Origin: Squalus acanthias
Lineage: Eukaryota
DNA length: 64,000 nucleotides
Reading direction: 5' to 3'
Assembly (NCBI GenBank): GCA_030390025.1
Contig: CM059431.1
Location: 139,254,001-139,318,000, forward strand
Notes under the pieces: generated by a model
What the model saw: the letters and a program-made list of their open reading frames with translations, nothing else
What the model was told of the DNA's origin: nothing
Databases searched by the model: none
Made by a program: the position numbers and the translations under genes
In this document: positions 1 to 64,000 of the stretch, piece by piece
Layout: each line of letters starts with the position of its first letter
How positions within the stretch are numbered: position 1 is the stretch's first letter

Positions 1-832
1 GCGTCTTTAAATTCAAAATCATAAGCGGGACATGTTCTGAGTCCATGTTCTTGAATAATATATTTATGAGTGACTTGGATGAAGGAATAGAGAGCTGAAT
101 CTCCAAGTTTGCAGATGACACTAAGTTAGGAGGGACATAAGTAGTGCAGATGGGAGCAGAAAGTTCCAAAGGAACATTGACAGATTAATTGAGTGGGCAA
201 AACTGTGCCAACAGAATTCAATGTGGGGTCATCGACTTTGGACCCAAAAAATAAATATCGTGTTATTGTCTAAATGGTTAGAAACTAGGAGCAAGCAGGT
301 TTGGGAGTCCAAGGAAACAAATCAATAAACGCTAGTAGACAGGCTCAGAAATAGTCAAAAGGACTCATGCACTGTTGGTCAATATCTCAAGGGGCTGAAA
401 TACAAAGGGGAAGAAGTTCTGCTTCAGTTGGATAGAAACTTGTTCATTCCCCATCTGCGTTTAGCTTTTGGCAACGCAACTCAAGAAGGATATCTTGGCC
501 TTGGAGGTGTGAAGAACAGATTCACTAGAATGATACCGGGGCGTAGACAGTTAATTTAGGAGAGCAGATTGAATAAACTTGGATTCTATGCCCACACGCA
601 AATAAGATTAAGGAGTGAACTGATGGAGGTGTTTAAAAGTGGATATCTGGTACACTGTCACCCAATTGACCTTATTAAGACTGTGGTCGACAGGGTGTTG
701 TTAGGTTATGGTACTTGGGATATGTATCAAAGGAGGGTGAATGTGGCTGAGGGACAGAGCAGCCATGATTTAATTGAATGGGGGGAAAGGCTAGATGGGC
801 TGAATGCTTTAGTCCTGATCGATGTTCCTATG
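1..832 (+). mobile_element. CR1 LINE 3' fragment, degraded
   Basis: Remnants of the RT motif [19 protein letters not shown] at ~70-135 and a CR1-type 3' end; many stops and indels. Confidence 0.85.
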
Positions 833-1253
833 AAATGCATTGACTAGTCAGGAGGCAAACCTCTGACCTGCAATTATAGCCACGGTGTTGTCGGGTAAGT
901 CCAGTTATGGTTCTAACCAGGTGGTAGTGGTGGGGGCGGGGGGCAGTTCCAACACTTTTAAGTCCTGCCCATTAGTTCTTGCCCTGGGACATATGTCAAC
1001 TTCTCCATCTAGTTTGGTATTAGGTGCAAATTTTACCAATTTGCAAACGGGCCAAACATTTATCCTGGGGAAACATCAATCACTCCTCCGCCCACTCTGA
1101 TTTAACTTCTATAATAGTTTGTAGTTGTATTTCAGCATTCGGCCACTTAGTTATCCATTTGACCATAGATAATATTCTGATAGCATCGTGTTCACTTTAA
1201 GTTTATTATTCGCATAACAGTATTAACCTGGGAGTAAATCTGCTGACGCAATC

Positions 1254-1333
1254 TGTTTGTTCAAATGACTGTAACTAATATCAATGATCAGGGGGCAGAG
1301 CTGTGCGGGTGGAGATTTAGCTCCCCTATTAAA
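1254..1333 (+). promoter_or_regulatory. Putative promoter of GPCR gene A: TGTTTGTTCAAATGACTGTAAC, CAGGGGGCAG and TATTAAA
   Basis: The motif at 1254-1275 recurs at a similar distance upstream of gene B. A TATA-like box at 1327-1333 lies ~85 nt before the ATG. Confidence 0.6.
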
Positions 1334-1416
1334 CTGACTTCATTCAATGTACTGCTCAGATTTTACACCGGGGGTTGTGCACTCGTCACGATAGAAACCG
1401 TCGTTTCTCAGAGAAG

Positions 1417-1483
1417 ATGGGAGTAGTACTTAATGAAATAACAACGATTTACTACCCTATTCTTGCTGCTGTCGGCGTTCCTG
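1417..1483 (+). CDS. GPR139-like GPCR gene A, exon 1 (MGVVLNEITTIYYPILAAVGVP)
   Basis: ATG at 1417, 22 codons plus 1 nt, then a GTAAG donor at 1484. Phase 1 joins exon 2 in frame (GVP-V-NFVAIV). Homologous to exon 1 of gene B. Confidence 0.85.
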
Positions 1484-1744
1484 GTAAGCGCTTATACACA
1501 GACAGTAATTGCATAAATCGTTGGTAACAGTGTTTCTGTTAGTGTTGCATGTCTGACAGAACCGCAGCTCTTCTTTCCAGCTCTGGTACACAGTTTGTGA
1601 CCTGTGTTGTCAGTTCACCCCTAAGATTCCCCGGTTAATTAACGTGGTGCTTTCTTCCAAACTACAATCTTAAACAAAATTGCCGTGTTATTCTCTCCAC
1701 TGAATATCGTTCAGTCTTTTGTCCAGATCATATACTGTATGAGA

Positions 1745-2310
1745 TAAGATTTTTAAAATATTTGTTCTTGGGATATGGGCAAGGCCACAATCATTGTTCA
1801 CCTCTAGTTTCTCTCAGAAGTTTGTGGTGGGCTTTCTCCAAGAACTATTGCCGTACTAATGATGATGCATCTCGCACGATGGCATTGGTTAAGAATTGCA
1901 GGATTCTGACTCAGCAGCGATGAAGAGCACGATATAGGTGAAAGGTATGATTGTGTGTGACTGAAGGGGGTGGTGTTTGCACAGCGCTAATGCTCTCATT
2001 ATTCATGCTAGTAGAGTGCGCGTAGGGAGAAGTGTTCTCGACACAATCTTGATGAGTTCTTGCAGTGAATTGTACAGATCACACGCACAGCAGACCCCGA
2101 ACGCCAGAGGGAGAGCGGGTGCATATTGAATCGATTTGAAGTGCACTGCCCAAGCGAACTTCTCTGTTCTAGGTTTAGTTGAGCTTTTGCGGTGTTGCTG
2201 TTGCTGAACCCATCCAGACGATCGTTGAGTGGCCCGTCACACTCCCGACTTGATGCTTTCAAATGGTGGAGAGGCGTTTAGGGGTCAGATGCAGCGCCAC
2301 TCGATGCATA
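1745..2310 (-). mobile_element. Degraded 3' fragment of the LINE family at 3775-6600
   Basis: Visible similarity to 3780-4150 (gattgtgtgtgact.gaagg...ggtggtgtt; cttgcagtg; ttgagc). Confidence 0.6.
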
Positions 2311-2534
2311 TTGGTGCTCATTACCTGTAAATAAAGAGGGTTTAGGTTTCTCGGTGATACACTGATCCTGGGCAAGAGATAACATCAATCCGTTTCACTT
2401 TTCAATTGAAACTCTTTGGAATAATTCAGTAGGGCATTATTTGCCTAATTCAGTAGAAAATTAATCGGCTAATTCAATGGAAAATTAATTGAAATCATTC
2501 AGTGAAGAATTAATCAGCATACATTTGAAAACTC

Positions 2535-3770
2535 ACATTATGCTGCCGGATGATAACACTGAGGTGCAGCATGTAGATGAGAAATAGGATGGGGCCAAGG
2601 GTAAATCCTTGAGGGACACCATGGGTAACAGTGCGGGATCGGGAAGAGAAGCCATTGCAGGAGATTCTATCTTTACGGCCGGAAAGATAGGATTGAAAGC
2701 AGGCGAGTAAAATCCCATCAAGCTGGACGACGGTGGAGAAGCGTTGGTGCAGAATTTTATGGCCAACCGTGTCACAGGCTGCAGACAGGTGCAGAAGGTC
2801 TATGGAGAGGAAAGAAAAGTTGGAGATGGGGCGAAAGTTTGCAAGAACGGAGACGTCAAGGGTTAATTCTTGAGGAGAGGAGTGATGACGGCAGATTTGA
2901 AGGAAAGGGGGACAGTACCTGAAGTGAGAGAACCGTTCACAATATCAGCTGACATGGGAGCCCAGAACGAAAGTTGGGTTGTCAGCAATTTAGTAGGGAT
3001 AGTGTCGAGAGAGCAGGAGATTGGCCTCATTTATAAAATAAGCTTTGCAAGGGCAAGAGGGGAAAGAGGAGAGAAGTTAGAGTAGAATGAAAATTTAGCG
3101 ATAGGGCAGGGGGAAAACGGAGAACATGTAAGATCCGGTGGGCTAGTGGAAGGGAGGGAATTGAAAGCAGAAGCAGTGGAATGGATGTTATCAATCTTTT
3201 TCACAAAGACGTCCAGGAGCTCCTCCCATTTGTCGTTGTCATTGAGGGAGGGGGAGTCAAGGGAGGGTGTATTGAGAAGACATTTAGTGTTGGACAAGAG
3301 AAGCCTGGTGTTATTTATGCCTCCCTAGATGATCTTGGGATAGTGGGTGGTTTTAGTGATGGAGAGTAGGACCTGTTAGTGCTTTATCTGATCTAGCCAA
3401 ATCTGGTGATGTAAGATTAGACCAGTTGTCCACCAAAGACGTTCAAGTTTGCGTCCCTTGGACGTAAGGGTGTGGAGATCAAGGTCATACCAGGGGGAAG
3501 GACTAGGGTGAGCGAGTGTAATGATTGTTGTGGGGACAAGGGCATCAAAGGTGGTGGAGAGGGTGTGATTTAGTAAGTCAGTAGCTGCAGAGAAGTCATG
3601 AAGAATAGTTGGCCAAAGGCTAGATAGTTGGGATTTAGAAAGAGCAGTGGTAAGGGTCTTGAGGCAGAGATTTTTTTTCCAGTGGTTATTGGAAAAGAAG
3701 TGCGGTTATGAGATGTAAGGGGAATAGGGGTAGAAATTGATAAAAGGAAATGGTCGGAGATTGCCTTATA
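2535..3770 (-). mobile_element. L2 LINE fragment, EN/RT region (3' part of a split copy)
   Basis: Minus-strand remnants KAISDHF.., PTKLLTTQL..PMSADIVNGSL and GVPQGFTLGP. Confidence 0.75.
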
Positions 3771-3774
3771 CTTC

Positions 3775-6600
3775 TAAGTCAGGATTGTGTGTGACTTGAA
3801 GGAGAACTTGGAGCAGGTGGTGTTCCCATGCGCCTGCTGCCATTGTCCTTTCAGGTGGTAGAGGTCGCGGGTTTGGGAGGTGCTACCGAAGAAGCCTTGG
3901 TGAGTTGCCGCAGTGCATCTTGTAGGTAGTACACACAGCAGCCACGGTATACAGGTGGTGCAGGGTGTGAAAGGTTAAGGTGGTGGATGGGGTGCCAATC
4001 TAACGGGCTGATTTTTCCTCAATGGTGTAGAGCTTCTTGAGTCTTGTTGGAGCTGCACTCATCCAGGCAAGTGGAGAGTATTTCATCACACTCCTTACTT
4101 GTGCCTTGTAGATGGTGGAAAGGTTTTAAGGAGTCAGGAGGTGAGACACTCGCCGCAGAATACCAAGCCTCTGACCTGTTCTGGTTGCCACAGTATTTAT
4201 GCGGCTGGTCCAGTTAAGCTTCTGGTCAATGCTGATCCCAGGATGTTGATGGTGGGGCATTCGGCGATGGTAATGCTGGTGAATGTCAAGTGGTGGTGGT
4301 TAGAATCTCGCTTGTTGGGGTAGTCATTGCCTGACATTTGTGTAGCGTGAATGTTACTTGCCAATTAACAGCCCAAGTCTGAGCGCCCTCCAGCTCTTGT
4401 TGCATGCAGGCATGGACTGCTTCATTTTCTGAGGAGTTGTGAATGGCGCTGAACACAGTGGAGTTACCAGCGAACATCAGCATTTCTGAATTTATGCTGC
4501 AGGGAAGGTCATTGATGAAGCAGCTGAAGATTGTTGAGCCGAGGACACGGCCCTGAGGAACTCCTGCAGCGATGTCCTGCGGCTGTGATGATTGATCTTC
4601 AACGACCACAGCCATATTCCTTGGTGCTAGGTATGACTCCAGCCAGTGTTGAGTTTTCCCCCCGATTTCCATTGACTTCAGTTTTACTAGGGATCCTTGA
4701 TGCCAGACTCAGACAAATTATGCCTTGACGTCAAGGGCAGTCACTCTCACCTCACCTCTGGAATTCAGCTCCTTTGTCCATGTTTAGACCAAAGCTGTAA
4801 TGAGGTTGGGAGCCGAGTGGCGCTGGCGGAACCCAAACTGGACATCAGTGAGCAAGTTATTGGTGAGTAAGTGCCGCTTGATAGCACTGTCGCCGACACC
4901 TTCCATCACTTTGCTGTTGGCTGTGAATAGACTGATTGGGAGGTATTTGGCCGGTTTGGATTTGTCCTGCTTTTTGTGGACAGGACATACCAGGGCAGCT
5001 TTCCACATTGTCGGATAGATGCCAGTATTGTAGCTGTAGAGGAACAACTTGGCTACAGGCGTGGCTATTTCTGGAGCACAAGTCTTCAACACGACAGCAG
5101 GGAAGTTGTCGGGGCTCATAGACATTGCTGTATCCAGTGCGCTCAGCCGTTTCTTGATATCACGTGGAGGGAATCGAAATGTTGGAAGACTGTCTTCTGT
5201 GATGGTGGGTCCTCAGGAGGATTCCGATATGAATCAACCACTCGGCACTTCAGGCTGAAGATTTTTGCAAACGCTTCAGCCTTGTTTTCTGCACTCGTGT
5301 ACTGGGCTACAACATCATTGAGGATGGAGATATTCATGAAGCCTCCTCCTCCTGTTATTTGTTAAATGGTGCACCACCATTCACGACTGGATGTGGCAGG
5401 ACTGCGGTGCTTTGATCTAATCCGTTGGATGTTGGATCACTTAGCTCTATCTTTAGCATGTTGCTTCCGCTTTTTGGCATGTATGTAGTCCTGTGTTCCA
5501 GCTTCCCCAGGTTGCCACTTAATTTTAGGTAAGCCTGGTGCTGCTCCTGGCATGCTCTTCTTCACTTCTTATTGAAACAGTGTCGGTCCCCTGGCTTGAT
5601 GGTAATGGTAGAGTGAGGTATTTCCGGGTCATGTGGTTACAGATTGTGGTGGAATACAATTCTGCTGCTGCTGAAGACACACAACGCCTCATCGATGGCC
5701 AGTTCTGAGCTGTTATATATCTTCTGAAACTATCCGATTTAATACGGTGGTAGTGCCACACAACACGTTGGAGCGTGTCCTCAGTGCGAAGACGGGCCTT
5801 CGTCTCCACAATGATTGTGCGCAGGTTACTGCTACCAATACTGTCATGGACAGATGCATCTGCGACAGGTTTATTGGTGAGGACGAGGTCGAGTAGTTTT
5901 TTCCACCGTATTGGTTCTCTCACCAACTGTCGCAGGCCCAGATTGGAAGCTATGCCCTTCAGGACTCGGCCAGCTCGGTCAGTAGTGGTGCTACTGAGCC
6001 ACTCTTGTTGATGGACATTGAAGTCCACCCACCCAGAGTACATTAAGTGCCCTTGCTATTCTCACTGCTTCTTCCAAGTGATGTACTACACGGAGGACCA
6101 CTTATTCATCAGCTCAGGGAGGGAGCTAGGTGGTAATCAGCAGGAGGTTTCCATGCCCATGCTTGACCTGAAGCCATGAGAATTCATGAGGTCCGGAGTC
6201 AATGCTGAGGACTCCCAGGGCCAGTCCTTCACAACTGTATATCACTGTGCCGCCACCCCTGGTAGGTCTGTCCTGCCGGTGGGAGAGGACATACCCAATG
6301 ATGGTGATGGCGGAGTTTGGGACATTCCCTGAAAGGTATGATTCTGTGATTATTATTATGTCAGGCTGTCGCTTGATCAGTCTGTGGGACAGCTCTCCAA
6401 ATTTTCGAACAAGTCCCCAGATGTTGGTGAGGAGAACTTTGCAGGATAGACTGGTCTGTGTATGCCGTTGCCGTGTCCGTAGCCGGTGCCAAGGTCGATA
6501 CCGGGTGGTCGGTTCAGTTTTATTCTTATTATTGTGTTTCGTCGCGCTTTGTTACAATGGAGTGGCTTGCTGGGCCATTTCAGAGGGCATTAAGAGTCAA
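3775..6600 (-). mobile_element. Jockey/CR1-group LINE, nearly complete degraded ORF2 (APE endonuclease + RT), nested in L2
   Basis: ORFs with DFNVHQQEWL..LDLVLTN, PAVVLKTCAPE..YLPISL..QFGFR and GVPQGRVLG..FINDLP. Confidence 0.88.
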
Positions 6601-6601
6601 C

Positions 6602-7065
6602 TATGTTGACATGAAGGGAGAGATTAATTGAGAAAAGAAGGGCCGTGAACTCAAAGGAGGAAGAGCAAGATGAGTTGAGCTGAAGTTTGTAATCTTCGAG
6701 GATGAGAAGTCGCTCGATGGAGAGTCAGACGGAAGAAAGCAAAGCGGATATCTGATTGAGAAAATTGGCTTGTTATTTGGTTGTGCGGTACACAATAAGA
6801 ATTTTAAAAGAGAGACTTGAGGGGTGGACCAAGTTGAGATGCTCGAAGGAGCAGTAGTTGCTGGAGGAGTAGGGAGACACTCCAAGGTGTGATTTAGATA
6901 TAAGGGCTAGACCACCACCGCGGCGGTTTGGGCGTGGAATAGAGTGGATGTTATAGCGCGGTGGGGAATCATCATACAGGGGGAAGGTGTCATCACCCCT
7001 CTACCATGTGTCTGTCAATTCCATGATGTGAGTTTGATCGTCCACAACAAGGCCATTGGTGGCAA
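6602..7065 (-). mobile_element. L2 LINE endonuclease fragment (5' part of the split copy)
   Basis: Minus-strand translation IMELTDTW*RGDDTFPL..PRPNRRGGGLALI is an APE-type endonuclease N-terminus. Confidence 0.75.
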
Positions 7066-7935
7066 GGGAAGTGTGAAGTGATACATTTAGACAGGAAGAA
7101 GGAGTAGAGGCAATAAGGGAAGTGTGAAGTGATACATTTAGACAGGAAGAAGGAGCAGAGGCAATAAGGGAAGTGTGAAGTGATACATTTAGACAAGGAG
7201 AAGGAGTAGAGGCAATAACTAAATGGTACAATTTTAAAGCAGCTGCATGAACCTGGGTTGTGTTTACACAAACCTCGGGAGGTGGCGGGACAATCTGAGA
7301 AGCCTGCTAAAATGCACATTGCGTCCATGGCATTATTAATTGAGGAACAGAGTACAAAAGCAAAGAAGACATGTTAAACCTTTGTAAAGAACTAGTTAGG
7401 CCTCGGCTGGAGTATGATGTTCAGTTGTTGGCACCACCCTTACGTTAGGAAGGATGTCATGGTCTTGGAGAGGGTGCAGAAGAGATTTACTGGAATGCTA
7501 ACAGGGATGAGGCACTTCAGTTATGTGGAGAGACTGAAGAAGATGTTTTTTTCTCCTTATAGCTGATACGGTTAAGAGGAGATTTGACAGTGCTGTTAAC
7601 AATCATGATTGATTTTGACAGAGCAAAGAAGGAGAAATTGTTTACTGTGTCCGAAGTGTTGTTAAGCAGGGCACAGATTTAAGGTGATTGTCCAAAGAAG
7701 CAGAGGCGACTTGAAGAAACATTGCTTTTTACACAGCAAGTTGAAGCCGGAAAGGGAGGTGGAAGCAGATTCAATCTTAGCATAAATACTTGACGGGAAA
7801 ACATTGGCAAGGCTATGGGGAAAGAACTTCGGATTTTGATTAATTGCATAACTCTGTCAAAGAGCCAGCACAGACACGATGGTCCGAATGGCCTAATTCT
7901 GTGCTGTATCATTCCATGATTCTATGATTCTATCT
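7064..7935 (+). mobile_element. CR1 3' fragment whose 5' end is a 3 x 51-bp tandem repeat
   Basis: Units at 7064, 7115 and 7166 encode KCEVIHLDRK. CR1 tail ATTCCATGATTCTATGATTCTAT. Confidence 0.85.
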
Positions 7936-8039
7936 ACACTACTTACATTCCTAACTACTTTTGTGTTATCGAATAACTTGGATTTATAAGACAACATAAT
8001 ATTTGTTGTTGAATTTAATGAATAATCATTTGACAGCTA

Positions 8040-9400
8040 TACGAATGTACGGACATACGAACAATGACGGATAGGTAGAGATCTCTAGCCCGTCCAGCAT
8101 CTACTACACAATATATACACCCTTCATCTCAACCGAAACCATCTGATCTCCTGGGAGAGGTGGAAACCAGGTAAAAATCTAGGCCAGTTTGGGGGAAAAT
8201 TGGGGAAATTTCCATCAGACTAATCTTGGCGATCGAAATTAGTCCGGGAGATCACTCTGGTCCTGAATTAGCCGAAGTACCTTCCTTTGGTAAGAGATAA
8301 TGTCCGCCCCAGCCAGAAACCGTTCAGCTCTCGCTTGAAGGACTTTGGCTAATCAGCGTCCACCGCACTTGACGGCATCCTGTTCCAGTTGTCCACTATT
8401 CTCTGGGAAAAGAATCACCTCCTGACATCTAACCTAGAACTGGCCTTACACAACTTTGAAATTGTGACCTATGGTTCTACCTAATCTATTGAATTGGAAC
8501 AAACTGTCAACTGCATCACAATATATTCCCTTCATTATCTTATATACCTCAATCGGATCACCTCTATTTGTACGCTGCGCTAATGTGTAGAGTCCCAACT
8601 CTTTTGCCTATCTTGATAACTAAAATGCTTTATACTGGGAATTAATCTAATGGCCCTCCACCCTTTGCACCCTTTCCAAGGCCTAATTATCATCCACTAT
8701 GATAGGAGACCAAAAGTGGGCTGTGAATTCCAAGTGATGCAGGACCATAGTCTGGTACAAGGACAAAATAGTATGCTTCATCTTATGTACAATTGTCCCA
8801 TCAAAGAACCCCAACACCATATTCGCTCTAGCTGTTGCTTCACGGCATTGCTCATGTAGCTTTAGAGATATAAGCATTAGAATGCCCAGATCATTTTCTT
8901 TCTCTGGATTCTTTAATGTTTTTCCCTAAGGGTGTATGAATGTTGAGCATCCGTCCTGCCCACATGCACTTTTCCAAATTAACATCACTTGTCAGTCAGG
9001 AACCCATCTCCCAACACAAGATCCACCTGAAGCAGTTGAGCATCGTCTACAGTCCTAACACTCGCACCGATCTTAGTAACAATTGTAAAATTGCAGGTCA
9101 TGGCCCCAGCACCTACATCTAGATCACTATTAAAAGTAGTAAAACGCAATGTCCCAACACCAATCCCTACGGGACACTACTGATGACTGGTCTCCAAACA
9201 GGTCCAAATCCACCTATAACTACTTTTTGCCTACATCCTTCTAGCCAGTTCTCAATCCAGCTCAATATATTGCCAGCAATACCACAGCTTCCAATATTGT
9301 AGAGTAGCCTCTTGTGCAATAACTTATCAAATGTTTTTTTAGAAGTCTAACTATACAATATTTACTGGGATTCCCTCATCCACCATCTTGGTGACTTCGT
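8040..9400 (-). mobile_element. CR1 LINE 3' portion, degraded
   Basis: Minus-strand QCREATARANMVLG..LEFTAHFWSP and a GVP-GLVLG remnant. Confidence 0.75.
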
Positions 9401-9559
9401 CAGCATCAACTGATTTCAATCAATTAATAATTTATTGACGTAATATGATAATTAAATAACTGATAACTGAATTACAATGAATACATTAACTGAACAAATT
9501 TCTTGACTCAATAGGGTGCTGAAAAAGACAAAACAAATTATGAAAATATTTGATGTCCA

Positions 9560-11570
9560 GTCCCACCTGCTCCTTCCGTAGCCCGCATTGAAACATGAAC
9601 TTGCCCAGTCCCCATTGTGCCTACACGCTGCCCAGTCTCAATTTCACATTCGCTCGACACAGTCCCTAATGCCCTGGCCAATCCTCATTGTACCTCCTTC
9701 CTCCTCAGTCTCCATTGCTCCTTAACCCTGCCCATCCCATATTGTAACATAAGCCAAACCAATCCGCTTTGCAGCTTCACCCTGCAGTGTCAGCATTGCA
9801 CATTAAACCGATCATTCATCATTGTACCTTCACCCTGCACAGTCACTATTGTACCTTCAACTTGTGCTGTCCCCATTGTACCGTGACCCTGCTCTGTCCC
9901 CATTAAACATAATTCTGCACTTTCCCCATTGCACCTTCAACCTGCTCAGTGTGCATTGCACATTGACGCCTGCCAGCCCCCATTGCACATTTACCCCACT
10001 CAGTCTCCATTGCACATTTACCCCGCTTAGACTCCACTGCACATTCACACACTCGAAGCCTCCATTATACATTTATTCCGCTCAGTCTCCATTGCCCATT
10101 CACGCCATCCTGTCTCCCTTGCACATTCTCCTCGCCCAGTATCCATTGCACATTCACTCGCTCCCATCCTCCATTGTACATTCACCCAATCGCACCCCCA
10201 TTGCACATTTTCCTCGCCCAGTCTCCATTGCACATTCGACCCGCCCAGTCTCAATTGAATATTTTCTCTGCCGAGTCTCCATCGCCCATTCATTCCGCCC
10301 AGTCTCCATTGCAAATTCTCCTCGCCCAGTATCCGTTGTACATTCACACAATCGCACCCCCATTGCACATTCTCCTCGCCTAGTATCCATTGTACATTCA
10401 CCCAATCGCAGCCCCATTGCACATTCTCCTCGCCCAGTATCCATTGTACATTCACCCAATCGCAGCACACATTGTACATTCTCCTCGCCCAGTATCCGTT
10501 GTACATTTACCCAATCGCAGCCCACATTGCGCATTCTCCTCGCCCAGTATCCATTGTACATTCACCCAATCGCAGCACACATTGTACATTCTCCTCGCCC
10601 AATATCCATTGTACATTCACCCAATCGCAGCCCACATTGTACATTCTCCTCGCCCAGTATCTATTGTACATTCACCCAATCGCTGCCCCATTGCACATTC
10701 TCCCCGCCCAGTCTCCATTGACCATTTACCCAATCGCAGCCCCATTGCACATTCTCCCCGCCCAGTAGCCATAGTACATTCACCCAATCGCAGCCCCATT
10801 GCAAATTCTCCCCGCCCAGTATCCGCTGCACATTCTCCCCGTTCAGTCTCCATTGCACATTCTCCCTGCCAGTCTCCATTGCTCATTCTCCCCGCCCAGT
10901 CTCCATTGCACATTCACCCCGCCCAGTCTCCATTGCTCATTCACCCCGCCCAGTCTCCATTACACATTGACACTGCCCAGTCTCCATTGCCCATTCTCCC
11001 TGCCCAGTCTCCATTGCTCATTCACCCCGCCCAGTCTCCATTGCTCATTCACCCCGCCCAGTCTCCATTACACATTGACACTGCCCAGTCTCCATTGCCG
11101 ATTCTCCCTCTCCAGTCTCCATTGCACTTTCACCCCGCCCAGTCTCCATTGCCCATTCTCCCCTTCCAGTCTCCATTGCCCATTCTCCCCTTCCAGTCTC
11201 CATTGCTCATTCACCCCTTCCAGTCTCCATTGCTCATTCACCCCGCCCTGTCTCCATTGCCCATTCACCCCGCCCAGTCTCCATTGCCCATTCATCCCTT
11301 CCAGTCTCCATTGCTCATTCACCCCGCCCAGTCTCCATTGCCCATTCACCCTGCCCAGTCGCCATTGCTCATTCTCCCCGCGCAGTCTCCATTGCCCAGT
11401 CTCCATTGCACATTCTCACCTTCCAGTCTCCATTGCACATTCACCCCGCCCAGTCTCCATTGCCCATTCTCCACGCCCAGTCTCCATTGCACATTTACCC
11501 CGCCCAGTCTCCATTGCTCATTCACCCCGCCCAGTCTCCATTACACATTCGCCCTTCCCAGTCTCCTTGC
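9560..11570. repeat. 27-bp C-rich minisatellite (GCCCAGTCTCCATTGCTCATTCACCCC) with a 54-bp dimer in its middle
   Basis: 9-aa (PAQSPLLIH) and 18-aa (HSPRPVSIVHSPNRSPIA) periodicity in the ORF track. Lies in the intron of gene A. Confidence 0.92.
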
Positions 11571-11911
11571 TCTGACTCAGACTTTATCCATTTTGGTCCA
11601 GATTATGTGTTTAGCTCTGGTCGCTGTGCCAGTGCACGTTTCTTCTCTTAAATCAACGCTTCATCTTTACTGACCAGATTGACTTGTTTTTTCTTGCTCC
11701 AGGGTGGCTGGTGCTTTGTTAGTTTCATCAATACTACTGTCATTGAATTTATTATTGCCTTTCATTATTATTATAAACGCTTGTCTACATCCAGCAAAGG
11801 AATTCACTTCAATCGATGCAACAACAATCCAGAAATTTCATTCAAAATCCTTTCGAACGAATGTTGTTTGACAGTCTGGTGAAATATTTATAGTCTTTTT
11901 CTCTATTACAG

Positions 11912-12799
11912 TTAACTTTGTTGCGATTGTGGTCCTGTCCCGAGGAAATTGCGGTCTCTCGAAATGTGTGACTCTCTACCTGGTGGCCATGGCAGCGGCG
12001 GACCTCCTGGTTGTTGTCACCGATGTCATATTAAGGTGCATTGCTGATATTTATTTCCCTGTTTCATTCTTGACCATTAACCTCGTGTGCCGTCTCAACG
12101 CTGTCCTGATGTTTGCAGCCACAGAAACTTCAGTCTGGTTCACGGTGGTTTTCACCTTCGATCGATTTGTGGCCATTTGTTGTCAGAAGCTGAGAGCTAA
12201 ATATTGCACCGAAAAAACGGCGGCTATTGTTATCGCGGTGGTGAGTGTGCTGAGCTGTTTGCAAAGCATTCCCTGGTACTTTGTATCTGACCCTGAGTTT
12301 ATAATGGACAATGTACCCCGGGGTTGTGTCATGAAACCCACCTTTTTTTACTGCACCTGCGTGGGGAGCATTTGAAATACTTCACCTTGTTTTAACCCCT
12401 TTTATACCATTTATTCTGATTTTCCTGTTCAATGCTCTCACCGCCAGGCATATTTTGGCGGCCAGTAGGGTCCGCAAGGGAATCCGGGGCCGCAGCAATG
12501 GAGAGAATCACAAGGATCCAGAGATACAGAACCGAAAGAAATCCATCATTTTACTCTTCAGTATATCGGGCACTTTCATACTCTTATGGAGCACAGAAGT
12601 TGTATATTTTATCTCCCTGCATGTCACAAACGCCCAGTTCTATACAGCCAGTGTCCTTGAATCAGCCGGAATCATGCTTCAGCTGCTGAGTACCTGCACC
12701 AACGCGTGTATTTATGGCGTGACACAGAGTAAGTTCAGAGAGGAGCTGAAGAACGCAGCGAAATACTCCCTGAATCTGGTTTCTAAATTATTTCAATAA
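11912..12799 (+). CDS. GPR139-like GPCR gene A, exon 2 (TM1-TM7), with a +1 frameshift at T7 12343-12349 (pseudogene or assembly indel)
   Basis: Acceptor ctttttctctattacag|TT. Motifs NFVAIVVLSRGNCGLSKC, AMAAADLL, FTFDRFVAIC and CTNACIY. Removing one T gives ..TFFTAPAWGAFEILHLVLTPFIPF.., a 317-aa protein in total. AATAAA at 12955. Confidence 0.9.
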
Positions 12800-13439
12800 T
12801 ACATACAGCTGTAGACTTTCCATATACTGCCCGTTGGCGTTTAAAGTCAGAAACCAAATGAGTTCACTGAAGGAACTGATATTCCTGCAAAACATTGAAT
12901 AACATTGTGAGCACTGGACATAAATTAACTATACCAATACGCACGGTGTTGTGAAATAAAGCGTGATTTAATTTAATGTTAAATGTTTTGCTGTAATTAA
13001 ACCTGATATAAAATTAGATGAAAGGCTCCTTTGAGTGTTTGCTGTCACAGACGCCGCCCGTTGGGGTGGACTGAGGGTGAGCTGTCAGTGTCAGGCAGCG
13101 TCCTGTCCATTGGAACATGTCTTTGGATCACAACAGACTAATAATGAACCAATAAAAGGACCATGTGTAACCGGTAAAATATTAACGTGGTTTCAAACTC
13201 CAGCGGGGAGTTCAGGAGATCACTTAGTCTCAGACCTGCTGTGTAGCAATGTTTACTCACTGCAGGAAGTTTAATGAGACATGAGGCTGGCGCTGGTCAC
13301 TCGGGTCCATAAAGAAACGCTCTGATAGTCTCTGATTGATATTATCATCCCACCACAAGGAATACCTTCAGTATAACAGCCGATCTGCAGGCTTTCATTT
13401 GCTTGTCTGATATAAAATTTGGGCTAAGATTGTTTTCTA

Positions 13440-14512
13440 TATCATTTTCTGAATGGCAGGCAGTAACAAGTGGGGTACCACAGGGATCTGTCCTGGGTCC
13501 CCAGCTGTTCACAATTTACATTAATGACCTGGATCAGGGAGTCGGATGCAGCATTTCCAAATTTGCAGACGACACTAAACTAGGAGGGGGGGGTGGGCTC
13601 AGAGGAGGAGACCAGGAAGCTCCAGAGCGATTTGGACAGACTGGGTGATTGGGCGGATAAATGGCAGATGCACTATAATGTGGACAAGTGCGAAGTTATC
13701 CACCTTGGGTGCAGGAACGGGAGGGCAAATTATTATTTAAATGGCAATAAATTGGGAGAGGGGGAAGTACAGAGAGACCTGGGTGTTCTTGTACACCAGT
13801 CACTGAAGGCGAGCATGCAGGTGCAACAGGCGATCAAGAAGGCAAACGGTATGCTGGCCTTCATAGCAAAAGGGTTGGAATACAGGAACAGGGATACCTT
13901 GCTGCAGCTGTACAGGGCACTGGTGAGACCACACCTCGAGTACTGTGTACAGTTTTGGTCGCCTCATCTGAGGAAAGATGTTCTTGCCATGGAGGGGGTG
14001 CAGCGGCGATTCACCAGGCTGATACCAGGAATGGCGGGATTGACCTATGAGGAGAGACTATGTAGTTTAGGGATGTACACACTGGAGTTTAGAAGATTGA
14101 GAGGGGACCTCATAGAAGTGTATAAAATTCTGACAGGGCTAGACAGACTAGATGCAGAAGGGATGTTTCCCTTGGCGGGTGAGAACAGAACTAGAGGACA
14201 TAATTTAAGGATAAGGGCTAAACCATTTAGGACAGAAATGAGGGGGAATTTCTTCACTCAGAGGGTGGTGAACCTGTGGAACTCATTGCCACAGAGGGCA
14301 GTGTACGCCAGCTCATTAAATATATTTAAGAGGGAATTAGATATATTTCTACAGGCAAAAGGGGTTAAGGGTTACGGAGAGAAGGCGGGGACGGGATACT
14401 GAATTGGAGGATCAGCCATGATCTCATTAAATGGCGGAGCAGGCTCGAAGGGCCGGATGGCCTACTCCTGCTCCTATCTTCTATGTATCTATGTATCTAT
14501 GTATCTATGTAT
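13440..14512 (+). mobile_element. Young 5'-truncated CR1 LINE
   Basis: [17 protein letters not shown], then a 269-aa ORF to 14402. The only lesion is an extra G in G8 at 13586-13593. Tail (CTATGTAT)n. Confidence 0.95.
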
Positions 14513-14789
14513 TTAACCGCTCTTGACTTTGATTCAACACATGCTCTCCATACACACTACAAGCCTTTGAGATTCGGCTTTCCTTGAAATTGTTGTTGTT
14601 ATGAATGATTACAGCATTAACTTTACCCATAACTTTTCTTAACCCTTCCGGTAGCCATTTATCGAAACCAGGCAGTCTCTTCCCTCTGAAATAAAATCTC
14701 CAATTTCCACAATCATTCCTCGAAATAGACCTTGAATTGTTTGCGTCTTGCGTGCTGACGGTATAGCTCTTATCACTAAATGGCTCCTT

Positions 14790-16690
14790 GTTCTGTCCCC
14801 CTCCTCCTCTGGCACATTCTCCTGCTTTGAGGATTTCACCTGTTCCCCTCACTTTTCACCTCTCATTTAAACTCCTTGTTCTGTACCAGCCATACAAGTA
14901 TCACACGAAGTTTCTCACCGAGATACCTTCACTGCTTTCCTCCCTCAGCCTCTGCACCAAGCGACTTCTCATGCTCGGTGATTTGAAGCTCCATCTCAAC
15001 TCATCATGCTCTTTCTTCTCTGAGTTCACAGCCCTCCTATCCTCCCTTAATCGCTCCCTCCATATAAACTCCCCTACCCATTTGATGGCCACCCCTTCAC
15101 CTTGCCCTCTCACGTGCCCTCGCAACTCGCATCATGTTAATCACAGATTAGAACATTCCATATCACTTCCTTGTATCGCTCCCCACCACATCCTCCTTCC
15201 TCCTTTCAACGCCACTTCCATATATGTCAGACCCTGGGGTAAAAATCTCTCCCCCAAGTCACTTTCAACTGCACATTCAAGTTCCCACTGTAAAGCTTTT
15301 GTTTCACCATTCAACGTGACATTTCTGCAGCTACCGATCTGCCCAATCACACCCTCACCTAAAACTTTGATGCCTTTGTCATCATTAAAACCATTCCTCT
15401 CTCTCTCTTACCCTGGTCGATTCCCCTGATAAGCCCATCATATCCGCTACCTTGAGTCTAAGGGATGCAAACTTGAACGTTTATGGAGGACTGCTAGTTA
15501 GTCATCCATCTTCAGGTCTGGCTGGACCACATAAAGTACTATCAGGTCCTGCTCTCCTCCGCCAAAACTGCTCACTTTTCAAGGATATCCTGGAATGCAA
15601 AGACAACTCCCAGATTTTTTCTCCGGAAACTACAGGCTTCTCACCCATCTTCCCTGCCTCCCAAACCTTCACCTCCAACAACAAGTGCGAGGAGCTCACG
15701 AACATCGTTGTCACCAACAGTTATAAATTACTCGCAGCTGCCTCTGCCGCTTCCCTCACTTCCCGTAACCCACCGGGCCAAACTCTTTCTAAGTTTTCCC
15801 CCTGCCCCAGCCCTGAACTGACCTATTTCTCTGGCTTTACTCCTATCGCCCCTCATTCTCTCTGCGAGCTCTTCTTTTCCATGAGATCCACTTCCTGCTC
15901 CCTCGACCCTATTCCCACTAAACTGCTGACCACCCAACCTCCCTTCCTGATCCCCATGTTAGCTAATATTTTTAACGGCTCCATCTCCTCAGGTAATGAC
16001 CTCCCCTTAATATCTGCCGTTGTCACACCTCTCGTCAAAAAACCTTTGCCTCCTCTGCTCTTGCAAACTACCTCCCCATCTTCAATCCCATTTCCCCTAC
16101 AAAGTCCTTGAACGTGCAGTCTCCTCCCAAAAACATGTCCATCTTTCCTGCTTTATCATAGCTCCAATCAGGTTTCCGCCTATCCCACTGTATCATCAAA
16201 TTCACAAATTACATCCTGCGTTACTGCGACCGTGGTAAACAATTTCTCCTCATCCTTTCCCACCTGTTTGCAGCCTTCGATACGGATGACCACAGCATCC
16301 TCCTCCAACGCCATTCTTTTTTCATCCATCTTGGTGGGACTTCAATCGCCTAGTTCCATTCTTATCTATCCAATCGTTGCCAGGTAATCTCCTGCAATGG
16401 CTTCTCTTTCCGCTGCCGCACCGTTACCTGTGGAGTCTCCTGAGAATCTATCCTTGGCCCCTCCAACTTCTCATCTACATCCTGCTCCTCGGTGACATCA
16501 TCCAGCAACACAGCTTGAGATTCCACATGAGCTCTGCCTCACCACCACTTCTCTCGAAACCTCCACTGTCATTACATTGTCATACTGCATGTCCAACATG
16601 CAGTACTGCATGAGCAGAAAGTTCCTCCAACTAACTAATGGGGTCCGAAGCCATTGTCTTCGCATCCCGCCACAAACTGTGTTCTCTGGG
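14790..16690 (+). mobile_element. L2 LINE, degraded EN/RT
   Basis: LLMLGDLKLHL, SCSLDPIPTKLL, and AAFDT.DH.ILL remnants. Confidence 0.85.
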
Positions 16691-17345
16691 ACCTAGGGAG
16701 AGAGTTCTTTCGGGGATTTATATTTAAATCCTCACATCAATAATAGAACCCAGGGAGAGAGTCCTATTGGGGATTTACATGCAAATCCTCTCAGCAATAT
16801 TAACACCCAGGGAGACTGGCCTATTGGGATTTACATGTAAATCCTCTCACCAATATTATTACCCAGGGATACTGATCTATTGGGATTTACATGCAAATCC
16901 TCTCAGCAATATTAGTACTCAGGGAGAATGGCCGATTGGAATTTAAATTTAAATCCTCACATCAATATTAGGACGCAGTGAGAGAGTACTATTGTGATTT
17001 ACATTTACATCACCACACCAATAAAAGGACTCCGGGAGAGAGTCCGATAGGGGATTTGTTTTTAAATCCTTTCACCAATATTAGGACTCAGGGAGAGAGT
17101 CTATAGGGGATTTGTTTTTAAATCCTCTCACCAATATTAGGATAAAAGAAGAGATCCTGCTGGGGATATATATTTACATCCTTTCGCCGTTATTATGACA
17201 GAGGGAAAGAATCCTTTTGAGATTTACATGTAAACATTCACCAATATTAGGACCCAGTGAGAGTTTCCTACTGGGATTTAAATTTAAATCCTCACACCAA
17301 TATTAGGACCCATGATGGGTCGCCTAATTTGGGATTTGCATTTGG
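16690..17345. repeat. ~56-57-bp tandem repeat, ~12 copies, each with the palindrome GGATTTACATGTAAATCC
   Basis: Units start at about 16693, 16750, 16807, 16862, 16918 and onward. Confidence 0.88.
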
Positions 17346-17819
17346 CATCTGTTGTTTTGCAGAGTATCCATCCTTTCTCTGGGTCTTGTTCACAATAACA
17401 CATTTAATGCCATAATGAATCAGCAATGACAGAGTTCATGAGAAACTGACTATAAAGATCTCAGGTTTTCCTTAACTAGTTGTAGAGAGAGAGAGTCTGG
17501 ATTGGAAAGGAACAACAACATGGTTTCATCTCTACCTGGGGAAAGAACACACGGTAATATAGTTTCTTTATCTGTACGTCTATGGCTCAAAGATATTGTG
17601 TGTATGTGGACTTTGTCGAATACAAATAAACAGATTTAGTTGCTAACCATATTGTAGGGTCAGAATCAAATTGTTTACATTATTGGCAACAGTGGCAGAG
17701 CCTGACTAGCAACTTTCCTGATTGTGTGACACATAGTAGTCTGTTCTAATTCCATGCTTCCATCTAAACTGCTTATAATGCCGCCTATCTTTGTGTCATC
17801 GTCAAACGTGGATACGTGG

Positions 17820-18690
17820 CTTGGATATGTGGCTAATTACGAAGATGGCAGCCCAAAGATCTAAGTGGAAAGTGGCGCTACGGATACATAATTGGCTCAG
17901 TGATAGGAAGCAAATGGTTGTGGTGGATGGATGTTTGATCAGTCTGAGAGGTAGTTTGCCGTGCTGTTCTCCTATCGTCATTTCGGGTCCATTACACTTT
18001 TCATTTTCTTATAAACAACCTAGGGTGCAGCCTTATAAATTTTGCAGATGATACGAGACTTGGAGAAGTAGTAGGTAGTGATGTGGTTAGTTATAGGCTT
18101 CAGGTTGGCATAGCACGGATTGTAAAATGGGAAGCAGCATGGCAGATGAAGTTCGATGCGGAGAAGTGTGAAATGATGCAATTTGGGAGGACTGAAATGG
18201 AAAAACAGCACACTCTAAATGGCACGATTTTGAAAAGTGTAACTGAGCAGAGGAATCTTGGTGTCCATATACACAAATCCTTAAATGTGGCTGAGCAAGG
18301 TGACAAGTTGACTAAAAAATCATACGGTTTACTTGTGTTTCTAAATAGAGCAATGGAATATAAAAGCAAAGAGATCATGCTAGAACTTTATAAATTACTG
18401 GGAAATCCTCAGCTGGAGTATTGTGGACAATTCTGAGCACTACCCTTCAGGAAAGATGTAAAGGCCTAAAAACGGAACAGAGGAGGTTTACCAGGATGTT
18501 ACCAGGGATGAGAGACTTCAGTTATGAGGCGAGGTTGGAAAGGTTAGGACTGTTCTCCTTGGAACAGAGAAGTTAAGAGGTTACCTAATAGAGGTTTACA
18601 AGATGATATGAGCTTTGATAGAGCAGATAGAGCAAACTATTCCCTCTGGCGAAGTGGGTAAAGAGCTAGAGATATTGCTTAGATTTACAC
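17820..18690 (+). mobile_element. CR1 RT fragment, degraded
   Basis: WQMKFDAEKCEMMQFGR..PQLEYCGQF. Confidence 0.88.
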
Positions 18691-19674
18691 GCCAGTGAAT
18701 CTGAAGTCAAATTAACGCATCAAATGCCAAATTTGGCCCAGATACTAAACATCTCCCAATAGCTAGTTAGACTCTCACCTCGGCAAAATCATCGATTGAA
18801 GTGATTCTCAGTAAAGCTCCTCACATTTCCAATCATTGTTGAAGTTTCCCGTTTCTGGCCTTCGACACTGGGGACTTGGCCGCAACAGATCTTCTCTATG
18901 AACCTAGCGAACTTTCTCCAGTCCCAGTTAGTGTAGTGATGATTCGACTTATCTCTCTCCACCTTCCTGGGATACTGCTTAATCAAATAAACGTTTAAGA
19001 AAAACGAGATTCAAATTAATTAGAAAATATGTTACAGGAAAACAATGGGACTATTTTTTGACTATAAATATATTTAATTTGAAAATATTTACAATTTTTT
19101 GAAGTATTTACTTTACTGTTAAATAGTTCTTTCGTTTGCCCCTATAGGCGCTAAATTCACACACAGGAAAAATTCAGTTGGTTGCGCCTCCCGTTAGCGC
19201 CTTAAGAGGGCGCTAATGGGGCGCAAAGCCGCTGGCGCCCGGGCGCAGCGATGTTTGCGCTGCTCGGGAACTTAACTAGACATTGTGCGGCGGCGCTAAA
19301 CTTTACCGTCGCGACCACCTGCGCGCGCAGATTGTGACGTCATTCCATGGTGCAATGCCCTTGTGGCGCCCCGGAGCGGAAATTGAGTGGCGCCCCCTGC
19401 CTTACCGCCTGGCGCATCCAACGACCGGAAGACTGGAACGCTATCAATCGCTGTGGGGCTGGGGGGTGGCGCTATTTAAAGGGGGCCTCTTCCTGTCTTT
19501 TTCTGTGGTTGACATTTTTGCACCACTCGTTCTGAGAGAGAGAGAGAGATTCGGAGAGAGAGAAAGAGAGACTTCTGCATTGTGTCAACGCTTTGTGAGG
19601 TAGTTTTGCCTACTGATCCTAACTTCGCTGGTACTTTGGTTGCTGTCCTTCATAACTTTGCTTGCAAAGAGACT

Positions 19675-20836
19675 ATGGGGGCTGCACTGAATGGGGGCGT
19701 CGTCCTGCTCCAGCTGAATCGGAGGACACAGAGACGCAGAGAGAGAGTGGCAATGATGGCCAGACGGAGGAGGGCCAACAGGCGTCTGTACAGGAGAGCT
19801 TACCCTCCCAGGGTATACGGTGAACAGCTCTCCGACATTCATATGTCTGAGGAGCTGTGTTTGCGAAGGCTGCGATTCAGCAAGGAGGTGGTCACTGAGC
19901 TCTGCCACCTGCTGCAGCCAGATCTGCAGCCTCAACTGAGGTCCAGGACGTCTCTGTCGGTGGCAGTGAAGGTCACAGTGGCTCTCAACTTCTATGCTAC
20001 TGGCTCATTTCAAGCTGCTGCTGGGGACCTCGCCAATATCTCCCAGTTCGCGGTGCATTGATGCATCCGGCAGGTCACAAATTCCCTCTTTAAAAGGAGA
20101 CGAGAGTTCATCTCTTTCCCCATGACCCTAGACACATCAGCGTGACCGCGCTCTGGGCTTTGCGAGGATAGCGGGCTTCCCCATGGTGCAGGGCGCCATT
20201 GACTGCATGTATGTGGCTTTGCGTGCTCCACATGAGAATGCCGAGGATTTCCGGAACAGAAAGGGGTTCCATTCCTTGAATGTTCAGTTGGTCTGTGACC
20301 ACAGACCGCTGATACTCGCTGTCAATGCCCACTATCCTGGCAGCTGCCACGATGCTTTCATCCTGCGCCAGACTACTGTGGCAGAACTTTTCGAGGCACC
20401 GCATCAGCCAGTTGGTTGGCTTCTCGGGGACAAGGGGTATCCATTGAGCACCTGGCTGATGACACCGCTCCGTACGCCCAACACCCCTGCTGAGCTGCGG
20501 TACAATGAGAGCCATCAAGCTACCAGGAACATCATTGAGCGCACAATCGGCGTGCTGAAGCAACGGTTCCGCTGTCTCGACCATTCTGGAGGAGCCCTGC
20601 AGTACTCGCCTGAGCGAGTATCCAACTTCGTAGTTGTGTGCTGCATGTTGCATAAAATGGCAATCGTCAGGACACAGCCAATGCCACCAGGTCTTGGAGC
20701 ACCACCAGAGAAGGAGGAGGAAGAGGAGGAAGAGGACGAGGAGGATGATCATCAGCAGCACCAAGGCGGGAGGGCGGCCCACAATGGTGAAACTGCAAGG
20801 GCCGTCCGTCAACGGCTGATAGCAAGCCGCTTCTAG
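19675..20836 (+). pseudogene. Harbinger (HARBI1-like) DDE transposase, disabled
   Basis: [66 protein letters not shown] at 20059-20061 and a frameshift near 20130. Confidence 0.93.
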
Positions 20837-21148
20837 GGCCCCTGCTGTGGAAATGGCTTCTGCCATTGCTAACAACATCAATGAACCCAGCACGCAACCC
20901 CTAAGCCGGCCAAGGCACCAATGATTCCAAACACCAAACATGTATATTTTGAATACAAAAACTTATTTATTTTACAAACTCTGTGTGTGTCATTTCCTCA
21001 TGACAAACTCATAGTAATAAACACAAAAAAACAGTCATTAACATAACTGGTTCTCACAACCTGGAGATAATGTCCAAAACACTAGACAAAAGTTGGACCA
21101 TGAACCTCGGCCTTTAATAAAAAAATGACCAGCATTTTGTCACACCTC

Positions 21149-23071
21149 CTACTTTTTGCCCTTCGAGGGTGATCTCCTTCCCTTGCGCACTTCCCCCCTT
21201 CTAACCCTACTGCTCCTCCGTAATGGGACCTCAGTGGCTGCAGCAAGGCTGGTGGAAGGCTGCTGATTGTCAGACCCTGACACTGCAGATGCCCCTGAAG
21301 GACGGCCTCGACCAGTTCTGGGCCTGGAGGGCCCGGCTGCAGACTGCACCAACTCTGCATGGGCGGCAGCAGTCAGTCCTACAGGCGGTGGCAAGTGCAG
21401 TGGAGAAGTGACAGTGTTGGCAGCAGGAATGCTGTAATCGTGAGAGAGGACAGCAACTCCCTGCTCGACCGACACACTGGCACTCCCACGGGGCAGCACT
21501 TCAGCATCCGGAGCAATCTGCTGGAGCACAGATTGCTGGCCTGCTGCGGCGCGGTGAGAGCCCCGGGGACATGTGAACGAACCATCGAGGTTGGCAGCAG
21601 TCAGTGCTCGCGTGGCCTCAATCTGAGTCTGCATGAGAGCAGTCAGAGATGGGATCACGGCAGTCAGTGACTGAATTGCAGCACTAAGCTTTAGTGTGGC
21701 ATCCGCCTGTGCTACAGCGAAGTGCTCCACACTCCTTGCCAGTGACTCAATGCATTCGGGCACCCTTCCCACTGCACCCATGAGCTCAGTGTGCATGCCC
21801 ACCGCCTGTGTGTTCATTTCTGCGATCAGCCGCTCCTCCTCTGCGTCCATTGCAGTAGGAGTCGCTGGCATACTCTCCCTCTGGGGAGAAGGCCCCCGTT
21901 CTTCCCTACCCCCATGGCGTTGCTGCAGCCCGCTGGGTCCTGGAGCTTCACCCTCATCAGACCCTTCCCCCCTGCTCCCCTCCAGGGAAGGCGTGTTCCC
22001 AGTGTGGGCATGGGCTTCCTCGGGAGAGGGTGGCACTGATGCTCCGGCTTCCTCTTCCTCCTCGGCTGCAGCTTCACTCCCACTGGCAGCTTCAGGGCCC
22101 GTCTCCTCAGCTGGTGAATCACCATCTGAAAGCAGGGAGGTACAAGAGTGGCTTTAGCGTGAGGACAGGGTGGCAGTAAGGGAGGAATAAATGCAGCGAG
22201 TTAGCAAGTTGGATTGAAAGTGTCAAAGGCTGGTGTTGTGAGGGACCAGTGGAAGGACAGAGGACAAAAAGGTGATGACCTTACCATTGCTGTCCAGAAC
22301 GGGGTCGGCGTCTCCAGTGGCGACGGGACCGATCACCCGGCTTGCCACAATCCTGTGGACGCGCTCCTCAAGATCGCTGAGGGGTTGCAGCTGAGGCCGC
22401 CCTCCACCTGTCCGTTGCTGCTGTCTCCTATTATGCGCCAGCTTGGCCTGCAAGAAAAAGGACAGCATCTGAGTAAATATACAGCCATGGTCTTGCCTGA
22501 TGTGCCTCCCATAGGTGAATAGCCCTTACTGTATGCAGCCATGGTCTTGCCTGATGTGCCTCCCATAGGTTAATAGCGCTTACTGTATGCAAAGTGTGGA
22601 ATGCGTGTGTGTGTTTCATGAAAGGGCCATAGGTGTTGGATGAGTGTTGTGCATTGGGGTTTTAAGACCCTCTGGCCATAGAGTGAGGTTGAGATGGAGG
22701 GATGGAGAGGTATTGAGAAAAAGCCACTCACCCTGACGACCTGAGTGAGGTCGTTGAACTTTTTGCGGCATTGAACATGGGTCCTGGGCACCATGCTCCT
22801 GGAGGAAATAACAACAGAAAACGCTGGAAAAACTCAGCAGGCCAGGCAGGATCCGTGGAGAGAGAAAGAGAGTTAACGTTTCAGGTCGAAGACCTTTCAT
22901 CCTGGAGGAGATGCTCTGAGCCACCTCCCTCCACACTCTTCTGTACTCGCGTGGCAAAGGCCTCCTGCCACTCTCAGGGAAGAGTATAGATCTTCTGCGC
23001 TCCACCGCGCCAACCTGAGCATCCAAGGCCCGCTCGGTGAAGCGCTGAGCTCGTTCTCTCACCCTCTCCAT
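21149..23071 (-). pseudogene. Harbinger Myb/SANT-like DNA-binding gene, 3 exons (23071-22732, 22447-22285, 22125-21149), interrupted by a 103-bp insertion
   Basis: RAQRFTERAL..W.EVA..RT..QCRKKFNDL|AKLAHNRRQQQRTGGG. GT-AG introns in phases 0 and 1. Excising the insertion gives 458 aa with no stop. Confidence 0.88.
22807..22899 (-). mobile_element. Penelope-like pLTR fragment with a 10-bp target-site duplication
   Basis: TCCTGGAGGA at 22797-22806 and 22900-22909. Near-identical to 47384-47478. Confidence 0.9.
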
Positions 23072-23434
23072 CCTTGGCAGCAAAATGGATTCACAGGTCT
23101 CTCCAGGCCGAGATTCAAGGCTGCAATGAGCAGGGTGTGGCTGGGGAGCAAGTTGCCCCCCCCCCCCTTTAAGAACTGGCCGGCGCCAGTGTGTCTGTGT
23201 TCCCTCGCTAACTGGCAGCACCTGCGCTGCGCTCGCGTGCTGAGTTAGCGCCTCACTGCTCGGCCTTTGCGCCTTAAGACAGGTGTGCAGCGCCTGATTT
23301 AGCGCTCCACTCACCTCCCGGGGCGTTAAAAGTGAAGTTTCCAGTCAGTGGCGATAATTAGCGCCAGGCGCTAATTTTTGCGTCCAGACGATATTTGCGC
23401 CCCAAACGGGGCGCAACCTAATTTCTCCTCCTTA

Positions 23435-24057
23435 GAGTTATGCAGCACAGAAAGACGCCCTTCGGCCCATCGTGTCCGCACCGGCCATCAAGCCCTGTCT
23501 ATTCTAATCCAATTTTCCAGCACTTGGTCCGTAGCCTTGTATGCTATGGAGTTTCAAGTGTTCATCTAAATGCTTCTTGAATGTTGTGAGGGTTCTTGCC
23601 TCTACCACCCTTTCAGGCAGTGAGTTCCAGATTCCAACCACCCTCTGTGTGAAAATGTTTTTCCTCAAATCCCCTCTATACCTCCTGCCCCTCATTTGAA
23701 ACTGTGCACCTTGGTTATTGCCCCCTCTACTAATTACTTTCTATCTACACTATCTGTGCCTCTCATAATTTTGTACACCTCAATCAGGTCCCCCCTCAGC
23801 CTTTTCTGCTCAAAGGAAAACAACTCCAGCCTGTCCAGTCTATCTTCATAGCTGAAGCGCTCCAGCCCAGGTAACATCCTGGTGAATCTCCTCTGCACCC
23901 TCTCCAATGCAATCACTTCCCTCCTATAGTGTGGCGACGAGAACTGCGCACAGTATTCCAGCAGTGGCCTAACTAGCGTTTCGTACAGCTCCATCATAAC
24001 CTCCCTGCTCTTATATTCTATGCCTCGGCTAATGAAGGCAAGTATCCCATATGCCTT
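23435..24057 (-). mobile_element. CR1 3' fragment, same family as 61665-64000
   Basis: KAYGILAFISRGIEYKSREVMMELY..; closely matches 61680-62313. Confidence 0.93.
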
Positions 24058-24624
24058 TCTGCTGCCAACTCTAGCTCCGCCACAGTGACATCCCAGGGGC
24101 GGAAACCTATCTTCAGATGACATCAAAATGGAGCCAGGAGCCAATCACACAGCAGCCAGGAACAATGTCACAAATCAGCCAGAGATCCGCCCAGTCGAGA
24201 TGTCACAGTGTCACATGATCAGGCTCTGCTTCTGGTGCGCAGTCTCACTGGGCATGAACGCAGGTTGTACAATTAGTCCTGTCTCCGAACCCGCCCCCAT
24301 CTACTGAGATTCGAGGCAGGGAGTACAGACTCCCAAAATTACCCCTTATGCATTCTCCATCCCATAATCCAAATGCAAGATCCCACTATTTAATAGACCC
24401 CCTGTCCATCATTTGCTTTGTAAATTCGAAAGTTCCCCTTCTCTCTATATCAGGCAGATTGACTCCGTACTGCTTTGGCAGTGACAGGCTGTTTGAGATA
24501 ATAGTGCTGAGATGAGGCAGGGATATTACAGCCACCATCTCTGCTCTAAAAATAGTCTACTCGCTTCAACAATTGAAGGGATAAGTGAGGCATTCACCAG
24601 TGGTATCAGGTGGAAGAATCATCG

Positions 24625-25190
24625 GGTTAGGAACAGCATGGGTAAGACTGAGTGTAAAGTTCACTCAACACTGTACTATCCCAGGGCAGGTACGGCATGG
24701 GTTATTTACAGAGTAAAGCTCTATCTATAACGTGCAATCAAACCCTCCAAGGGCAGATACAACAAGGGTTTGTTCCAGAGTAAATTTCCATCTGCACTCT
24801 CCCCTCAAACACTCCCATGGCAGGTACAGGTCAGGTTAGCTACAGCGTAATGTTCCCTCTACACTTTCCAATCAAATACTCCCAGGGCAGGTAAAGAAAG
24901 GGTTAGATGCAGAGTAAAGCTCCCTCTACACTGGACCTTCAAACACTCCCAGGGCAGGTACAGGACAGGTTAGCAACAGCGTAATGCTCCCTCTACACCT
25001 TCCCATCAAATACTCCCAGGGCAGGTAAAGAAAGGGTGAGATACAGAGTAAAGCTCCCTCTACACTGATCTTTCAAACACTCCCAAGGCAGGTACAGCAT
25101 GGATTAGCTACAGATTAAAGCTTCCTTTCCACTGTCCCGCAAAACACAATCAGGGCAGGTGCGGCAGGGGTTAAATATAGTGTAAATCTC
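24625..25190. repeat. 67-bp tandem repeat, ~8 copies
   Basis: CTCCCAGGGCAGGTAC..GGTTAGATACAGAGTAAAGCTCCCTCTACAC recurs at ~67-bp spacing. Confidence 0.9.
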
Positions 25191-26129
25191 GCTGAATTTT
25201 GGTTGATCAAGCAGAGTCAACTCAGCATGTGCTCAATGCAGCGTACAGCTCCTCTGACACTATCCAATGAACCTCACCAACTCAGATTCAGCATGGTATG
25301 GTTACATGATACAATTCCGGGTGGACTGCATAGATTCGAGTTCTCTCTCTCCACATTCATGAGATCCTGCTGACTCCAATAATCTATCAATATAAAATGA
25401 TTCATAATAATTTCAGAAACAGTATTCGGAATACAATGGGACTATTTTTGTGATTATTTTATATTTAATAGGAATATATTTCTAATTAATTTGGTTGAAT
25501 TACTTACTTTAATATTAAATTGCACTTTTCTATCCTTGCCCCTATTTATAGGGACTATACTCATTCACAATATCTGCTGCGAAATCCAGCTCCGCCCACA
25601 GTAACATACCACTGATGGGGCTTAACCAGGGGGGGGGACCTGTCTCCAGGTGACATCACAAAGGAGCCAATAGCTAATCACACCGCAGTCAGTAACAATG
25701 TCTCAAAGCAGCAGGAGCTCCGCCCAGTGGAGGTGTCACAAGGACACATAACCTTGCTCTGCTCCTGGTGTGCAGTCTCACTGGGGATGAACACATGTTC
25801 TACATTTAATCCTGCGTCCTGAGATAATGTCAAAGAATATTTTTCTCTGAGAAATACCCGACCTATTAAGCTTAACAGAAGCTGCACCATATTCCCGGTG
25901 ACAGAAGCAATTAACATTTTAAACCACACTCCCATGTGTAAAATAAGATGTGGGTAAGAGTTCATCACAGAAATAATATTGAAATAGCGAGTCTTGGTTA
26001 GTCAGCATTTCTTTCATTCTGCATAAGAAAGTCATCAGTTCATTAATGGTGACTTAAACAATTATTTTCTCACGTTACATGCATGCAAGTAATTTAATTA
26101 AGTGATGTGTTTTCACTTCTTACTAATAA

Positions 26130-26198
26130 ACAGACAGGGAATCGAACCTCTGCCGCTATAAGTGAGAGCGCCGAACCTTAACCACTAGACAACTTTTA
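26130..26198 (-). pseudogene. tRNA-Glu(CTC) pseudogene
   Basis: Reverse complement GTCTAGTGGTTAAGGTTCGGCGCTCTCAC..GGTTCGATTCCC matches vertebrate tRNA-Glu. Acceptor stem lost. Confidence 0.75.
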
Positions 26199-29100
26199 AA
26201 AACTGAGACAAAACAATGCGATAATTTTAAATATAATTGATTCTATCCGTTTTGGATGCAAATTTACATTTCCTGACTCTGCTGCTAACAATGTGTTTCC
26301 CTGTATCTGTGATATTGATTCATTTACTGGGGCATCTGTCTTCATTCCAAATGTGTTTCCTTGTATCTGTGATATTGATTCATTTATTGGGGGACATCTG
26401 TCTTCATTGCAAATGTGTTTCCCCGTATCTGTGATATTGATTCCTTTATTGGGTCATCTGTCTTCATTCCAAATGTGTTTCCCTGTATCTGTGATATTGA
26501 TTCATTTATTGGGGCATCTGTCTTCATTCCAAATGTGTTTCCATGTATCTGTGATAGTGATTCATTTATTGGGGGGCATCTGTCTTCATTCCAAATGCGT
26601 TTCCCTATATCTGTGACATTGATTCCTTTATTGGGACATTTGTCTTCATTCCAAAAGTGTTTCCCTGTATCTGTGATTTTTATTCATTTATTGGGGGTCA
26701 CCTATCTTCATTCCAAATCTATTTCCCTGCATCTGTGATATTGATTCATTTATTCGGGTATCTGTCTTCATTCCAAATGTTTTTCCCCTGTATCTCAGAT
26801 AATGATTCATTTATTGGGTGATCTGTTTTAATTCCAAATGTATTTCCCTGTATCTGTGATATTCATTCGTTTATTGAGGGCATCTGTCTTCAATCCAAAT
26901 GTATTTCCCTGTATCTGTGATATTGATTCGTTTATTGAGGGCATCTGTCTTCAATCCAAATGTATAACCCGGGTTCTGTGATATTGATTCGTTTATTGGG
27001 GCATCTGTCTTCATTCCAAATGTCTTTCCATCTGTTTGTGATTTTTATTTATTTATTGGGAGTCATCTGTCTTCAATCCAAATGTATTTCCCTGTATCTG
27101 TGATATTGATTCGTTTATTGAGGGCATCTGTCTTCAATCCAAATGTATTTCCCTGTATCTGTGATATTGCTTCTTTTATTCGGGGGCATCTGTCTTAATT
27201 CCAAATGAGATCTCCTGCATCTGTGATATTGATTCATTTATTGGGTCATCTGTCTTAATTCCAAAGTCTTTCCTTGTTTCTCGGATATTGATTCATTTAT
27301 TGAGCGGAATCTGTCCTCATTCCAAATGGTTTTCCCTCTATCTCTGATAATGTTTCATTTATTGGGGGGCATCTGTCTTCATTCCAAATGTTTTTTCCCT
27401 CTGTCTGTTATTCTTACTCATTTATTGGCGGTCATCTGTCTTCATTCCAAATGTTTTTCCCTGTATCTGCGATATTGATTCATTTATTGGGGGTCATCTA
27501 TCATCATTCCAATTGTGTTTCCCTCTATCTGTGACGTTGATTCATTTATTGGGGGTCATCTGTGTTCATTCCAAATGTGTTTCCCTGATTCTGTGATATT
27601 GATTCGTTTATTGGGGCTTCTGTCTTCATTCCAAAGCTATTTCGCTGTATCTGTGATATTGATTCATTTATATGGGCATCGTTCTTCATTAAAAATGTGT
27701 TTCCCTGTATCTGTGATTTTTATTCATTTATTGGCGGTCATGTGTCTTCATTCCAAATGTGTTTCCCTCTTTCTTTGATATTGATTCATTTATTGGGTCT
27801 CATCTGTCTTAATTAAGATGGAGAGTGAAGTAGTTGACTCAGAGACTAGGGTCCTGAATTTAAATAAAGGAAACTACGATGGTATGAGGCGCGAATTGGC
27901 TAGGATGGATTGGGGAACGTTACCTAAAGGGTTGACGGTGGATAGGCAATGGCAAACATTTAAAAATCGCATGGATAAACGACAGAATTTGTTCATCCCT
28001 GTTTGGCATAACAATAAAACAGAAAAGGTGACACAACCGTGGCGAACAAGGGAAATTAGGGATAGCATAAGATCCAAGGAGAGAACATATAAATTGGCCA
28101 GAAAAAGCAGCAAACCTGAGGATTGGGGTCAGTTTAGGATTCAGCAAAGGAGGACAAAGGGATTAATTAAGAGGGGGAAAATAGACTATAAGAGTAAGTA
28201 TGCAGGGACATAAAAACTGACTGTAAAAGCTGCTATAGATATGTGAAGCGAAAAAGATTGGTGAAGTCAAGCGTAGGTCCCTTGCTGTCAGAATCAGGGG
28301 AATTTATAATGGGGAACAAAGAAATGGCAGACCAATTAAATACATACTTTGGTTCTGTCTTCACAAAGGAGGACACAAATAACCTCCCAGAGATATCGGG
28401 GAACATAGCGTCTACTGAGAGAGTAGAACTGAATGAAATCATTATTTGTAGGGAAATGGCGTTAGGGAAATTGACGGGATTGAAGGCCGATTAATCCCCA
28501 GGGCCTGATAATCTACATCCTAGGGTACTTAAGGAAGTGGCCCTTGAAATAGTAGATTCATTGCTGGGCATCTTCCAAAATTCTATAGACTCTGGAACAG
28601 TTCCCATGGATTGTAGGTTAGCTAATGTAACCCCACTATTTAAAAAAGGTGGGAAAGAGAAAATGGGGAATTATAGACCGGTAAGCCTGAAATCGGTAGT
28701 GGGGAGAATGCTAGAGTCCATTAGAAAAGATGTAATAGCAGAGCACTTGGAAAACATTGACAGGATCGGACAAACTCTATATGGATTTACAAAAGGTAAA
28801 TCATGCTTGACTAATCTACTGGAATTTTTTGAGGATGTAACTGGTAGAATAGATAAGGGACAAGCAGTGGATGTGGTGTAGTTGGACTTTCAGAAGGCTT
28901 TCGATAAGGTCCCGCATAAGAGATTAGCGTGCAAAGGTAAAGCACATGGGATTGGGGGTAAGGTACTGACTTGGATAGAGATCTGATTGGCAGACAGGAA
29001 GCAAAGTGTTGGAATAAACGGGTCTTTTTCCGAGTGGAAGGCAGTGACTAGTGGGGTACCGCAGGGATCGGTGCTAGGTACCCAGTTATTCACAATATAT

Positions 29101-29283
29101 ATTAATGATCTAGACGTGGGAACTAGATGTAATATCTCCAAGTTTGCAGACGACACACAGCTGGGTGGTGTGTGTGTTGTGAGGAGGATGCAGAGAAACT
29201 CCAGTATGATTGGGACAAGTTGGGTGATTGGGTAGATGCATGGCAGATGCAGTATAATGTGGATAAATGCGAGGTTATCCACG

Positions 29284-29492
29284 ATGCGGAGATGCCGGTG
29301 TTAGACTGGGGTAGACAAAAGTGAGAAGTTGCACAGCACCAGGTTATAGTCCAACAGTTTTATTTGAAATCACAAGCTTTCGGAGCGTTGCTCCTTCGTC
29401 AGGTGAAGTAAAGGAATTCCTTTACTTCACCTGACGAAGGAGCAACGCTCCGAAAGCTTGTGATTTCAAATAAAACTGTTGGACTATAACCT
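29284..29492. mobile_element. Penelope-like pLTR insertion forming a perfect 154-bp palindrome, 13-bp TSD
   Basis: TSD GAGGTTATCCACG at 29271-29283 and 29493-29505. Palindrome 29340-29493 centred on GGAA|TTCC. Confidence 0.85.
29427..29463 (+). ncRNA. Minimal type I hammerhead ribozyme (mirror copy at 29370-29406, minus strand)
   Basis: tcac CTGACGA a GGAGC-aac-GCTCC GAAA GC TT gtga: stem I tcac/gtga, 5-bp stem II, palindromic AGCT stem III. Confidence 0.8.
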
Positions 29493-31544
29493 GAGGTTAT
29501 CCACGTTAGTGGCAAAAACAGTAAGGCAGATTATTATCTGAACGGCAATAGATTGGGCAAAGGGAAAGTGCAACGAGACCTGGGAGTCCTTGTGCACCAG
29601 TCGTTGAATGTAAACATGCAGCTGCAGCAGGCGGTTAAGAAGGCAAACGGTATGTTGGCCTTCATAGCGAGATGATTCTAGTACAGGAGTAAGGATATCT
29701 TGCTGCAGTTGTACAGGCCCTTGGTAAGACCACACTTTGAGTATTGTGTGAAGTTCTGGCCGCTTTATCTGAGGAAGGATGTTCTTGCCATGGAGGGGTT
29801 GCAGCGAAGATTCACCAGACTGATACCTGGGATGGCAGAAATGACGTATGAAGAGAGATTGGGACTATTGGGTTTGTATTCGCTAAAGTTTAAAAGAATG
29901 AGTGGGGATCTCATTGAAACTTATAAAATTCTAACAGGACTAGACAGACTAGATGCAGGAAGGATGTTTCCGATGGCGGGGGAGTCCAGAACCAGTGGTC
30001 ACACTCTAAGGATAAGAGGTAAAGCCATTTAGGACAGAGATGAGGAGGAATTTCATCATCCAGAGAGTGGTGAACCTTTGGAATTCTCTACCACAGAAGG
30101 CAGTTGAGGCCAATTCATTAAATATATTCAAGAATGAGTTCGATATATTTCTAAAGGCTAAAGGGATCAAGGGATATGGGGAGAAAGCAGGGACATGGTA
30201 CTGAATTTGGATGATCAGCCATGATCTCATTAAATGGCGGAGCAGGTTCGAGGGGCCGAATGGCCTACTCCTGCTCCTATCTTCTATGTTTCTATGTAAT
30301 TCCAAATGTGTTTCCCTGTATCTTTGATATTGATTCATTTATTGGGGGGCATCGGTCTTCATTGCAAATGTATTTCCACGTATCTGTGATATTGATAAAT
30401 TTATTAGGGCATCTGCCTTCATTCCAAATGTGTTTCCTTGTATCTGTGAATTTTATACATTTATTGGAGGTAATCTGTCTTCAGTCGAAACGTGTTTCCC
30501 TATATCTGTGATACTGATTCATTTATTGCGGCATCTGTCTTCAATCCAAATGCCTTTCCCTGTATCTGTAACACTGATTCATTTATTGCGGCATCTTGTT
30601 TTATTCCAAATGTGTTTCCCTGTATCTTTGATATTGTTTCATTTATTGGGGCATCTCTCTTAATTCCAAATTTGTTTCCCTGTATCTGTGATATTGATTC
30701 ATTTATTGGGGCATCCGTTTTCCTCCAAATATGTTTCCCTGTATCTGTGATATTGATTCATGTATTGGGGGGCATCTGACTTCATTCCAAGTGTGTTTCC
30801 CTGTATCTATGATATTGATTCATTCATTGGGGCATCTGACTTCATTCCAAGTGTGTTTCCCTGTTTTCATTCCAAATGCATTTCCATCTAACTCTGATAT
30901 TGATTCATTTATTGGGGGACATCCGTTTTTTTCCAAATGTGTTTCCCTGTATCTGAGATATTTATTCATTTATTGTGGTCTTTGTCTTCATGCCAAATCA
31001 GTTTCCCTGTATTTGTGATAGTGATTCATTTTTTCGGCATCATCTGTTTTCATTCCAAATGTATTTCCCTGTATCTGTGATATTGATTCATTTATTGGTT
31101 GGGATCTGTTTTCATTCAAATGTGTTTCCCTGTATCTGTGATATTGATTCATTTATTGGGGGGCATCTGTCTTCATTCCAAATGATTTCCCTCTATCTGT
31201 GATATTGATTCATTTATTCGGGCATCTGTCTTCATTCCTTGTGTGTTTTGTAAGTATGTATATCTCAATATTTTACTTTTAAATTACACAAAATTACATT
31301 CATATATAGCACAGACACACACAAATACAATGAAACTAACACAGAGATAGACCCAAATGTATTCATGATTAGTACGCAAATATACCCAAGTTCATTTAGA
31401 ATTATCACAGATGCAATTATATCTATATTATGTAATATATCTCATATTAGCAAAGTACACTTTAAACTGGCACAGATAAAAAGCATCACACTCATGACAT
31501 AAACACTGACTTTATATATAAACATCACAACCGCACAGTAGGCT

Positions 31545-32445
31545 ATTAAGAAGGCGGAGGTCCATGGAATTAATGAAAAGTGCTAGTATGGAAGCGGAAT
31601 TGGCTCCGGAAGCAAAGGGTGGTGATCGATTGATGCTTTTCCGATGGGATTGTGTGTTGCAGTGCTGTTCCCCAAAGGCCTATTTTGGATTCATTTCACT
31701 TTTCAATTTTTATAAACGACCTAGACTCTAATGTAGGGAGCAGCATTATACAGTTTGCAGATGTTACAAAACTTGGCAAGGTAGTAGATAGAGAGAAGGG
31801 TAGTTGTAGAATTCAGGATGTCATAGATATAGATAGAATAGTAAAATGATCAGAAGCATGGCAGATGGAGTTCAATGCGGAGAACTGTGAAGTGATGCAC
31901 TTTGGGAGAACTAATATGGAAAGGCAGTATTCGAAAAAAAGAGCGATTTTGGAAAGTTTAGATGAGCAGAGAGACCTTGGTGTCCATATACACAAATCCT
32001 TAATGTTGGCAGGGCAATTTGATAAGGTGGTTAAAAAAGCATGTGGGTTACTTTTGTTAATAAATAGAGGCACAGAATATAAAAGCAAACAGATAATGCT
32101 AGTTATAGAGTAGACAGAGAAAAAACTATTTAATCGGGCGAGATTTTCAATAACCGGAGATCATAGATTGAAAATCATTGGCTAATGATCGAGAGAGGGG
32201 ATGAGGATATTTGTTTAACTCGGATAGTTGTCGGGATCTGAAAAGCACTACCGGAAAAGATGGTGGAAGCTGATTCCATAAATAATTTTAAAGTGATTTG
32301 GACATGTACTTGAGGATGAGAAACTTATAGGGTTACGGACAAGAAGCGGGGATGTGGTACTGAGCACGGCTGCTCTTTCTAAACAAGCACAGGCACGGCG
32401 GGCCTGATGACCTCCTCCTGTGCTGTGAGTTTCTATGATTCTATA
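31545..32445 (+). mobile_element. CR1 RT and 3' fragments, internally deleted
   Basis: FINDLDSNVGSSIIQFADVTKLG, MEFNAENCEVMHFGR, CR1 tail. Confidence 0.85.
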
Positions 32446-32759
32446 TTTACACACACTGTTTATATTTTCACACGGCCTTGTTTGCAGGTCTAACTATTGT
32501 CTACATGCCGAAAGTTTAAATGTTTTTCAGAAGCTGCTCGACATGTTGTGTATCCTGAGCAGTTTCCCAGTCTGAGTCTATAAATCATTAAGGCTGCGTG
32601 TTAAAATCACGTCGGGGTCAAAGCTCTCTTCAGCGTTGATTGGAGTCTGGATAATTCCAGAGGAATATTTTCTTTGCTTTATCGCAATAAACAGAACTTT
32701 GCTATAAAGTCTGTCTCACTAGTTCCCCGTGTCAGGGAGAGAAGCGCCAGATGCCCTCA

Positions 32760-35000
32760 TTTATTTGAACTCACTTTCGCGGGCTTTGTTCCTCAGGGAC
32801 TGGTGTCGGGAGCTGTAGCAGAGGGGCAGCACAGTGAGTATTTGAACTCACTTTCGCGGGCATTTTTTCAAAGGCTTACCAATCTCGCAATCCGGCGGCG
32901 GCGTTCCAGAGGCACGTCACGATTCAAAAAGTGACGCGCGCAAGAGGAAGCAGCTGATTGGGTGAGTACGAACAATACTGTATAGTTTGACAGTTAAGGT
33001 TAAAAGTTTATAAAGTTTAGAAGGTCTTAATTTTTCTAGTTTATAGTTTCTAAGGTCTCTGTTGTGTAGCGGGGAGCGCTAGTAAACAAGAGCCCTTGAC
33101 TATATCATTTAATTGTAGATTAATTAGTGGCATTGATCTGATTTAATTTAATTTGTATTAAAAAAAGGGTAAGTCCTGGCAGCACAGCTCGGCCGCGTGG
33201 TATGCTCCTCCTGCACTATGTGGGAAATCAGGGACACTTTCTGTGTCCCTGACGACCATGTGTACAGAAAGTGTATCCAGCTGCAGCTACTGGCAGAACG
33301 CATTGCGGCGCTGGAGCTCCGAATAGATACATACTGGAGCATTCGCGATTCTGAGGACGTCGTGGATAGCACTTTTAGGGAGTTGGTCACACCGCAGGTA
33401 AAGGCTGCACAGCCATGAAGGGAATGGGTGACCGCCAGGCAGAGTAGTAGGCGTAGGCAGGTAGTGCAGGGGTCCCCTGTGGCCATCACCCTCTCAAACA
33501 GATATACCGCATTGCATATTGTTGGGGGAGATGGCTTATCGGTGGAATGCAGCAGCAACCAACTTCCTGGCACCATGGATGGTTCTGTTGCACAGGACGG
33601 GAGGAAAAAGAGCGGGAGAGCTAAGTAATTGGGGATTCTATTGTAAGGGGAACAGATAGGCGTTTCTGCGGACGCAAACGAGTCTCTAGGATGGTATGTT
33701 GCCTCATTGGTGCAAGGGTCAAGGATGTCTCGGAGCTGCTGCAGGGCATTCTGGAGGAATTTTTTGAGTATGTAACTGGTAGAATAGATAAGGGAGAACC
33801 AGCGGATGTGCTATATTTGGACTTTCAGAAAGCTTTCGATAAGGTCCCACATAAGAGATTAGCGTGCAAAGTTAAAGTACATGGGATTGGGGGTAAAGTA
33901 CTGACTTGGATAGAGAACCGGTTGGCAGACAGAAAGCACAGAGTAAACCGTTCATTTTCCGAGTGGCAGGCCGTGACTAGTGTGGCACCGCAGGGATCGG
34001 TGCTAGGACCCCAGTTAGTCACAATATATATTAATGATCTAGACGAGGGAACTAGATGTAATATCTCCAAGTTTGCAGATGACACAAAGCTCGGTAGGCT
34101 TGGGTGCTGTGAGGAAGATGCAGAGAAACTCCAGTATGATTTGTACAGATTGGGTGATTGAGCACATGCATGGCAGATGCAGTATAATGTGGATAAATGT
34201 GAGGTTATGCACTTTGGTGGCAAAAACAGGAAGGCAGATTATTATCTGAACGGCAATAGATTGGGAAAAGGGGAAGTGAAACGAGACCTGAATGTCCTTG
34301 TGCACCAGTCGCTGAAGCAAAGTATGCAGGTGCAGCAGGCGGTTAAGAAGGCAAATGGCATGTTGGACTTCATAGCGAGAGGATTCGAGTACAGGAGCAA
34401 GGATGTCTTGCAGCAGTAGTACAGGGCCTTGGTGAGACCACACCTTGAGTATTGTGTGCAGTTTTGATCGCCTTATCTGAAGAAGGATGTTCTTGCCATG
34501 GAAGGAGTGCAGCGAAGATTCACCAGACTGATACCTGAGATGGCAGGAATAACGTATGAGGAGAGATTCGTTCGATTAGGCTTATATTCGCTAGAGTTCA
34601 GAAGAATGAGAGGGGATCTCATTGAAACGTATAAAATTCTAACATGACTAGACAGACTAGATGCAGGAAGGCTGTTCCCGATGGCGAGGGAGTCCAGAAC
34701 CAGGTGTCACAGTCTAAGGATAAGGGGTAAGCCATTTAGGACTGAGATGAGGAGGAATGTCTTCACCCATAGAGAGTTGAACCTGTGGAATTCTCTACAA
34801 CAGAAGGCAGGTGAAGACAATTCATTAAATATATTGAAGAAGGAGTTAGATATATTTCGTAAGGCTAAAGGGATCAAGGGATATGGGGAGAAAGCAGGGA
34901 CAGGGTACTGAATTTGAATGATCAGCCATGATCTCATTAAATGGCGGAGCATGCTCGAGGTGCCGAGTGGCCTACTCCTGCTCCTATCTTCTATGTTATT
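32760..35000 (+). mobile_element. CR1 with 5' UTR and ORF1 fused to the RT by a large internal deletion
   Basis: ORF1 CSSCTMW..C, leucine zipper and GDSIVRG (SGNH-esterase motif) run directly into RT EFFE.VT.RIDKGEP at ~33751-33758. CR1 3' end at ~34995. Confidence 0.9.
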
Positions 35001-35334
35001 TAATGTAACAAACAGACACAAACACACGTGTTAAGTAACGTGTTCCACACAGCTTGATAAACCCTGGCCCCTCCCCACTTCTAGCGGATCTCCCAATGCG
35101 CTTCATAGAGTTGTGATCAAAAATATGAAAGCCAAAACCAAAGGATGAGCTGTGAAGACGTCATCTCCTTTATGACTCCTCAAACCTTCTGGTTTTAAGG
35201 AGTCTCTTAAAGGAGAAGCTAGCAAGATTTGGGGAGGAAATTCCAGATAGAGAGGACAGATTATAACAGTCTATTTGTAGTGTGAAGAAAGAAGGGGATG
35301 CACAAGAGACTGGAGTCATAGAATAATTGAATCT

Positions 35335-36590
35335 TAGGATCATAGAATCTTACAGCACAGAATGAGGCCATTCGGCCCGTCCTGCCTGTGCCGGCTCTTT
35401 GAAAGAACTCTCCAATTTAGTCCCACACTCCAGCTTTTTCCCCATAACACTGCTAATTAGTTCTCTTCAAATACAGGGCCAATTGCCTTTTGAAATTTCC
35501 TATTGAATCTGATTCCACCATCCTTTCAGGTAATATATTCCGGATCTTAAAAACGTTCTTGTATCGGGATACTTAAATGGTATCAAGCCCACAGCAGGTC
35601 CCTGAATAACTAAAACGTAGAAGGAAAGCTACCACTAAGGAAGCTGCACCTCCCCATACGGAATCAGCCAGTCAATGAGGTTCTTCAGGAATAAAAAAAA
35701 TCCTTTCAGCCATTGTAAATAACAATAACAGGCTGTGCAAAGAATTCTCCCAATGGCCCCGCTCGTTATTTTGGCAATTATTTTATTCAATGAGCTCTGG
35801 TTGCCGAACCATGGACCAGAGGAAACAGTTTCTCCCGACGTGCTCTATCATAACTTTGAATACCTCTGTTAGATCGCCCTTAACCTTCTCTGCTCGAACA
35901 ATCGCAGGGTTAGTTTTCAAATACAATGGGCCGACAAGACAGCTGCAGCTAATTCCGCAAAATACAATTGCTCAGGGAAGTGAAACAATTGCTATGTTAG
36001 AAGTGACATTCGAACCGATGCCATCGGAGAAGACTGCGACCTGAACGCAGTCTTTTCCCCAAAGAGGCCCAGAGAAGGTATCACTCATTCCGGTCGTATG
36101 TAAATGCTGGAAGTCTTAGTGACCTTAAACAACATCACTTCTGTCCCACACTAAAAACTCTCAATCCTTCTCCTCCGTTGCCTTTTACAGACATTTCACT
36201 GATCGAAACCACACAAGTCACGAAGGAAATTGATTTTTTTAAGTGATTATCAATCCGGAGGAGCTCCGTAATTGTCCTCCCCCAGTCTCCTCAATCAGAC
36301 AATTCCCGCCAGCTTCCTTCACATAGAATCATAGAATTCTAGAACGAGACAGCACAGAAGGTCATTCGGCCCATCGTGCATGTGCCGGCTTTTTGGTAGA
36401 GCTTTCCAATTAATCCTGTATTATTTCCCTTCAAGTTATTACCCGGTTCTCTTTTGAAAATTGCTATTGAATCTGCTTCCACCACCCTTTCAGATAGTGC
36501 ACTCCAGATCACAACAACTCGCTGTGTAAAAAAAGGTTTTCTCATCTCGCCTGAGTTCATCAATTTCAAACTATAACCCCTGCTCCCATT
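35335..36590 (-). mobile_element. Short CR1 3' fragments (35335-35560, ~35750-35900, 36320-36590)
   Basis: Reverse-complemented CR1 tails (catagaatc..cagcacagaa) and FFTQRVV..W..L.ERVVEADS. Confidence 0.75.
35995..36050 (-). pseudogene. tRNA-Leu(CAG) pseudogene, 3' two-thirds
   Basis: Reverse complement CTGCGTTCAGGTCGCAGTCTTCTCC..GGTTCGAAT..CACTTCTAACA matches vertebrate tRNA-Leu-CAG. Confidence 0.75.
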
Positions 36591-36609
36591 TTTCATGCAG
36601 TAAGATTTT

Positions 36610-36900
36610 GCCACACCCTTTGCAACATTTTATCTTTCCTGCCTCTTACCTCAGCACAGTATATTCCTACAATTCTTCCCTCCCCTCCCACGCACCACCA
36701 ACCCCCCCCCCCCCCCCTCTCTGCACCAGCTTAATATCTGTTACATCTCCAGCTTTATCCATATCTGATGAAGGGTCCCAGACCTGAAAAGTTTACTCTG
36801 TTTCACTCTCCACGGATGCTGCCTGACCTGCTGAGTGTTTCCAGCATTTTTTGTTGTTATTTCAGATTTCCAGCGTCCGCAGTATTTTGCTATTGAATTA
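36610..36900 (+). mobile_element. Penelope-like pLTR with a degenerate hammerhead core
   Basis: CTGATGAAGGGTCCCAGACCTGAAAAGTTTACTCTG..GGATGCTGCC..; homologous to 47861-48056. Confidence 0.8.
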
Positions 36901-37004
36901 AGAGAAAGGTGTCGGATAAAGACCCATTTTCAGCGCGCTGATACTGCCGCGGAAATTCGGATCTGCGGTTCATCCGAGAGAGCAACATAAGAACTTAAAA
37001 TATT

Positions 37005-37077
37005 CGCCCAACGTGGTGTGCGAGCGCACGATCTTGAGATTAAGTGTCTCATACTCTACCGACTGAGCTAGCCGGGC
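37005..37077 (-). pseudogene. tRNA-Lys(CTT) pseudogene, full length
   Basis: Reverse complement GCCCGGCTAGCTCAGTCGGTAGAGTATGAGACACTTAATCTCAAGATCGTGCGCTCGCACACCACGTTGGGCG. Box B mutated; T4 downstream. Confidence 0.88.
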
Positions 37078-37649
37078 ATAGCAAATATTGGCGTCCTTGT
37101 CGGTTATTGCAGAGAGGCGGCTGTTGGCTCCGCCCCAGGGGTGCAGCTTCTTCTGCAATCTATGAACCGGACTCTCCTGAATTTCCAGGTGTATAAGGAA
37201 GCCAACTATCAAACCTTTCTGAAGACCAGACAGGAGTGACTTATGTTACGGAGATGGGAATATATTTTATGATGAAGAGGATATTAGCTTTGGAGGATCA
37301 GTAGAGGAATGGACTCGATGGCAAGCGGACAGAGATTGTTCCAAGGACTGAAGTCGATGGTTTTACTCTTCATACTGTTATTTTCCGCCGGTTGGTCATT
37401 CGGAAGCATGCCTCTTTCATTGTTTGTCGCACATTTCCTCAACCTGTCTGTTTACCGCACACATGTTAAATGACCGTCTGTTTTGATGGAGCTTTTAACT
37501 TTTGTGGACATCTTGGTTTGGGGATGTGACGATGTACGTCAAAACGTGCCGTGGATGGAGGTTGGGTTAATTTTCTGATAAAAAACAATCAACTGGGCCG
37601 AAACATCAGCTGCAGCTAATACAACAAAATATCAAACCTGTTACATCTC

Positions 37650-38335
37650 TATGGTGATAGGGCAGGTTGAGAAAGCGGTTAAAAAAGCATGCGGGATCCT
37701 GGGCTTCATAAATAGAGGCTAGAGTACAAAAGCAAGCGAGTTATGATGAAACTTTATAAAACAATGTTTCGGCCTCAACTGGAGTATTGTGTTCAATTCT
37801 GAGCACTGCACTTTAGTAAGGATGTGAAGGCCTTAGAGAGGGTGCAGAAAAGACTTAGAAGAATCGTTCAAGCGATGAGGGACTTCAGTTACGTGTATAG
37901 ACTGGAGAAGCTGGGGTTGTTCTCCTCAGACCACAGAAGAGTGAGAGGAGTATTGATAGAGGTGTTCAAAATCATGAGTGGTCGAGACAGAGTAGGTAGA
38001 GATAAACTGTTCTCATTGGCGGAAGGTTCGAGAACCAGAGGACACAGATAAAAGATGATTGGCAGAAGATACAAAGGCGACATAAGGGAAATCTTTATTA
38101 TGCAGCGAGTGGTTATGATCTTGAATGCACTGCCTGGAAGAGTGGTGGAGGCAGATTCAATCGTGGCTTTCAAAAGGGAATTCAATAAGTACCTGAAGGA
38201 AACAAACTGCTGGGCTAGGGGAAACGGCGGTGGAGTGGGCCTAGCTGAAGTGCTCTTGCAGAGAGCCGGCACGGGCTCGAGGGGCCGAATGATCTCCTTC
38301 TTTGCTGTAATCTTTCTATGATTCTACGATTCTAA
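37650..38335 (+). mobile_element. CR1 3' fragment
   Basis: KALERVQKR..LEKLGLFS; tail TTCTATGATTCTACGATTCT. Confidence 0.9.
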
Positions 38336-38343
38336 CTTCTCCC

Positions 38344-38380
38344 AATTCTGATGAAAGATCATCGAGCTGAAACGTTAATT
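38344..38380 (+). ncRNA. Minimal hammerhead ribozyme in a Penelope pLTR (pLTR extends to ~38480)
   Basis: aatt CTGATGA a AGATC-atc-GAGCT GAAA CG TT aatt; one stem II mismatch. Confidence 0.65.
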
Positions 38381-39044
38381 CTGTTTCTCTCTCCACAGAA
38401 GCTGCCTGTCCTGCTGAGCATTTCCACCATTTTCTGTTCTTATTTCAGATTTCCAGCATCCGCAGTGTTTGCCTTTTTTCCCGTAAATAATTTTTTGCCT
38501 TTCGATTGAAGACACGAAAAGCCGAGATAATTATTGTTTTCAACACGGCGGCTGAAAATGGCCGGGATGACACGTGACAGGAGTCCTTTCTGAATTATTT
38601 AAAGGTAGATTCTAAAAATTGGCGAGTGCTAATTTAAAATCACGGTTACAGTTTGTTTCAGTATAAAAGGAGTGGATTGAAAATAACAATAAAACGCCAG
38701 GCAGCGCCCGCGGTGAGACAGATTCGAACTCCTGATGAAGTTGGTGCTGCGAAGTAACCGCTGACCTAAAGCTGACCCCGATCAAAGGGGCAGAAAACAC
38801 TAAATATAAAGGATGAGCTCACAAATATCAGGCGCAGTGCGGGTCTGGTCAACGTCAACCTCCTCCTTTCTCATTCAATACAGGAAGAAGAGACTCAACG
38901 CGATTCAGACGGCAGAAAGATTCATAAATAGAACAAAAAAAGACGCAAATACAAGTAACACCCACTTTCCAAACATTTTCACTGTAAAATTATTTCACTT
39001 TATTTAAAAGGTTACTGCTATTAACTTGAAAATGAGCACCGAAG

Positions 39045-39500
39045 AAAACGAAATTACTTGCACTTATGTCTCGCCTTTCACCCTCTCATGACGACTCAAC
39101 GCGCTTAACAGCCAATGAAGTGCTTTTGAAGTGTAGTCACTGTTGTAATGTAGGAAACGCGGCAGCCAAATTACACAAAGCAAGTTCCCCCAATCAGCAA
39201 TGTGATAATGACCAGATAATCTGTTTCTGTGATGTTGATTGAGGGATAAATATTGGCCAGGACACCGGGGATAACTCCCCCGCTCCTCTTCGCAATAGTG
39301 CCTTGGGACCTTTTACGTCCACAAGAGAGCAGACGGGGCCTGTGTTTAAAATCTCATCCGAAAGACAGCACCTGCGACAGTGCAGCTTTCCCTCAGTACT
39401 GCACTGGAGTGTCAGCCTAGATTTCCGTGCTTAAGTCTCTGCAATGAGACTGAAAGCACTGCCTTCTGACTAAGAGGTAAGGAATGCTGTCAACTGACAC
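39045..39500 (-). mobile_element. LF-SINE, essentially full length
   Basis: Reverse complement carries CTAGGCTGACACTCCAGTGCAGTACTGAGGG..CTTTCGGATGAGA..TTTCCTACATTACAACAGTGACTACACTTCAAAAG, recognised as the LF-SINE consensus. tRNA-like head and L2-type tail. Confidence 0.85.
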
Positions 39501-39879
39501 GGGGTTTGCGTTCAATGGTGACTTGATTTCCAAATGTTTGTCCATCAGGTTGGCAATTCGATTTGTATTGGATATTGAAGATATTCGAATTTCAAGATGA
39601 GGGCACAAGGTGCCACCTTTAAAGCCACCGACTTGTATAATGGCAGATAAAGTTTCTTCCAACACCTGTGCTACCAGAGACCTTCAATGCTTTTCAACAG
39701 GTAGATTGTTGATGCTGGTAATTCGCATCCTATGGAGAATGGGAGAGGAGAATGCAAACATGGTACATGGACATGATATAATGTGCGGAATGGGATCACA
39801 GAAATACTCCCACTTCATTGAAAGTTATCGACCAGTATTCTATGTAAGCGTTTGCCCACAATGATAGAGTGAATGCATT

Positions 39880-40470
39880 GATTGCCCACTTTCAATCTAA
39901 TTGAAGTTATGTTGAAGTCGAAAAGAACCTTGGTTAGACCACATTTGCAGTACTGTGAACGTCCAGGTATCCATGTTATAAAAAATATATAGAGACACTT
40001 CAGAAGATTCAAAAAATATCACTAGAATGATACCAAGAACTGAGAGGTTATTCCGAACAGGAAAGATTGAACAGACTGCGGATCTTTTCTCTAGAAAATA
40101 GAAGACTAAGGGGTGACCAGATAGAAGACTTTAAGATTATGAAAGCGTTTGATAGGGTAGACGTAGAGAAGATGTTCCCACTTGCGGGAGAAACCAGAAC
40201 TAGGGGCCATAATTCTAACATAGTCACTAATAAATTAATTAGGAATTTCAGGAGAAACTACTTTTGCCCGAGTATGGTTACAATGTCATACTCGCTGCCA
40301 CAGCATTAATTGAGGCGAATAGAATAGATGCATTTAAAGGTAATCTAGATAAACACTTGAGGAAGGAATAAAAGTATATGTTGATTGAGTGAGATGAAGG
40401 AGGGTGGGAGGAGGCTCATGAGGAGACTGAAAACACGGGCATGGACCTGTTGGGCTGAATATCCTGTTTT
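39880..40470 (+). mobile_element. CR1 3' fragment
   Basis: FSLENRRLRGDQIEDFKIMK.FDRVD. Confidence 0.85.
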
Positions 40471-41054
40471 TCATCTACTTGTGCTACTTTTAAGTGGTTC
40501 CGAGCATCAACTGCCCACATGTTTACCGCTGGTTCGCTGCTGGCTTAGACCAATTTCACTCAACGATCTTCTGACGCAGAGATGAGAGTGCTGGAACTGA
40601 GTCAAAGCCAGTCTGAACCAAACCTCTCTTCCTGTTGTGTGGGTTTTTAGCTATTTCCCTATTTTCTTCTATTCCAACTTGTGAAAGTGCTGACGCTCAA
40701 TTGTTGAATAAAATGATCACAAATCTTCAATGAAAGTTTCACAGTTTCTTCACCCATTTTTCCCAAATATTGTTCTAAGTGCCATAAAAATATAAAATCC
40801 GCTTTTCTATTAAGGAAAATTCAAATCAAAGTTCATCTCTCTTGATTAATCGAATTACATTCCAGGTGGAGTGTGTCTATATCAATGTTTTGGTTGAAGG
40901 CTTGTTCGTGAGGAAGATTATTTAAGCTTTTGTGGCACTGACACTTAACATTTAAATTTCAGTAATATTGGCCACATGCAGTTGGTGTAAGGAACGTGGG
41001 CGCCGAGTGATTCAGCGATGGATTATTAAACAATTGTGTGATGCTCGCGTAGAT

Positions 41055-41556
41055 TTGAATTTCACCCTTTCTCGAATCAAGTCCCGTTCACCCATCACCA
41101 CTCTGCTCGCTGACCTACAGTGGCTCCCGCTTAAGCAAAGCCTCGATATTAAAATTCTGTTCCTTGTTATCAAATCCCTCCATGGCCTCGCTTTTCCCGA
41201 TCTCTGTAATATCGTCCAGTCCTAAACCCTCCGAGATTTCTGCGCTCCTGCAATTCTAGCCTCTTGTGCATCCCCGATTTTAATCGCTCCACCATTGGTG
41301 GATTTGCCTTCATTTTGCCAATGGCCTAAGCTTCGGTTTTCCCATCCTAAGCCTCTCCACCTCTCTATCTCTCTTTCCTCGTTTAAGATGCACCTTAAAA
41401 CCTTCCTCTTTGACCAAAATTTTGTTCTTCTGCCCTAATATCTCCTTACGTGGTTCGGTTTCAAACTGTAATTGATAATCGATCATGTAAAGCGCTTTGG
41501 GACGTTTTATTGCGTTAAAGGCTCTTTGTGAATGCAAGTTGTATGTTGTTGTTATT
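41055..41556 (+). mobile_element. L2 LINE 3' end
   Basis: SPITTLLADLQWLP..KIL; tail TGTAAAGCGCTTTGGGACG..AATGCAAGT followed by (TTG)n. Confidence 0.85.
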
Positions 41557-41914
41557 AGGAATACAGGAGGAGGCCATTCAGCCCCTCGAACTTTTCCACC
41601 ATTGAATTAGATCAGGGCTGGTCTGTACCTAAACTCCATCCACCCACCTAGGTTGTGTTATCATGTTTGTCCTTTCTCTTATTCCTGATATTTACAATTT
41701 TAGACACTGATTGATTTTGTTGAAATTCTGCATCGTCTCGATTATTACCGAAAATCCCATCGAGCTCTAGAATGGTTTCTCCCAGTTGCGCTTCCAGTGT
41801 CCTGGATGGTGTGAGTGTTCCAGAGTGTGAGGCCACGGTTGCTGCCATTGAGACAACGATAGGAACATGGGAGAGGTGGGAAACCGTTGGTAGAGGCTGC
41901 TGTCCAGGATCGGA

Positions 41915-42375
41915 CACAGAATCATAGAATCACACAGCACAGTAGGAGGCCATTGGGCCCACTGTGCCTGTGCCGGCTCTTTGAAAGAGAGATCCAATTA
42001 TCTCCACTCTCCTGCTCTTTCCCCATAGCCCTGCAATGCTTTTAATTTTAACTTACTTTTTTAAAGTAACTATTGAATCTGCTTTCCCAGCAATCTCACG
42101 CAGTGCACGCACTCTCACACAGATCGTAACAACTCGCTGAGTAAATAACAATCTCCTCACATCACTTTACCAATTATCTGAAATTAGTGTCCTTTGGTTA
42201 CCGACCCGCTTGTCAGTGAAAACAGTTTCACCCTCTCTGCTCTATTACCACCCCCAACCCCCACGGCCATAATTTTGAACACATTTATTAAATCTCCGAT
42301 AACCCTGCTTTGCTCTAAGGAGAACAATCCCAGCTTCTATAGTCTCTCCACATAACTGAATTCCCTTATCACTGG
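41915..42375 (-). mobile_element. CR1 3' fragment
   Basis: Reverse-complemented CR1 tail and the LEKLGLFSLEQ region. Confidence 0.8.
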
Positions 42376-42923
42376 ACATGATGCAAAGCGACGAAGTTTG
42401 GAAAATATTGCCAGTTAGGAGCGGGAAAATCGAAAGAATCCAAAAAAAAAATACATTCGCCAGCTTTGTGAATCTCTAGATCCGCTTCAGGAAAAGGAAT
42501 CAGAGGAGAATGAAGAGCGAACCGCCCGCTTGACACCGCTCCCTGGTTTAAGACGCTGGGACATTTTATCTGATGGTATCGGTGACATTAACTGCTCTGA
42601 GGCATTTAAATGATTCTCGTGACTGCAGATCAGGAAATCAAACGCAACATTTGGTTCGGGACATTCAGAGTAATTCGGAACAAACAAGGCACCGAAAGGC
42701 TGGAAGGGAGACCGCACCGGTTGCAGGAGAGCTGGTTCGCGGTGACATGGGTGTGTCTGCAGTGTGCGGACCAGATCGTCTGTGCGTGTTCACAATGAAT
42801 GGCCCATTCTTTAATTTGGAAATGTAAAACTAGGAGTGGGCAATTGCTATTCCGGTCGTAGCAATCTGAAACGTTCACTCCCTGACACCCTGGTTTAGGA
42901 AATCTTGCAACAAAAGGTCCACC

Positions 42924-43001
42924 GTCTCTGTGGCGCAATCAGTTAGCGCGTTCGGCTGCTTAACCGTAAAGGTTGGTGGCCTTCGAGCCCTCCCAAAGAC
43001 G
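42924..43001 (+). pseudogene. tRNA-Asn(GTT) pseudogene
   Basis: GTCTCTGTGGCGCAATCAGTTAGCGCGTTCGGCTG..AACCG..AAAGGTTGGTGG..TTCGAGCCC..GACG, with small insertions in the anticodon and T arms; T4 downstream. Confidence 0.85.
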
Positions 43002-44159
43002 AATATTTTAAAAGTTTTATTTCCCTTTATGATTCTTTGTCGCACAGTTCCATGTTGTCAATGTGAGCTTTGGCTGCAGGAAAATATTCCGCACACATTG
43101 CCAGCTGTGCTGTTATCCAGTAAGTTCCCACCCAAATACTTTTATGAGTACTCATTTCAAATCAAATGATAAAAACATATCGAGGATCATGTTCCTCCAA
43201 CTAACCCATTAGAAAAATATTAAGTTATTGGATTCAAATAAACTGATGGAAATTGATTCTGTATCTACATATATCGAACTGGAACTCGCCATCGCACCGT
43301 GTGAGGCTACATTGAATGTGTGGCTACTGTACAGCTGGTATTCGGGAAAACAATTTGAAACACGCTGGGCCATTTTAGTGATAATTTAGCTGCATCTAAT
43401 AATTGAATTTCTTCAATGTAAAACGTTGTAAATCACTGCGGTCTGAAAGCAGGCACATGCGAACATGATGCAATATTTGTGTAGACGTCATGCTCTGGAA
43501 CACCCAGCCTAAACCCCTCCACCTTTACCCCTCCCTCACCTCCTTCAGACCCTCCTTAAAACCGAAGGCTTTGAACAGTTTGGGTCAACCCTCTTAATAG
43601 TTCCATATTTGTATAATATAATGAGCTAAAGCTGACGCCGATCAAAGGAGCATAAAACACTAAATATAAGGATGAGCTCACAAATATCAGGCGCAGTGCG
43701 GGTCTGGTCAACGTCAAACCCCTCCTTTCTCATTCAATAGAGGAAGAAGAGACTCAACGGGAGTCAGACGCCAGCAAGTATAATAAATAGAACAACAAAA
43801 GACGCAAATACAAGTAACATCTATTTCCAAAACTTATCAATGCACATTTATTTCACTTTATACAAAAGCTGACTGCTATGATTTTGAAAATGAGCACCAT
43901 GTGGTTTGTGTTCACTCGTGACTTGAATTCCTGTGCTTGTCCTTCAAGTTTGCAATTCAGTTTGTATTGGATATTGAAGAGACTCGCATTTCAAGATGAG
44001 AGGACAACGCACCACGTGTAAAGCAACCGACTTGTATAATGACACATGGAGTTTGTCCAACACCTGTGCTACCAGACCCTTTCAGTTGGTAGATTGATGA
44101 CATAATTTGCAGAATAGGACAACAAAAATACTCCAACGTCATTGAAAGTTATCGATCAT

Positions 44160-47100
44160 TTTTCTAAGTAAGGGTCCTGTGCACACTGATCAAGTCAACA
44201 ACACGTTTCTCTAGTTTAACCCTATTAATTCCTTTCATAATTCTAAAAACCTCAATGAAATCAGCGCTTAACCTTCTATATTCCAAGGAATACAAGCCTA
44301 GTTCATGTAATCTCGCCTCATAATCTAACCATTGGACCCTGGATACATTCTGGTGGATCTGTGCTGCACTGTTTCCGAGGCCAAAGTCTGTCCTTTCTGT
44401 GGTGCGGTGTCCAGAACTGAACAAAATCTTCCAGAGGTGGTCTAACCAGGACTTTGTACAGCTGTGGCAGCACTTTCTCCCCTTTGTATAACTGCCTCTG
44501 TAACCGATTATACAGCTCGTGTGATTGCATTGTATATACCAACTCGGCAAATAAGAACTCGTTTGGCCGGAATAAACTGTTTAAAAATTTCGATTTGAAA
44601 TCACTTCCACAAATTCATGTTTTTAAGAAACTGTATAAAAATCCCGGTATCCAGTTTTAGTGTCATTGGATCAGGAAACTTCGTCAGTCACCACACACTG
44701 TGCATCGACACTGCAGAGGCTCCAACACCTCTGAGAATATTGTTTTTCCAAACTCTCAGTTTTCAAAATGGTATTGGATAATTACTTGAAAGGGATGAAT
44801 GTGCACGGCTGTGGGGAAAGAGCAGGGGAGTGGAATTCATTGGAGTGCTCTTTCAAAGAGCCGGCACAGGCAGGATGGGTGAATTGCATCATTGTGTGCT
44901 GTGTCATTCTATGATTCTACTAACAGATCAATTTCTGCCATTCTCTACAGCCTTCCTCAATAGAGCACCGAAATTCTATTTCTGCAAAAATAATTCCTGA
45001 AGTGCTGCACGGCTGGTTATGTTCCTAAAATCATTCTTGCTGCCGTATTTCCGTAGTGCAGTGGTTATCATGTTTGCTTAACACAGGAAATATCTCTGTT
45101 TCGGAACTGGACAGAAATATTTTGAGAATTTGTTCAATTACATATTAGGAAAATAGAATAATTCACATTTGTGTTTCGATATTAACAAAATACAACATCT
45201 GTCAGCTGTGTTATATTTGCTGTTTCTCAGTTCGGTTCTGTACACATTCAAACTCTACAGTGTCTCTGTATCTCTGTATGCAGTGTCGCTGCAACTATAG
45301 AAACCCTGGTTAGACCATACCTGGAGTACTGTGAGCAGTTCTGGGCAGCACACCTTAGGAAGGATATAATGGCCTGGGAGGGAGTGCAGCGTAGGTTTAC
45401 CAGAATTATACCCGGACTTCAAGGGTTAAGTTACAAGGAGAGATTAAACATATTCACTGGTTGTATTCACTGGAGTTTAGAAGGTTAAGGGGTGACCTGA
45501 TCGAATTTTTCAAGATTTTAAGGGGAACAGATAACGTAGATAGCGATAAACTATTTTTGCTATTTGGGGATTCTAGGAGTAGGGGGCACAATCTAAAAAT
45601 TATAGACAGACATTTCAGGAGTGAAATTAGGACACACTTCTACACAGAAAGGGTGGTAGAATTTTGGAACTCTCTTCCGGAAATGGCAATTGATGCTCGA
45701 TCAATTGTAAAGTTTAAATCTGAGATTGATAGTTTTTTGTTAACTAAAGGTATGAAGCGATATGAAAGGCGGATGTATAGAGTTAGGTCGCAGATCAGCC
45801 TTGATCTCTTGGAATGGCGGAACAGGCTCAAGGGGCTGAATGGCATCCTCCTGTTCCTATGTTCCGATGCTCTCTCACTCGCTGCCGTCAACAGTACTGA
45901 CGGTGCATAAAGCCCCTCTCAAAGCTGCACATTCCGGCTGATATCAGTTGAATTTTGAGAGATGATTAAAGGATCCTGCAGCGCTGCCTCGGTCAACAAC
46001 AGCAGTTCTAAGCCGCATTTCAAACCCGGGAACAAACCCATCAATTATTCGCTCTTCCCCAGCTCCAGGCTGAGTGAGGCCGGGACAAGCAGCAACATTC
46101 CGGTCCCGCACTCTCCAATCACCCGCTACCAGCGGAGAGCGGCGGATGCAGCCTCAATCAGCGGGTTACTGCCCATCACTGCAATGCAAGCTGCCACGGC
46201 CCGGGCCAAATCTCCCCGTACACCCAGCAAAGGCTTCCGAAAAGGCCTACCGATTATATCCCGGTCACTCAGCCTTCTAGCAGCATTTACAGATACCGGA
46301 GTGAGGGAAACTTTCTTTGGTCCTCAATGGGGAAACCCCGGGCGGAAACAATTTGTGGGAACTTGCTCCTCATGAACGTTTCTTCTCGTGTGAAAGGGGC
46401 TACAATCCTTTTAAATTTAACAACGGCTGCAGCAGATTCCAGGTTTCATACTCACTGAATAGTTTAAACCAAACTCTTAAAATACAGTGCACAAAACGGG
46501 AAGGTTCAATGTTCAGGACATGCAGAGCAGAAAAGCTATTTCATTTTCACTGTCACTCGTCAAACATATGAGCATTTCGTTCAGTCTGCAAAAAAATGAT
46601 GGGACATTAACATAATTATTCACGGTCTCACAGAGAGGCTCAGGATAATGCGGGCACCTTAAAAACAGACGCAGGCGACATTGTAATTGAAAATAAAGAA
46701 ATGGCAGACATGTTAAACAATTGCATTGCATCGGTCTTCTAAGTAGAGGAAAGGAAAAACTAATAGAGACATGGAGAATACGAAAACTAAAACACCCGGA
46801 GGGATATACTAGATTTAATATAACGACATCCAGCAGGCATTTGATAAGGTTCCTCAAAAGAGACTGTTAGCAAAAACCAAAGCGCGTGGAATTTGAGGCA
46901 ACGTATTGACACGGGTAGGAAATTGGCTAGGAGGTAGGAGGCACAGAGTATGGATAATGGGTATGTGCTCCAATTGGCAGGATGTGACTCGTGGTGTCCC
47001 CTGGGATCTGTACTGCGACCTCAGATTTTCACTATATTGATAAATGACTTAGATGAAGGAATAGAGAACCGGATTTCCAAGTTTACTGATGGCACTAAGT

Positions 47101-47260
47101 TGGGAGCACAGTAAGCAGTGTAGGTGGGAGCAGTGAATTGTAAAAGGACACTGATGCGTTATGTGAGTGGGAAATCTGTGATTAATGGTTTTCAATGTGG
47201 GGAAGTGTCTGATCATCCACTTTGAACTACAGAAAGATAAGTCAGTGGTTTTTCCAAAAA
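44160..47260. mobile_element. Cluster of CR1 fragments (44160-44500 minus; 44760-44920, 45280-45865 and 46540-47260 plus)
   Basis: PQLYKVLVRPPLE, YSLEFRRLRGDLIE and INDLDEGIE..ISKF.DGTKLG remnants. Confidence 0.75.
45047..45119 (+). pseudogene. tRNA-Val(AAC) pseudogene
   Basis: ATTTCCGTAGTGCAGTGGTTATCATGTTTGCTTAACAC..TTCGGAAC..GAAATA aligns to vertebrate tRNA-Val; T4 follows. Confidence 0.78.
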
Positions 47261-47383
47261 CATTGTGTTAGAGAATGATTTTTTCTGAGGACAGTGGAAT
47301 ATGGCAACTGATATTAGAAAAAGCGACCCCCCTTTGCGATTGGTTGGGCCGGCCCACATGATCCCAGGGACGGTTATGAACCG

Positions 47384-48056
47384 AAATAACAACAGAAAAC
47401 GCTGGAAAAACTCAGCAGGCCAGGCAGCATCCGTGGAGAGAGAAAGAGAGTTAACGTTTCAGGTCGATGACCTTTCATCAGAACTGGGAAGAGCCGGAAA
47501 TCAAATAGATTTAAGGCCAGGGTAAAGCTGGGAAAAGGGGGAAGTCCACGGAAGCGCAGCGTAAGCTCGAGGAACAGCACCTCATCTTTCGTTTAGGCAC
47601 GCTACAGCCCTCTGGACTCAATATCGAGTTCAACAATTTTAGATCATAACCTCAGCTCCAATCACATTTATATTTTATTTTTATTTGTCCCCCCCCCACC
47701 TTTTTTTTTCCTCCTAGAAGCTGGCAGCTGTCCTTCATTCTGCCAGTGGATTTCACACTTCATTCAGCCTTAATCTGTCACATTAACACCACCTCTAGCC
47801 TTGCATATCTCTTAATGTCTCTTAATGTCTCTTCATCTCCCCCTTTGTTCCTTTATCCCCTCCCCCTTTTCCCAGCTTTACCCTGGCCTTAAATCTATTT
47901 GATTTCCGGCTCTTCCCAGTTCTGATGAAAGGTCATCGACCTGAAACGTTAACTCTCTTTCTCTCTCCACGGATGCTGCCTGGCCTGCTGAGTTTTTCCA
48001 GCGTTTTCTGTTGTTATTTCGGATTTCCAGCATCCGCAGTATTTTGCTATCGTATT
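47384..48056 (+). mobile_element. 5'-truncated Penelope-like element with inverted pLTR, GIY-YIG C-terminus and 14-bp TSD
   Basis: TSD ACGGTTATGAACCG at 47370-47383 and 48057-48070. 162-bp inverted arms at 47381-47542 and 47861-48022. STEAQRKLEEQHLIFRLGTLQPSGLNIEFNNFRS* at 47545-47649. Confidence 0.92.
47918..47954 (+). ncRNA. Minimal type I hammerhead ribozyme (mirror copy at 47449-47485, minus strand)
   Basis: agtt CTGATGA a AGGTC-atc-GACCT GAAA CG TT aact. Confidence 0.8.
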
Positions 48057-48679
48057 ACGGTTATGAACCGCATGTGCTCCTGCGATATGTGGGACTTTAC
48101 TCAGGCGTAGGCCTGCAGACCCAGGAGCGCGAGTCTTCGAAGGTACGGAGGCACCAGGAAGTTGCGAACTTTACTGGCGGTTTGGACCTCATTAAATCCA
48201 ATGGGATCTGCGGGCCACTCACAGCGTTTATTTTTTAGCGACTTTGTAGTGAATTAGAATGATTGTAAGTGAGATTTCATAGTGAAATTTTAGTTACAGG
48301 ACAAGTCTGCTTTGGATGATATAGAGGCCGAAGACATAGGCTGTTAGATTCTGAATTAAAATATAATGTAAACCACTGAAACTGTTGAATTGTAGTTGAC
48401 CCCAACACCAGCAGTTTAATTGTACTTTTCGTATTAACAATCCTATGACAAACATATAAAGGTTACAGGAATATCCGGGACCTGAATGTATGCGAGACAC
48501 TGTTCTTAATCCACTAAGATAAGGTGGACCATGATGAGCTGTTTCACCTTGTCCACAACAGGAGAACCAGAGGACACGGCCTGAGATTGAAGAAGTAAAT
48601 TCAAAACGAATCTCTGGAAACATTATTTCAGTGAGCGACTGTCTATCTATGGAACAGGCTTCCTTCCTAATCTTCATAT

Positions 48680-49350
48680 TAAAACTAGAGAACAGGGGAG
48701 TTCAGGGGAACACGGGCAGCAAAATTAGAATTGGAATAAAGGAGAATTCAGGGGAACACTGTAAATGTTTAATTAGAAATGGAGAAAAGGAAAATTAAGT
48801 GCAATAAATTAACTGCTAATTAGAAATAGACTAAAGGAAATATAGAGGAACACAGTGATGGTTTAATTAGAAATAGAGCACAGTGGAATATGGTAACTGA
48901 TATTAGAAATAGGGACCAGCGGAACACAATAACACTTCATTTAGAAGTAGGGGACAGGGGAAGATAGTAACTGTTCAATTAGAAATAGAGGACAAGGACA
49001 TTCAGGGTAATCAACGAACAGTCTAATTAGAAATAGAATTAAATGAGACATGGGGTAACACAGTAACTGTTTATTTAGAAATAGGGGACTGGGGAGACAG
49101 TAACTCTTTATTTAGAAATAGAGGAGACGGGAATGTCAGGGAAACACATTAACTGTTTAATTAGAAATTGGGGCGCAAGAACATAGTACCCATGTATATA
49201 GCATTACTTGACAGGGGACCACAGTTACTGTTTAATAACAAATAGAGGGCAAGCAATGTCGAGGAAACACAATAACTGTTTAATTAGAAATAGAGAAACT
49301 CAAAGGGAGTATCAAAACATTTTAAATAGAAACAGGGGACGGGGAAACAC
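48680..49350. repeat. Degenerate ~40-50-bp tandem repeat
   Basis: Recurrent AATTAGAAATAG..GGAACACAGTAACTGTTT. Confidence 0.75.
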
Positions 49351-51998
49351 AACCACATCAGATTGAATGTGACACGGTAATGTAATCGTTAATTATTCAT
49401 GCCTTTGCTTTCCATATTACCTGTTGAGTTCGGATGATGTGGTTGATTGCAGGTCGCGTTCTCAGGATTGTAGCTGGGTTCAGAACATCGCTGACTAATG
49501 GAATTAAAACCTCCGCCTACTGCCTGACTCCTGCCTTAAATATTGTGGGTCGTCTGAATCGAGATAAATGAGAATGTGATTCTTGCACAGAACTGTCCGC
49601 ATCTAATGAGCAATTTCCCCAGAAGTTGGATGCCATCCGGATTGGCAGAGCCCGAGGACCTGCAATCAATTGTATTTTGGCTTTTGGATAACGTCAGGGT
49701 CAAGAAGAACGTTAAAGAGTTAATCACAGTAAGTAAATGGAGCCCATTCACAATTAAAGTACAAAGGCTTTTATTAGCGTAAGATTTTCAATAAGGCTCT
49801 TGAACATTGGAGTGAAGTGCCATAGATTTATTAAGCACATAATACACGCAATTTTATTTAAGTATACATTTAAAAGGTAGAAATTAGACCCACACCTGAT
49901 ATTGATTGGGTGGAGACCCAAACTTGTCACAGTTCTGAGTTGCTTAGGCCTTTAGCAAAACAATATTCATTTAAACTGCCAGTTTTCATGCATTTTTCTC
50001 ATTCCCTGTACTTGACAATCCACACAATCCTGCATTACAAGAGTATATAAAATTTAAAAAAAAATCCATATAAAGATAAATTAATTGAGATATATGATCG
50101 ATAGTTTCACTCTTGATTCATATAATTGCAATTGTACCAAATGAATCATTTAGTAATAAGTCCGTCTTTGTTTCTGTATCTACTGTACTAATTCAAAATG
50201 ATGATGGATGCCCGGATGTTTTGCTTTGCAGTACTGTCTTCCCACACTGTTACTAAATGATTAAAGTTCCCTGAAATTGATGAATCTTTTTGCAATGTCA
50301 TGAGTTTAATTAAATCGCTTATGACTTCATCCTGAAACTGACCGTCGCTGCAGCGTCAGCGCTGGCCCAGCAGCCAATGGTACTTTAATTAGATTTATAT
50401 GTCCCTGCATAACAGGAAAAGGCTAAAGGTTTACATTGCTACAATAAAAAGACAAACCAATACAGTATAGCTTTAGAAGAATGTCGGGTGGTTTGATTAA
50501 CCATTTCCTTACATTGCATCCTTTGTTGGCGTTAGAATATTTATGGTCAATACTTACCAATTTTTCATCAGCATCATATATCTATCTCGACCTATTCTAT
50601 GGCACAGGTCTCTGCACCTGGATTTTACATATGTTCTCACTCTCCAGAACCAGATTAAACATTTCATGCAGTGGTGTTATCAGTGTGACTGACCATGTCT
50701 TGGAACCTATTCTTCATCAAGTATTTCACAGGCTTGTTGCTTTATGTACGATATGTCACTTCTGCACACACAGCGCTTCCAAAGACTATGCCGCGCGAGC
50801 CATCCGTTACAAGCCATCCCTCTCCTTTTTGGTTATCATGTAGAACGACCAGGGGCATGGAGGTGTTTGATTAGAATCTCCCCCTGCATGGTCCTGATGT
50901 TTTTGGATAGTGGCCAAGCTATCAAATACAAACTTCTCATCGTTCAGTATAAAAAGGGACACAGCCATTTCCAAGAAAAAGTTATCAATTATCCATCTTA
51001 ACTAAACTTACCTGACTTTCACTAGATTGTGCTTTGACAGCAGATTGATATATTTTGTCAAGTGGTACCCAGGTGATTTAAGTTAAGAAGGGACTTGGCA
51101 GTATAGATAGAAGCAAACTGCTTCCATTAGTTGAGGGATCAAGGGCTAACGGCCAGAGATACATATATGTTAGAGATTTAGAACGAAAGTAAGTAGGAGC
51201 CACTTCACATGGAGAGTTGTGAGACTGGAAATAACGGAGGCAGAAATTGTCATGTATTGAAGATTAAATTATATACATGGATGAATAACAATAGGTTGAA
51301 TTGATGTTGAAACCGGGCGGGTAAAGTGGATGGAACTAATTACTGGGGTGGAGTGAAAACGCCAACAAGGACTGATTGGGTCGAATGGACTGTCCCCTGT
51401 TTAACATTCCAACATTTTGATGACCAGGTGAGATTTTCAGTAAATATCTGTGAACAAAGATGTCTAATGTCACATTGACGAGTCAAGTTCCTACTGTCTC
51501 CATCATTAGACACTGATCAGGAGACAGGGCCCCGTTCTATTGGTCCAGGAGATACTGGGCGGCGGAGTCTGATGGGGAGACCAGCGCCTGCAACATTCAC
51601 ACCAAGATTACAGAATTACAGGTAACCACCATTGTAACACATTGTTTCTACACTGAAGGAAAAATTACCTGTTAATTAAACTGGGGCGTCTCATTCCAGT
51701 ACCTGCGGTGTGAGGCAGTTAATGCTGACGCCCACATGTTCTACTTCACTGCTGAAGCTCAGTCATGACTGTTCTCTTTGAATCTTGAGCGGGAAGAGCG
51801 CTGTTTTAGAAAAAATCGATTCTGTTCACCCGGGGAAAGCAGCAGAGATCAAACACACGGCAGAATGTCACGGAAATTTGTTCTGATACCTGTTTACTTT
51901 AACAACAGCAAACCCTTTCCCTCCTAACAGAAGACGGCCGTTCTAAAAGGGAATTTTAATTTAACTCTAGTTTGGACAGGAAGTTTCCGGGTATTTTT

Positions 51999-52896
51999 TC
52001 ATTTTCGAAAAACAATAAACTTCCATGGAGATTTAATCAGCTTCTTCAGCTCTGCCCTGAATTTAGTTTGAGTAGCTGCATAAATACACGTGTTTGAACA
52101 GGAACTCAAATACATGAGCATATATCCGGTTGCTGTGGCGATGTATGCGGGAACTGAATAATCGCCTCGGTAAAACGCGGTTTTTGACAGTCTGGTAGTT
52201 AAATAACTAACAACAGATGTCAGCCACAACAGTATAAAACTGCCCGATACACTGAAAAGTAAAATGATGGATTTCCTTTGGTTCTCCATCTCTGGATCGC
52301 TCTGATTCTCACTGCTGTGACCCCGAAATCCCCTGCGGGCTCTACTGGCCACTAAAATACGTCTGACTTTCAAACAATTAAACAGTAATATCAAAGCAAA
52401 TGCAAGCCAAGCAATGAAAATGCTTTCTAACCAGTAGTACGCGACACTTGCAGCCGATGATAAAAACTCCACTCTGGCGCGGCAACCCCAGGGAACATTG
52501 TTAATTATTCGCTCAGGTTCATATGCAAACCAAAAAGGGAGGCTCTGTAAACAGATCAGGAGAGAGACCGTTGTTATAACCGCGGCCGCAGTTCTCACAG
52601 TGCAATACTTGGTTTTAAACTTCTCACAACATATAGCTACAAATCGGTCAAATGTGAATGAGACTGTAAACCACACCGACAAATAAAGGTGAAACATTGC
52701 ACATATATAATGATCTTACAAACGGCAGTTAACGACAGGAATGAATGTGGAAAGTGATAACGTATAATGCGGTTCACTAGTATATTGATGATCATGACCA
52801 GTAGATCTGCTGTTGCCATGGCCACCATGTAGACAGAGATACATTTGGAAAGGCCGCAATTTCCTCTGGAGAGAATCACGATTGCCAGTAGGTTCG
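51999..52896 (-). CDS. GPR139-like GPCR gene B, exon 2, with a -1 frameshift near 52685-52689 (pseudogene or assembly indel)
   Basis: Acceptor ctctttctcacag|CG. Motifs ANLLAIVILSRGNCGLSKC, AMATADLL, FTFDRFVAIC, VPWGC and SNTCIY. One added base gives 322 aa in total. Confidence 0.9.
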
Positions 52897-53647
52897 CTGT
52901 GAGAAAGAGGGTCAAGAGGTCAGTAACGGGGTCATTCAGGTAAATCTCACAGCATATTGTGGGGAAATGTTCAGATGTGTCCCTGCTTAGGGTTATGCAC
53001 ACGGATTGTTATCATGAATATAGGCGAGGGTTAACGTATGTTGTTTAACATAAATTATTCATTGGGCATTCAATATAGAGGGACAAAAAATCCATCATCC
53101 TTCCAGCATACTTCAGTCAGTCTTTGTCAAATACTAAAAATAATTTCACGGCAATTTATGGAAAGATATAATTCAAATGAAACATTCAGCTGAGAGAAAA
53201 ACGTTCAATTTATGTCCAAATTCTGCCGAGGGGAGTGGAGCATCTTCTTCAGTGGAAATTATTTCTCAAAATATCTTGCAAAGTCCTCTGTTGGGTGGAG
53301 GTGGTTTGCAGTTCGAGGAATTATCACATTAATATAGACAGGGAACAACGGCACAAATGAGGTGAATATTATAGACACTGAGCAACACGTTCTTTAGTGA
53401 TCTATGCACGGTTGGAGAGCCCGGGGAATTAGCCTCGCCCTCCCTCAGTATAGGGAGGAAGGTTGAGCGCCCGGTACAAACGATCTGCCCACCAGAACAG
53501 CGGCCGCGCGTTCTCGTAGGATTCCCGCTGATATTCGGAGACTGATCCCGGTTGATGAATGAATATGCATTGAGGACATTCTCGGAATATGTTGCATTAA
53601 CACTCAGATAGTCAACAGCTATTAGGCAACAGGATACATTGACTTAC

Positions 53648-53717
53648 CGGGAACGCCAAAGGCTGCGAGAAAATGATAGTAAATCTCCTTTATCTGTAGA
53701 ATTGCTGGCCGTGCCAT
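53648..53717 (-). CDS. GPR139-like GPCR gene B, exon 1 (MARPAILQIKEIYYHFLAAFGVP)
   Basis: ATG at 53717, 23 codons plus 1 nt, GTAAG donor, 751-bp phase-1 intron. Same intron position as gene A. Confidence 0.88.
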
Positions 53718-53796
53718 TGTTTTGCAGATTTGTGTGAAGATTGAGCGGCTTTACAGTTCCGACTAGAGTCAATCGGCGATCCGTAAGTGCTCACCC

Positions 53797-53874
53797 TTTA
53801 TAGGACCGCCGCTGCCCCTGTGAGAAAATCATGTTACACAATAATTGTCGCTGGTTACAGTCACTTAACAAACA
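53797..53874 (-). promoter_or_regulatory. Putative promoter of gene B: TGTTTGTTAAGTGACTGTAAC, CAGGGGCAG and TATAAA
   Basis: TATAAA at 53802-53797; shared motif at 53874-53854. Confidence 0.65.
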
Positions 53875-54169
53875 AGGAGCGATTTTCCCATTCAGTTTGC
53901 CCCGGCCGCCACTGGGGAAATTGAACAGATCAGTCCATGAAACTCGGTCCATTAAAATCAATGAACGGAAAATAATCCCAGAGGGAATGTGCTCTGCGAA
54001 TCTCTGGTGAAAACTGAAGGCAACATCCTTCCCGGACTCTGCATTAGGTTCTTGAAGTCACATGTTAATTTGATGAAATCGTCACTCATCCATTGTATAA
54101 CGATTTGTTTTGTACTGTGATGATGAATGATGATGAATCGGCTCCAACATGACTGACGATGCTTTTAAT

Positions 54170-57100
54170 CTTACATTACTGGTGGAGACCCTACTCTAAC
54201 ATTACTGCTGGTGTCACTACTCAAACATTACTGGTGGTGACCCTACACTAACATTACTGGTGGTAACCCTACTCAAACATTACTGGTGGTGACCCTACAC
54301 TAACATTACTGGTGGAAACCCTACTCAAACATTACTCGTGGTGACCCTACTCTAACATAAATGCTGGTGACAGTATTCAAACATTACTGGTGGTGACTCT
54401 ACTCTAACATTACTGGTGGTGACACTACTCTAACATTACTGGTGGTGACACTACTCAAACATTACTGGTGGTGACCCTACTCTAACATTAATGCTGTTGA
54501 CACTACTCAAACATTACTGGTGGTGACCTTACTCTAACATTACTGATGTTGACTCTACTCTAACATTACTGGTGGTGACCCTACTCTAACATTACTGGTG
54601 GTGAACTTACTCTAACATTACCGGTGATGACCCTACTCTAACATTAATGGTGGTGACGCTACTCTAACATTACTGGTGGTGACCCTACTCTAACATTACT
54701 GGTGGTGACCCTACTCTAACATTACTGGTGGTGACCCTACTCTAACATTAATGCTGGTGACCCTACTCTAACATTACTGCTGGTGACACGACGCTGCCAA
54801 TAATTGTGTTGATCCTACTGTAACATTCCAGTTGATGACCCTACGCAACATTACTGAAGTTGAGCCTACACTCACAGTACATGTCATGAATCTAGGCTAC
54901 TAAAGCTGGTGTGATCGTACTCCTACATTATTAGTGCTGATCCTGCTGTGACATTACTGGTGGTGAACCTGATCCAACATTACTGGTGGTGAACCAACTC
55001 TAACATTACTGGTGGTGTCTCAACTTTAACATTACTGGTGGTGAATCCACTCTAACATTACTGTTGGTGACCCTGCTCTAACATTACTGGTGGTGACCCT
55101 ACTCTTACATTACTGGTTGTGAACCTGTTCTAACATTACTGGTGGTGACCCTACTTTAACATTACTGGTGGTGTCTCAACTCTAACATTACATATGGTGA
55201 AGCTGCTCTAACATTACTGGTGGTGAACCTGCTCTAACATTATTGGTGGTGACCCTACTCTAACATTACTGTTGGTGAACCAACTCTAACATTACTGGTG
55301 GTGAACCTACTCTAACATTACTGGTGGTGAACCTGTTCTAACATTACTGGTGGTGACCCTACTCTAACATTACTGGTGGTGTCTCAACTCTAACATGACA
55401 TATGGTGAAGCTGCTCTAACATTAATGGTGGTGTATCAACTCTAACATTAATAGTGGTGAACCTACTGTAAAATTACTGGTGGTGAACCTGCTCTAACAT
55501 TACTGGTGGTGTCTCAACTATAACATTACTGGTGGTGAACTGGCTCGAACATTACTGGTGGTGTCTCAACTCTAACATTACTGGTGTTGACCCTACTCTA
55601 ACATTACTGGTGGCGAGCCTACTCTAACATTACTGGTGTTGACCCTACTCTAACATTACTGGTGGTGACACTGCTCTAAAAATTACTGGTGGGGAACCTA
55701 CTCTAACATTACTGGTGGTTTCTCAACTCTAACATTACTGGTGTTGACCCTACTCTAACATTACTAGGTGGTGTCTCAACTCTAACATTACTGGTGTTGA
55801 CCCTACTCTAACATTACTGGTGGCGAGCCTACTCTAAAATTACTGGTGGTGACACTTCTATAACATTACTGGTGGTGACCCTACGCTACCATTACTCGTG
55901 GTGACCCTACTCTGACATTACTGGTGGTGACACTACTCTAACATTACTGGTGGTGACTCTACTCTAACATTACTCGTGGTGACCCTACACTAACATTACT
56001 GATGGAGAAACTACTATAACATTACTGGTGGTGTCTGAACTCTAACATTACTAGCGGTGAACCTGCTCTAACATTACTGGTGGTGACCCTACTCTATCAT
56101 TACTGGTGGTGACACTAATCAAACATTACTGATGGCGAACCTACTCTAACATTACTGGTGGTGACCCTACTCGATCATTACTGTTGGTGACCCTACTCTA
56201 TCATTACTGGTGGTGACCCTAATCTAACATTATTGATGGCAAACCTACTCTAACATTATTGCTGGTGTCTCAACTTTAACATTACTGGCGCTGACCCTAC
56301 TCTAACATTACTGATGGCGAAACTACTCTAACATTACTGGTGGTGACCCTACTCTAACATTACTGGTGGTGACCCTACTCTAACATTACTGGTGGTGACC
56401 CTACTCTAACATTACTGGTGGTGACCCTACTCTAACATTACTGGTGGTAACACGACGCTGTCAATAATTGTGTTGATCCTACTGTAACATTACAGGTGAT
56501 GACCCTACGCAACACTACTGAAGTTGATCCTACACTCACAGTACATGTCATGAATCTAGGCTACTATTGCTGGTAGTGATCATACTCCTACATTATTAGT
56601 GGTGATCCTGCTGTAACATTCCTGGTGGTGAACTGCTCTAACATTAATGGTGGTGTCTCAACTCTAACATTACTGGTGGAGTGTCAACGCTAACATTACT
56701 GGTGGTGAATCCACTCTAACATTACTGGCGGTGAACCGGCTCTAAAATTACTGGTGGTGACCCTACTGTAACATTACTGGTTGTGAACCTGATCTAACAT
56801 TACTGGTGGTGACTCAACTCTAACATTACTGGTGCTGAACCAACTCCAACATTACTGGTGGTGACTCTACTCTTACATTACTGGTGGTGTCTCAACTCTA
56901 ACATTACTTATGGTGAACCTGCTCTAACATTACTGGTGGTGAACCAGATCTAACATTACTGGTGGTGTCTCAACTCTAACTTTACTGGTGGTAAACCTGC
57001 TCTAACATTACTGGTGGTGAACCTGCTCCAACATTACTGGTGTTGTCTCAACTCTAACATTACTGGTGGTGACTCAACTCTAACATTACTGGTGATGACC

Positions 57101-60100
57101 CTACTCTAACATTACTGGTGGTGACACTACTCTAACATTACTCGTGGTGACCCTACTCTAATATTACTGATTTTGATCCTACTCTATCATTACTGGTGGT
57201 GACACTACTATAACATTACTGATGGTGACCCTAAGCTAAAATTATTGGTGATGACCCTAATCTAACATTACTGCTGGTGACATTACTGGTGTGGTCTCAA
57301 CTCTAACATTACTTGTAGTGCAACCTTACTGAAGTTGAGCCTACACTCACAGTACATGTCATGAATCTAGGCTGCTATTGCTGGTAGTGATCGTATTCCT
57401 ACATTATTAGTGGTGATCCTGCTGTAACATTACTGGTAGTGACTCTAATCTATCATTACTGGTGGTGACTCCACTCTCACATTACTGGTGGAGTATCAAC
57501 TCTAACATTACTGGTGAGGTCCCTACTCTAACATTACTGGTGTTGAACCTGCTCTAACATTACTGGTGGTGAACCTGCTCTAACATTATTGGTGGTGACC
57601 GTACTCTAACATTACTGTTGGTGAACCAACTCTAACATTACTGGTGGTGAACCTACTCTAACATTACTGGTGGTGAACCTGCTCTAACATTACTGTTGGT
57701 GAACCTGCTTTAATATTACTGGTGGTGAACCTGCTCTAACATTACTGGTGGTGACCCTACTCTAACATTACTGCTGGTGTCTCAACTCTAACATTACTGG
57801 GGTTGAACCTGCTCTAACATTACTGGTGGTATATCAACTGTAACATTACTGGTGGTGAACCTACGCTAACATTATTTTGGCGAACCTACTCTAACATTAC
57901 TGGTGGTGTCTTAACTCTAACATTACTGGTGGTGAAACTGCTCTAACATTACTGGTGGTGTCTCATCTCTAACATCTCTTACATTACTGTTGGTGACCCT
58001 GCTCTAACATTAATGGTGGAGAACCTACTCTAACATTACTGGCGATGACCCTCCTCTATCATTACTGGTGGTGACGCTATTCTAACTTTTCTGGTGGTGA
58101 CACTCCTCTAACATTACTGTTGGTGACTATAATCTAACATTACTGGTGGTGACACTACTCTAACATTACTGGTGGTGACCCTACTGTATCATTACTGGTG
58201 GTGACCCTACTCTATCATTACTGGTGGTGACCCACTCTAACATTACTGGTGGTTTCCTTACTCTATCATTACTGCTGTTGTCCCTACTCTAACATTACTG
58301 ATAGTGACTATAATCTAACATTACTGGTGGTGACACTACTCTAACATTACTGGTGGTGACCCTACACTAACATTAATGGTGGTGACCCTATTCTAACATT
58401 ACTGGTGGTGACCCTACTCTATCATTACTGTTGGTCACCCTGCAATAACATTACTGGAGGCGTGCCTAGTTGAAATTAATGGTGGTGATTCTACTCTAAA
58501 TTTAATGATGTTGTTCCTACGCTAACATTACTAGTGCTTTTTCAATCTAACATTACTGGTAGTAACTCTAGTCTATCATTAATGATGGCAATCCTGCACT
58601 AACATTATTTGTGGTGACGCTACTCTAACATTACTTTTAGACACCCTACTCTAACATTACTGCAGTGACACTGCTCTATCATTACTGGTGGAGACCCTAA
58701 TGTAACCTTGCTGATGGTGTATCACTTTAAATTAGGTTTGCTGACCTTACTCTAACATCAAATTTGTGGTTTCCCTACTCTATCATTATTGGTGGTGACT
58801 CTACTTTTTTAGTAATGATGGTGGCCCTCCTCGAAAATTACTTGTGGTGACGCTACACTTACACGACAGGTGTTGATCCTACTCTAACATTAATTGTGCT
58901 GGCCATACTCGAACATTAATGGTGTTGACCTTACTCTATCATTACTGGCGGTGAACCAACTCTTATATTACTGATGGTGACTCTACTCTAACATTAATGC
59001 TTGTGACCATATTCGAACATTATTGGTGGTGACTCCACTGTAACATTACTGGTGGTAACAGTACTCTTACGTTACAGGTGCTGAAACTACACGAACACAA
59101 CTGATGGTGACACTGCTCTAACATAGCTGATTGTGACCGTACTCTAAAATCAATGGTGGGGAAATTAAACTAACATTACTGATGGTGACTTACTGTAGCA
59201 TTGCTGTTGGTGGAACTACACTAACATTACTGATGCTGACCCTATACTAACATTGCTGATGGTGAATCCACGCCAACATTATTGGTATTGACCATACCCT
59301 AACATAAATGTTGTCGTGTCTCTACTCTAACATTACTGGTGGTGATTAGACTCAAACATTACTGGTGGTGAACCTACTCTAACATTACTGGTGGTGACCC
59401 TTCCATAACATTACAATGATGACACTGCTCTAACAATACTGGTGGTGACACTACTCTAACATTACTGGTGATTAACCTACCCCAACATTACTGGTGGTGA
59501 CCCTACTCGAACATTACTAGTGGTAACTCTATGATAACTTTAATGGTGGTGATTCTACTCTATCGTTACTGGTGGTGACCCTACTCCAGCATTACTGACA
59601 GTGAACCAACTCTAACATTACTGGTGGTGAGCCTATGATAAATGTACTAGTGCTGACACTTCTCTAACGTTAATGGCGGTGATCCTACTCCAACATTACT
59701 GGTGGTGACCCAACTCTAACATTACTGGTGTTGACGCTACTCTAACATTACTGTTGGTGAAACTACTTTATCATTACTGTTTTTGACCCTGGTCGAACAT
59801 TACTGGTGGTGACTCTACTCTCACATTACTGGTGGTGAACCTACTCTAACATTACTGGTTGTGACACTACTCTGACATTACTGGTGGTGATCCTACTGTA
59901 ATTTACTGGTGGTGACTCGACTCTAACATTACTGACTTTGACACGGTGATTACATTACTGCTGGTGACACTACTCTAACATTACTGGAGATGACCCCACT
60001 TTTACTTTACTGGTGGTGGCCCTACTCTAACATTACAGGTGATAACCCTACGCTAAAATTAATGAAGTTGATCGTACTTTCAGTGTACATGTCAAGAAAC

Positions 60101-61180
60101 TAGTGTAACATTAAAAGTGGTGAACCTACTCTAAAATTAATATTGATATCCCAACTCTAACCTTACTGGTGTTGATCGTACTATAACGTTACTGTTGGTG
60201 ACCTTACTCGAAAATTTCTCCTCGTGAAACTAATTTAACACTACTGATGGTGACCATTCTCCAACATTGCTGGTGGTGACCGTGATTTAAAATTACCTTT
60301 GGTTAACCCACTCTGACATAACTGATTGTGACCCTTCTCTATCATACCTGTTGGCGACCCTACTCTAACATTATTGGTGGTGAATCTACTCCAACATTAA
60401 TGGTGGTGGCCCACACTAACATTGCTGGTGCTGACTGCACTCTAACATTACTGGTGGTGACTCAACTCCAACATTTCTTGTGGTGACCCTACTCTAACGT
60501 TACTGGTGGTGACCCTACTCTAACATTTGTGGTGATGACCCTACTCTAACGTTACTGATGGTGAAACAACTCTATCATTACTGGTGGCGACCCTACTCTA
60601 GCAATACTGTTGTTGACCCTACTCTAATATTATTGGCGGTGATCCTACTCTAACATTACTGGTAATGACACTACTTTAACGTTACTGGTGGCGAAACTAT
60701 CTAACGTTACTTGTGGTGTCCCTGGTTTAACATTACTCTTGCTGAACCTACTCTAACACAACTGACTGTGACCCTACTCTAACATTACTGGTTGTGACTG
60801 TATGATAACTTTACTGATAGTGATCCTACAGTAACATATATGGTAGTGATCCTTCTGTAACATTACTGGTGATGCCGCACTCTAACAAATCTGATGGCTT
60901 ACTTTACTCCAACATTACTGCTGGTAACTCTACTCTAACATTACTGATGGTGACACTATTCCAACATTTTTGTTGGTGAATCTACTCTAACATTACTGGT
61001 GTTTACCCTGCTCTAACATAACTGGTGGTGACCCTACTCTATCGTTACTGGTGTTGAAACTACTCTAACAATTCTGTTCGTGAACCTAGTCTAGCATAAC
61101 TGATGGTGACCCTACTCTAACATTACTGATGGTGACCCTATTTTACATTACTGGTGGTGAGCCTATGATTAATTTACTGG
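54170..61180. repeat. 26-bp satellite (TAACATTACTGGTGGTGACCCTACTC), ~270 copies
   Basis: Direct 26-bp periodicity, e.g. 54661 and 54687; more diverged toward 58.4-61 kb. Confidence 0.97.
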
Positions 61181-61181
61181 T

Positions 61182-61645
61182 ATAAAAACAGGAGAATCTG
61201 CAGGAACTCAGCAGGTCAGGCAGCATCTGTGAAGAGATAAACAGAGTTAACGTTTCAGGTCGATGACCTTTCGTCACAACTGGAATAAAGCAGAAAATTG
61301 AACAGATTTTTAAGCAAGTGTAGAGGCTGGGAAAGTGGGGAGGGGATGAAAGAATAAAAGGGAAGATCTGTGATAGGATAGAAGGATGGAAGAGGTTAAG
61401 AGACATTAAGAGATTTTAAAGGCAAAAGGAGATGGTAATGGGACAGGTTAAGAAACAAAGGATGGCTCTAGGTGAAGTGTAAATTGCGCTGGCAGAATAA
61501 AAGACAGCTGCCATGTGGGGGAGAAGAAAAAAAAAGACAGACAAAGAGTCTTGATAAAAAAAATATTTATAAATGATAGGGGCTGAGGATATGATCTGAA
61601 ATTGTTGAATTCTATGTTGAGTCCAGAGGGCTGGAAAGTGACTAG
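61182..61645 (-). mobile_element. Penelope-like 3' fragment with GIY-YIG end and pLTR (hammerhead core mutated)
   Basis: Reverse complement encodes FQPSGLNIEFNNFRS. Hammerhead at 61245-61281 has GTGACGA instead of CTGANGA. Confidence 0.85.
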
Positions 61646-61664
61646 AGGAGGAGACTAGGGTGTC

Positions 61665-64000
61665 ATAGAGTCATAGTCATAGCGTTATACAGCACAGAAA
61701 GAGGCTCTTCGGCCCATTGTGTCCGCGCCGGCCATGAAGCCCTGTCTATTCTAATCCCATTTTCCAGCACTTGTACCGTAGCCTTGTATGCTATGGCGTT
61801 TCAAGTGCTCATCTAAATGCTTCTTGAATGTTGTGAGGATTCCTGCCTCTACCATCCTTTCAGGCAGTGAGTTCCAGATTCCAACCACCCTCTGGGTGAA
61901 AAAGTTTTTCCGGAAATCCCCTCTAAACCTCCTGCCCCTTACCTTGAAACCATGCCCCCTGGTTATTGTGCCCTCTACTAAGGGGAAAAGTTCCTTAATA
62001 ACTACCCTCTATATGCCCCTCATAATTTTGTACACCTCAATCAGGTCCCCCCTCAGCCAACTCTGCTCTAAGGAGAACATCCCCACCCTGCCCAGTCTCT
62101 CATCATAACTGAAGCGCTCCAGCCCAGGTAACATCCTGGTGAATCTCCTCTGCACCCTCTCCAATGCAATCACATCCTTCCTATCGAGTGGCAACCAGAA
62201 CTGCACACAATATTCCAGCTGTGGCCTAATCAGCGTTTTGTACAGCTCCATCATAACCTCCCTGCTCTTATATTCTATGCCTCGGCTAATGAAGGCAAGT
62301 ATCCCATATGCCTTTTTAAACAACTTATCTAACTGACTTGCTGCCTTCAGGGATCTATGTACATGCACACCAAGGTCCCTCTGATCCTTTGTCCTTCCTA
62401 TGTTCCTACCATTCATTCTGTATTCCCTTGCCTTGTTAGTCCGCCGAAAATGCATCACCTCACACTTTTCAGGGTTAAATTCCATTTGCCACTCTTCTGC
62501 CCATCTAATCAACCCGTCTATATCGTCCTGTAGCCTGAGGCTTCCCTCCTCGCTATTTATCACTTCACCAATTTTCGTGTCATCTGCGAACTTACTGATC
62601 ATACCTCCTATATTCATATCTAAATCATTAATGTACACTACAAACAGCAAAGGACCCAGCACCGATCCCTGCGGTACGCCACTGGACACAGGCTTCCAGT
62701 CACAAAAGCAACCTTCGACCATCACCCTCCGCATCCTGCCACTAAGCCAATTTTGGATCCAATTTGCCAAGGTGCCCTGGAACCCATGGGCTCTTTCCTT
62801 CTTGACCAGTCTCCCATGCGGGACTTTGACGAAAGCCTTACTGAAGTCCATGTAGACCACATCAGCTGCACTACCCTCATCCACACACCTAGTCACCTCC
62901 TCGAAAAATTCAATCAAATTGGTCAGACATGATCTCCCCCTGACAACGCCATGCTGACTATCCTTGTTTGATCCTTGCCTCTCCAAGTGGAGACTAATTC
63001 TGTCCCTCAGAATGTTTTCCAATAATTTCCCTAGCACTATTGTTAGGCACACTGGCCTGTAATTCCCTGGTTTATCCCTACTACCCTTCTTGAATAATTG
63101 TACTACGTTAGCTGTGCTCCAGTCCTCTGGCACCTCCCCTGTGGCCAGAGAGTTTATGAAAATTTGTGTCAGAGCCCCTGCAATCTCTTCCCTTGCCTCA
63201 CACAGCAGCCTGGGATATATCTCGTCTGGGCCTGGGGATTTATCCACTTTTGAGCCCGCTAAAACCGCTAGTATCTCCTCCCTCTCAATACTAATTTGTT
63301 CACGTATATCACAATCCCCCTGCCTGATTTCAATGCCTAAATCGTCCTTCTCCATAGTGAACACAGATGCAAAATATTCATTTAGAACCTCACCTACATC
63401 TTCCGACTCTACACACAGATTGCCTCTTTGGTCCCTAATGGGCCCTACTCTTACCCTGGTTATCCTCTTGCCCTTAATATACTTGTAAAACACCTTGGGA
63501 TTTTCCTTTCTTTTGCCTGCCAGTGTTTTTTCATGCTCCCTCTTCGCTCTCCTAATTTCATTTTAAGTACCCCGCTGCACTTTCTATACTCCTCTAGGGC
63601 TTCCACTGTTTTTAGTCCTTTGTATCAGGCAAAAGCCTCCGTTTTTTCCTAATCCATTCTTGTATATCCCTTGACATCCAGGGTTCACTTGGCTTGTTGT
63701 TCCCAACCATGACCTTTACGGGAGCATGTTGGCGTTGTACTCACTCTATTTCCTTTCTGAAAGACTCCCACTGCTCTGATGTGGATTTCCTGCAAGTAGC
63801 TGATCCCAGTCCACTTTGGCCAGATCCTGCCTTATGATATTACAATCGGCCTTCCCCCAATTTAGAACCTTTATTTCCGTCCATCTTTGTCCTTTTCCAT
63901 GACAACCTTAAATCTCGCCGAATTACGCTCACTCTCACCAAAATGCTCTCCTACTGTCACTTCGACCACTTGCCCGGCTGCATTCCCTAGAATTAGGTCC
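61665..64000 (-). mobile_element. CR1 LINE ORF2 (RT), running off the window edge
   Basis: 494-aa ORF at 62009-63493 with [20 protein letters not shown] and FADDTK; CR1 3' end at ~61665. Confidence 0.96.

Follow-up and report, generated by a model that had tools for sequence, protein, structure and literature searches.

Promoter motifs that are common to a receptor family are not a new idea, and three described systems are the closest to the one reported here. The work on mouse V1R genes describes promoters with a block that is conserved within a subfamily, without ordinary homology across subfamilies, and with short motifs that recur across subfamilies (PMC1955453). Mammalian olfactory receptor promoters contain O/E and homeodomain sites, with TATA boxes in a subset; the word forkhead does not appear in the text of that paper (PMC3247239). 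The clustered protocadherin genes have a CSE region that binds CTCF (PMC3333863).

Here we analyze a 64-kb stretch of shark-type DNA (the window) that contains two convergent two-exon genes, A on the plus strand and B on the minus strand. The shark family resembles the V1R family in having both a block common to a clade, on the B side, and a motif shared across clades that no longer align, the latter represented by one A-side gene. However, the V1R blocks are approximately 0.5-1 kb in length and are located a long way upstream of the coding exon, whereas the shark block is approximately 145-190 nt and lies directly before coding exon 1. Also unlike the V1R motifs, the shark motif that spans the clades is a 21-mer, nearly exact, that keeps a constant spacing to the TATA-like site. 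Moreover, the V1R start sites were mapped by RACE, whereas the shark start sites are predicted from TATA/Inr spacing. The likeness to olfactory receptor promoters is that both belong to a large family of class A GPCRs with proximal motifs in common and, possibly, TATA boxes in a subset. The shark regions differ in having no O/E match; a homeodomain core is seen in gene B and is one letter off in gene A. With the protocadherin CSE, the shark element has in common that it is a short element recurring in promoters of a gene family, with a gene- or clade-specific upstream flank. In contrast, the fit to CTCF is poor in the shark genes, which are free-standing and have two exons. The shark element thus resembles the V1R, olfactory receptor and CSE elements in layout and belongs to none of them.

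Two genes of an elasmobranch receptor family

A 7tm_1 domain was detected in three of the four gene pieces, and both genes encode class A GPCRs. Exon 1 of gene A matches P0126 at 78%. No third gene of the family was found in the window. In the assembly each receptor gene carries one frameshift in exon 2, reflecting either an assembly error or a pseudogene. At 5 of 65 conserved columns gene B has a deviating residue (the median is 2), and 27 of 119 database proteins do no better. Because both genes are frameshifted and gene B departs at conserved columns, either gene may be a pseudogene.

Protein searches carried out with the gene B and gene A pieces returned 1202 and 1023 proteins, respectively. 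Among the best 120 of each list, shark or ray labels were found on 118 (B) and 119 (A), most of them named 'probable G-protein coupled receptor 139', and more than 1000 clusters of public proteins are related to genes A and B. Among solved structures, human GPR139 (PDB 7VUG, 9M42; E 1e-9) comes closest to a family member. This match covers the N-terminal half only and the prolactin-releasing peptide receptor is close behind (6e-9). FMRFamide-receptor-like clusters are also listed in the atlas searched, at 0.96-0.98. Since the lead of GPR139 over other peptide receptors in the PDB is narrow, we treat the name of the shark family as a label that, on these matches, does not imply orthology. Human GPR139 is both the best PDB match and the source of the database name, and the elasmobranchs differ by their large expansion.

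The ligands reported for GPR139 are L-Trp and L-Phe (PMC12208981). The passages on the fish 'GPR210' clade (PMC6504862) and the 'Orphan 139-like' clade (PMC5207463) list no sharks, and the string 'GPR' does not occur in the main text of the catshark 'Sensory Shark' paper (PMC11979771). Neither the expansion in sharks nor its promoter was described in any paper that a literature search turned up, in a collection with few subscription journals and few supplements from bioRxiv; the expansion is apparently undescribed. Family loci were not found in the metagenome or viral contigs searched. Matches to the box pattern described below did occur in metagenomes, 12 in number; as they have neither a family exon nor a TATA-like site in their vicinity, we attribute them to chance.

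Table 1. Positions of the receptor gene exons, the promoter-proximal elements and the neighbouring satellite in the window
Feature	Position	Strand	Remarks
Gene A, shared box	1254..1275	+	Forkhead-like TGTTTGT half and TGACTGTAAC half
Gene A, box extension	1276..1288	+	TAA, then CAAT.AT
Gene A, G-rich string CAGGGGGCAG	1289..1298	+	
Gene A, TATA-like TATTAAA	1327..1333	+	51 nt after box
Gene A, initiator-like TCAGATT	1356..1362	+	Compared with Inr consensus; predicted start
Gene A, exon 1	1417..1483	+	22 codons plus 1 nt; last residues GVP; GTAAG donor
Gene A, exon 2 (7tm_1)	11912..12799	+	Frameshift at T run 12343-12349
Gene B, exon 2 (7tm_1)	51999..52896	-	Frameshift near 52688
Gene B, exon 1	53648..53717	-	23 codons plus 1 nt; last residues GVP; GTAAG donor
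Gene B, TATAAA	53797..53802	-	51 nt after box, 85 nt before ATG
Upstream block common to many gene-B relatives	53810..53998	-	Contig alignments, four runs
Gene B, CAGGGGCAG	53812..53820	-	CAG after pyrimidine run; alternatively 3' splice acceptor-like
Gene B, shared box	53854..53874	-	String located in window
26-bp satellite array, 269 copies	54169..61165		Upstream of gene B (~300 nt from box)

A short box is shared by the upstream regions of both genes

A first-pass annotation of this DNA had described a promoter cassette upstream of both receptor genes, and all of the strings that it named were found in the window at the coordinates claimed for them. The box is 21–22 nt in length and occurs only twice in the 64-kb window. 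A pattern common to both copies, fitted after the fact, has these 2 matches in the window compared with 0 in 100 shuffles. When the two 300-nt upstream regions were aligned, the box was the top local alignment, with a score of 32 that was attained in 0 of 1000 dinucleotide shuffles of these regions. With 500-nt regions the box score was reached in 1 of 1000 shuffles, and with 1000-nt regions in 0 of 300. Other pieces of the window did not attain this score either (0/822 and 0/820). These results confirm that the 21–22-nt box is real.

The distance from the end of the box to the ATG is 142 nt in gene A and 137 nt in gene B, which agrees with the roughly 140 nt that had been annotated, and the distance to the TATA-like site is exactly 51 nt in both genes, a closer agreement that the annotation had not mentioned. 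The surrounding non-coding DNA had been said to lack similarity, and this proved to be the case. In shuffle tests no significant match was found between genes A and B in the intron start, the intron end, the 3' flank or the farther-upstream DNA; the intron-end match was reached by 28 of 500 shuffles and the 3'-flank match by 46 of 500. Introns and flanks of the two genes no longer align (z 0.7-1.5). Thus the box has been conserved, as claimed, whereas the introns and flanks of A and B have decayed. A 9-mer that is common to both first introns was considered separately and rejected, as it was not significant (244 of 500 shuffles).

An upstream block is common to relatives of gene B

Contigs of four public runs, from four differently labelled organisms, were aligned to positions 53350-54100 at 80% likeness. 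The runs contributed 262, 161, 109 and 46 contigs. Those under 90% alike number 109, 95, 73 and 37, respectively, so many of the contigs are paralogues. The contigs were selected by likeness to gene B, which biases them toward agreement in the box, and the DNA-level relatives that they represent are those of the B side. Summed contig depth was not used as a basis for ranking, and uncovered parts were counted only when they were bridged by a joint.

The block that emerged from these alignments is approximately 145–190 nt, and the box lies at, or close to, the end of it that faces the gene. Of the 15 joints listed (of 37), nine bridge exon 1 to the block, and all four runs are represented among them; in one bridging contig, 128 unlike letters take the place of 131 in the window. 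Block-located pieces account for 13 of the 32 listed (of 615). Of these 13, eight stop at 53854-53855, where the box ends, and 11 at 53987-53998, several of the stops being contig ends. The relatives of gene B have retained the block while approximately 130 nt between the block and exon 1 were replaced. Upstream of the box, a further stretch of approximately 125 nt is clade-specific, being common to the B relatives and absent from gene A.

Within the box region, none of the 40 difference rows listed (of 245) falls in 53854-53889. Just downstream, 62 contigs at 53853 and 70 contigs at 53851 differ from gene B and carry the gene A letters. With this out-of-sample comparison the shared core becomes longer and reads TGACTGTAACTAA (13/13). 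The gene A extension accordingly has the majority letters of the gene-B relatives at +1 and +3, where gene B of the window differs. At +6 (53848) the majority letter is that of neither window gene, and 58 contigs have a letter there that creates CCAAT. Changes in both halves of the box are seen in three contigs of one run, indicating that the box is not invariant. The element that had been proposed as family-wide is seen here in the relatives of gene B and in the single gene A.

Two stretches of the first intron of gene B (53389-53479 and 53540-53647) are also common to the contigs of relatives in all four runs, and it is possible that they are regulatory blocks.

Candidate binding sites and predicted transcription starts

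A 7-nt forkhead core was compared with the upstream regions as a string. It matches exactly in both boxes, and this is the only match in each 345-nt region, so that the resemblance of the box to a forkhead site, which had been pointed out before, is upheld at the level of a candidate site. The string TGTTTGTT occurs four times in the window. None of the consensus sequences tried, which were compared as strings and not as matrices, matched the 3' half of the box, and strings for the RFX X-box, AP-1, MEIS, octamer, NF-kB and O/E gave no exact match anywhere in the box. An NKX2-type string, exact in gene B and with one mismatch in gene A, is a lead only. In the two upstream regions, the 12-nt O/E (EBF) consensus string, used in place of a matrix, had no match within 2 mismatches, and the 10-nt form matched only with 2 mismatches. 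A homeodomain core is present once in gene B, 45 nt before the TATA-like site; gene A is one letter off at that place.

Neither TATA-like site satisfies the strict TATA consensus. In gene A, the A of the initiator-like site (1358) lies 31 nt past the first T of the TATA-like site, which is the canonical spacing. No clean Inr was found at the matching distance from TATA in gene B. From this spacing we infer that transcription would start at approximately 1358 in gene A and 53771 in gene B, about 31 nt past TATA, and these predicted starts would place the box at about -104 to -83. Counted from the predicted start, the CAAT/homeodomain-like site is near -75, the G-rich string is at -50 to -40 and the TATA-like site is at -31.

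The G-rich string had been presented as a further shared part of the cassette. CAGGGG(G)CAG is present in both genes but out of register between them, being 13 nt past the box in gene A vs 33 nt in gene B, and 28 nt vs 9 nt before TATA, a displacement of approximately 20 nt between the genes. The part of the claim that concerns CAGGGGCAG is weaker than it was made to appear.

The CpG o/e is 1.05 around exon 1 of gene B compared with a window median of 0.53; the value for gene A, 0.77, is unremarkable. In one example, the Heterodontus model P0035, an in-frame N-terminal extension contains YKG 28 codons before the usual Met. YKG is the expected reading of TATAAAGG at -84, and gene B has TATAAAGG at -85. 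In the 5' UTR of gene A, one frame of 1400-1416 reads VVSQR, which is also found in the N-terminal extension of the skate model P0167 of the same clade; this hints that the last part of the gene A 5' UTR is conserved.

Age of the box and evidence for selection

Genes A and B are identical at 144 of 264 aligned residues (55%) and at 28 of 59 four-fold sites (K2P about 0.97). In a phylogenetic tree they fall on opposite sides of a branch with an SH-aLRT of 100, and rays are nested among sharks on both the A and the B side. The tree was built from 40 of 226 usable rows, consisting of the nearest hits, 5 rays per side and a random remainder; the full row set gave the same A/B split. Sampling of the family was centred on queries A and B, and the two clades are to be read as such and not as a census. 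On this topology the A/B duplication is older than the shark–ray split. Because A and B belong to two clades that each include rays, the box also predates that split.

Neutral divergence was simulated with substitutions and indels in 12 settings of 300 pairs each. In every setting, no more than 0.7% of the pairs gave a hit of box strength in a 300-nt region that could not otherwise be aligned. A binomial test based on four-fold sites gave 0.013 expected chance hits as a point estimate and 0.84 at the upper 95% limit, and is weak alone; we consider the simulation to be the more telling of the two with respect to selection on the box. The retention of the box in two clades that predate the split, while neutral DNA decayed, argues that it is a selected element. 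Thus, of the co-regulating receptor promoter code that had been suggested, the shared, selected element is supported by its presence in two clades and by a block that is joined to exon 1 in four datasets, whereas the O/E site known from other receptor promoters was not found.

Repeats and other features of the window

The 26-bp satellite that lies upstream of gene B is absent from positions 1-1420 upstream of gene A, so that the box possibly has a greater age or a wider occurrence than the satellite array. ORFs at 19513-22200, on opposite strands, presumably encode a Harbinger-type transposase-like protein and its companion. A perfect 162-bp inverted repeat is present at 47381-48022 (47381-47542 vs 48022-47861), and related 97-bp pieces occur at 22805, 36863, 38446 and 61182; together these probably constitute a MITE family. 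Further minisatellites, with periods of 27, about 61, 56 and 67, were found at 9775-11570, 26290-27814, 30299-31238, 16689-17312 and 24679-25186, and a 27-bp array lies inside the intron of gene A. Many fragments of LINE reverse transcriptase are also present (62009-63562, 13584-14402 and others), including one open frame of 517 codons; we take these to be of the CR1/L2 type.

Discussion

The reading that we favor, with a probability of roughly 0.7, is that the box is an old promoter-proximal element of an elasmobranch GPCR family and that it is probably functional. It is most likely the oldest and most constrained piece of the proximal promoter of the family. Our model is a compact TATA promoter with a composite site for a FOX factor and a partner. 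A forkhead-family factor would bind the TGTTTGT half of the box and a second factor would bind the TGACTGTAAC(TAA) half, followed by a CCAAT or homeodomain-like site at about -75. The factor pair could then contact the TATA-bound machinery approximately five helical turns away. Each duplicated gene would inherit this compact module, such that new copies would be switched on in the same cell type.

This model has two main rivals. One is a splice acceptor upstream; the other is passive homology or gene conversion. According to the former, the region would be the 3' end of a 5'-UTR intron, with a CAG/G acceptor, a CTAAY branch point at the end of the box and a promoter farther upstream. Judged by its motifs, this arrangement fits gene B well. 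The CAG at 53820-53818 closes a run of pyrimidines, the last 10 nt of which are those of the true exon-2 acceptor, the majority letters of the relatives give a branch-point-like CTAAC approximately 32 nt upstream, and several joints resume at 53810-53823, at the CAG site and short of TATA. The fit to gene A appears poor, as its AG is only about 13 nt from CTAAT and lacks a pyrimidine tract. Five A-side Heptranchias models do share an extension of about 20 aa after unrelated pieces, as if an acceptor were located approximately 65 nt before the ATG, but those upstream pieces differ from one another and some are LINE- or paralogue-like, so that in our own reading they are prediction artefacts. 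Moreover, the distance that is constant between the genes is box to TATA rather than box to AG, and an acceptor would leave both the TGTTTGTT half and the 145-nt block unexplained. We consider a splice acceptor quite unlikely. Passive inheritance, in which the block was duplicated or homogenised by gene conversion and the box is a functionless last remnant of ancestry, seems to us similarly improbable. The family duplicates frequently and has many near-identical members, the confidence interval on neutral identity is wide, and conversion has been proposed for the V1R promoter blocks (PMC1955453). However, ancestry of this kind sits poorly with introns and flanks of A and B that cannot be aligned, with the outcome of the neutral simulation and with the persistence of the block in B relatives whose adjoining DNA was replaced. 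Conversion of a 21-nt tract that holds an indel, between genes that are 55% identical, would also be an unlikely event.

Two other explanations fit badly. An insulator, tether or enhancer dock comparable to the CTCF-bound protocadherin CSE, serving the choice of one gene per cell, would account for a common element before each gene of a clustered family, and CAGGGGGCAG of gene A agrees with the 3' portion of the CTCF core. Nevertheless, the best fits to that core have 3/14 mismatches in gene A, at this same string, and 5/14 in gene B, and no part of the region is less collinear than the G-rich string; we regard such a role as very unlikely. Hardly credible is the view that the block represents a dispersed repeat, or a gene for a non-coding RNA, lying upstream by chance. 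Many contigs per run do align to the block, but their numbers there (at most 70) resemble the counts at exon 1 and the intron start (42-67), to which contigs bridge it, and the block is single-copy in the window. In addition, a search of Rfam gave a single 14-bit match for gene B, against a gathering score of 50, and none for gene A.

A more speculative extension of the promoter-element model, which we put forward tentatively and hold to be rather doubtful, is that the 'GPR139-like' expansion constitutes an unrecognised chemosensory repertoire of sharks and rays, possibly amino-acid-sensing, with the box as the cis code that directs it to one sensory cell type. The known olfactory families are small in cartilaginous fishes, with 34 V2R and 4-9 receptors in each other family of the catshark (PMC10116579). 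If the proposal were true, the new repertoire would stand beside these small OR, TAAR and V1R sets and the modest V2R set. Independently of that proposal, the box can serve as a tag for first exons and promoters across the whole family, and, through the factors that bind it or through a reporter, as a handle on the cell type in which the receptors are expressed. It also offers a way to examine how a large receptor family confines its new copies to a single cell type.

What the first reader, a model, noticed from the sequence alone, without database searches (positions are those of the whole stretch)
1417..53717. Two divergent GPR139-like receptors with identical two-exon architecture: candidate expanded sensory-type receptor cluster
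Seen: both genes have a ~10-aa N-terminus, a phase-1 intron after GVP in TM1, and shared signatures LSRGNCGLSKC, DRFVAICC, ENxxDPE..N.+KSIILLFS and NxCIY. Extracellular loops and TM3-TM5 differ strongly. The ORF track misses both first exons; gene A's lies 10.4 kb upstream. Known: GPR139/GPR142 are aromatic amino-acid-sensing class A GPCRs, normally single-copy. Inference: conserved intracellular faces, variable pockets, clustering and frameshifted copies resemble a birth-and-death chemoreceptor repertoire of uncharacterised function.
Basis: partly seen in the sequence, partly recalled or inferred. Interest (0 to 1): 0.8.

Follow-up and report, generated by a model that had tools for sequence, protein, structure and literature searches.

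The report
Thousand-copy shark receptor family, GPR139-related
The two broken receptor genes in this window belong to a family with roughly 2,000 or more copies in this shark-type genome, a cousin of GPR139 whose nearest outside relative appears to be a single gene in amphibians, and its fast-changing binding pocket suggests a large, unstudied set of chemical sensors.

Summary
Observation confirmed: two-exon class A GPCR genes A (317 codons) and B (322), phase-1 intron at the same codon. Each carries a 1-nt frameshift that a ~99% identical twin elsewhere lacks. The family is huge. Four motifs give 1,271–2,711 hits in this 3.7-Gb genome (controls 0–28), against 3 strong olfactory-receptor matches. 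9 of 20 position-picked copies have an open main exon, so roughly 600–1,800 may be intact before haplotype correction. They are not GPR139: GPR139 and GPR142 exist separately, one copy each, and AU tests reject grouping the family with them. Its sister is an apparently single-copy amphibian/sturgeon gene (100/99 support) that keeps 4 of 5 GPR139 ligand residues. In sharks the pocket is 2.3-fold more variable than other helix positions (0.19-fold in amphibians). One of two subfamilies shows positive selection at pocket and outer-loop sites; the core is under purifying selection. Best reading: a birth-and-death chemoreceptor-type repertoire. Expression and tissue are not shown, and an immune role is a real rival. 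Ten literature searches found no description; RefSeq labels members 'probable GPR139'. This scan noted the family before, in a ray genome and elsewhere in this one.

The parts
1266..1275 (+). 10-base promoter motif shared with gene B, 151 bases before gene A's ATG
   Evidence: only 2 hits in the window, one before each gene; 24 of 24 B-clade promoters carry it
1417..1483 (+). gene A exon 1: 22 codons + 1 base, short N-terminus and first half of TM1, phase-1 GT donor
   Evidence: 78% identical to the N-terminus of P0001; 99.8% copy at C7:139103113
1484..11911 (+). gene A intron, 10,428 bp, with LINE-like fragments and a 27-bp tandem array at 9926-11570
11912..12799 (+). gene A exon 2, TM1 (second half) to C-terminus, 7tm_1
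   Evidence: open twins L002 (C7, 152 kb upstream) and L003 (C3521)
12343..12349 (+). gene A frameshift: run of 7 T where both twins have 6; stop after codon 176
   Evidence: true mutation or consensus error not settled
51999..52896 (-). gene B exon 2, TM1 (second half) to stop, 7tm_1
52686..52686 (-). gene B frameshift: one base missing against L032, L033 and L034; stop after codon 109
52897..53647 (-). gene B intron, 751 bp, phase 1, GT-AG
   Evidence: 667-871 bp in 24 B-clade loci
53648..53717 (-). gene B exon 1: 23 codons + 1 base
53797..53802 (-). TATA box 85 bases before gene B's ATG
   Evidence: TATAA at -76 to -85 in 23 of 24 B-clade loci with a detected exon 1
53854..53863 (-). 10-base promoter motif, 146 bases before gene B's ATG
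54169..61165 (.). 26-bp satellite, 269 copies, directly upstream of gene B's promoter
   Evidence: no unit (up to 5 mismatches) in the 4.9 kb upstream of gene A

Best explanation
A and B are recently broken (or mis-assembled) copies in a shark/ray-wide repertoire of short class A GPCRs that grows by segmental duplication and loses copies by frameshift and stop. SHOWN: size, clustering, about half of sampled copies broken, purifying selection on the helix core and inner loops, a hypervariable pocket, and descent from one gene that stayed conserved in amphibians and sturgeon. INFERRED: the ancestor bound an amino-acid- or peptide-like ligand in a GPR139-type pocket, because the amphibian gene keeps F3.33, W6.48, K6.51 and N7.39. 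Shark copies kept the G-protein side (D2.50, DRF, W6.48, NxxxY) and diversified the pocket, so different copies would detect different small polar molecules or peptides. GUESSED: they work in chemosensory cells (nose, mouth, skin or sensory neurons) and couple to Gq or Gi/o as GPR139 does.
For: Motif counts 1,271, 2,711, 1,889 and 1,369 with reversed-pattern controls 0, 2, 28, 0. Olfactory-receptor control: 3 matches at E<=1e-20 of 128 candidates scored. 2,254 protein clusters at E<=0.001 among 4,192 candidates; 119 of the top 120 named from 13 shark/ray species, 1 unnamed. Pocket/other-helix entropy ratio 2.27 (23 own copies) and 2.30 (84 other-species proteins) against 0.19 in 20 amphibian proteins and 0.58 in 75 GPR142 proteins. 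dN/dS, A-like set (15 genes): pocket 1.3, outer loops 1.0, other helix 0.4, inner loops 0.3; site-model 2dL 101, 7% of sites at about 4, 14 of 15 high-posterior sites in pocket or outer loops, Fisher p 1e-8. 9 of 20 position-picked copies open (row 20 is gene A). Seven-helix model, pLDDT 86.7, best fold match GPR139 7vug.
Against: No expression shown: no RNA holder listed for gene A, no splice joint for gene B. Passages of Mayeur 2024 and Syed 2023 treat V2Rs as the catshark's olfactory family, and neither main text contains GPR139. The B clade (18 genes) shows no significant positive selection (2dL 2.7, p 0.25; pocket 0.9 against 0.3 elsewhere). The site test is my own grid implementation on paralogues picked by similarity, and gene conversion can inflate it. 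The pocket list is recalled generic class A knowledge mapped by alignment. A variable pocket fits immune receptors equally well. Family monophyly apart from the amphibian gene is weakly supported (81/62).
Confidence: 0.5

Rival explanations
1. Immune or barrier surveillance repertoire: the receptors sit on leukocytes or epithelia and detect diverse microbial peptides or metabolites, as formyl-peptide and MRGPR receptors do in mammals.
For: The same selection pattern is expected. Earlier unchecked scan notes put large NLR/CARD arrays 16-19 Mb beyond the window on the same contig, just past the receptor cluster. Tan 2021 reports that MAS1-related GPCR families are missing in cartilaginous fishes (passage), which leaves that niche open.
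Against: Nearest characterised relatives are amino-acid and peptide sensors of brain and gut/pancreas (GPR139/142; and recalled knowledge). Chromosomal neighbourhood is weak evidence. Repertoires of about 1,000 GPCRs are, from my own knowledge, typical of sensory rather than immune families.
Confidence: 0.27
2. Mostly non-adaptive expansion: a recombination-prone cassette (gene plus satellite) multiplies in unstable regions; only some copies matter and pocket change is relaxed constraint.
For: 11 of 20 position-picked copies broken. 99.6% identical 152-kb duplicate with private frameshifts. One very homogeneous clade accounts for 726 hits. B-clade pocket dN/dS about 0.9. 7-kb satellite beside gene B.
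Against: Whole-gene dN/dS 0.48 and 0.56, with 0.3-0.4 in core and inner loops. Signal above 1 concentrated in pocket and outer loops in the A-like set. Expansion present in 13 shark and ray species, and gene A's own subgroup kept in Heterodontus and Scyliorhinus at 83% and 76%. No satellite unit before gene A.
Confidence: 0.14
3. Receptors for a diversified set of the animal's own peptides (pheromonal, reproductive or neuroendocrine).
For: GPR139 answers to ACTH/MSH peptides (search listing). Atlas look-alikes include FMRFamide-receptor-like clusters at 0.96-0.98. The family keeps Cys3.25 (93%) and an ECL2 Cys like peptide receptors.
Against: I did not look for a matching expanded peptide family and know of none. 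Half the copies being broken is unusual for endocrine receptors.
Confidence: 0.06
4. Assembly artefact: haplotype duplication on unplaced contigs inflates the count, and the frameshifts are consensus errors.
For: Many hits are on small contigs; only 39 exact hits of the 726-hit clade lie on contigs C1-C30. Some pairs score identically (L038/L039). Gene A's frameshift is in a homopolymer.
Against: 71 of the first 100 listed motif hits lie within 7.8 Mb of contig C7 alone. Copies range from 59% to 100% identity. Independent RefSeq annotations of other species hold the family. Haplotype duplication can at most about double a count.
Confidence: 0.03

Closest known systems
GPR139 and GPR142 (class A, L-Trp/L-Phe-activated; PDB 7VUG)
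   Same: Best PDB hit by sequence (E 1.5e-10) and by fold. Same phase-1 acceptor one codon before Asn1.50. W6.48 kept in 100%, His at the H187 position in 67 of 136.
   Different: 20-24% identity. Separate branch (AU p 5e-6 and 0.003). R6.51 in only 18%, N7.39 in 9%. Cys3.25 present (93%) where GPR139/142 lack it. Thr replaces Pro6.50 (93%). Almost no N-terminus. Thousands of copies against one each.
Uncharacterised amphibian/sturgeon gene labelled 'probable GPR139' (Xenopus tropicalis XP_031757816.1, Pleurodeles XP_069092602.1, Acipenser RXM35349.1)
   Same: Sister to the family, 100/99. The Xenopus protein meets all 118 scored shark copies at 30-36% with no standout, as expected of co-orthologues.
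   Different: One cluster per genus in 20 amphibian genera, 66-100% identical; pocket nearly invariant. Single-copy status is inferred from that list, not checked in amphibian genomes.
Orphan subtypes GPR210A/B of Rinne et al. 2019 (PMC6504862)
   Same: That paper lists three fish/coelacanth orphan subtypes under GPR139/142 (section read). I found a coelacanth/teleost/crocodile branch next to the family (96/92) with its own shark orthologue at C17 (62%) and a second gene at C9.
   Different: Whether my branch equals their GPR210 was not tested (identifiers not matched). The text has no shark or chimaera mention and reports no expansion.
Vertebrate chemoreceptor repertoires (OR, TAAR, V1R, V2R, T2R) and MRGPR/FPR expansions
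   Same: Clusters on many chromosomes, many pseudogenes, short N-terminus, mostly single-exon coding, variable pocket on a conserved core.
   Different: Different ancestry: Pfam gives 7tm_1, no olfactory model. Sensory expression, which defines those families, is not shown. Policarpo 2024 counts 43.8 (20-62) complete olfactory-type genes in cartilaginous fishes and does not mention GPR139 (passages).

Membership tests
Class A (rhodopsin-like) GPCR | 7tm_1 match and seven-helix fold | tested here: met
   intact twin L002 E 2.7e-21, over cut-off; model of P0001 pLDDT 86.7, top fold hits all class A
Class A (rhodopsin-like) GPCR | activation motifs D2.50, D/ERY, W6.48, NPxxY | tested here: met
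   D2.50 100%, DRF 94-100%, W6.48 100%, N7.49 and Y7.53 99%; Pro7.50 and Pro6.50 replaced by Thr in 93-94%
GPR139/GPR142 wider group | shared phase-1 intron before Asn1.50 and best-hit relation | tested here: met
GPR139 orthologue | one clade with GPR139 (or GPR139+GPR142) | tested here: not met
   AU p 5.4e-6 and 0.0033 on 25 rows; true GPR139 at C18 and GPR142 at C24
GPR139 orthologue | ligand residues F3.33, H5.43, W6.48, R/K6.51, N7.38 (PMC5430874, PMC8807744) | tested here: not met
   0 of 136 family proteins keep all five, 8 keep four; 120 of 120 GPR142-set proteins keep five; twin of A keeps three, twin of B one
GPR139 orthologue | activation by L-Trp/L-Phe, Gq/Gi coupling | not testable with these tools
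   needs a cell assay
Birth-and-death chemoreceptor repertoire | large clustered family with many pseudogenes | tested here: met
Birth-and-death chemoreceptor repertoire | variable or positively selected pocket on a conserved core | tested here: met
   entropy in both shark sets; positive selection in 1 of 2 sets
Birth-and-death chemoreceptor repertoire | sparse expression in sensory cells | tested here: inconclusive
   no RNA holder listed; paralogue-like contigs in three guessed-RNA runs of unknown tissue, no splice joint, DNA carry-over not excluded
Olfactory receptors (OR, PF13853) | 7tm_4 match | tested here: not met
   no 7tm_4 hit at E<=0.001 for any family protein scanned; the 3 strong OR matches lie elsewhere

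The most novel reading that the evidence does not exclude
This is a seventh vertebrate chemoreceptor family and the main odorant or skin-chemical repertoire of sharks and rays: about a thousand working receptors grown from one ancestral amino-acid/peptide sensor that survives as a single gene in frogs and salamanders. That would overturn the view that sharks smell with about 40 receptors.
Probability: 0.3. Interest if true: 0.95.

Novelty: new variant of a known kind. Interest (0 to 1): 0.78.

Why it matters
Published counts give cartilaginous fishes the smallest olfactory-type repertoire among vertebrates (43.8 genes, PMC10869828), and a shark genome paper speaks of a paucity of GPCRs (PMC8455134). 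Here one genome holds on the order of a thousand open receptor genes of one family that is hidden under an automatic 'probable GPR139' label. Whether sensory or immune, this is a mammal-OR-sized repertoire of independent origin. The amphibian gene makes it testable: Xenopus offers a conserved counterpart for finding the ligand and the site of expression, and public catshark tissue RNA-seq can decide nose against immune organ at once.

Tried and rejected
Expression. No RNA holder listed for gene A; this is no evidence either way. Three guessed-RNA runs of the same species label laid on gene B gave 19, 13 and 11 contigs, none at 95% identity or more, nearly all on exon 2, with no splice joint. 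The loose ends shown for these runs point mainly to the 'GESPRDPEME' clade. I tested whether that clade is a minority, which would argue for real transcription. It is the opposite: 726 hits against 2,711 for the family motif, very homogeneous. DNA carry-over explains the signal as well as transcription does.

Reality of the frameshifts. The DNA run laid on gene B did not settle it (one insertion row at 52689, depth 158 of 935).

Open-frame shares from score-ranked lists (50 of 65 loci) were rejected as biased to intact copies; I used the position-picked sample, which itself covers only exact motif matches on C1-C7.

The promoter 10-mer as a family-wide element: rejected. 1,048 hits against control 705, dense in the C7 cluster but absent from the C1 cluster at 98.9-99.7 Mb.

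Chimaeras were not tested.

Literature. Ten searches listed no paper on this family. Most subscription papers are outside the library. The Mayeur 2024 supplement, which may hold tissue tables naming these genes, could not be read.

Trees: 16 of 63 aligned rows were dropped for run time, and 25 rows were used. The first dN/dS script failed on parsing and was rewritten.
Full report
THE LOCUS. The window is C7:139,254,001-139,318,000 of a 3.71-Gb assembly in 3,882 contigs. Its GPR142 is 93% identical to the white shark's, so the genome is shark-type. Gene A is 1417-1483 plus 11912-12799 on +; gene B is 53717-53648 plus 52896-51999 on -. Each has a phase-1 GT-AG intron after GVP, 10,428 and 751 bp long. 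A's far first exon is backed by RefSeq protein P0001, by a 99.8% copy 152.3 kb upstream and by 1,369 genome hits to an exon-1-plus-donor motif (control 0).

BOTH GENES ARE BROKEN AS ASSEMBLED. A has seven T at 12343-12349 where its twins L002 and L003 have six. B lacks one base at about 52686. Its tandem twin L032 has that base but lacks another 36 bases away, and the twin on C3521 has both. The window is one arm of a 152-kb duplication, 99.55% identical around A. A third, decayed member lies 1.9-2.8 kb before the window on the minus strand. Whether these private frameshifts are mutations or consensus errors is not settled.

SIZE. Half of gene A draws 3,946 candidates; the 150 scored are 59-100% identical. 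Gene B draws 4,287; the 150 scored are 67-100%. Three coding motifs give 1,271 exact hits (inner loop 1), 2,711 with up to one mismatch (TM3) and 1,889 (TM7), with reversed controls 0, 2 and 28. Hits were seen on 19 of contigs C1-C31 and on many small contigs. 71 of the first 100 listed lie in C7:137.1-144.9 Mb, and the cluster runs to 153.3 Mb. To estimate intactness without score bias I took every fifth row of the list: 9 of 19 fetched loci have an open exon 2, and row 100 is gene A, so 9 of 20 (95% interval 23-68%). Applied to 2,711 this is about 1,200 (620-1,850) open copies. The sample covers only C1-C7, and haplotype duplication could halve the figure. The olfactory-receptor profile gives 3 matches at E<=1e-20 among 128 candidates. 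The family is not peculiar to this genome: 2,254 clusters pass E 0.001, and 119 of the top 120 come from 13 shark and ray species, 113 of them auto-named GPR139.

WHAT IT IS RELATED TO. The best PDB match by sequence and by fold is human GPR139. The genome's own GPR139 (C18) and GPR142 (C24), one each, have the same phase-1 acceptor before Asn1.50, so common descent is solid. But identity is only 20-24%. In a 47-row LG+C20 tree GPR139+GPR142 form their own branch (100/100). The shark family joins an amphibian/sturgeon branch (100/99), and both join a coelacanth/teleost/crocodile branch (96/92); amphioxus relatives lie outside. AU tests reject family+GPR139 (p 5e-6) and family+GPR139+GPR142 (p 0.003). 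The amphibian protein search returned 25 hits: 20 clusters from 20 amphibian genera, one sturgeon, four sharks/skates. The Xenopus protein has no standout match here (118 scored, all 30-36%), whereas the coelacanth protein has a clean single orthologue at 62%. So the family is best read as the many co-orthologues of one conserved bony-vertebrate gene. Family monophyly apart from that gene is only 81/62. A and B belong to distant subfamilies (48.6%). A's subfamily is small here and kept in Heterodontus and Scyliorhinus (100/99); B's dominates this part of C7.

POCKET. GPR139 activation needs F109, H187, W241, N271 (abstract of PMC5430874) and a positive charge at 6x51 (passages of PMC8807744). 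All 120 proteins of the GPR142 set keep five of five, all 20 amphibian proteins four (with Lys6.51), and none of 136 family proteins all five. Position 6.51 is Q 26%, R 18%, L 9%, Y 8%, E 7% in the family, while D2.50, R3.50, W6.48, N7.49 and Y7.53 stay at 99-100%. At 32 pocket positions (a recalled generic list, mapped by alignment) entropy is 2.3 times that of other helix positions in both shark sets (p 4e-8 and 5e-6), but 0.19 times in amphibians and 0.58 times in GPR142. Codon models give whole-gene dN/dS 0.56 (15 A-like genes) and 0.48 (18 B-clade genes). In the A-like set 7% of sites sit near 4 (2dL 101), and 14 of 15 such sites are pocket or outer loop, including 3.29, 3.32, 6.51 and 7.39. 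The B clade shows a relaxed pocket (0.9) without a significant positive class (p 0.25). Gene conversion could inflate the first result.

HOW IT MOST LIKELY WORKS. Shown: duplication, loss, a conserved signalling side and a diversified pocket. Inferred: an ancestral amino-acid or peptide sensor multiplied into receptors of many specificities. Not shown: ligand, G protein, tissue. I put 0.5 on chemosensory cells, 0.27 on immune or barrier cells, 0.14 on drift, 0.06 on endogenous peptides and 0.03 on artefact. Catshark olfactory neurons are nearly all Go- and TRPC2-positive (passages of PMC10116579), which would fit a Gi/o- or Gq-coupled family, but that paper attributes them to V2Rs. The RNA test was inconclusive.

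WHAT IS IN PRINT. Ten searches listed no paper describing the family. Term searches found no GPR139 in the main texts of PMC11979771 and its preprint (supplement unreadable), PMC8455134 (its 24 supplements gave one GPR142 orthogroup row), 10.1101/2022.10.17.512540, PMC10869828 and PMC10116579. I saw passages of these papers, not whole texts. PMC6504862 lists orphan GPR210 subtypes in fish and coelacanth and does not mention sharks. Subscription papers are not covered, so absence from print is likely but not proven. The sequences are public as mislabelled gene models. This scan noted the family before in a ray genome and at another place in this genome; the amphibian sister gene, the AU rejection and the pocket controls were tested here.

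VERDICT. A real and very large feature. The two window genes are themselves damaged copies; the interest lies in the family. It works like a birth-and-death chemoreceptor repertoire, is a member of class A and of the wider GPR139/142 group, and is not GPR139. New variant of a known kind, interest 0.78.

Noticed in passing
window 1266-1275 (+) and 53854-53863 (-): The same 10-base motif lies about 150 bases before both start codons although the proteins belong to distant subfamilies; it is in 24 of 24 B-clade promoters and dense in the C7 cluster, but not in the C1 cluster. Possible cluster-specific regulatory site.
   Followed up: partly
window 54169-61165: 26-bp satellite of 269 copies directly upstream of gene B; no unit in 4.9 kb upstream of gene A, so it does not precede every family member closely.
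   Followed up: partly
L068 (C7:139251219-139252145, - strand), just before the window: Third, decayed family member, head to head with gene A; stops and a frameshift, first exon not found.
   Followed up: partly
G000 C17:37413763-37414743 and C9:120526322-120527191: Two further single GPR139-related genes; the first is 62% identical to a coelacanth orphan, so sharks seem to hold five lineages of this group.
   Followed up: no
L063-L067, L087; One very homogeneous subfamily has 726 motif hits, mostly on small contigs: a recent burst or under-collapsed haplotypes.
   Followed up: partly
window 19513-22525: Transposon with a DDE_Tnp_4 transposase frame (20132-20833, E 5e-38) and an oppositely oriented second frame; Harbinger-like by recalled layout.
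   Followed up: partly
window 9926-11570, 16689-17312, 24679-25186, 26290-27814, 30299-31238: Other tandem arrays (27, 56, 67, 60-61 bp units); the 27-bp array inside gene A's intron produces long spurious open frames.
   Followed up: no
family alignment: Pro6.50 and Pro7.50, nearly universal in class A, are both Thr in 93-94% of family members, while the amphibian gene keeps Pro6.50; may alter activation or basal activity.
   Followed up: no
same contig, about 155-158.6 Mb (earlier notes): NLR/CARD arrays reported just beyond the end of the receptor cluster, near the contig end; unchecked.
   Followed up: no

Follow-up and report, generated by a model that had tools for sequence, protein, structure and literature searches.

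A 209-bp insert in the genome of Squalus acanthias, built around an exact palindrome, is very probably a micro-insertion, dead on arrival, that stems from a Penelope-like element (PLE) of high copy number. It consists of a 133-nt tailed 3' end of the element and a 77-nt inverted copy that lacks the tail. The insert lies in a window of 64,000 nucleotides (contig CM059431.1 of assembly GCA_030390025.1, positions 139,254,001 to 139,318,000 of the forward strand), to which all coordinates given here refer. It is the shortest form of the arrangement of inverted copy, direct copy, and tail, and it contains no spacer because both copies stop at the same base. The arrangement itself is already known for PLEs, and the stump is one among many PLE remnants. 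The preliminary description of this DNA overstated its novelty: the layout is found in PMC3846280 and PMC8557442, and hammerhead pairs on opposite strands are found in PMC4209133.

Structure and setting of the insert

The palindrome occupies positions 29340–29493 (154 nt). It equals its own reverse complement, with arms that are identical at 77 of 77 sites and no spacer between them, precisely as first described; the bases flanking it (C and A) do not pair. No other palindrome with arms of at least 11 nt and a spacer of at most 10 nt occurs in the 64-kb window, nor does a second copy of this one. Read on the − strand, the insert is the 133-nt 3' end of the element (29416 to 29284) with the inverted copy, devoid of the last 56 nt, placed ahead of it. 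The 5' end of this main, tailed copy (29284–29416, − strand) is the palindrome centre, a self-complementary 14-mer around AATT at 29410–29423 placed at the margin (29405–29413) beyond which most family copies in related sequencing runs no longer match. The inverted tail-less copy (77 nt) extends over 29417–29493 on the + strand. A one-sided extension of 56 nt (29284–29339, − strand) separates the left target site duplication (TSD) from the arm, again in agreement with the preliminary description; it comprises the 'tail' and about 8–23 nt past the commoner family ends at 29317, 29324, and 29332.

The two copies of the TSD, at 29271–29283 and 29493–29505, are identical at 13 of 13 positions, as had been stated, but their length is better given as 12 or 13 bp, because G29493 is common to the arm and the TSD and G29283 may double as the element's last base (a family end at 29283 is found in run X10). 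The right TSD includes 29494–29500, a 7-nt match to the arm end that is discussed below. Both junctions, the centre, and the target are all contained within 235 bp, and the insert holds no ORF region.

The host of the insert is a 5'-truncated, decayed LINE with stops and frameshifts (27815–30296, + strand), with a possible 5-bp duplication at its ends (27810–27814 and 30297–30301). Its matches to RVT_1 in Pfam (E 7.8e-06 and 0.0047) are both under the curated cut-off; Pfam gives RVT_1 only, and we take the LINE to be of the CR1 type from its protein and 3' end. It interrupts a satellite of 60–61 bp, the left part of which lies at 26290–27814 and the right part at 30299–31238. Removal of the insert together with one TSD copy restores the reverse-transcriptase reading frame of the LINE. 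The empty site is present in paralogous CR1 copies within the window (34081–34348 and 13602–13839), and it runs on at 29282 in all four related runs that were mapped. The nesting of the insert in a CR1 within a satellite, proposed from the first reading of the sequence, is supported by the restored frame, the empty-site paralogues, and the satellite on both sides; the order of events is satellite, then LINE, then palindromic insert. A PLE insertion is expected to show a TSD with an empty site and an adjacent head-to-head, inverted, 5'-truncated copy, and all of these were found.

Other features of the window include further satellites at 54169–61165, 9775–11570, 16689–17312, and 24679–25186, with periods of 26 (269 copies), 27, 56, and 67. 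Among the ORFs at 19513–23344 are a putative Harbinger-type nuclease (20132–20836, + strand) and a putative Myb/SANT-like partner (− strand). From their translations, the frames at 11872–12799 (+), split over two frames, and 51999–52715 (−) are taken to be seven-transmembrane-receptor-like.

The arms differ at 0 of 77 sites (95 % upper bound 3.8 %), an identity that requires no more than a young insertion in an older LINE; arm-to-arm repair or polishing of the assembly may have contributed. Relative to run X1, the tail is more divergent than the arm (7 of 56 vs 1 of 70 sites, Fisher p 0.02). Repair of the arms was considered as the cause of this difference and was dropped: only 4 of the 56 tail positions differ from run X10, and subfamily variation is enough to explain it.

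Copies in related runs

The left half of the locus (29225–29416) was mapped on four of 24 runs (X1, X2, X10, and X21), which probably derive from relatives of the source, since no listed run contains more than 0.53 of the sampled words. In the mapped runs the arm sequence occurs in very high numbers, with 6947, 23254, and 5173 contig records and 16 reads from 6 % of X21. The records, thousands of contigs with unlike flanks, reveal a dispersed, 5'-truncated multi-copy family, as PLEs form. Among the 3' loose ends listed are 29283, 29317, 29324, 29332, and 29347, and the inner end used here, 29340, is not among them. Measured from the distal end, three of these ends (29317, 29324, and 29332) are at 34, 41, and 49 nt, as against the 56-nt extension of the present insert. 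The 5' loose ends listed include 29386 (15 contigs) and 29405–29413 (230 contigs); the latter edges are located just upstream of stem I of the hammerhead and not at its cut site. At least four other inversion junctions are present in the related runs, three of them joints between opposite strands and one a loose end that continues as the sense arm. The breakpoints of those listed all differ from one another and from the centre at 29410–29423. Read depth at 29414–29416 is near zero in X1 and X2 and 21222 in X10, and the last 7 nt of each arm at the palindrome centre may or may not be templated. No record spanning 29225–29416 was present in the four runs, which are probable relatives searched with the left half only. 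A 19-nt pattern of the insert family had 0 loci in viral contigs and 0 in metagenome contigs, and these scans linked no ORF to the family.

The hammerhead motifs

Each copy carries a minimal type I hammerhead motif, the main copy at 29370–29406 (− strand, predicted cut after 29374) and the inverted copy at 29427–29463 (+ strand). In the latter, stem I is formed by 29427–29430 and 29460–29463, the core by 29431–29437, and stem II by 29439–29443 and 29447–29451, with an extra A at 29438 ahead of stem II; GAAA (29452–29455) and AGCU (29455–29458) follow, and the cut is predicted after 29459. A complete minimal hammerhead in each arm, which had been claimed before, was thus located part by part and fits the minimal-hammerhead consensus. 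A scan written from that published consensus (PMC4209133 supplement) identified four sites in the window, namely the two motifs of the insert and a second pair at 47481/47922; 200 block-shuffled windows yielded no site. The motif has the consensus core, the extra base, G10.1–C11.1, a palindromic helix III, an NUH site, and helix I. It also agrees with the consensus in its U-rich lead-in and shows the GCUU variant listed for a turtle (PMC4209133), while its stem I is identical to that of the lamprey PLE entry, which has a similar U-rich lead-in (PMC4209133 supplement). The association with PLEs made in the preliminary description is supported by the fit to this consensus, and a minimal hammerhead in the terminal repeat, another mark of PLE insertions, is present.

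The hammerhead search suggested earlier succeeded as a consensus scan but not with Rfam, whose hammerhead families gave no match up to E 10 in 28800–30000 or in one arm alone. The folding of a single arm is no better than that of shuffles (z −0.40, −1.18, and +0.25), with stems I and II still in the predicted structure. For two isolated arms, a dimer of −27.9 kcal/mol is predicted that contains the AGCU helix and has its stems II swapped. Across five motifs in the window, seven of nine pairs change on both sides and 91 % of cells pair, a covariation score reached in one of 500 shuffles; the comparison is mostly one of the first family with the second (one and four motifs), and the structure was drawn from the same sequences. 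Rfam matches to microRNAs, snoRNAs, and group II introns were all under their gathering scores. A known microRNA precursor was rejected, as the best match (53.8 bits vs a gathering score of 83) reflects hairpin shape only, and the snoRNA and group II intron matches were set aside as hairpin shape or chance. Elsewhere in the window, 32760–32860 contains a loose hammerhead-like match on the − strand and a short direct repeat, and fails the strict consensus scan.

The preliminary description spoke of two mirror-image hammerheads. They are present, one per strand, but a single transcript includes no more than one of them: the left arm has the motif on the − strand only, and on either strand the perfect complement precedes the motif. 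This arrangement rules out a dimer in cis, and RNA read through the locus would be expected to lack activity. Predicted folding agrees with the earlier suggestion that the hairpin sequesters the ribozyme, a 210-nt + transcript reaching −150.8 kcal/mol as a 75-bp stem compared with −83.7 kcal/mol when the ribozyme stems are forced, an advantage for the hairpin of about 67 kcal/mol. On this folding model, the complement, made first in a read-through transcript, should zip the ribozyme into the 75-bp stem, and no cleavage should occur.

In published work, single minimal motifs did not cleave and dimers cleaved at a low level (PMC4209133), and a lizard PLE ribozyme was cleaved solely with the element's protein (PMC11167929). 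Judged from its sequence, the hammerhead of the insert is the ordinary motif of the PLE terminal repeat (pLTR) carried along. Because 43 nt of the insert lie 5' of the predicted cut, the RNA that served as its template was uncleaved; the purified lizard PLE protein likewise uses uncleaved RNA (PMC11167929).

A second family in the window

An insertion of a second PLE-type family at 47370–48070 (+ strand) has the same layout and serves as an internal control. It is made up of a 14-bp TSD, a 162-nt perfect inverted copy, a 318-nt spacer in which an ORF ends, a hammerhead, and a 34-nt tail, and its inverted junction shows a 3-nt microhomology. Its hammerhead has an ACGU helix III, with a pyrimidine tract and CAG ahead and a possible 3' splice site at helix I; a 3' splice site at helix I has been described for a fly element (PMC4209133). 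The TSDs of the two insertions (29271–29283 and 47370–47383) both contain GGTTAT, in opposite orientation relative to the element, which is probably due to chance.

PLEs encode a telomerase-like reverse transcriptase together with a GIY-YIG endonuclease. The endonuclease-like end of the ORF (47545–47649) has 26 homologues at E up to 0.001, of which 12 were scanned. One of the 12, P0023 (E 4.1e-04), continues upstream into a match to GIY-YIG with CxxC that is under the Pfam cut-off (E 0.008), in a gene model that looks chimeric; the remaining scanned homologues are unannotated or chimeric-looking gene models. No Pfam family was found for the 34-aa ORF end or for P0001, and a word-indexed search gave one unannotated match among seven candidates. 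These sequence matches moderately support the assignment of the second family to the PLEs. From its ORF end, a PLE origin of the first, palindromic family may be argued by analogy.

The window includes four further copies of this second family, two of them with the tail. The copy at 22805–22901 (− strand) is 97 bp long, has a TSD of 9–10 bp and no tail, and is 98 % identical to 47370–48070. It starts inside the hammerhead core and sits in an open frame beside a transposase-like ORF. The inverted arm of 47370–48070 ends within about 2 nt of the end of this tail-less direct copy, which points to a start site of reverse transcription and not to a stop of copying. The older copies, at 36730–36900 (+), 38340–38470 (+), and 61182–61644 (−), have 72–89 % identity and hammerheads that are partly decayed; two of them have the tail and one lacks it.

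Comparison with known systems

An inverted 5'-truncated copy combined with a tail of 30–40 bp belongs to the general scheme of PLEs (PMC8557442). Direct pLTRs, an adjacent inverted pLTR, TSDs of 8–10 bp, a 31-bp tail, and abundant palindromes at head-to-head junctions have been described in detail (PMC3846280). The insert shares with Pen2a_Av and its relatives (PMC3846280; scheme in PMC8557442) a direct copy with a one-sided, tail-like extension, the tail-less head-to-head inverted copy, a TSD of about 10 bp, a palindrome at the inverted junction, and insertion into another retroelement. It differs from them in having no ORF or internal part, such that all but the extension is one spacerless palindrome, and in the length of that extension, 56 nt as against the published 30–40 bp (PMC8557442).

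The hammerheads of metazoan PLE pLTRs (PMC4209133) have in common with the present motif the core, the extra base between 9 and 10.1, G10.1–C11.1, a palindromic 4-nt helix III, a 4-bp helix I, and a U-rich lead-in. Mention is made there of hammerhead pairs on opposite strands 100–700 bp apart, whereas the motifs here are separated by about 20 bp, each is masked along its whole length by its complement, and stem II has 5 bp. The searched portion of the PMC4209133 supplement holds no shark entry. Poseidon of Anolis carolinensis (PAc) resembles the insert in having at least two 3' ends that bound the tail, a hammerhead upstream, and an insert made from uncleaved RNA; a feature of PAc is an ORF that starts inside the hammerhead (PMC11167929). 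Inverted copies or palindromes are not discussed in the main text or the searchable supplements of that paper.

Non-LTR retrozymes (bioRxiv 10.64898/2026.07.22.740005; see also PMC7229834) are likewise PLE-related, being short units that do not code for protein and that carry a type I hammerhead. They are head-to-tail repeats with their ribozymes on one strand, in contrast to the head-to-head insert with one ribozyme per strand. Classification of the insert as a retrozyme was rejected: a retrozyme requires two or more head-to-tail units, each with a hammerhead, and here the copies are inverted and the unit is not directly repeated. One chondrichthyan genome is among those of bioRxiv 10.64898/2026.07.22.740005 and might contain the insert's family. 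A MITE or fold-back DNA transposon was also considered and rejected: the 56-nt extension lies between the left TSD and the arm, and the junctions vary among copies.

The 5' inversions of L1 arise by twin priming, in which both target ends prime cDNA on the RNA and an inverted part comes to lie between the TSDs. There, an upstream part of the RNA is inverted, whereas here the inverted part repeats the 3' part.

Formation of the palindrome

Priming from both target strands, with the two cDNAs joined at a self-complementary end, has roughly an even chance of being how the insert was formed. The element's endonuclease would nick both target strands 12–13 nt apart. With uncleaved element RNA as the template, both 3' ends would then start reverse transcription, the first at the end of the tail (29284) and the second further in (29340), and both cDNAs would reach the 5' edge of the template, immediately upstream of stem I of the hammerhead. 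The cDNAs would anneal through self-complementary 3' ends (AATT up to GGAATTCC), after which fill-in would complete the insert. Intermolecular pairing at the centre is favourable from 4 nt (−1.9, −4.5, and −8.1 kcal/mol for 4, 6, and 8 nt). A purified PLE protein, predicted to be a dimer, cuts and extends both strands, and its reverse transcription begins at two internal sites by which the tail is delimited (PMC11167929). According to PMC8557442, the way in which PLEs give rise to inverted copies and tails has yet to be resolved.

The preliminary description took a match between the target and the arm end to suggest fold-back primed by microhomology. The match is real: the target strand that meets the inverted arm shares its final 7 nt with the sense strand of the element, one base before the junction. 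When random 13-mers from the window were compared with a 32-nt neighbourhood, a match this good was obtained in 1.2 % (one orientation) or 2.3 % (either orientation) of 20000 draws, before counting register; it is a single case, noticed after the fact. Priming by base pairing did not stand, since the joined target strand is identical and not complementary to the element RNA and the true pairing at the junction is 1 nt, and the 7-nt match therefore cannot act as a primer match. It can explain the position of the arm end, not the formation of the centre. That this likeness set the unusual inner start, by tethering RNA or cDNA to the target, is about as likely as not; a preference of the endonuclease may provide an alternative route from the match to the arm end. 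The 5-nt target likeness of the second element is expected by chance in 23 % of cases and was not counted as a second case.

Taken together, the observations are probably best explained by a PLE 3'-end micro-insertion, head to head, between target duplications, whichever way its two halves were joined. Fold-back of the same element, which would yield the same final sequence as twin priming, is the less likely of the two routes, with perhaps one chance in a few. A single cDNA would reach the template's 5' end, fold on its self-complementary end, and be copied back until the other target end pairs with the cDNA via the 7-nt match, or until it reaches a motif that element and target share and that the endonuclease nicks in each. 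This would account for the identity of the arms and for the exact register of the match. Palindromes at PLE junctions have been read as the result of self-priming, not twin priming (PMC3846280), and the three opposite-strand joints in the related runs always have one side at 29405–29413 while the other side varies. A hairpin at the centre is favourable only from 10 nt, however, and would be unstable with any shorter self-complementary end, and the inverted arm of the second family ends where its tail-less direct copy ends, as expected for a start site of reverse transcription. The palindrome might also have been copied whole from a palindromic master, a PLE derivative of a non-autonomous, MITE-like kind. 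Copies of the family are very numerous in the related runs, PLE ends can be mobilised in trans (PMC3846280), and non-autonomous PLE derivatives with hammerheads have been reported (bioRxiv 10.64898/2026.07.22.740005), but the four other inversion junctions listed all differ, the centre is nearly absent from X1 and X2, and the 64-kb window lacks a second copy, which makes such a master improbable.

A selected RNA device, whether a ribozyme switch that works in both directions or a hairpin from which small RNAs would arise to silence the family, has very little probability. A perfect stem of 75 bp is predicted, PLE copies yield small RNAs in a rotifer (PMC3846280), and the identity of the arms (77 of 77) stands out against 35 private changes in the right part of the host CR1, an upper bound from 613 sites where two paralogues agree. 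Yet the insert is located in a decayed LINE inside a satellite, a young insertion gives the same identity within the upper bound given above, and the arms of the second family are also perfect. The microRNA matches indicate hairpin shape alone, and the single ribozyme per strand would be buried by the energy difference calculated above. Least probable of all, and barely to be credited, is an artefact of fold-back in the assembly or library. No related run spans the locus, even the best one holding 0.53 of the sampled words, and polishing with reads of other copies could raise the identity of the arms; but the mirror stops at the TSD, where collinear CR1 resumes in frame, and a fold-back chimera would mirror the flank too. 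Only one side, moreover, bears the tail, and the second family repeats this layout.

Implications

Two cautions follow: palindromes of this kind are scored as hairpins resembling microRNAs, and a pair of hammerheads situated on opposite strands does not amount to a ribozyme dimer. The value of the insert is that of a clean mechanistic fossil, since insertions of the shortest form preserve the two junctions together with the centre and the target.

Extended from this insert to the group, twin priming suggests a model that we put forward tentatively and that is rather less likely to be right than wrong: spacerless PLE palindromes would be the footprint of symmetric, twin-primed reverse transcription by a dimeric PLE protein on one short RNA. 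The 5' end of this RNA would lie just upstream of the hammerhead, and the two cDNAs would be joined via their self-complementary end. A short likeness between target and element would set the start of the second cDNA, or the endonuclease would cut the same motif in both. The literature covered, which included few subscription journals, contained no statement of such a model for PLEs and nothing to the point on shark PLE palindromes or hammerheads or on twin priming in PLEs. If the model is true, the combination of an inverted pLTR and a tail, long unexplained, would be accounted for in one step, and every such insertion would be self-silencing, with its ribozyme buried in the long hairpin that it forms.
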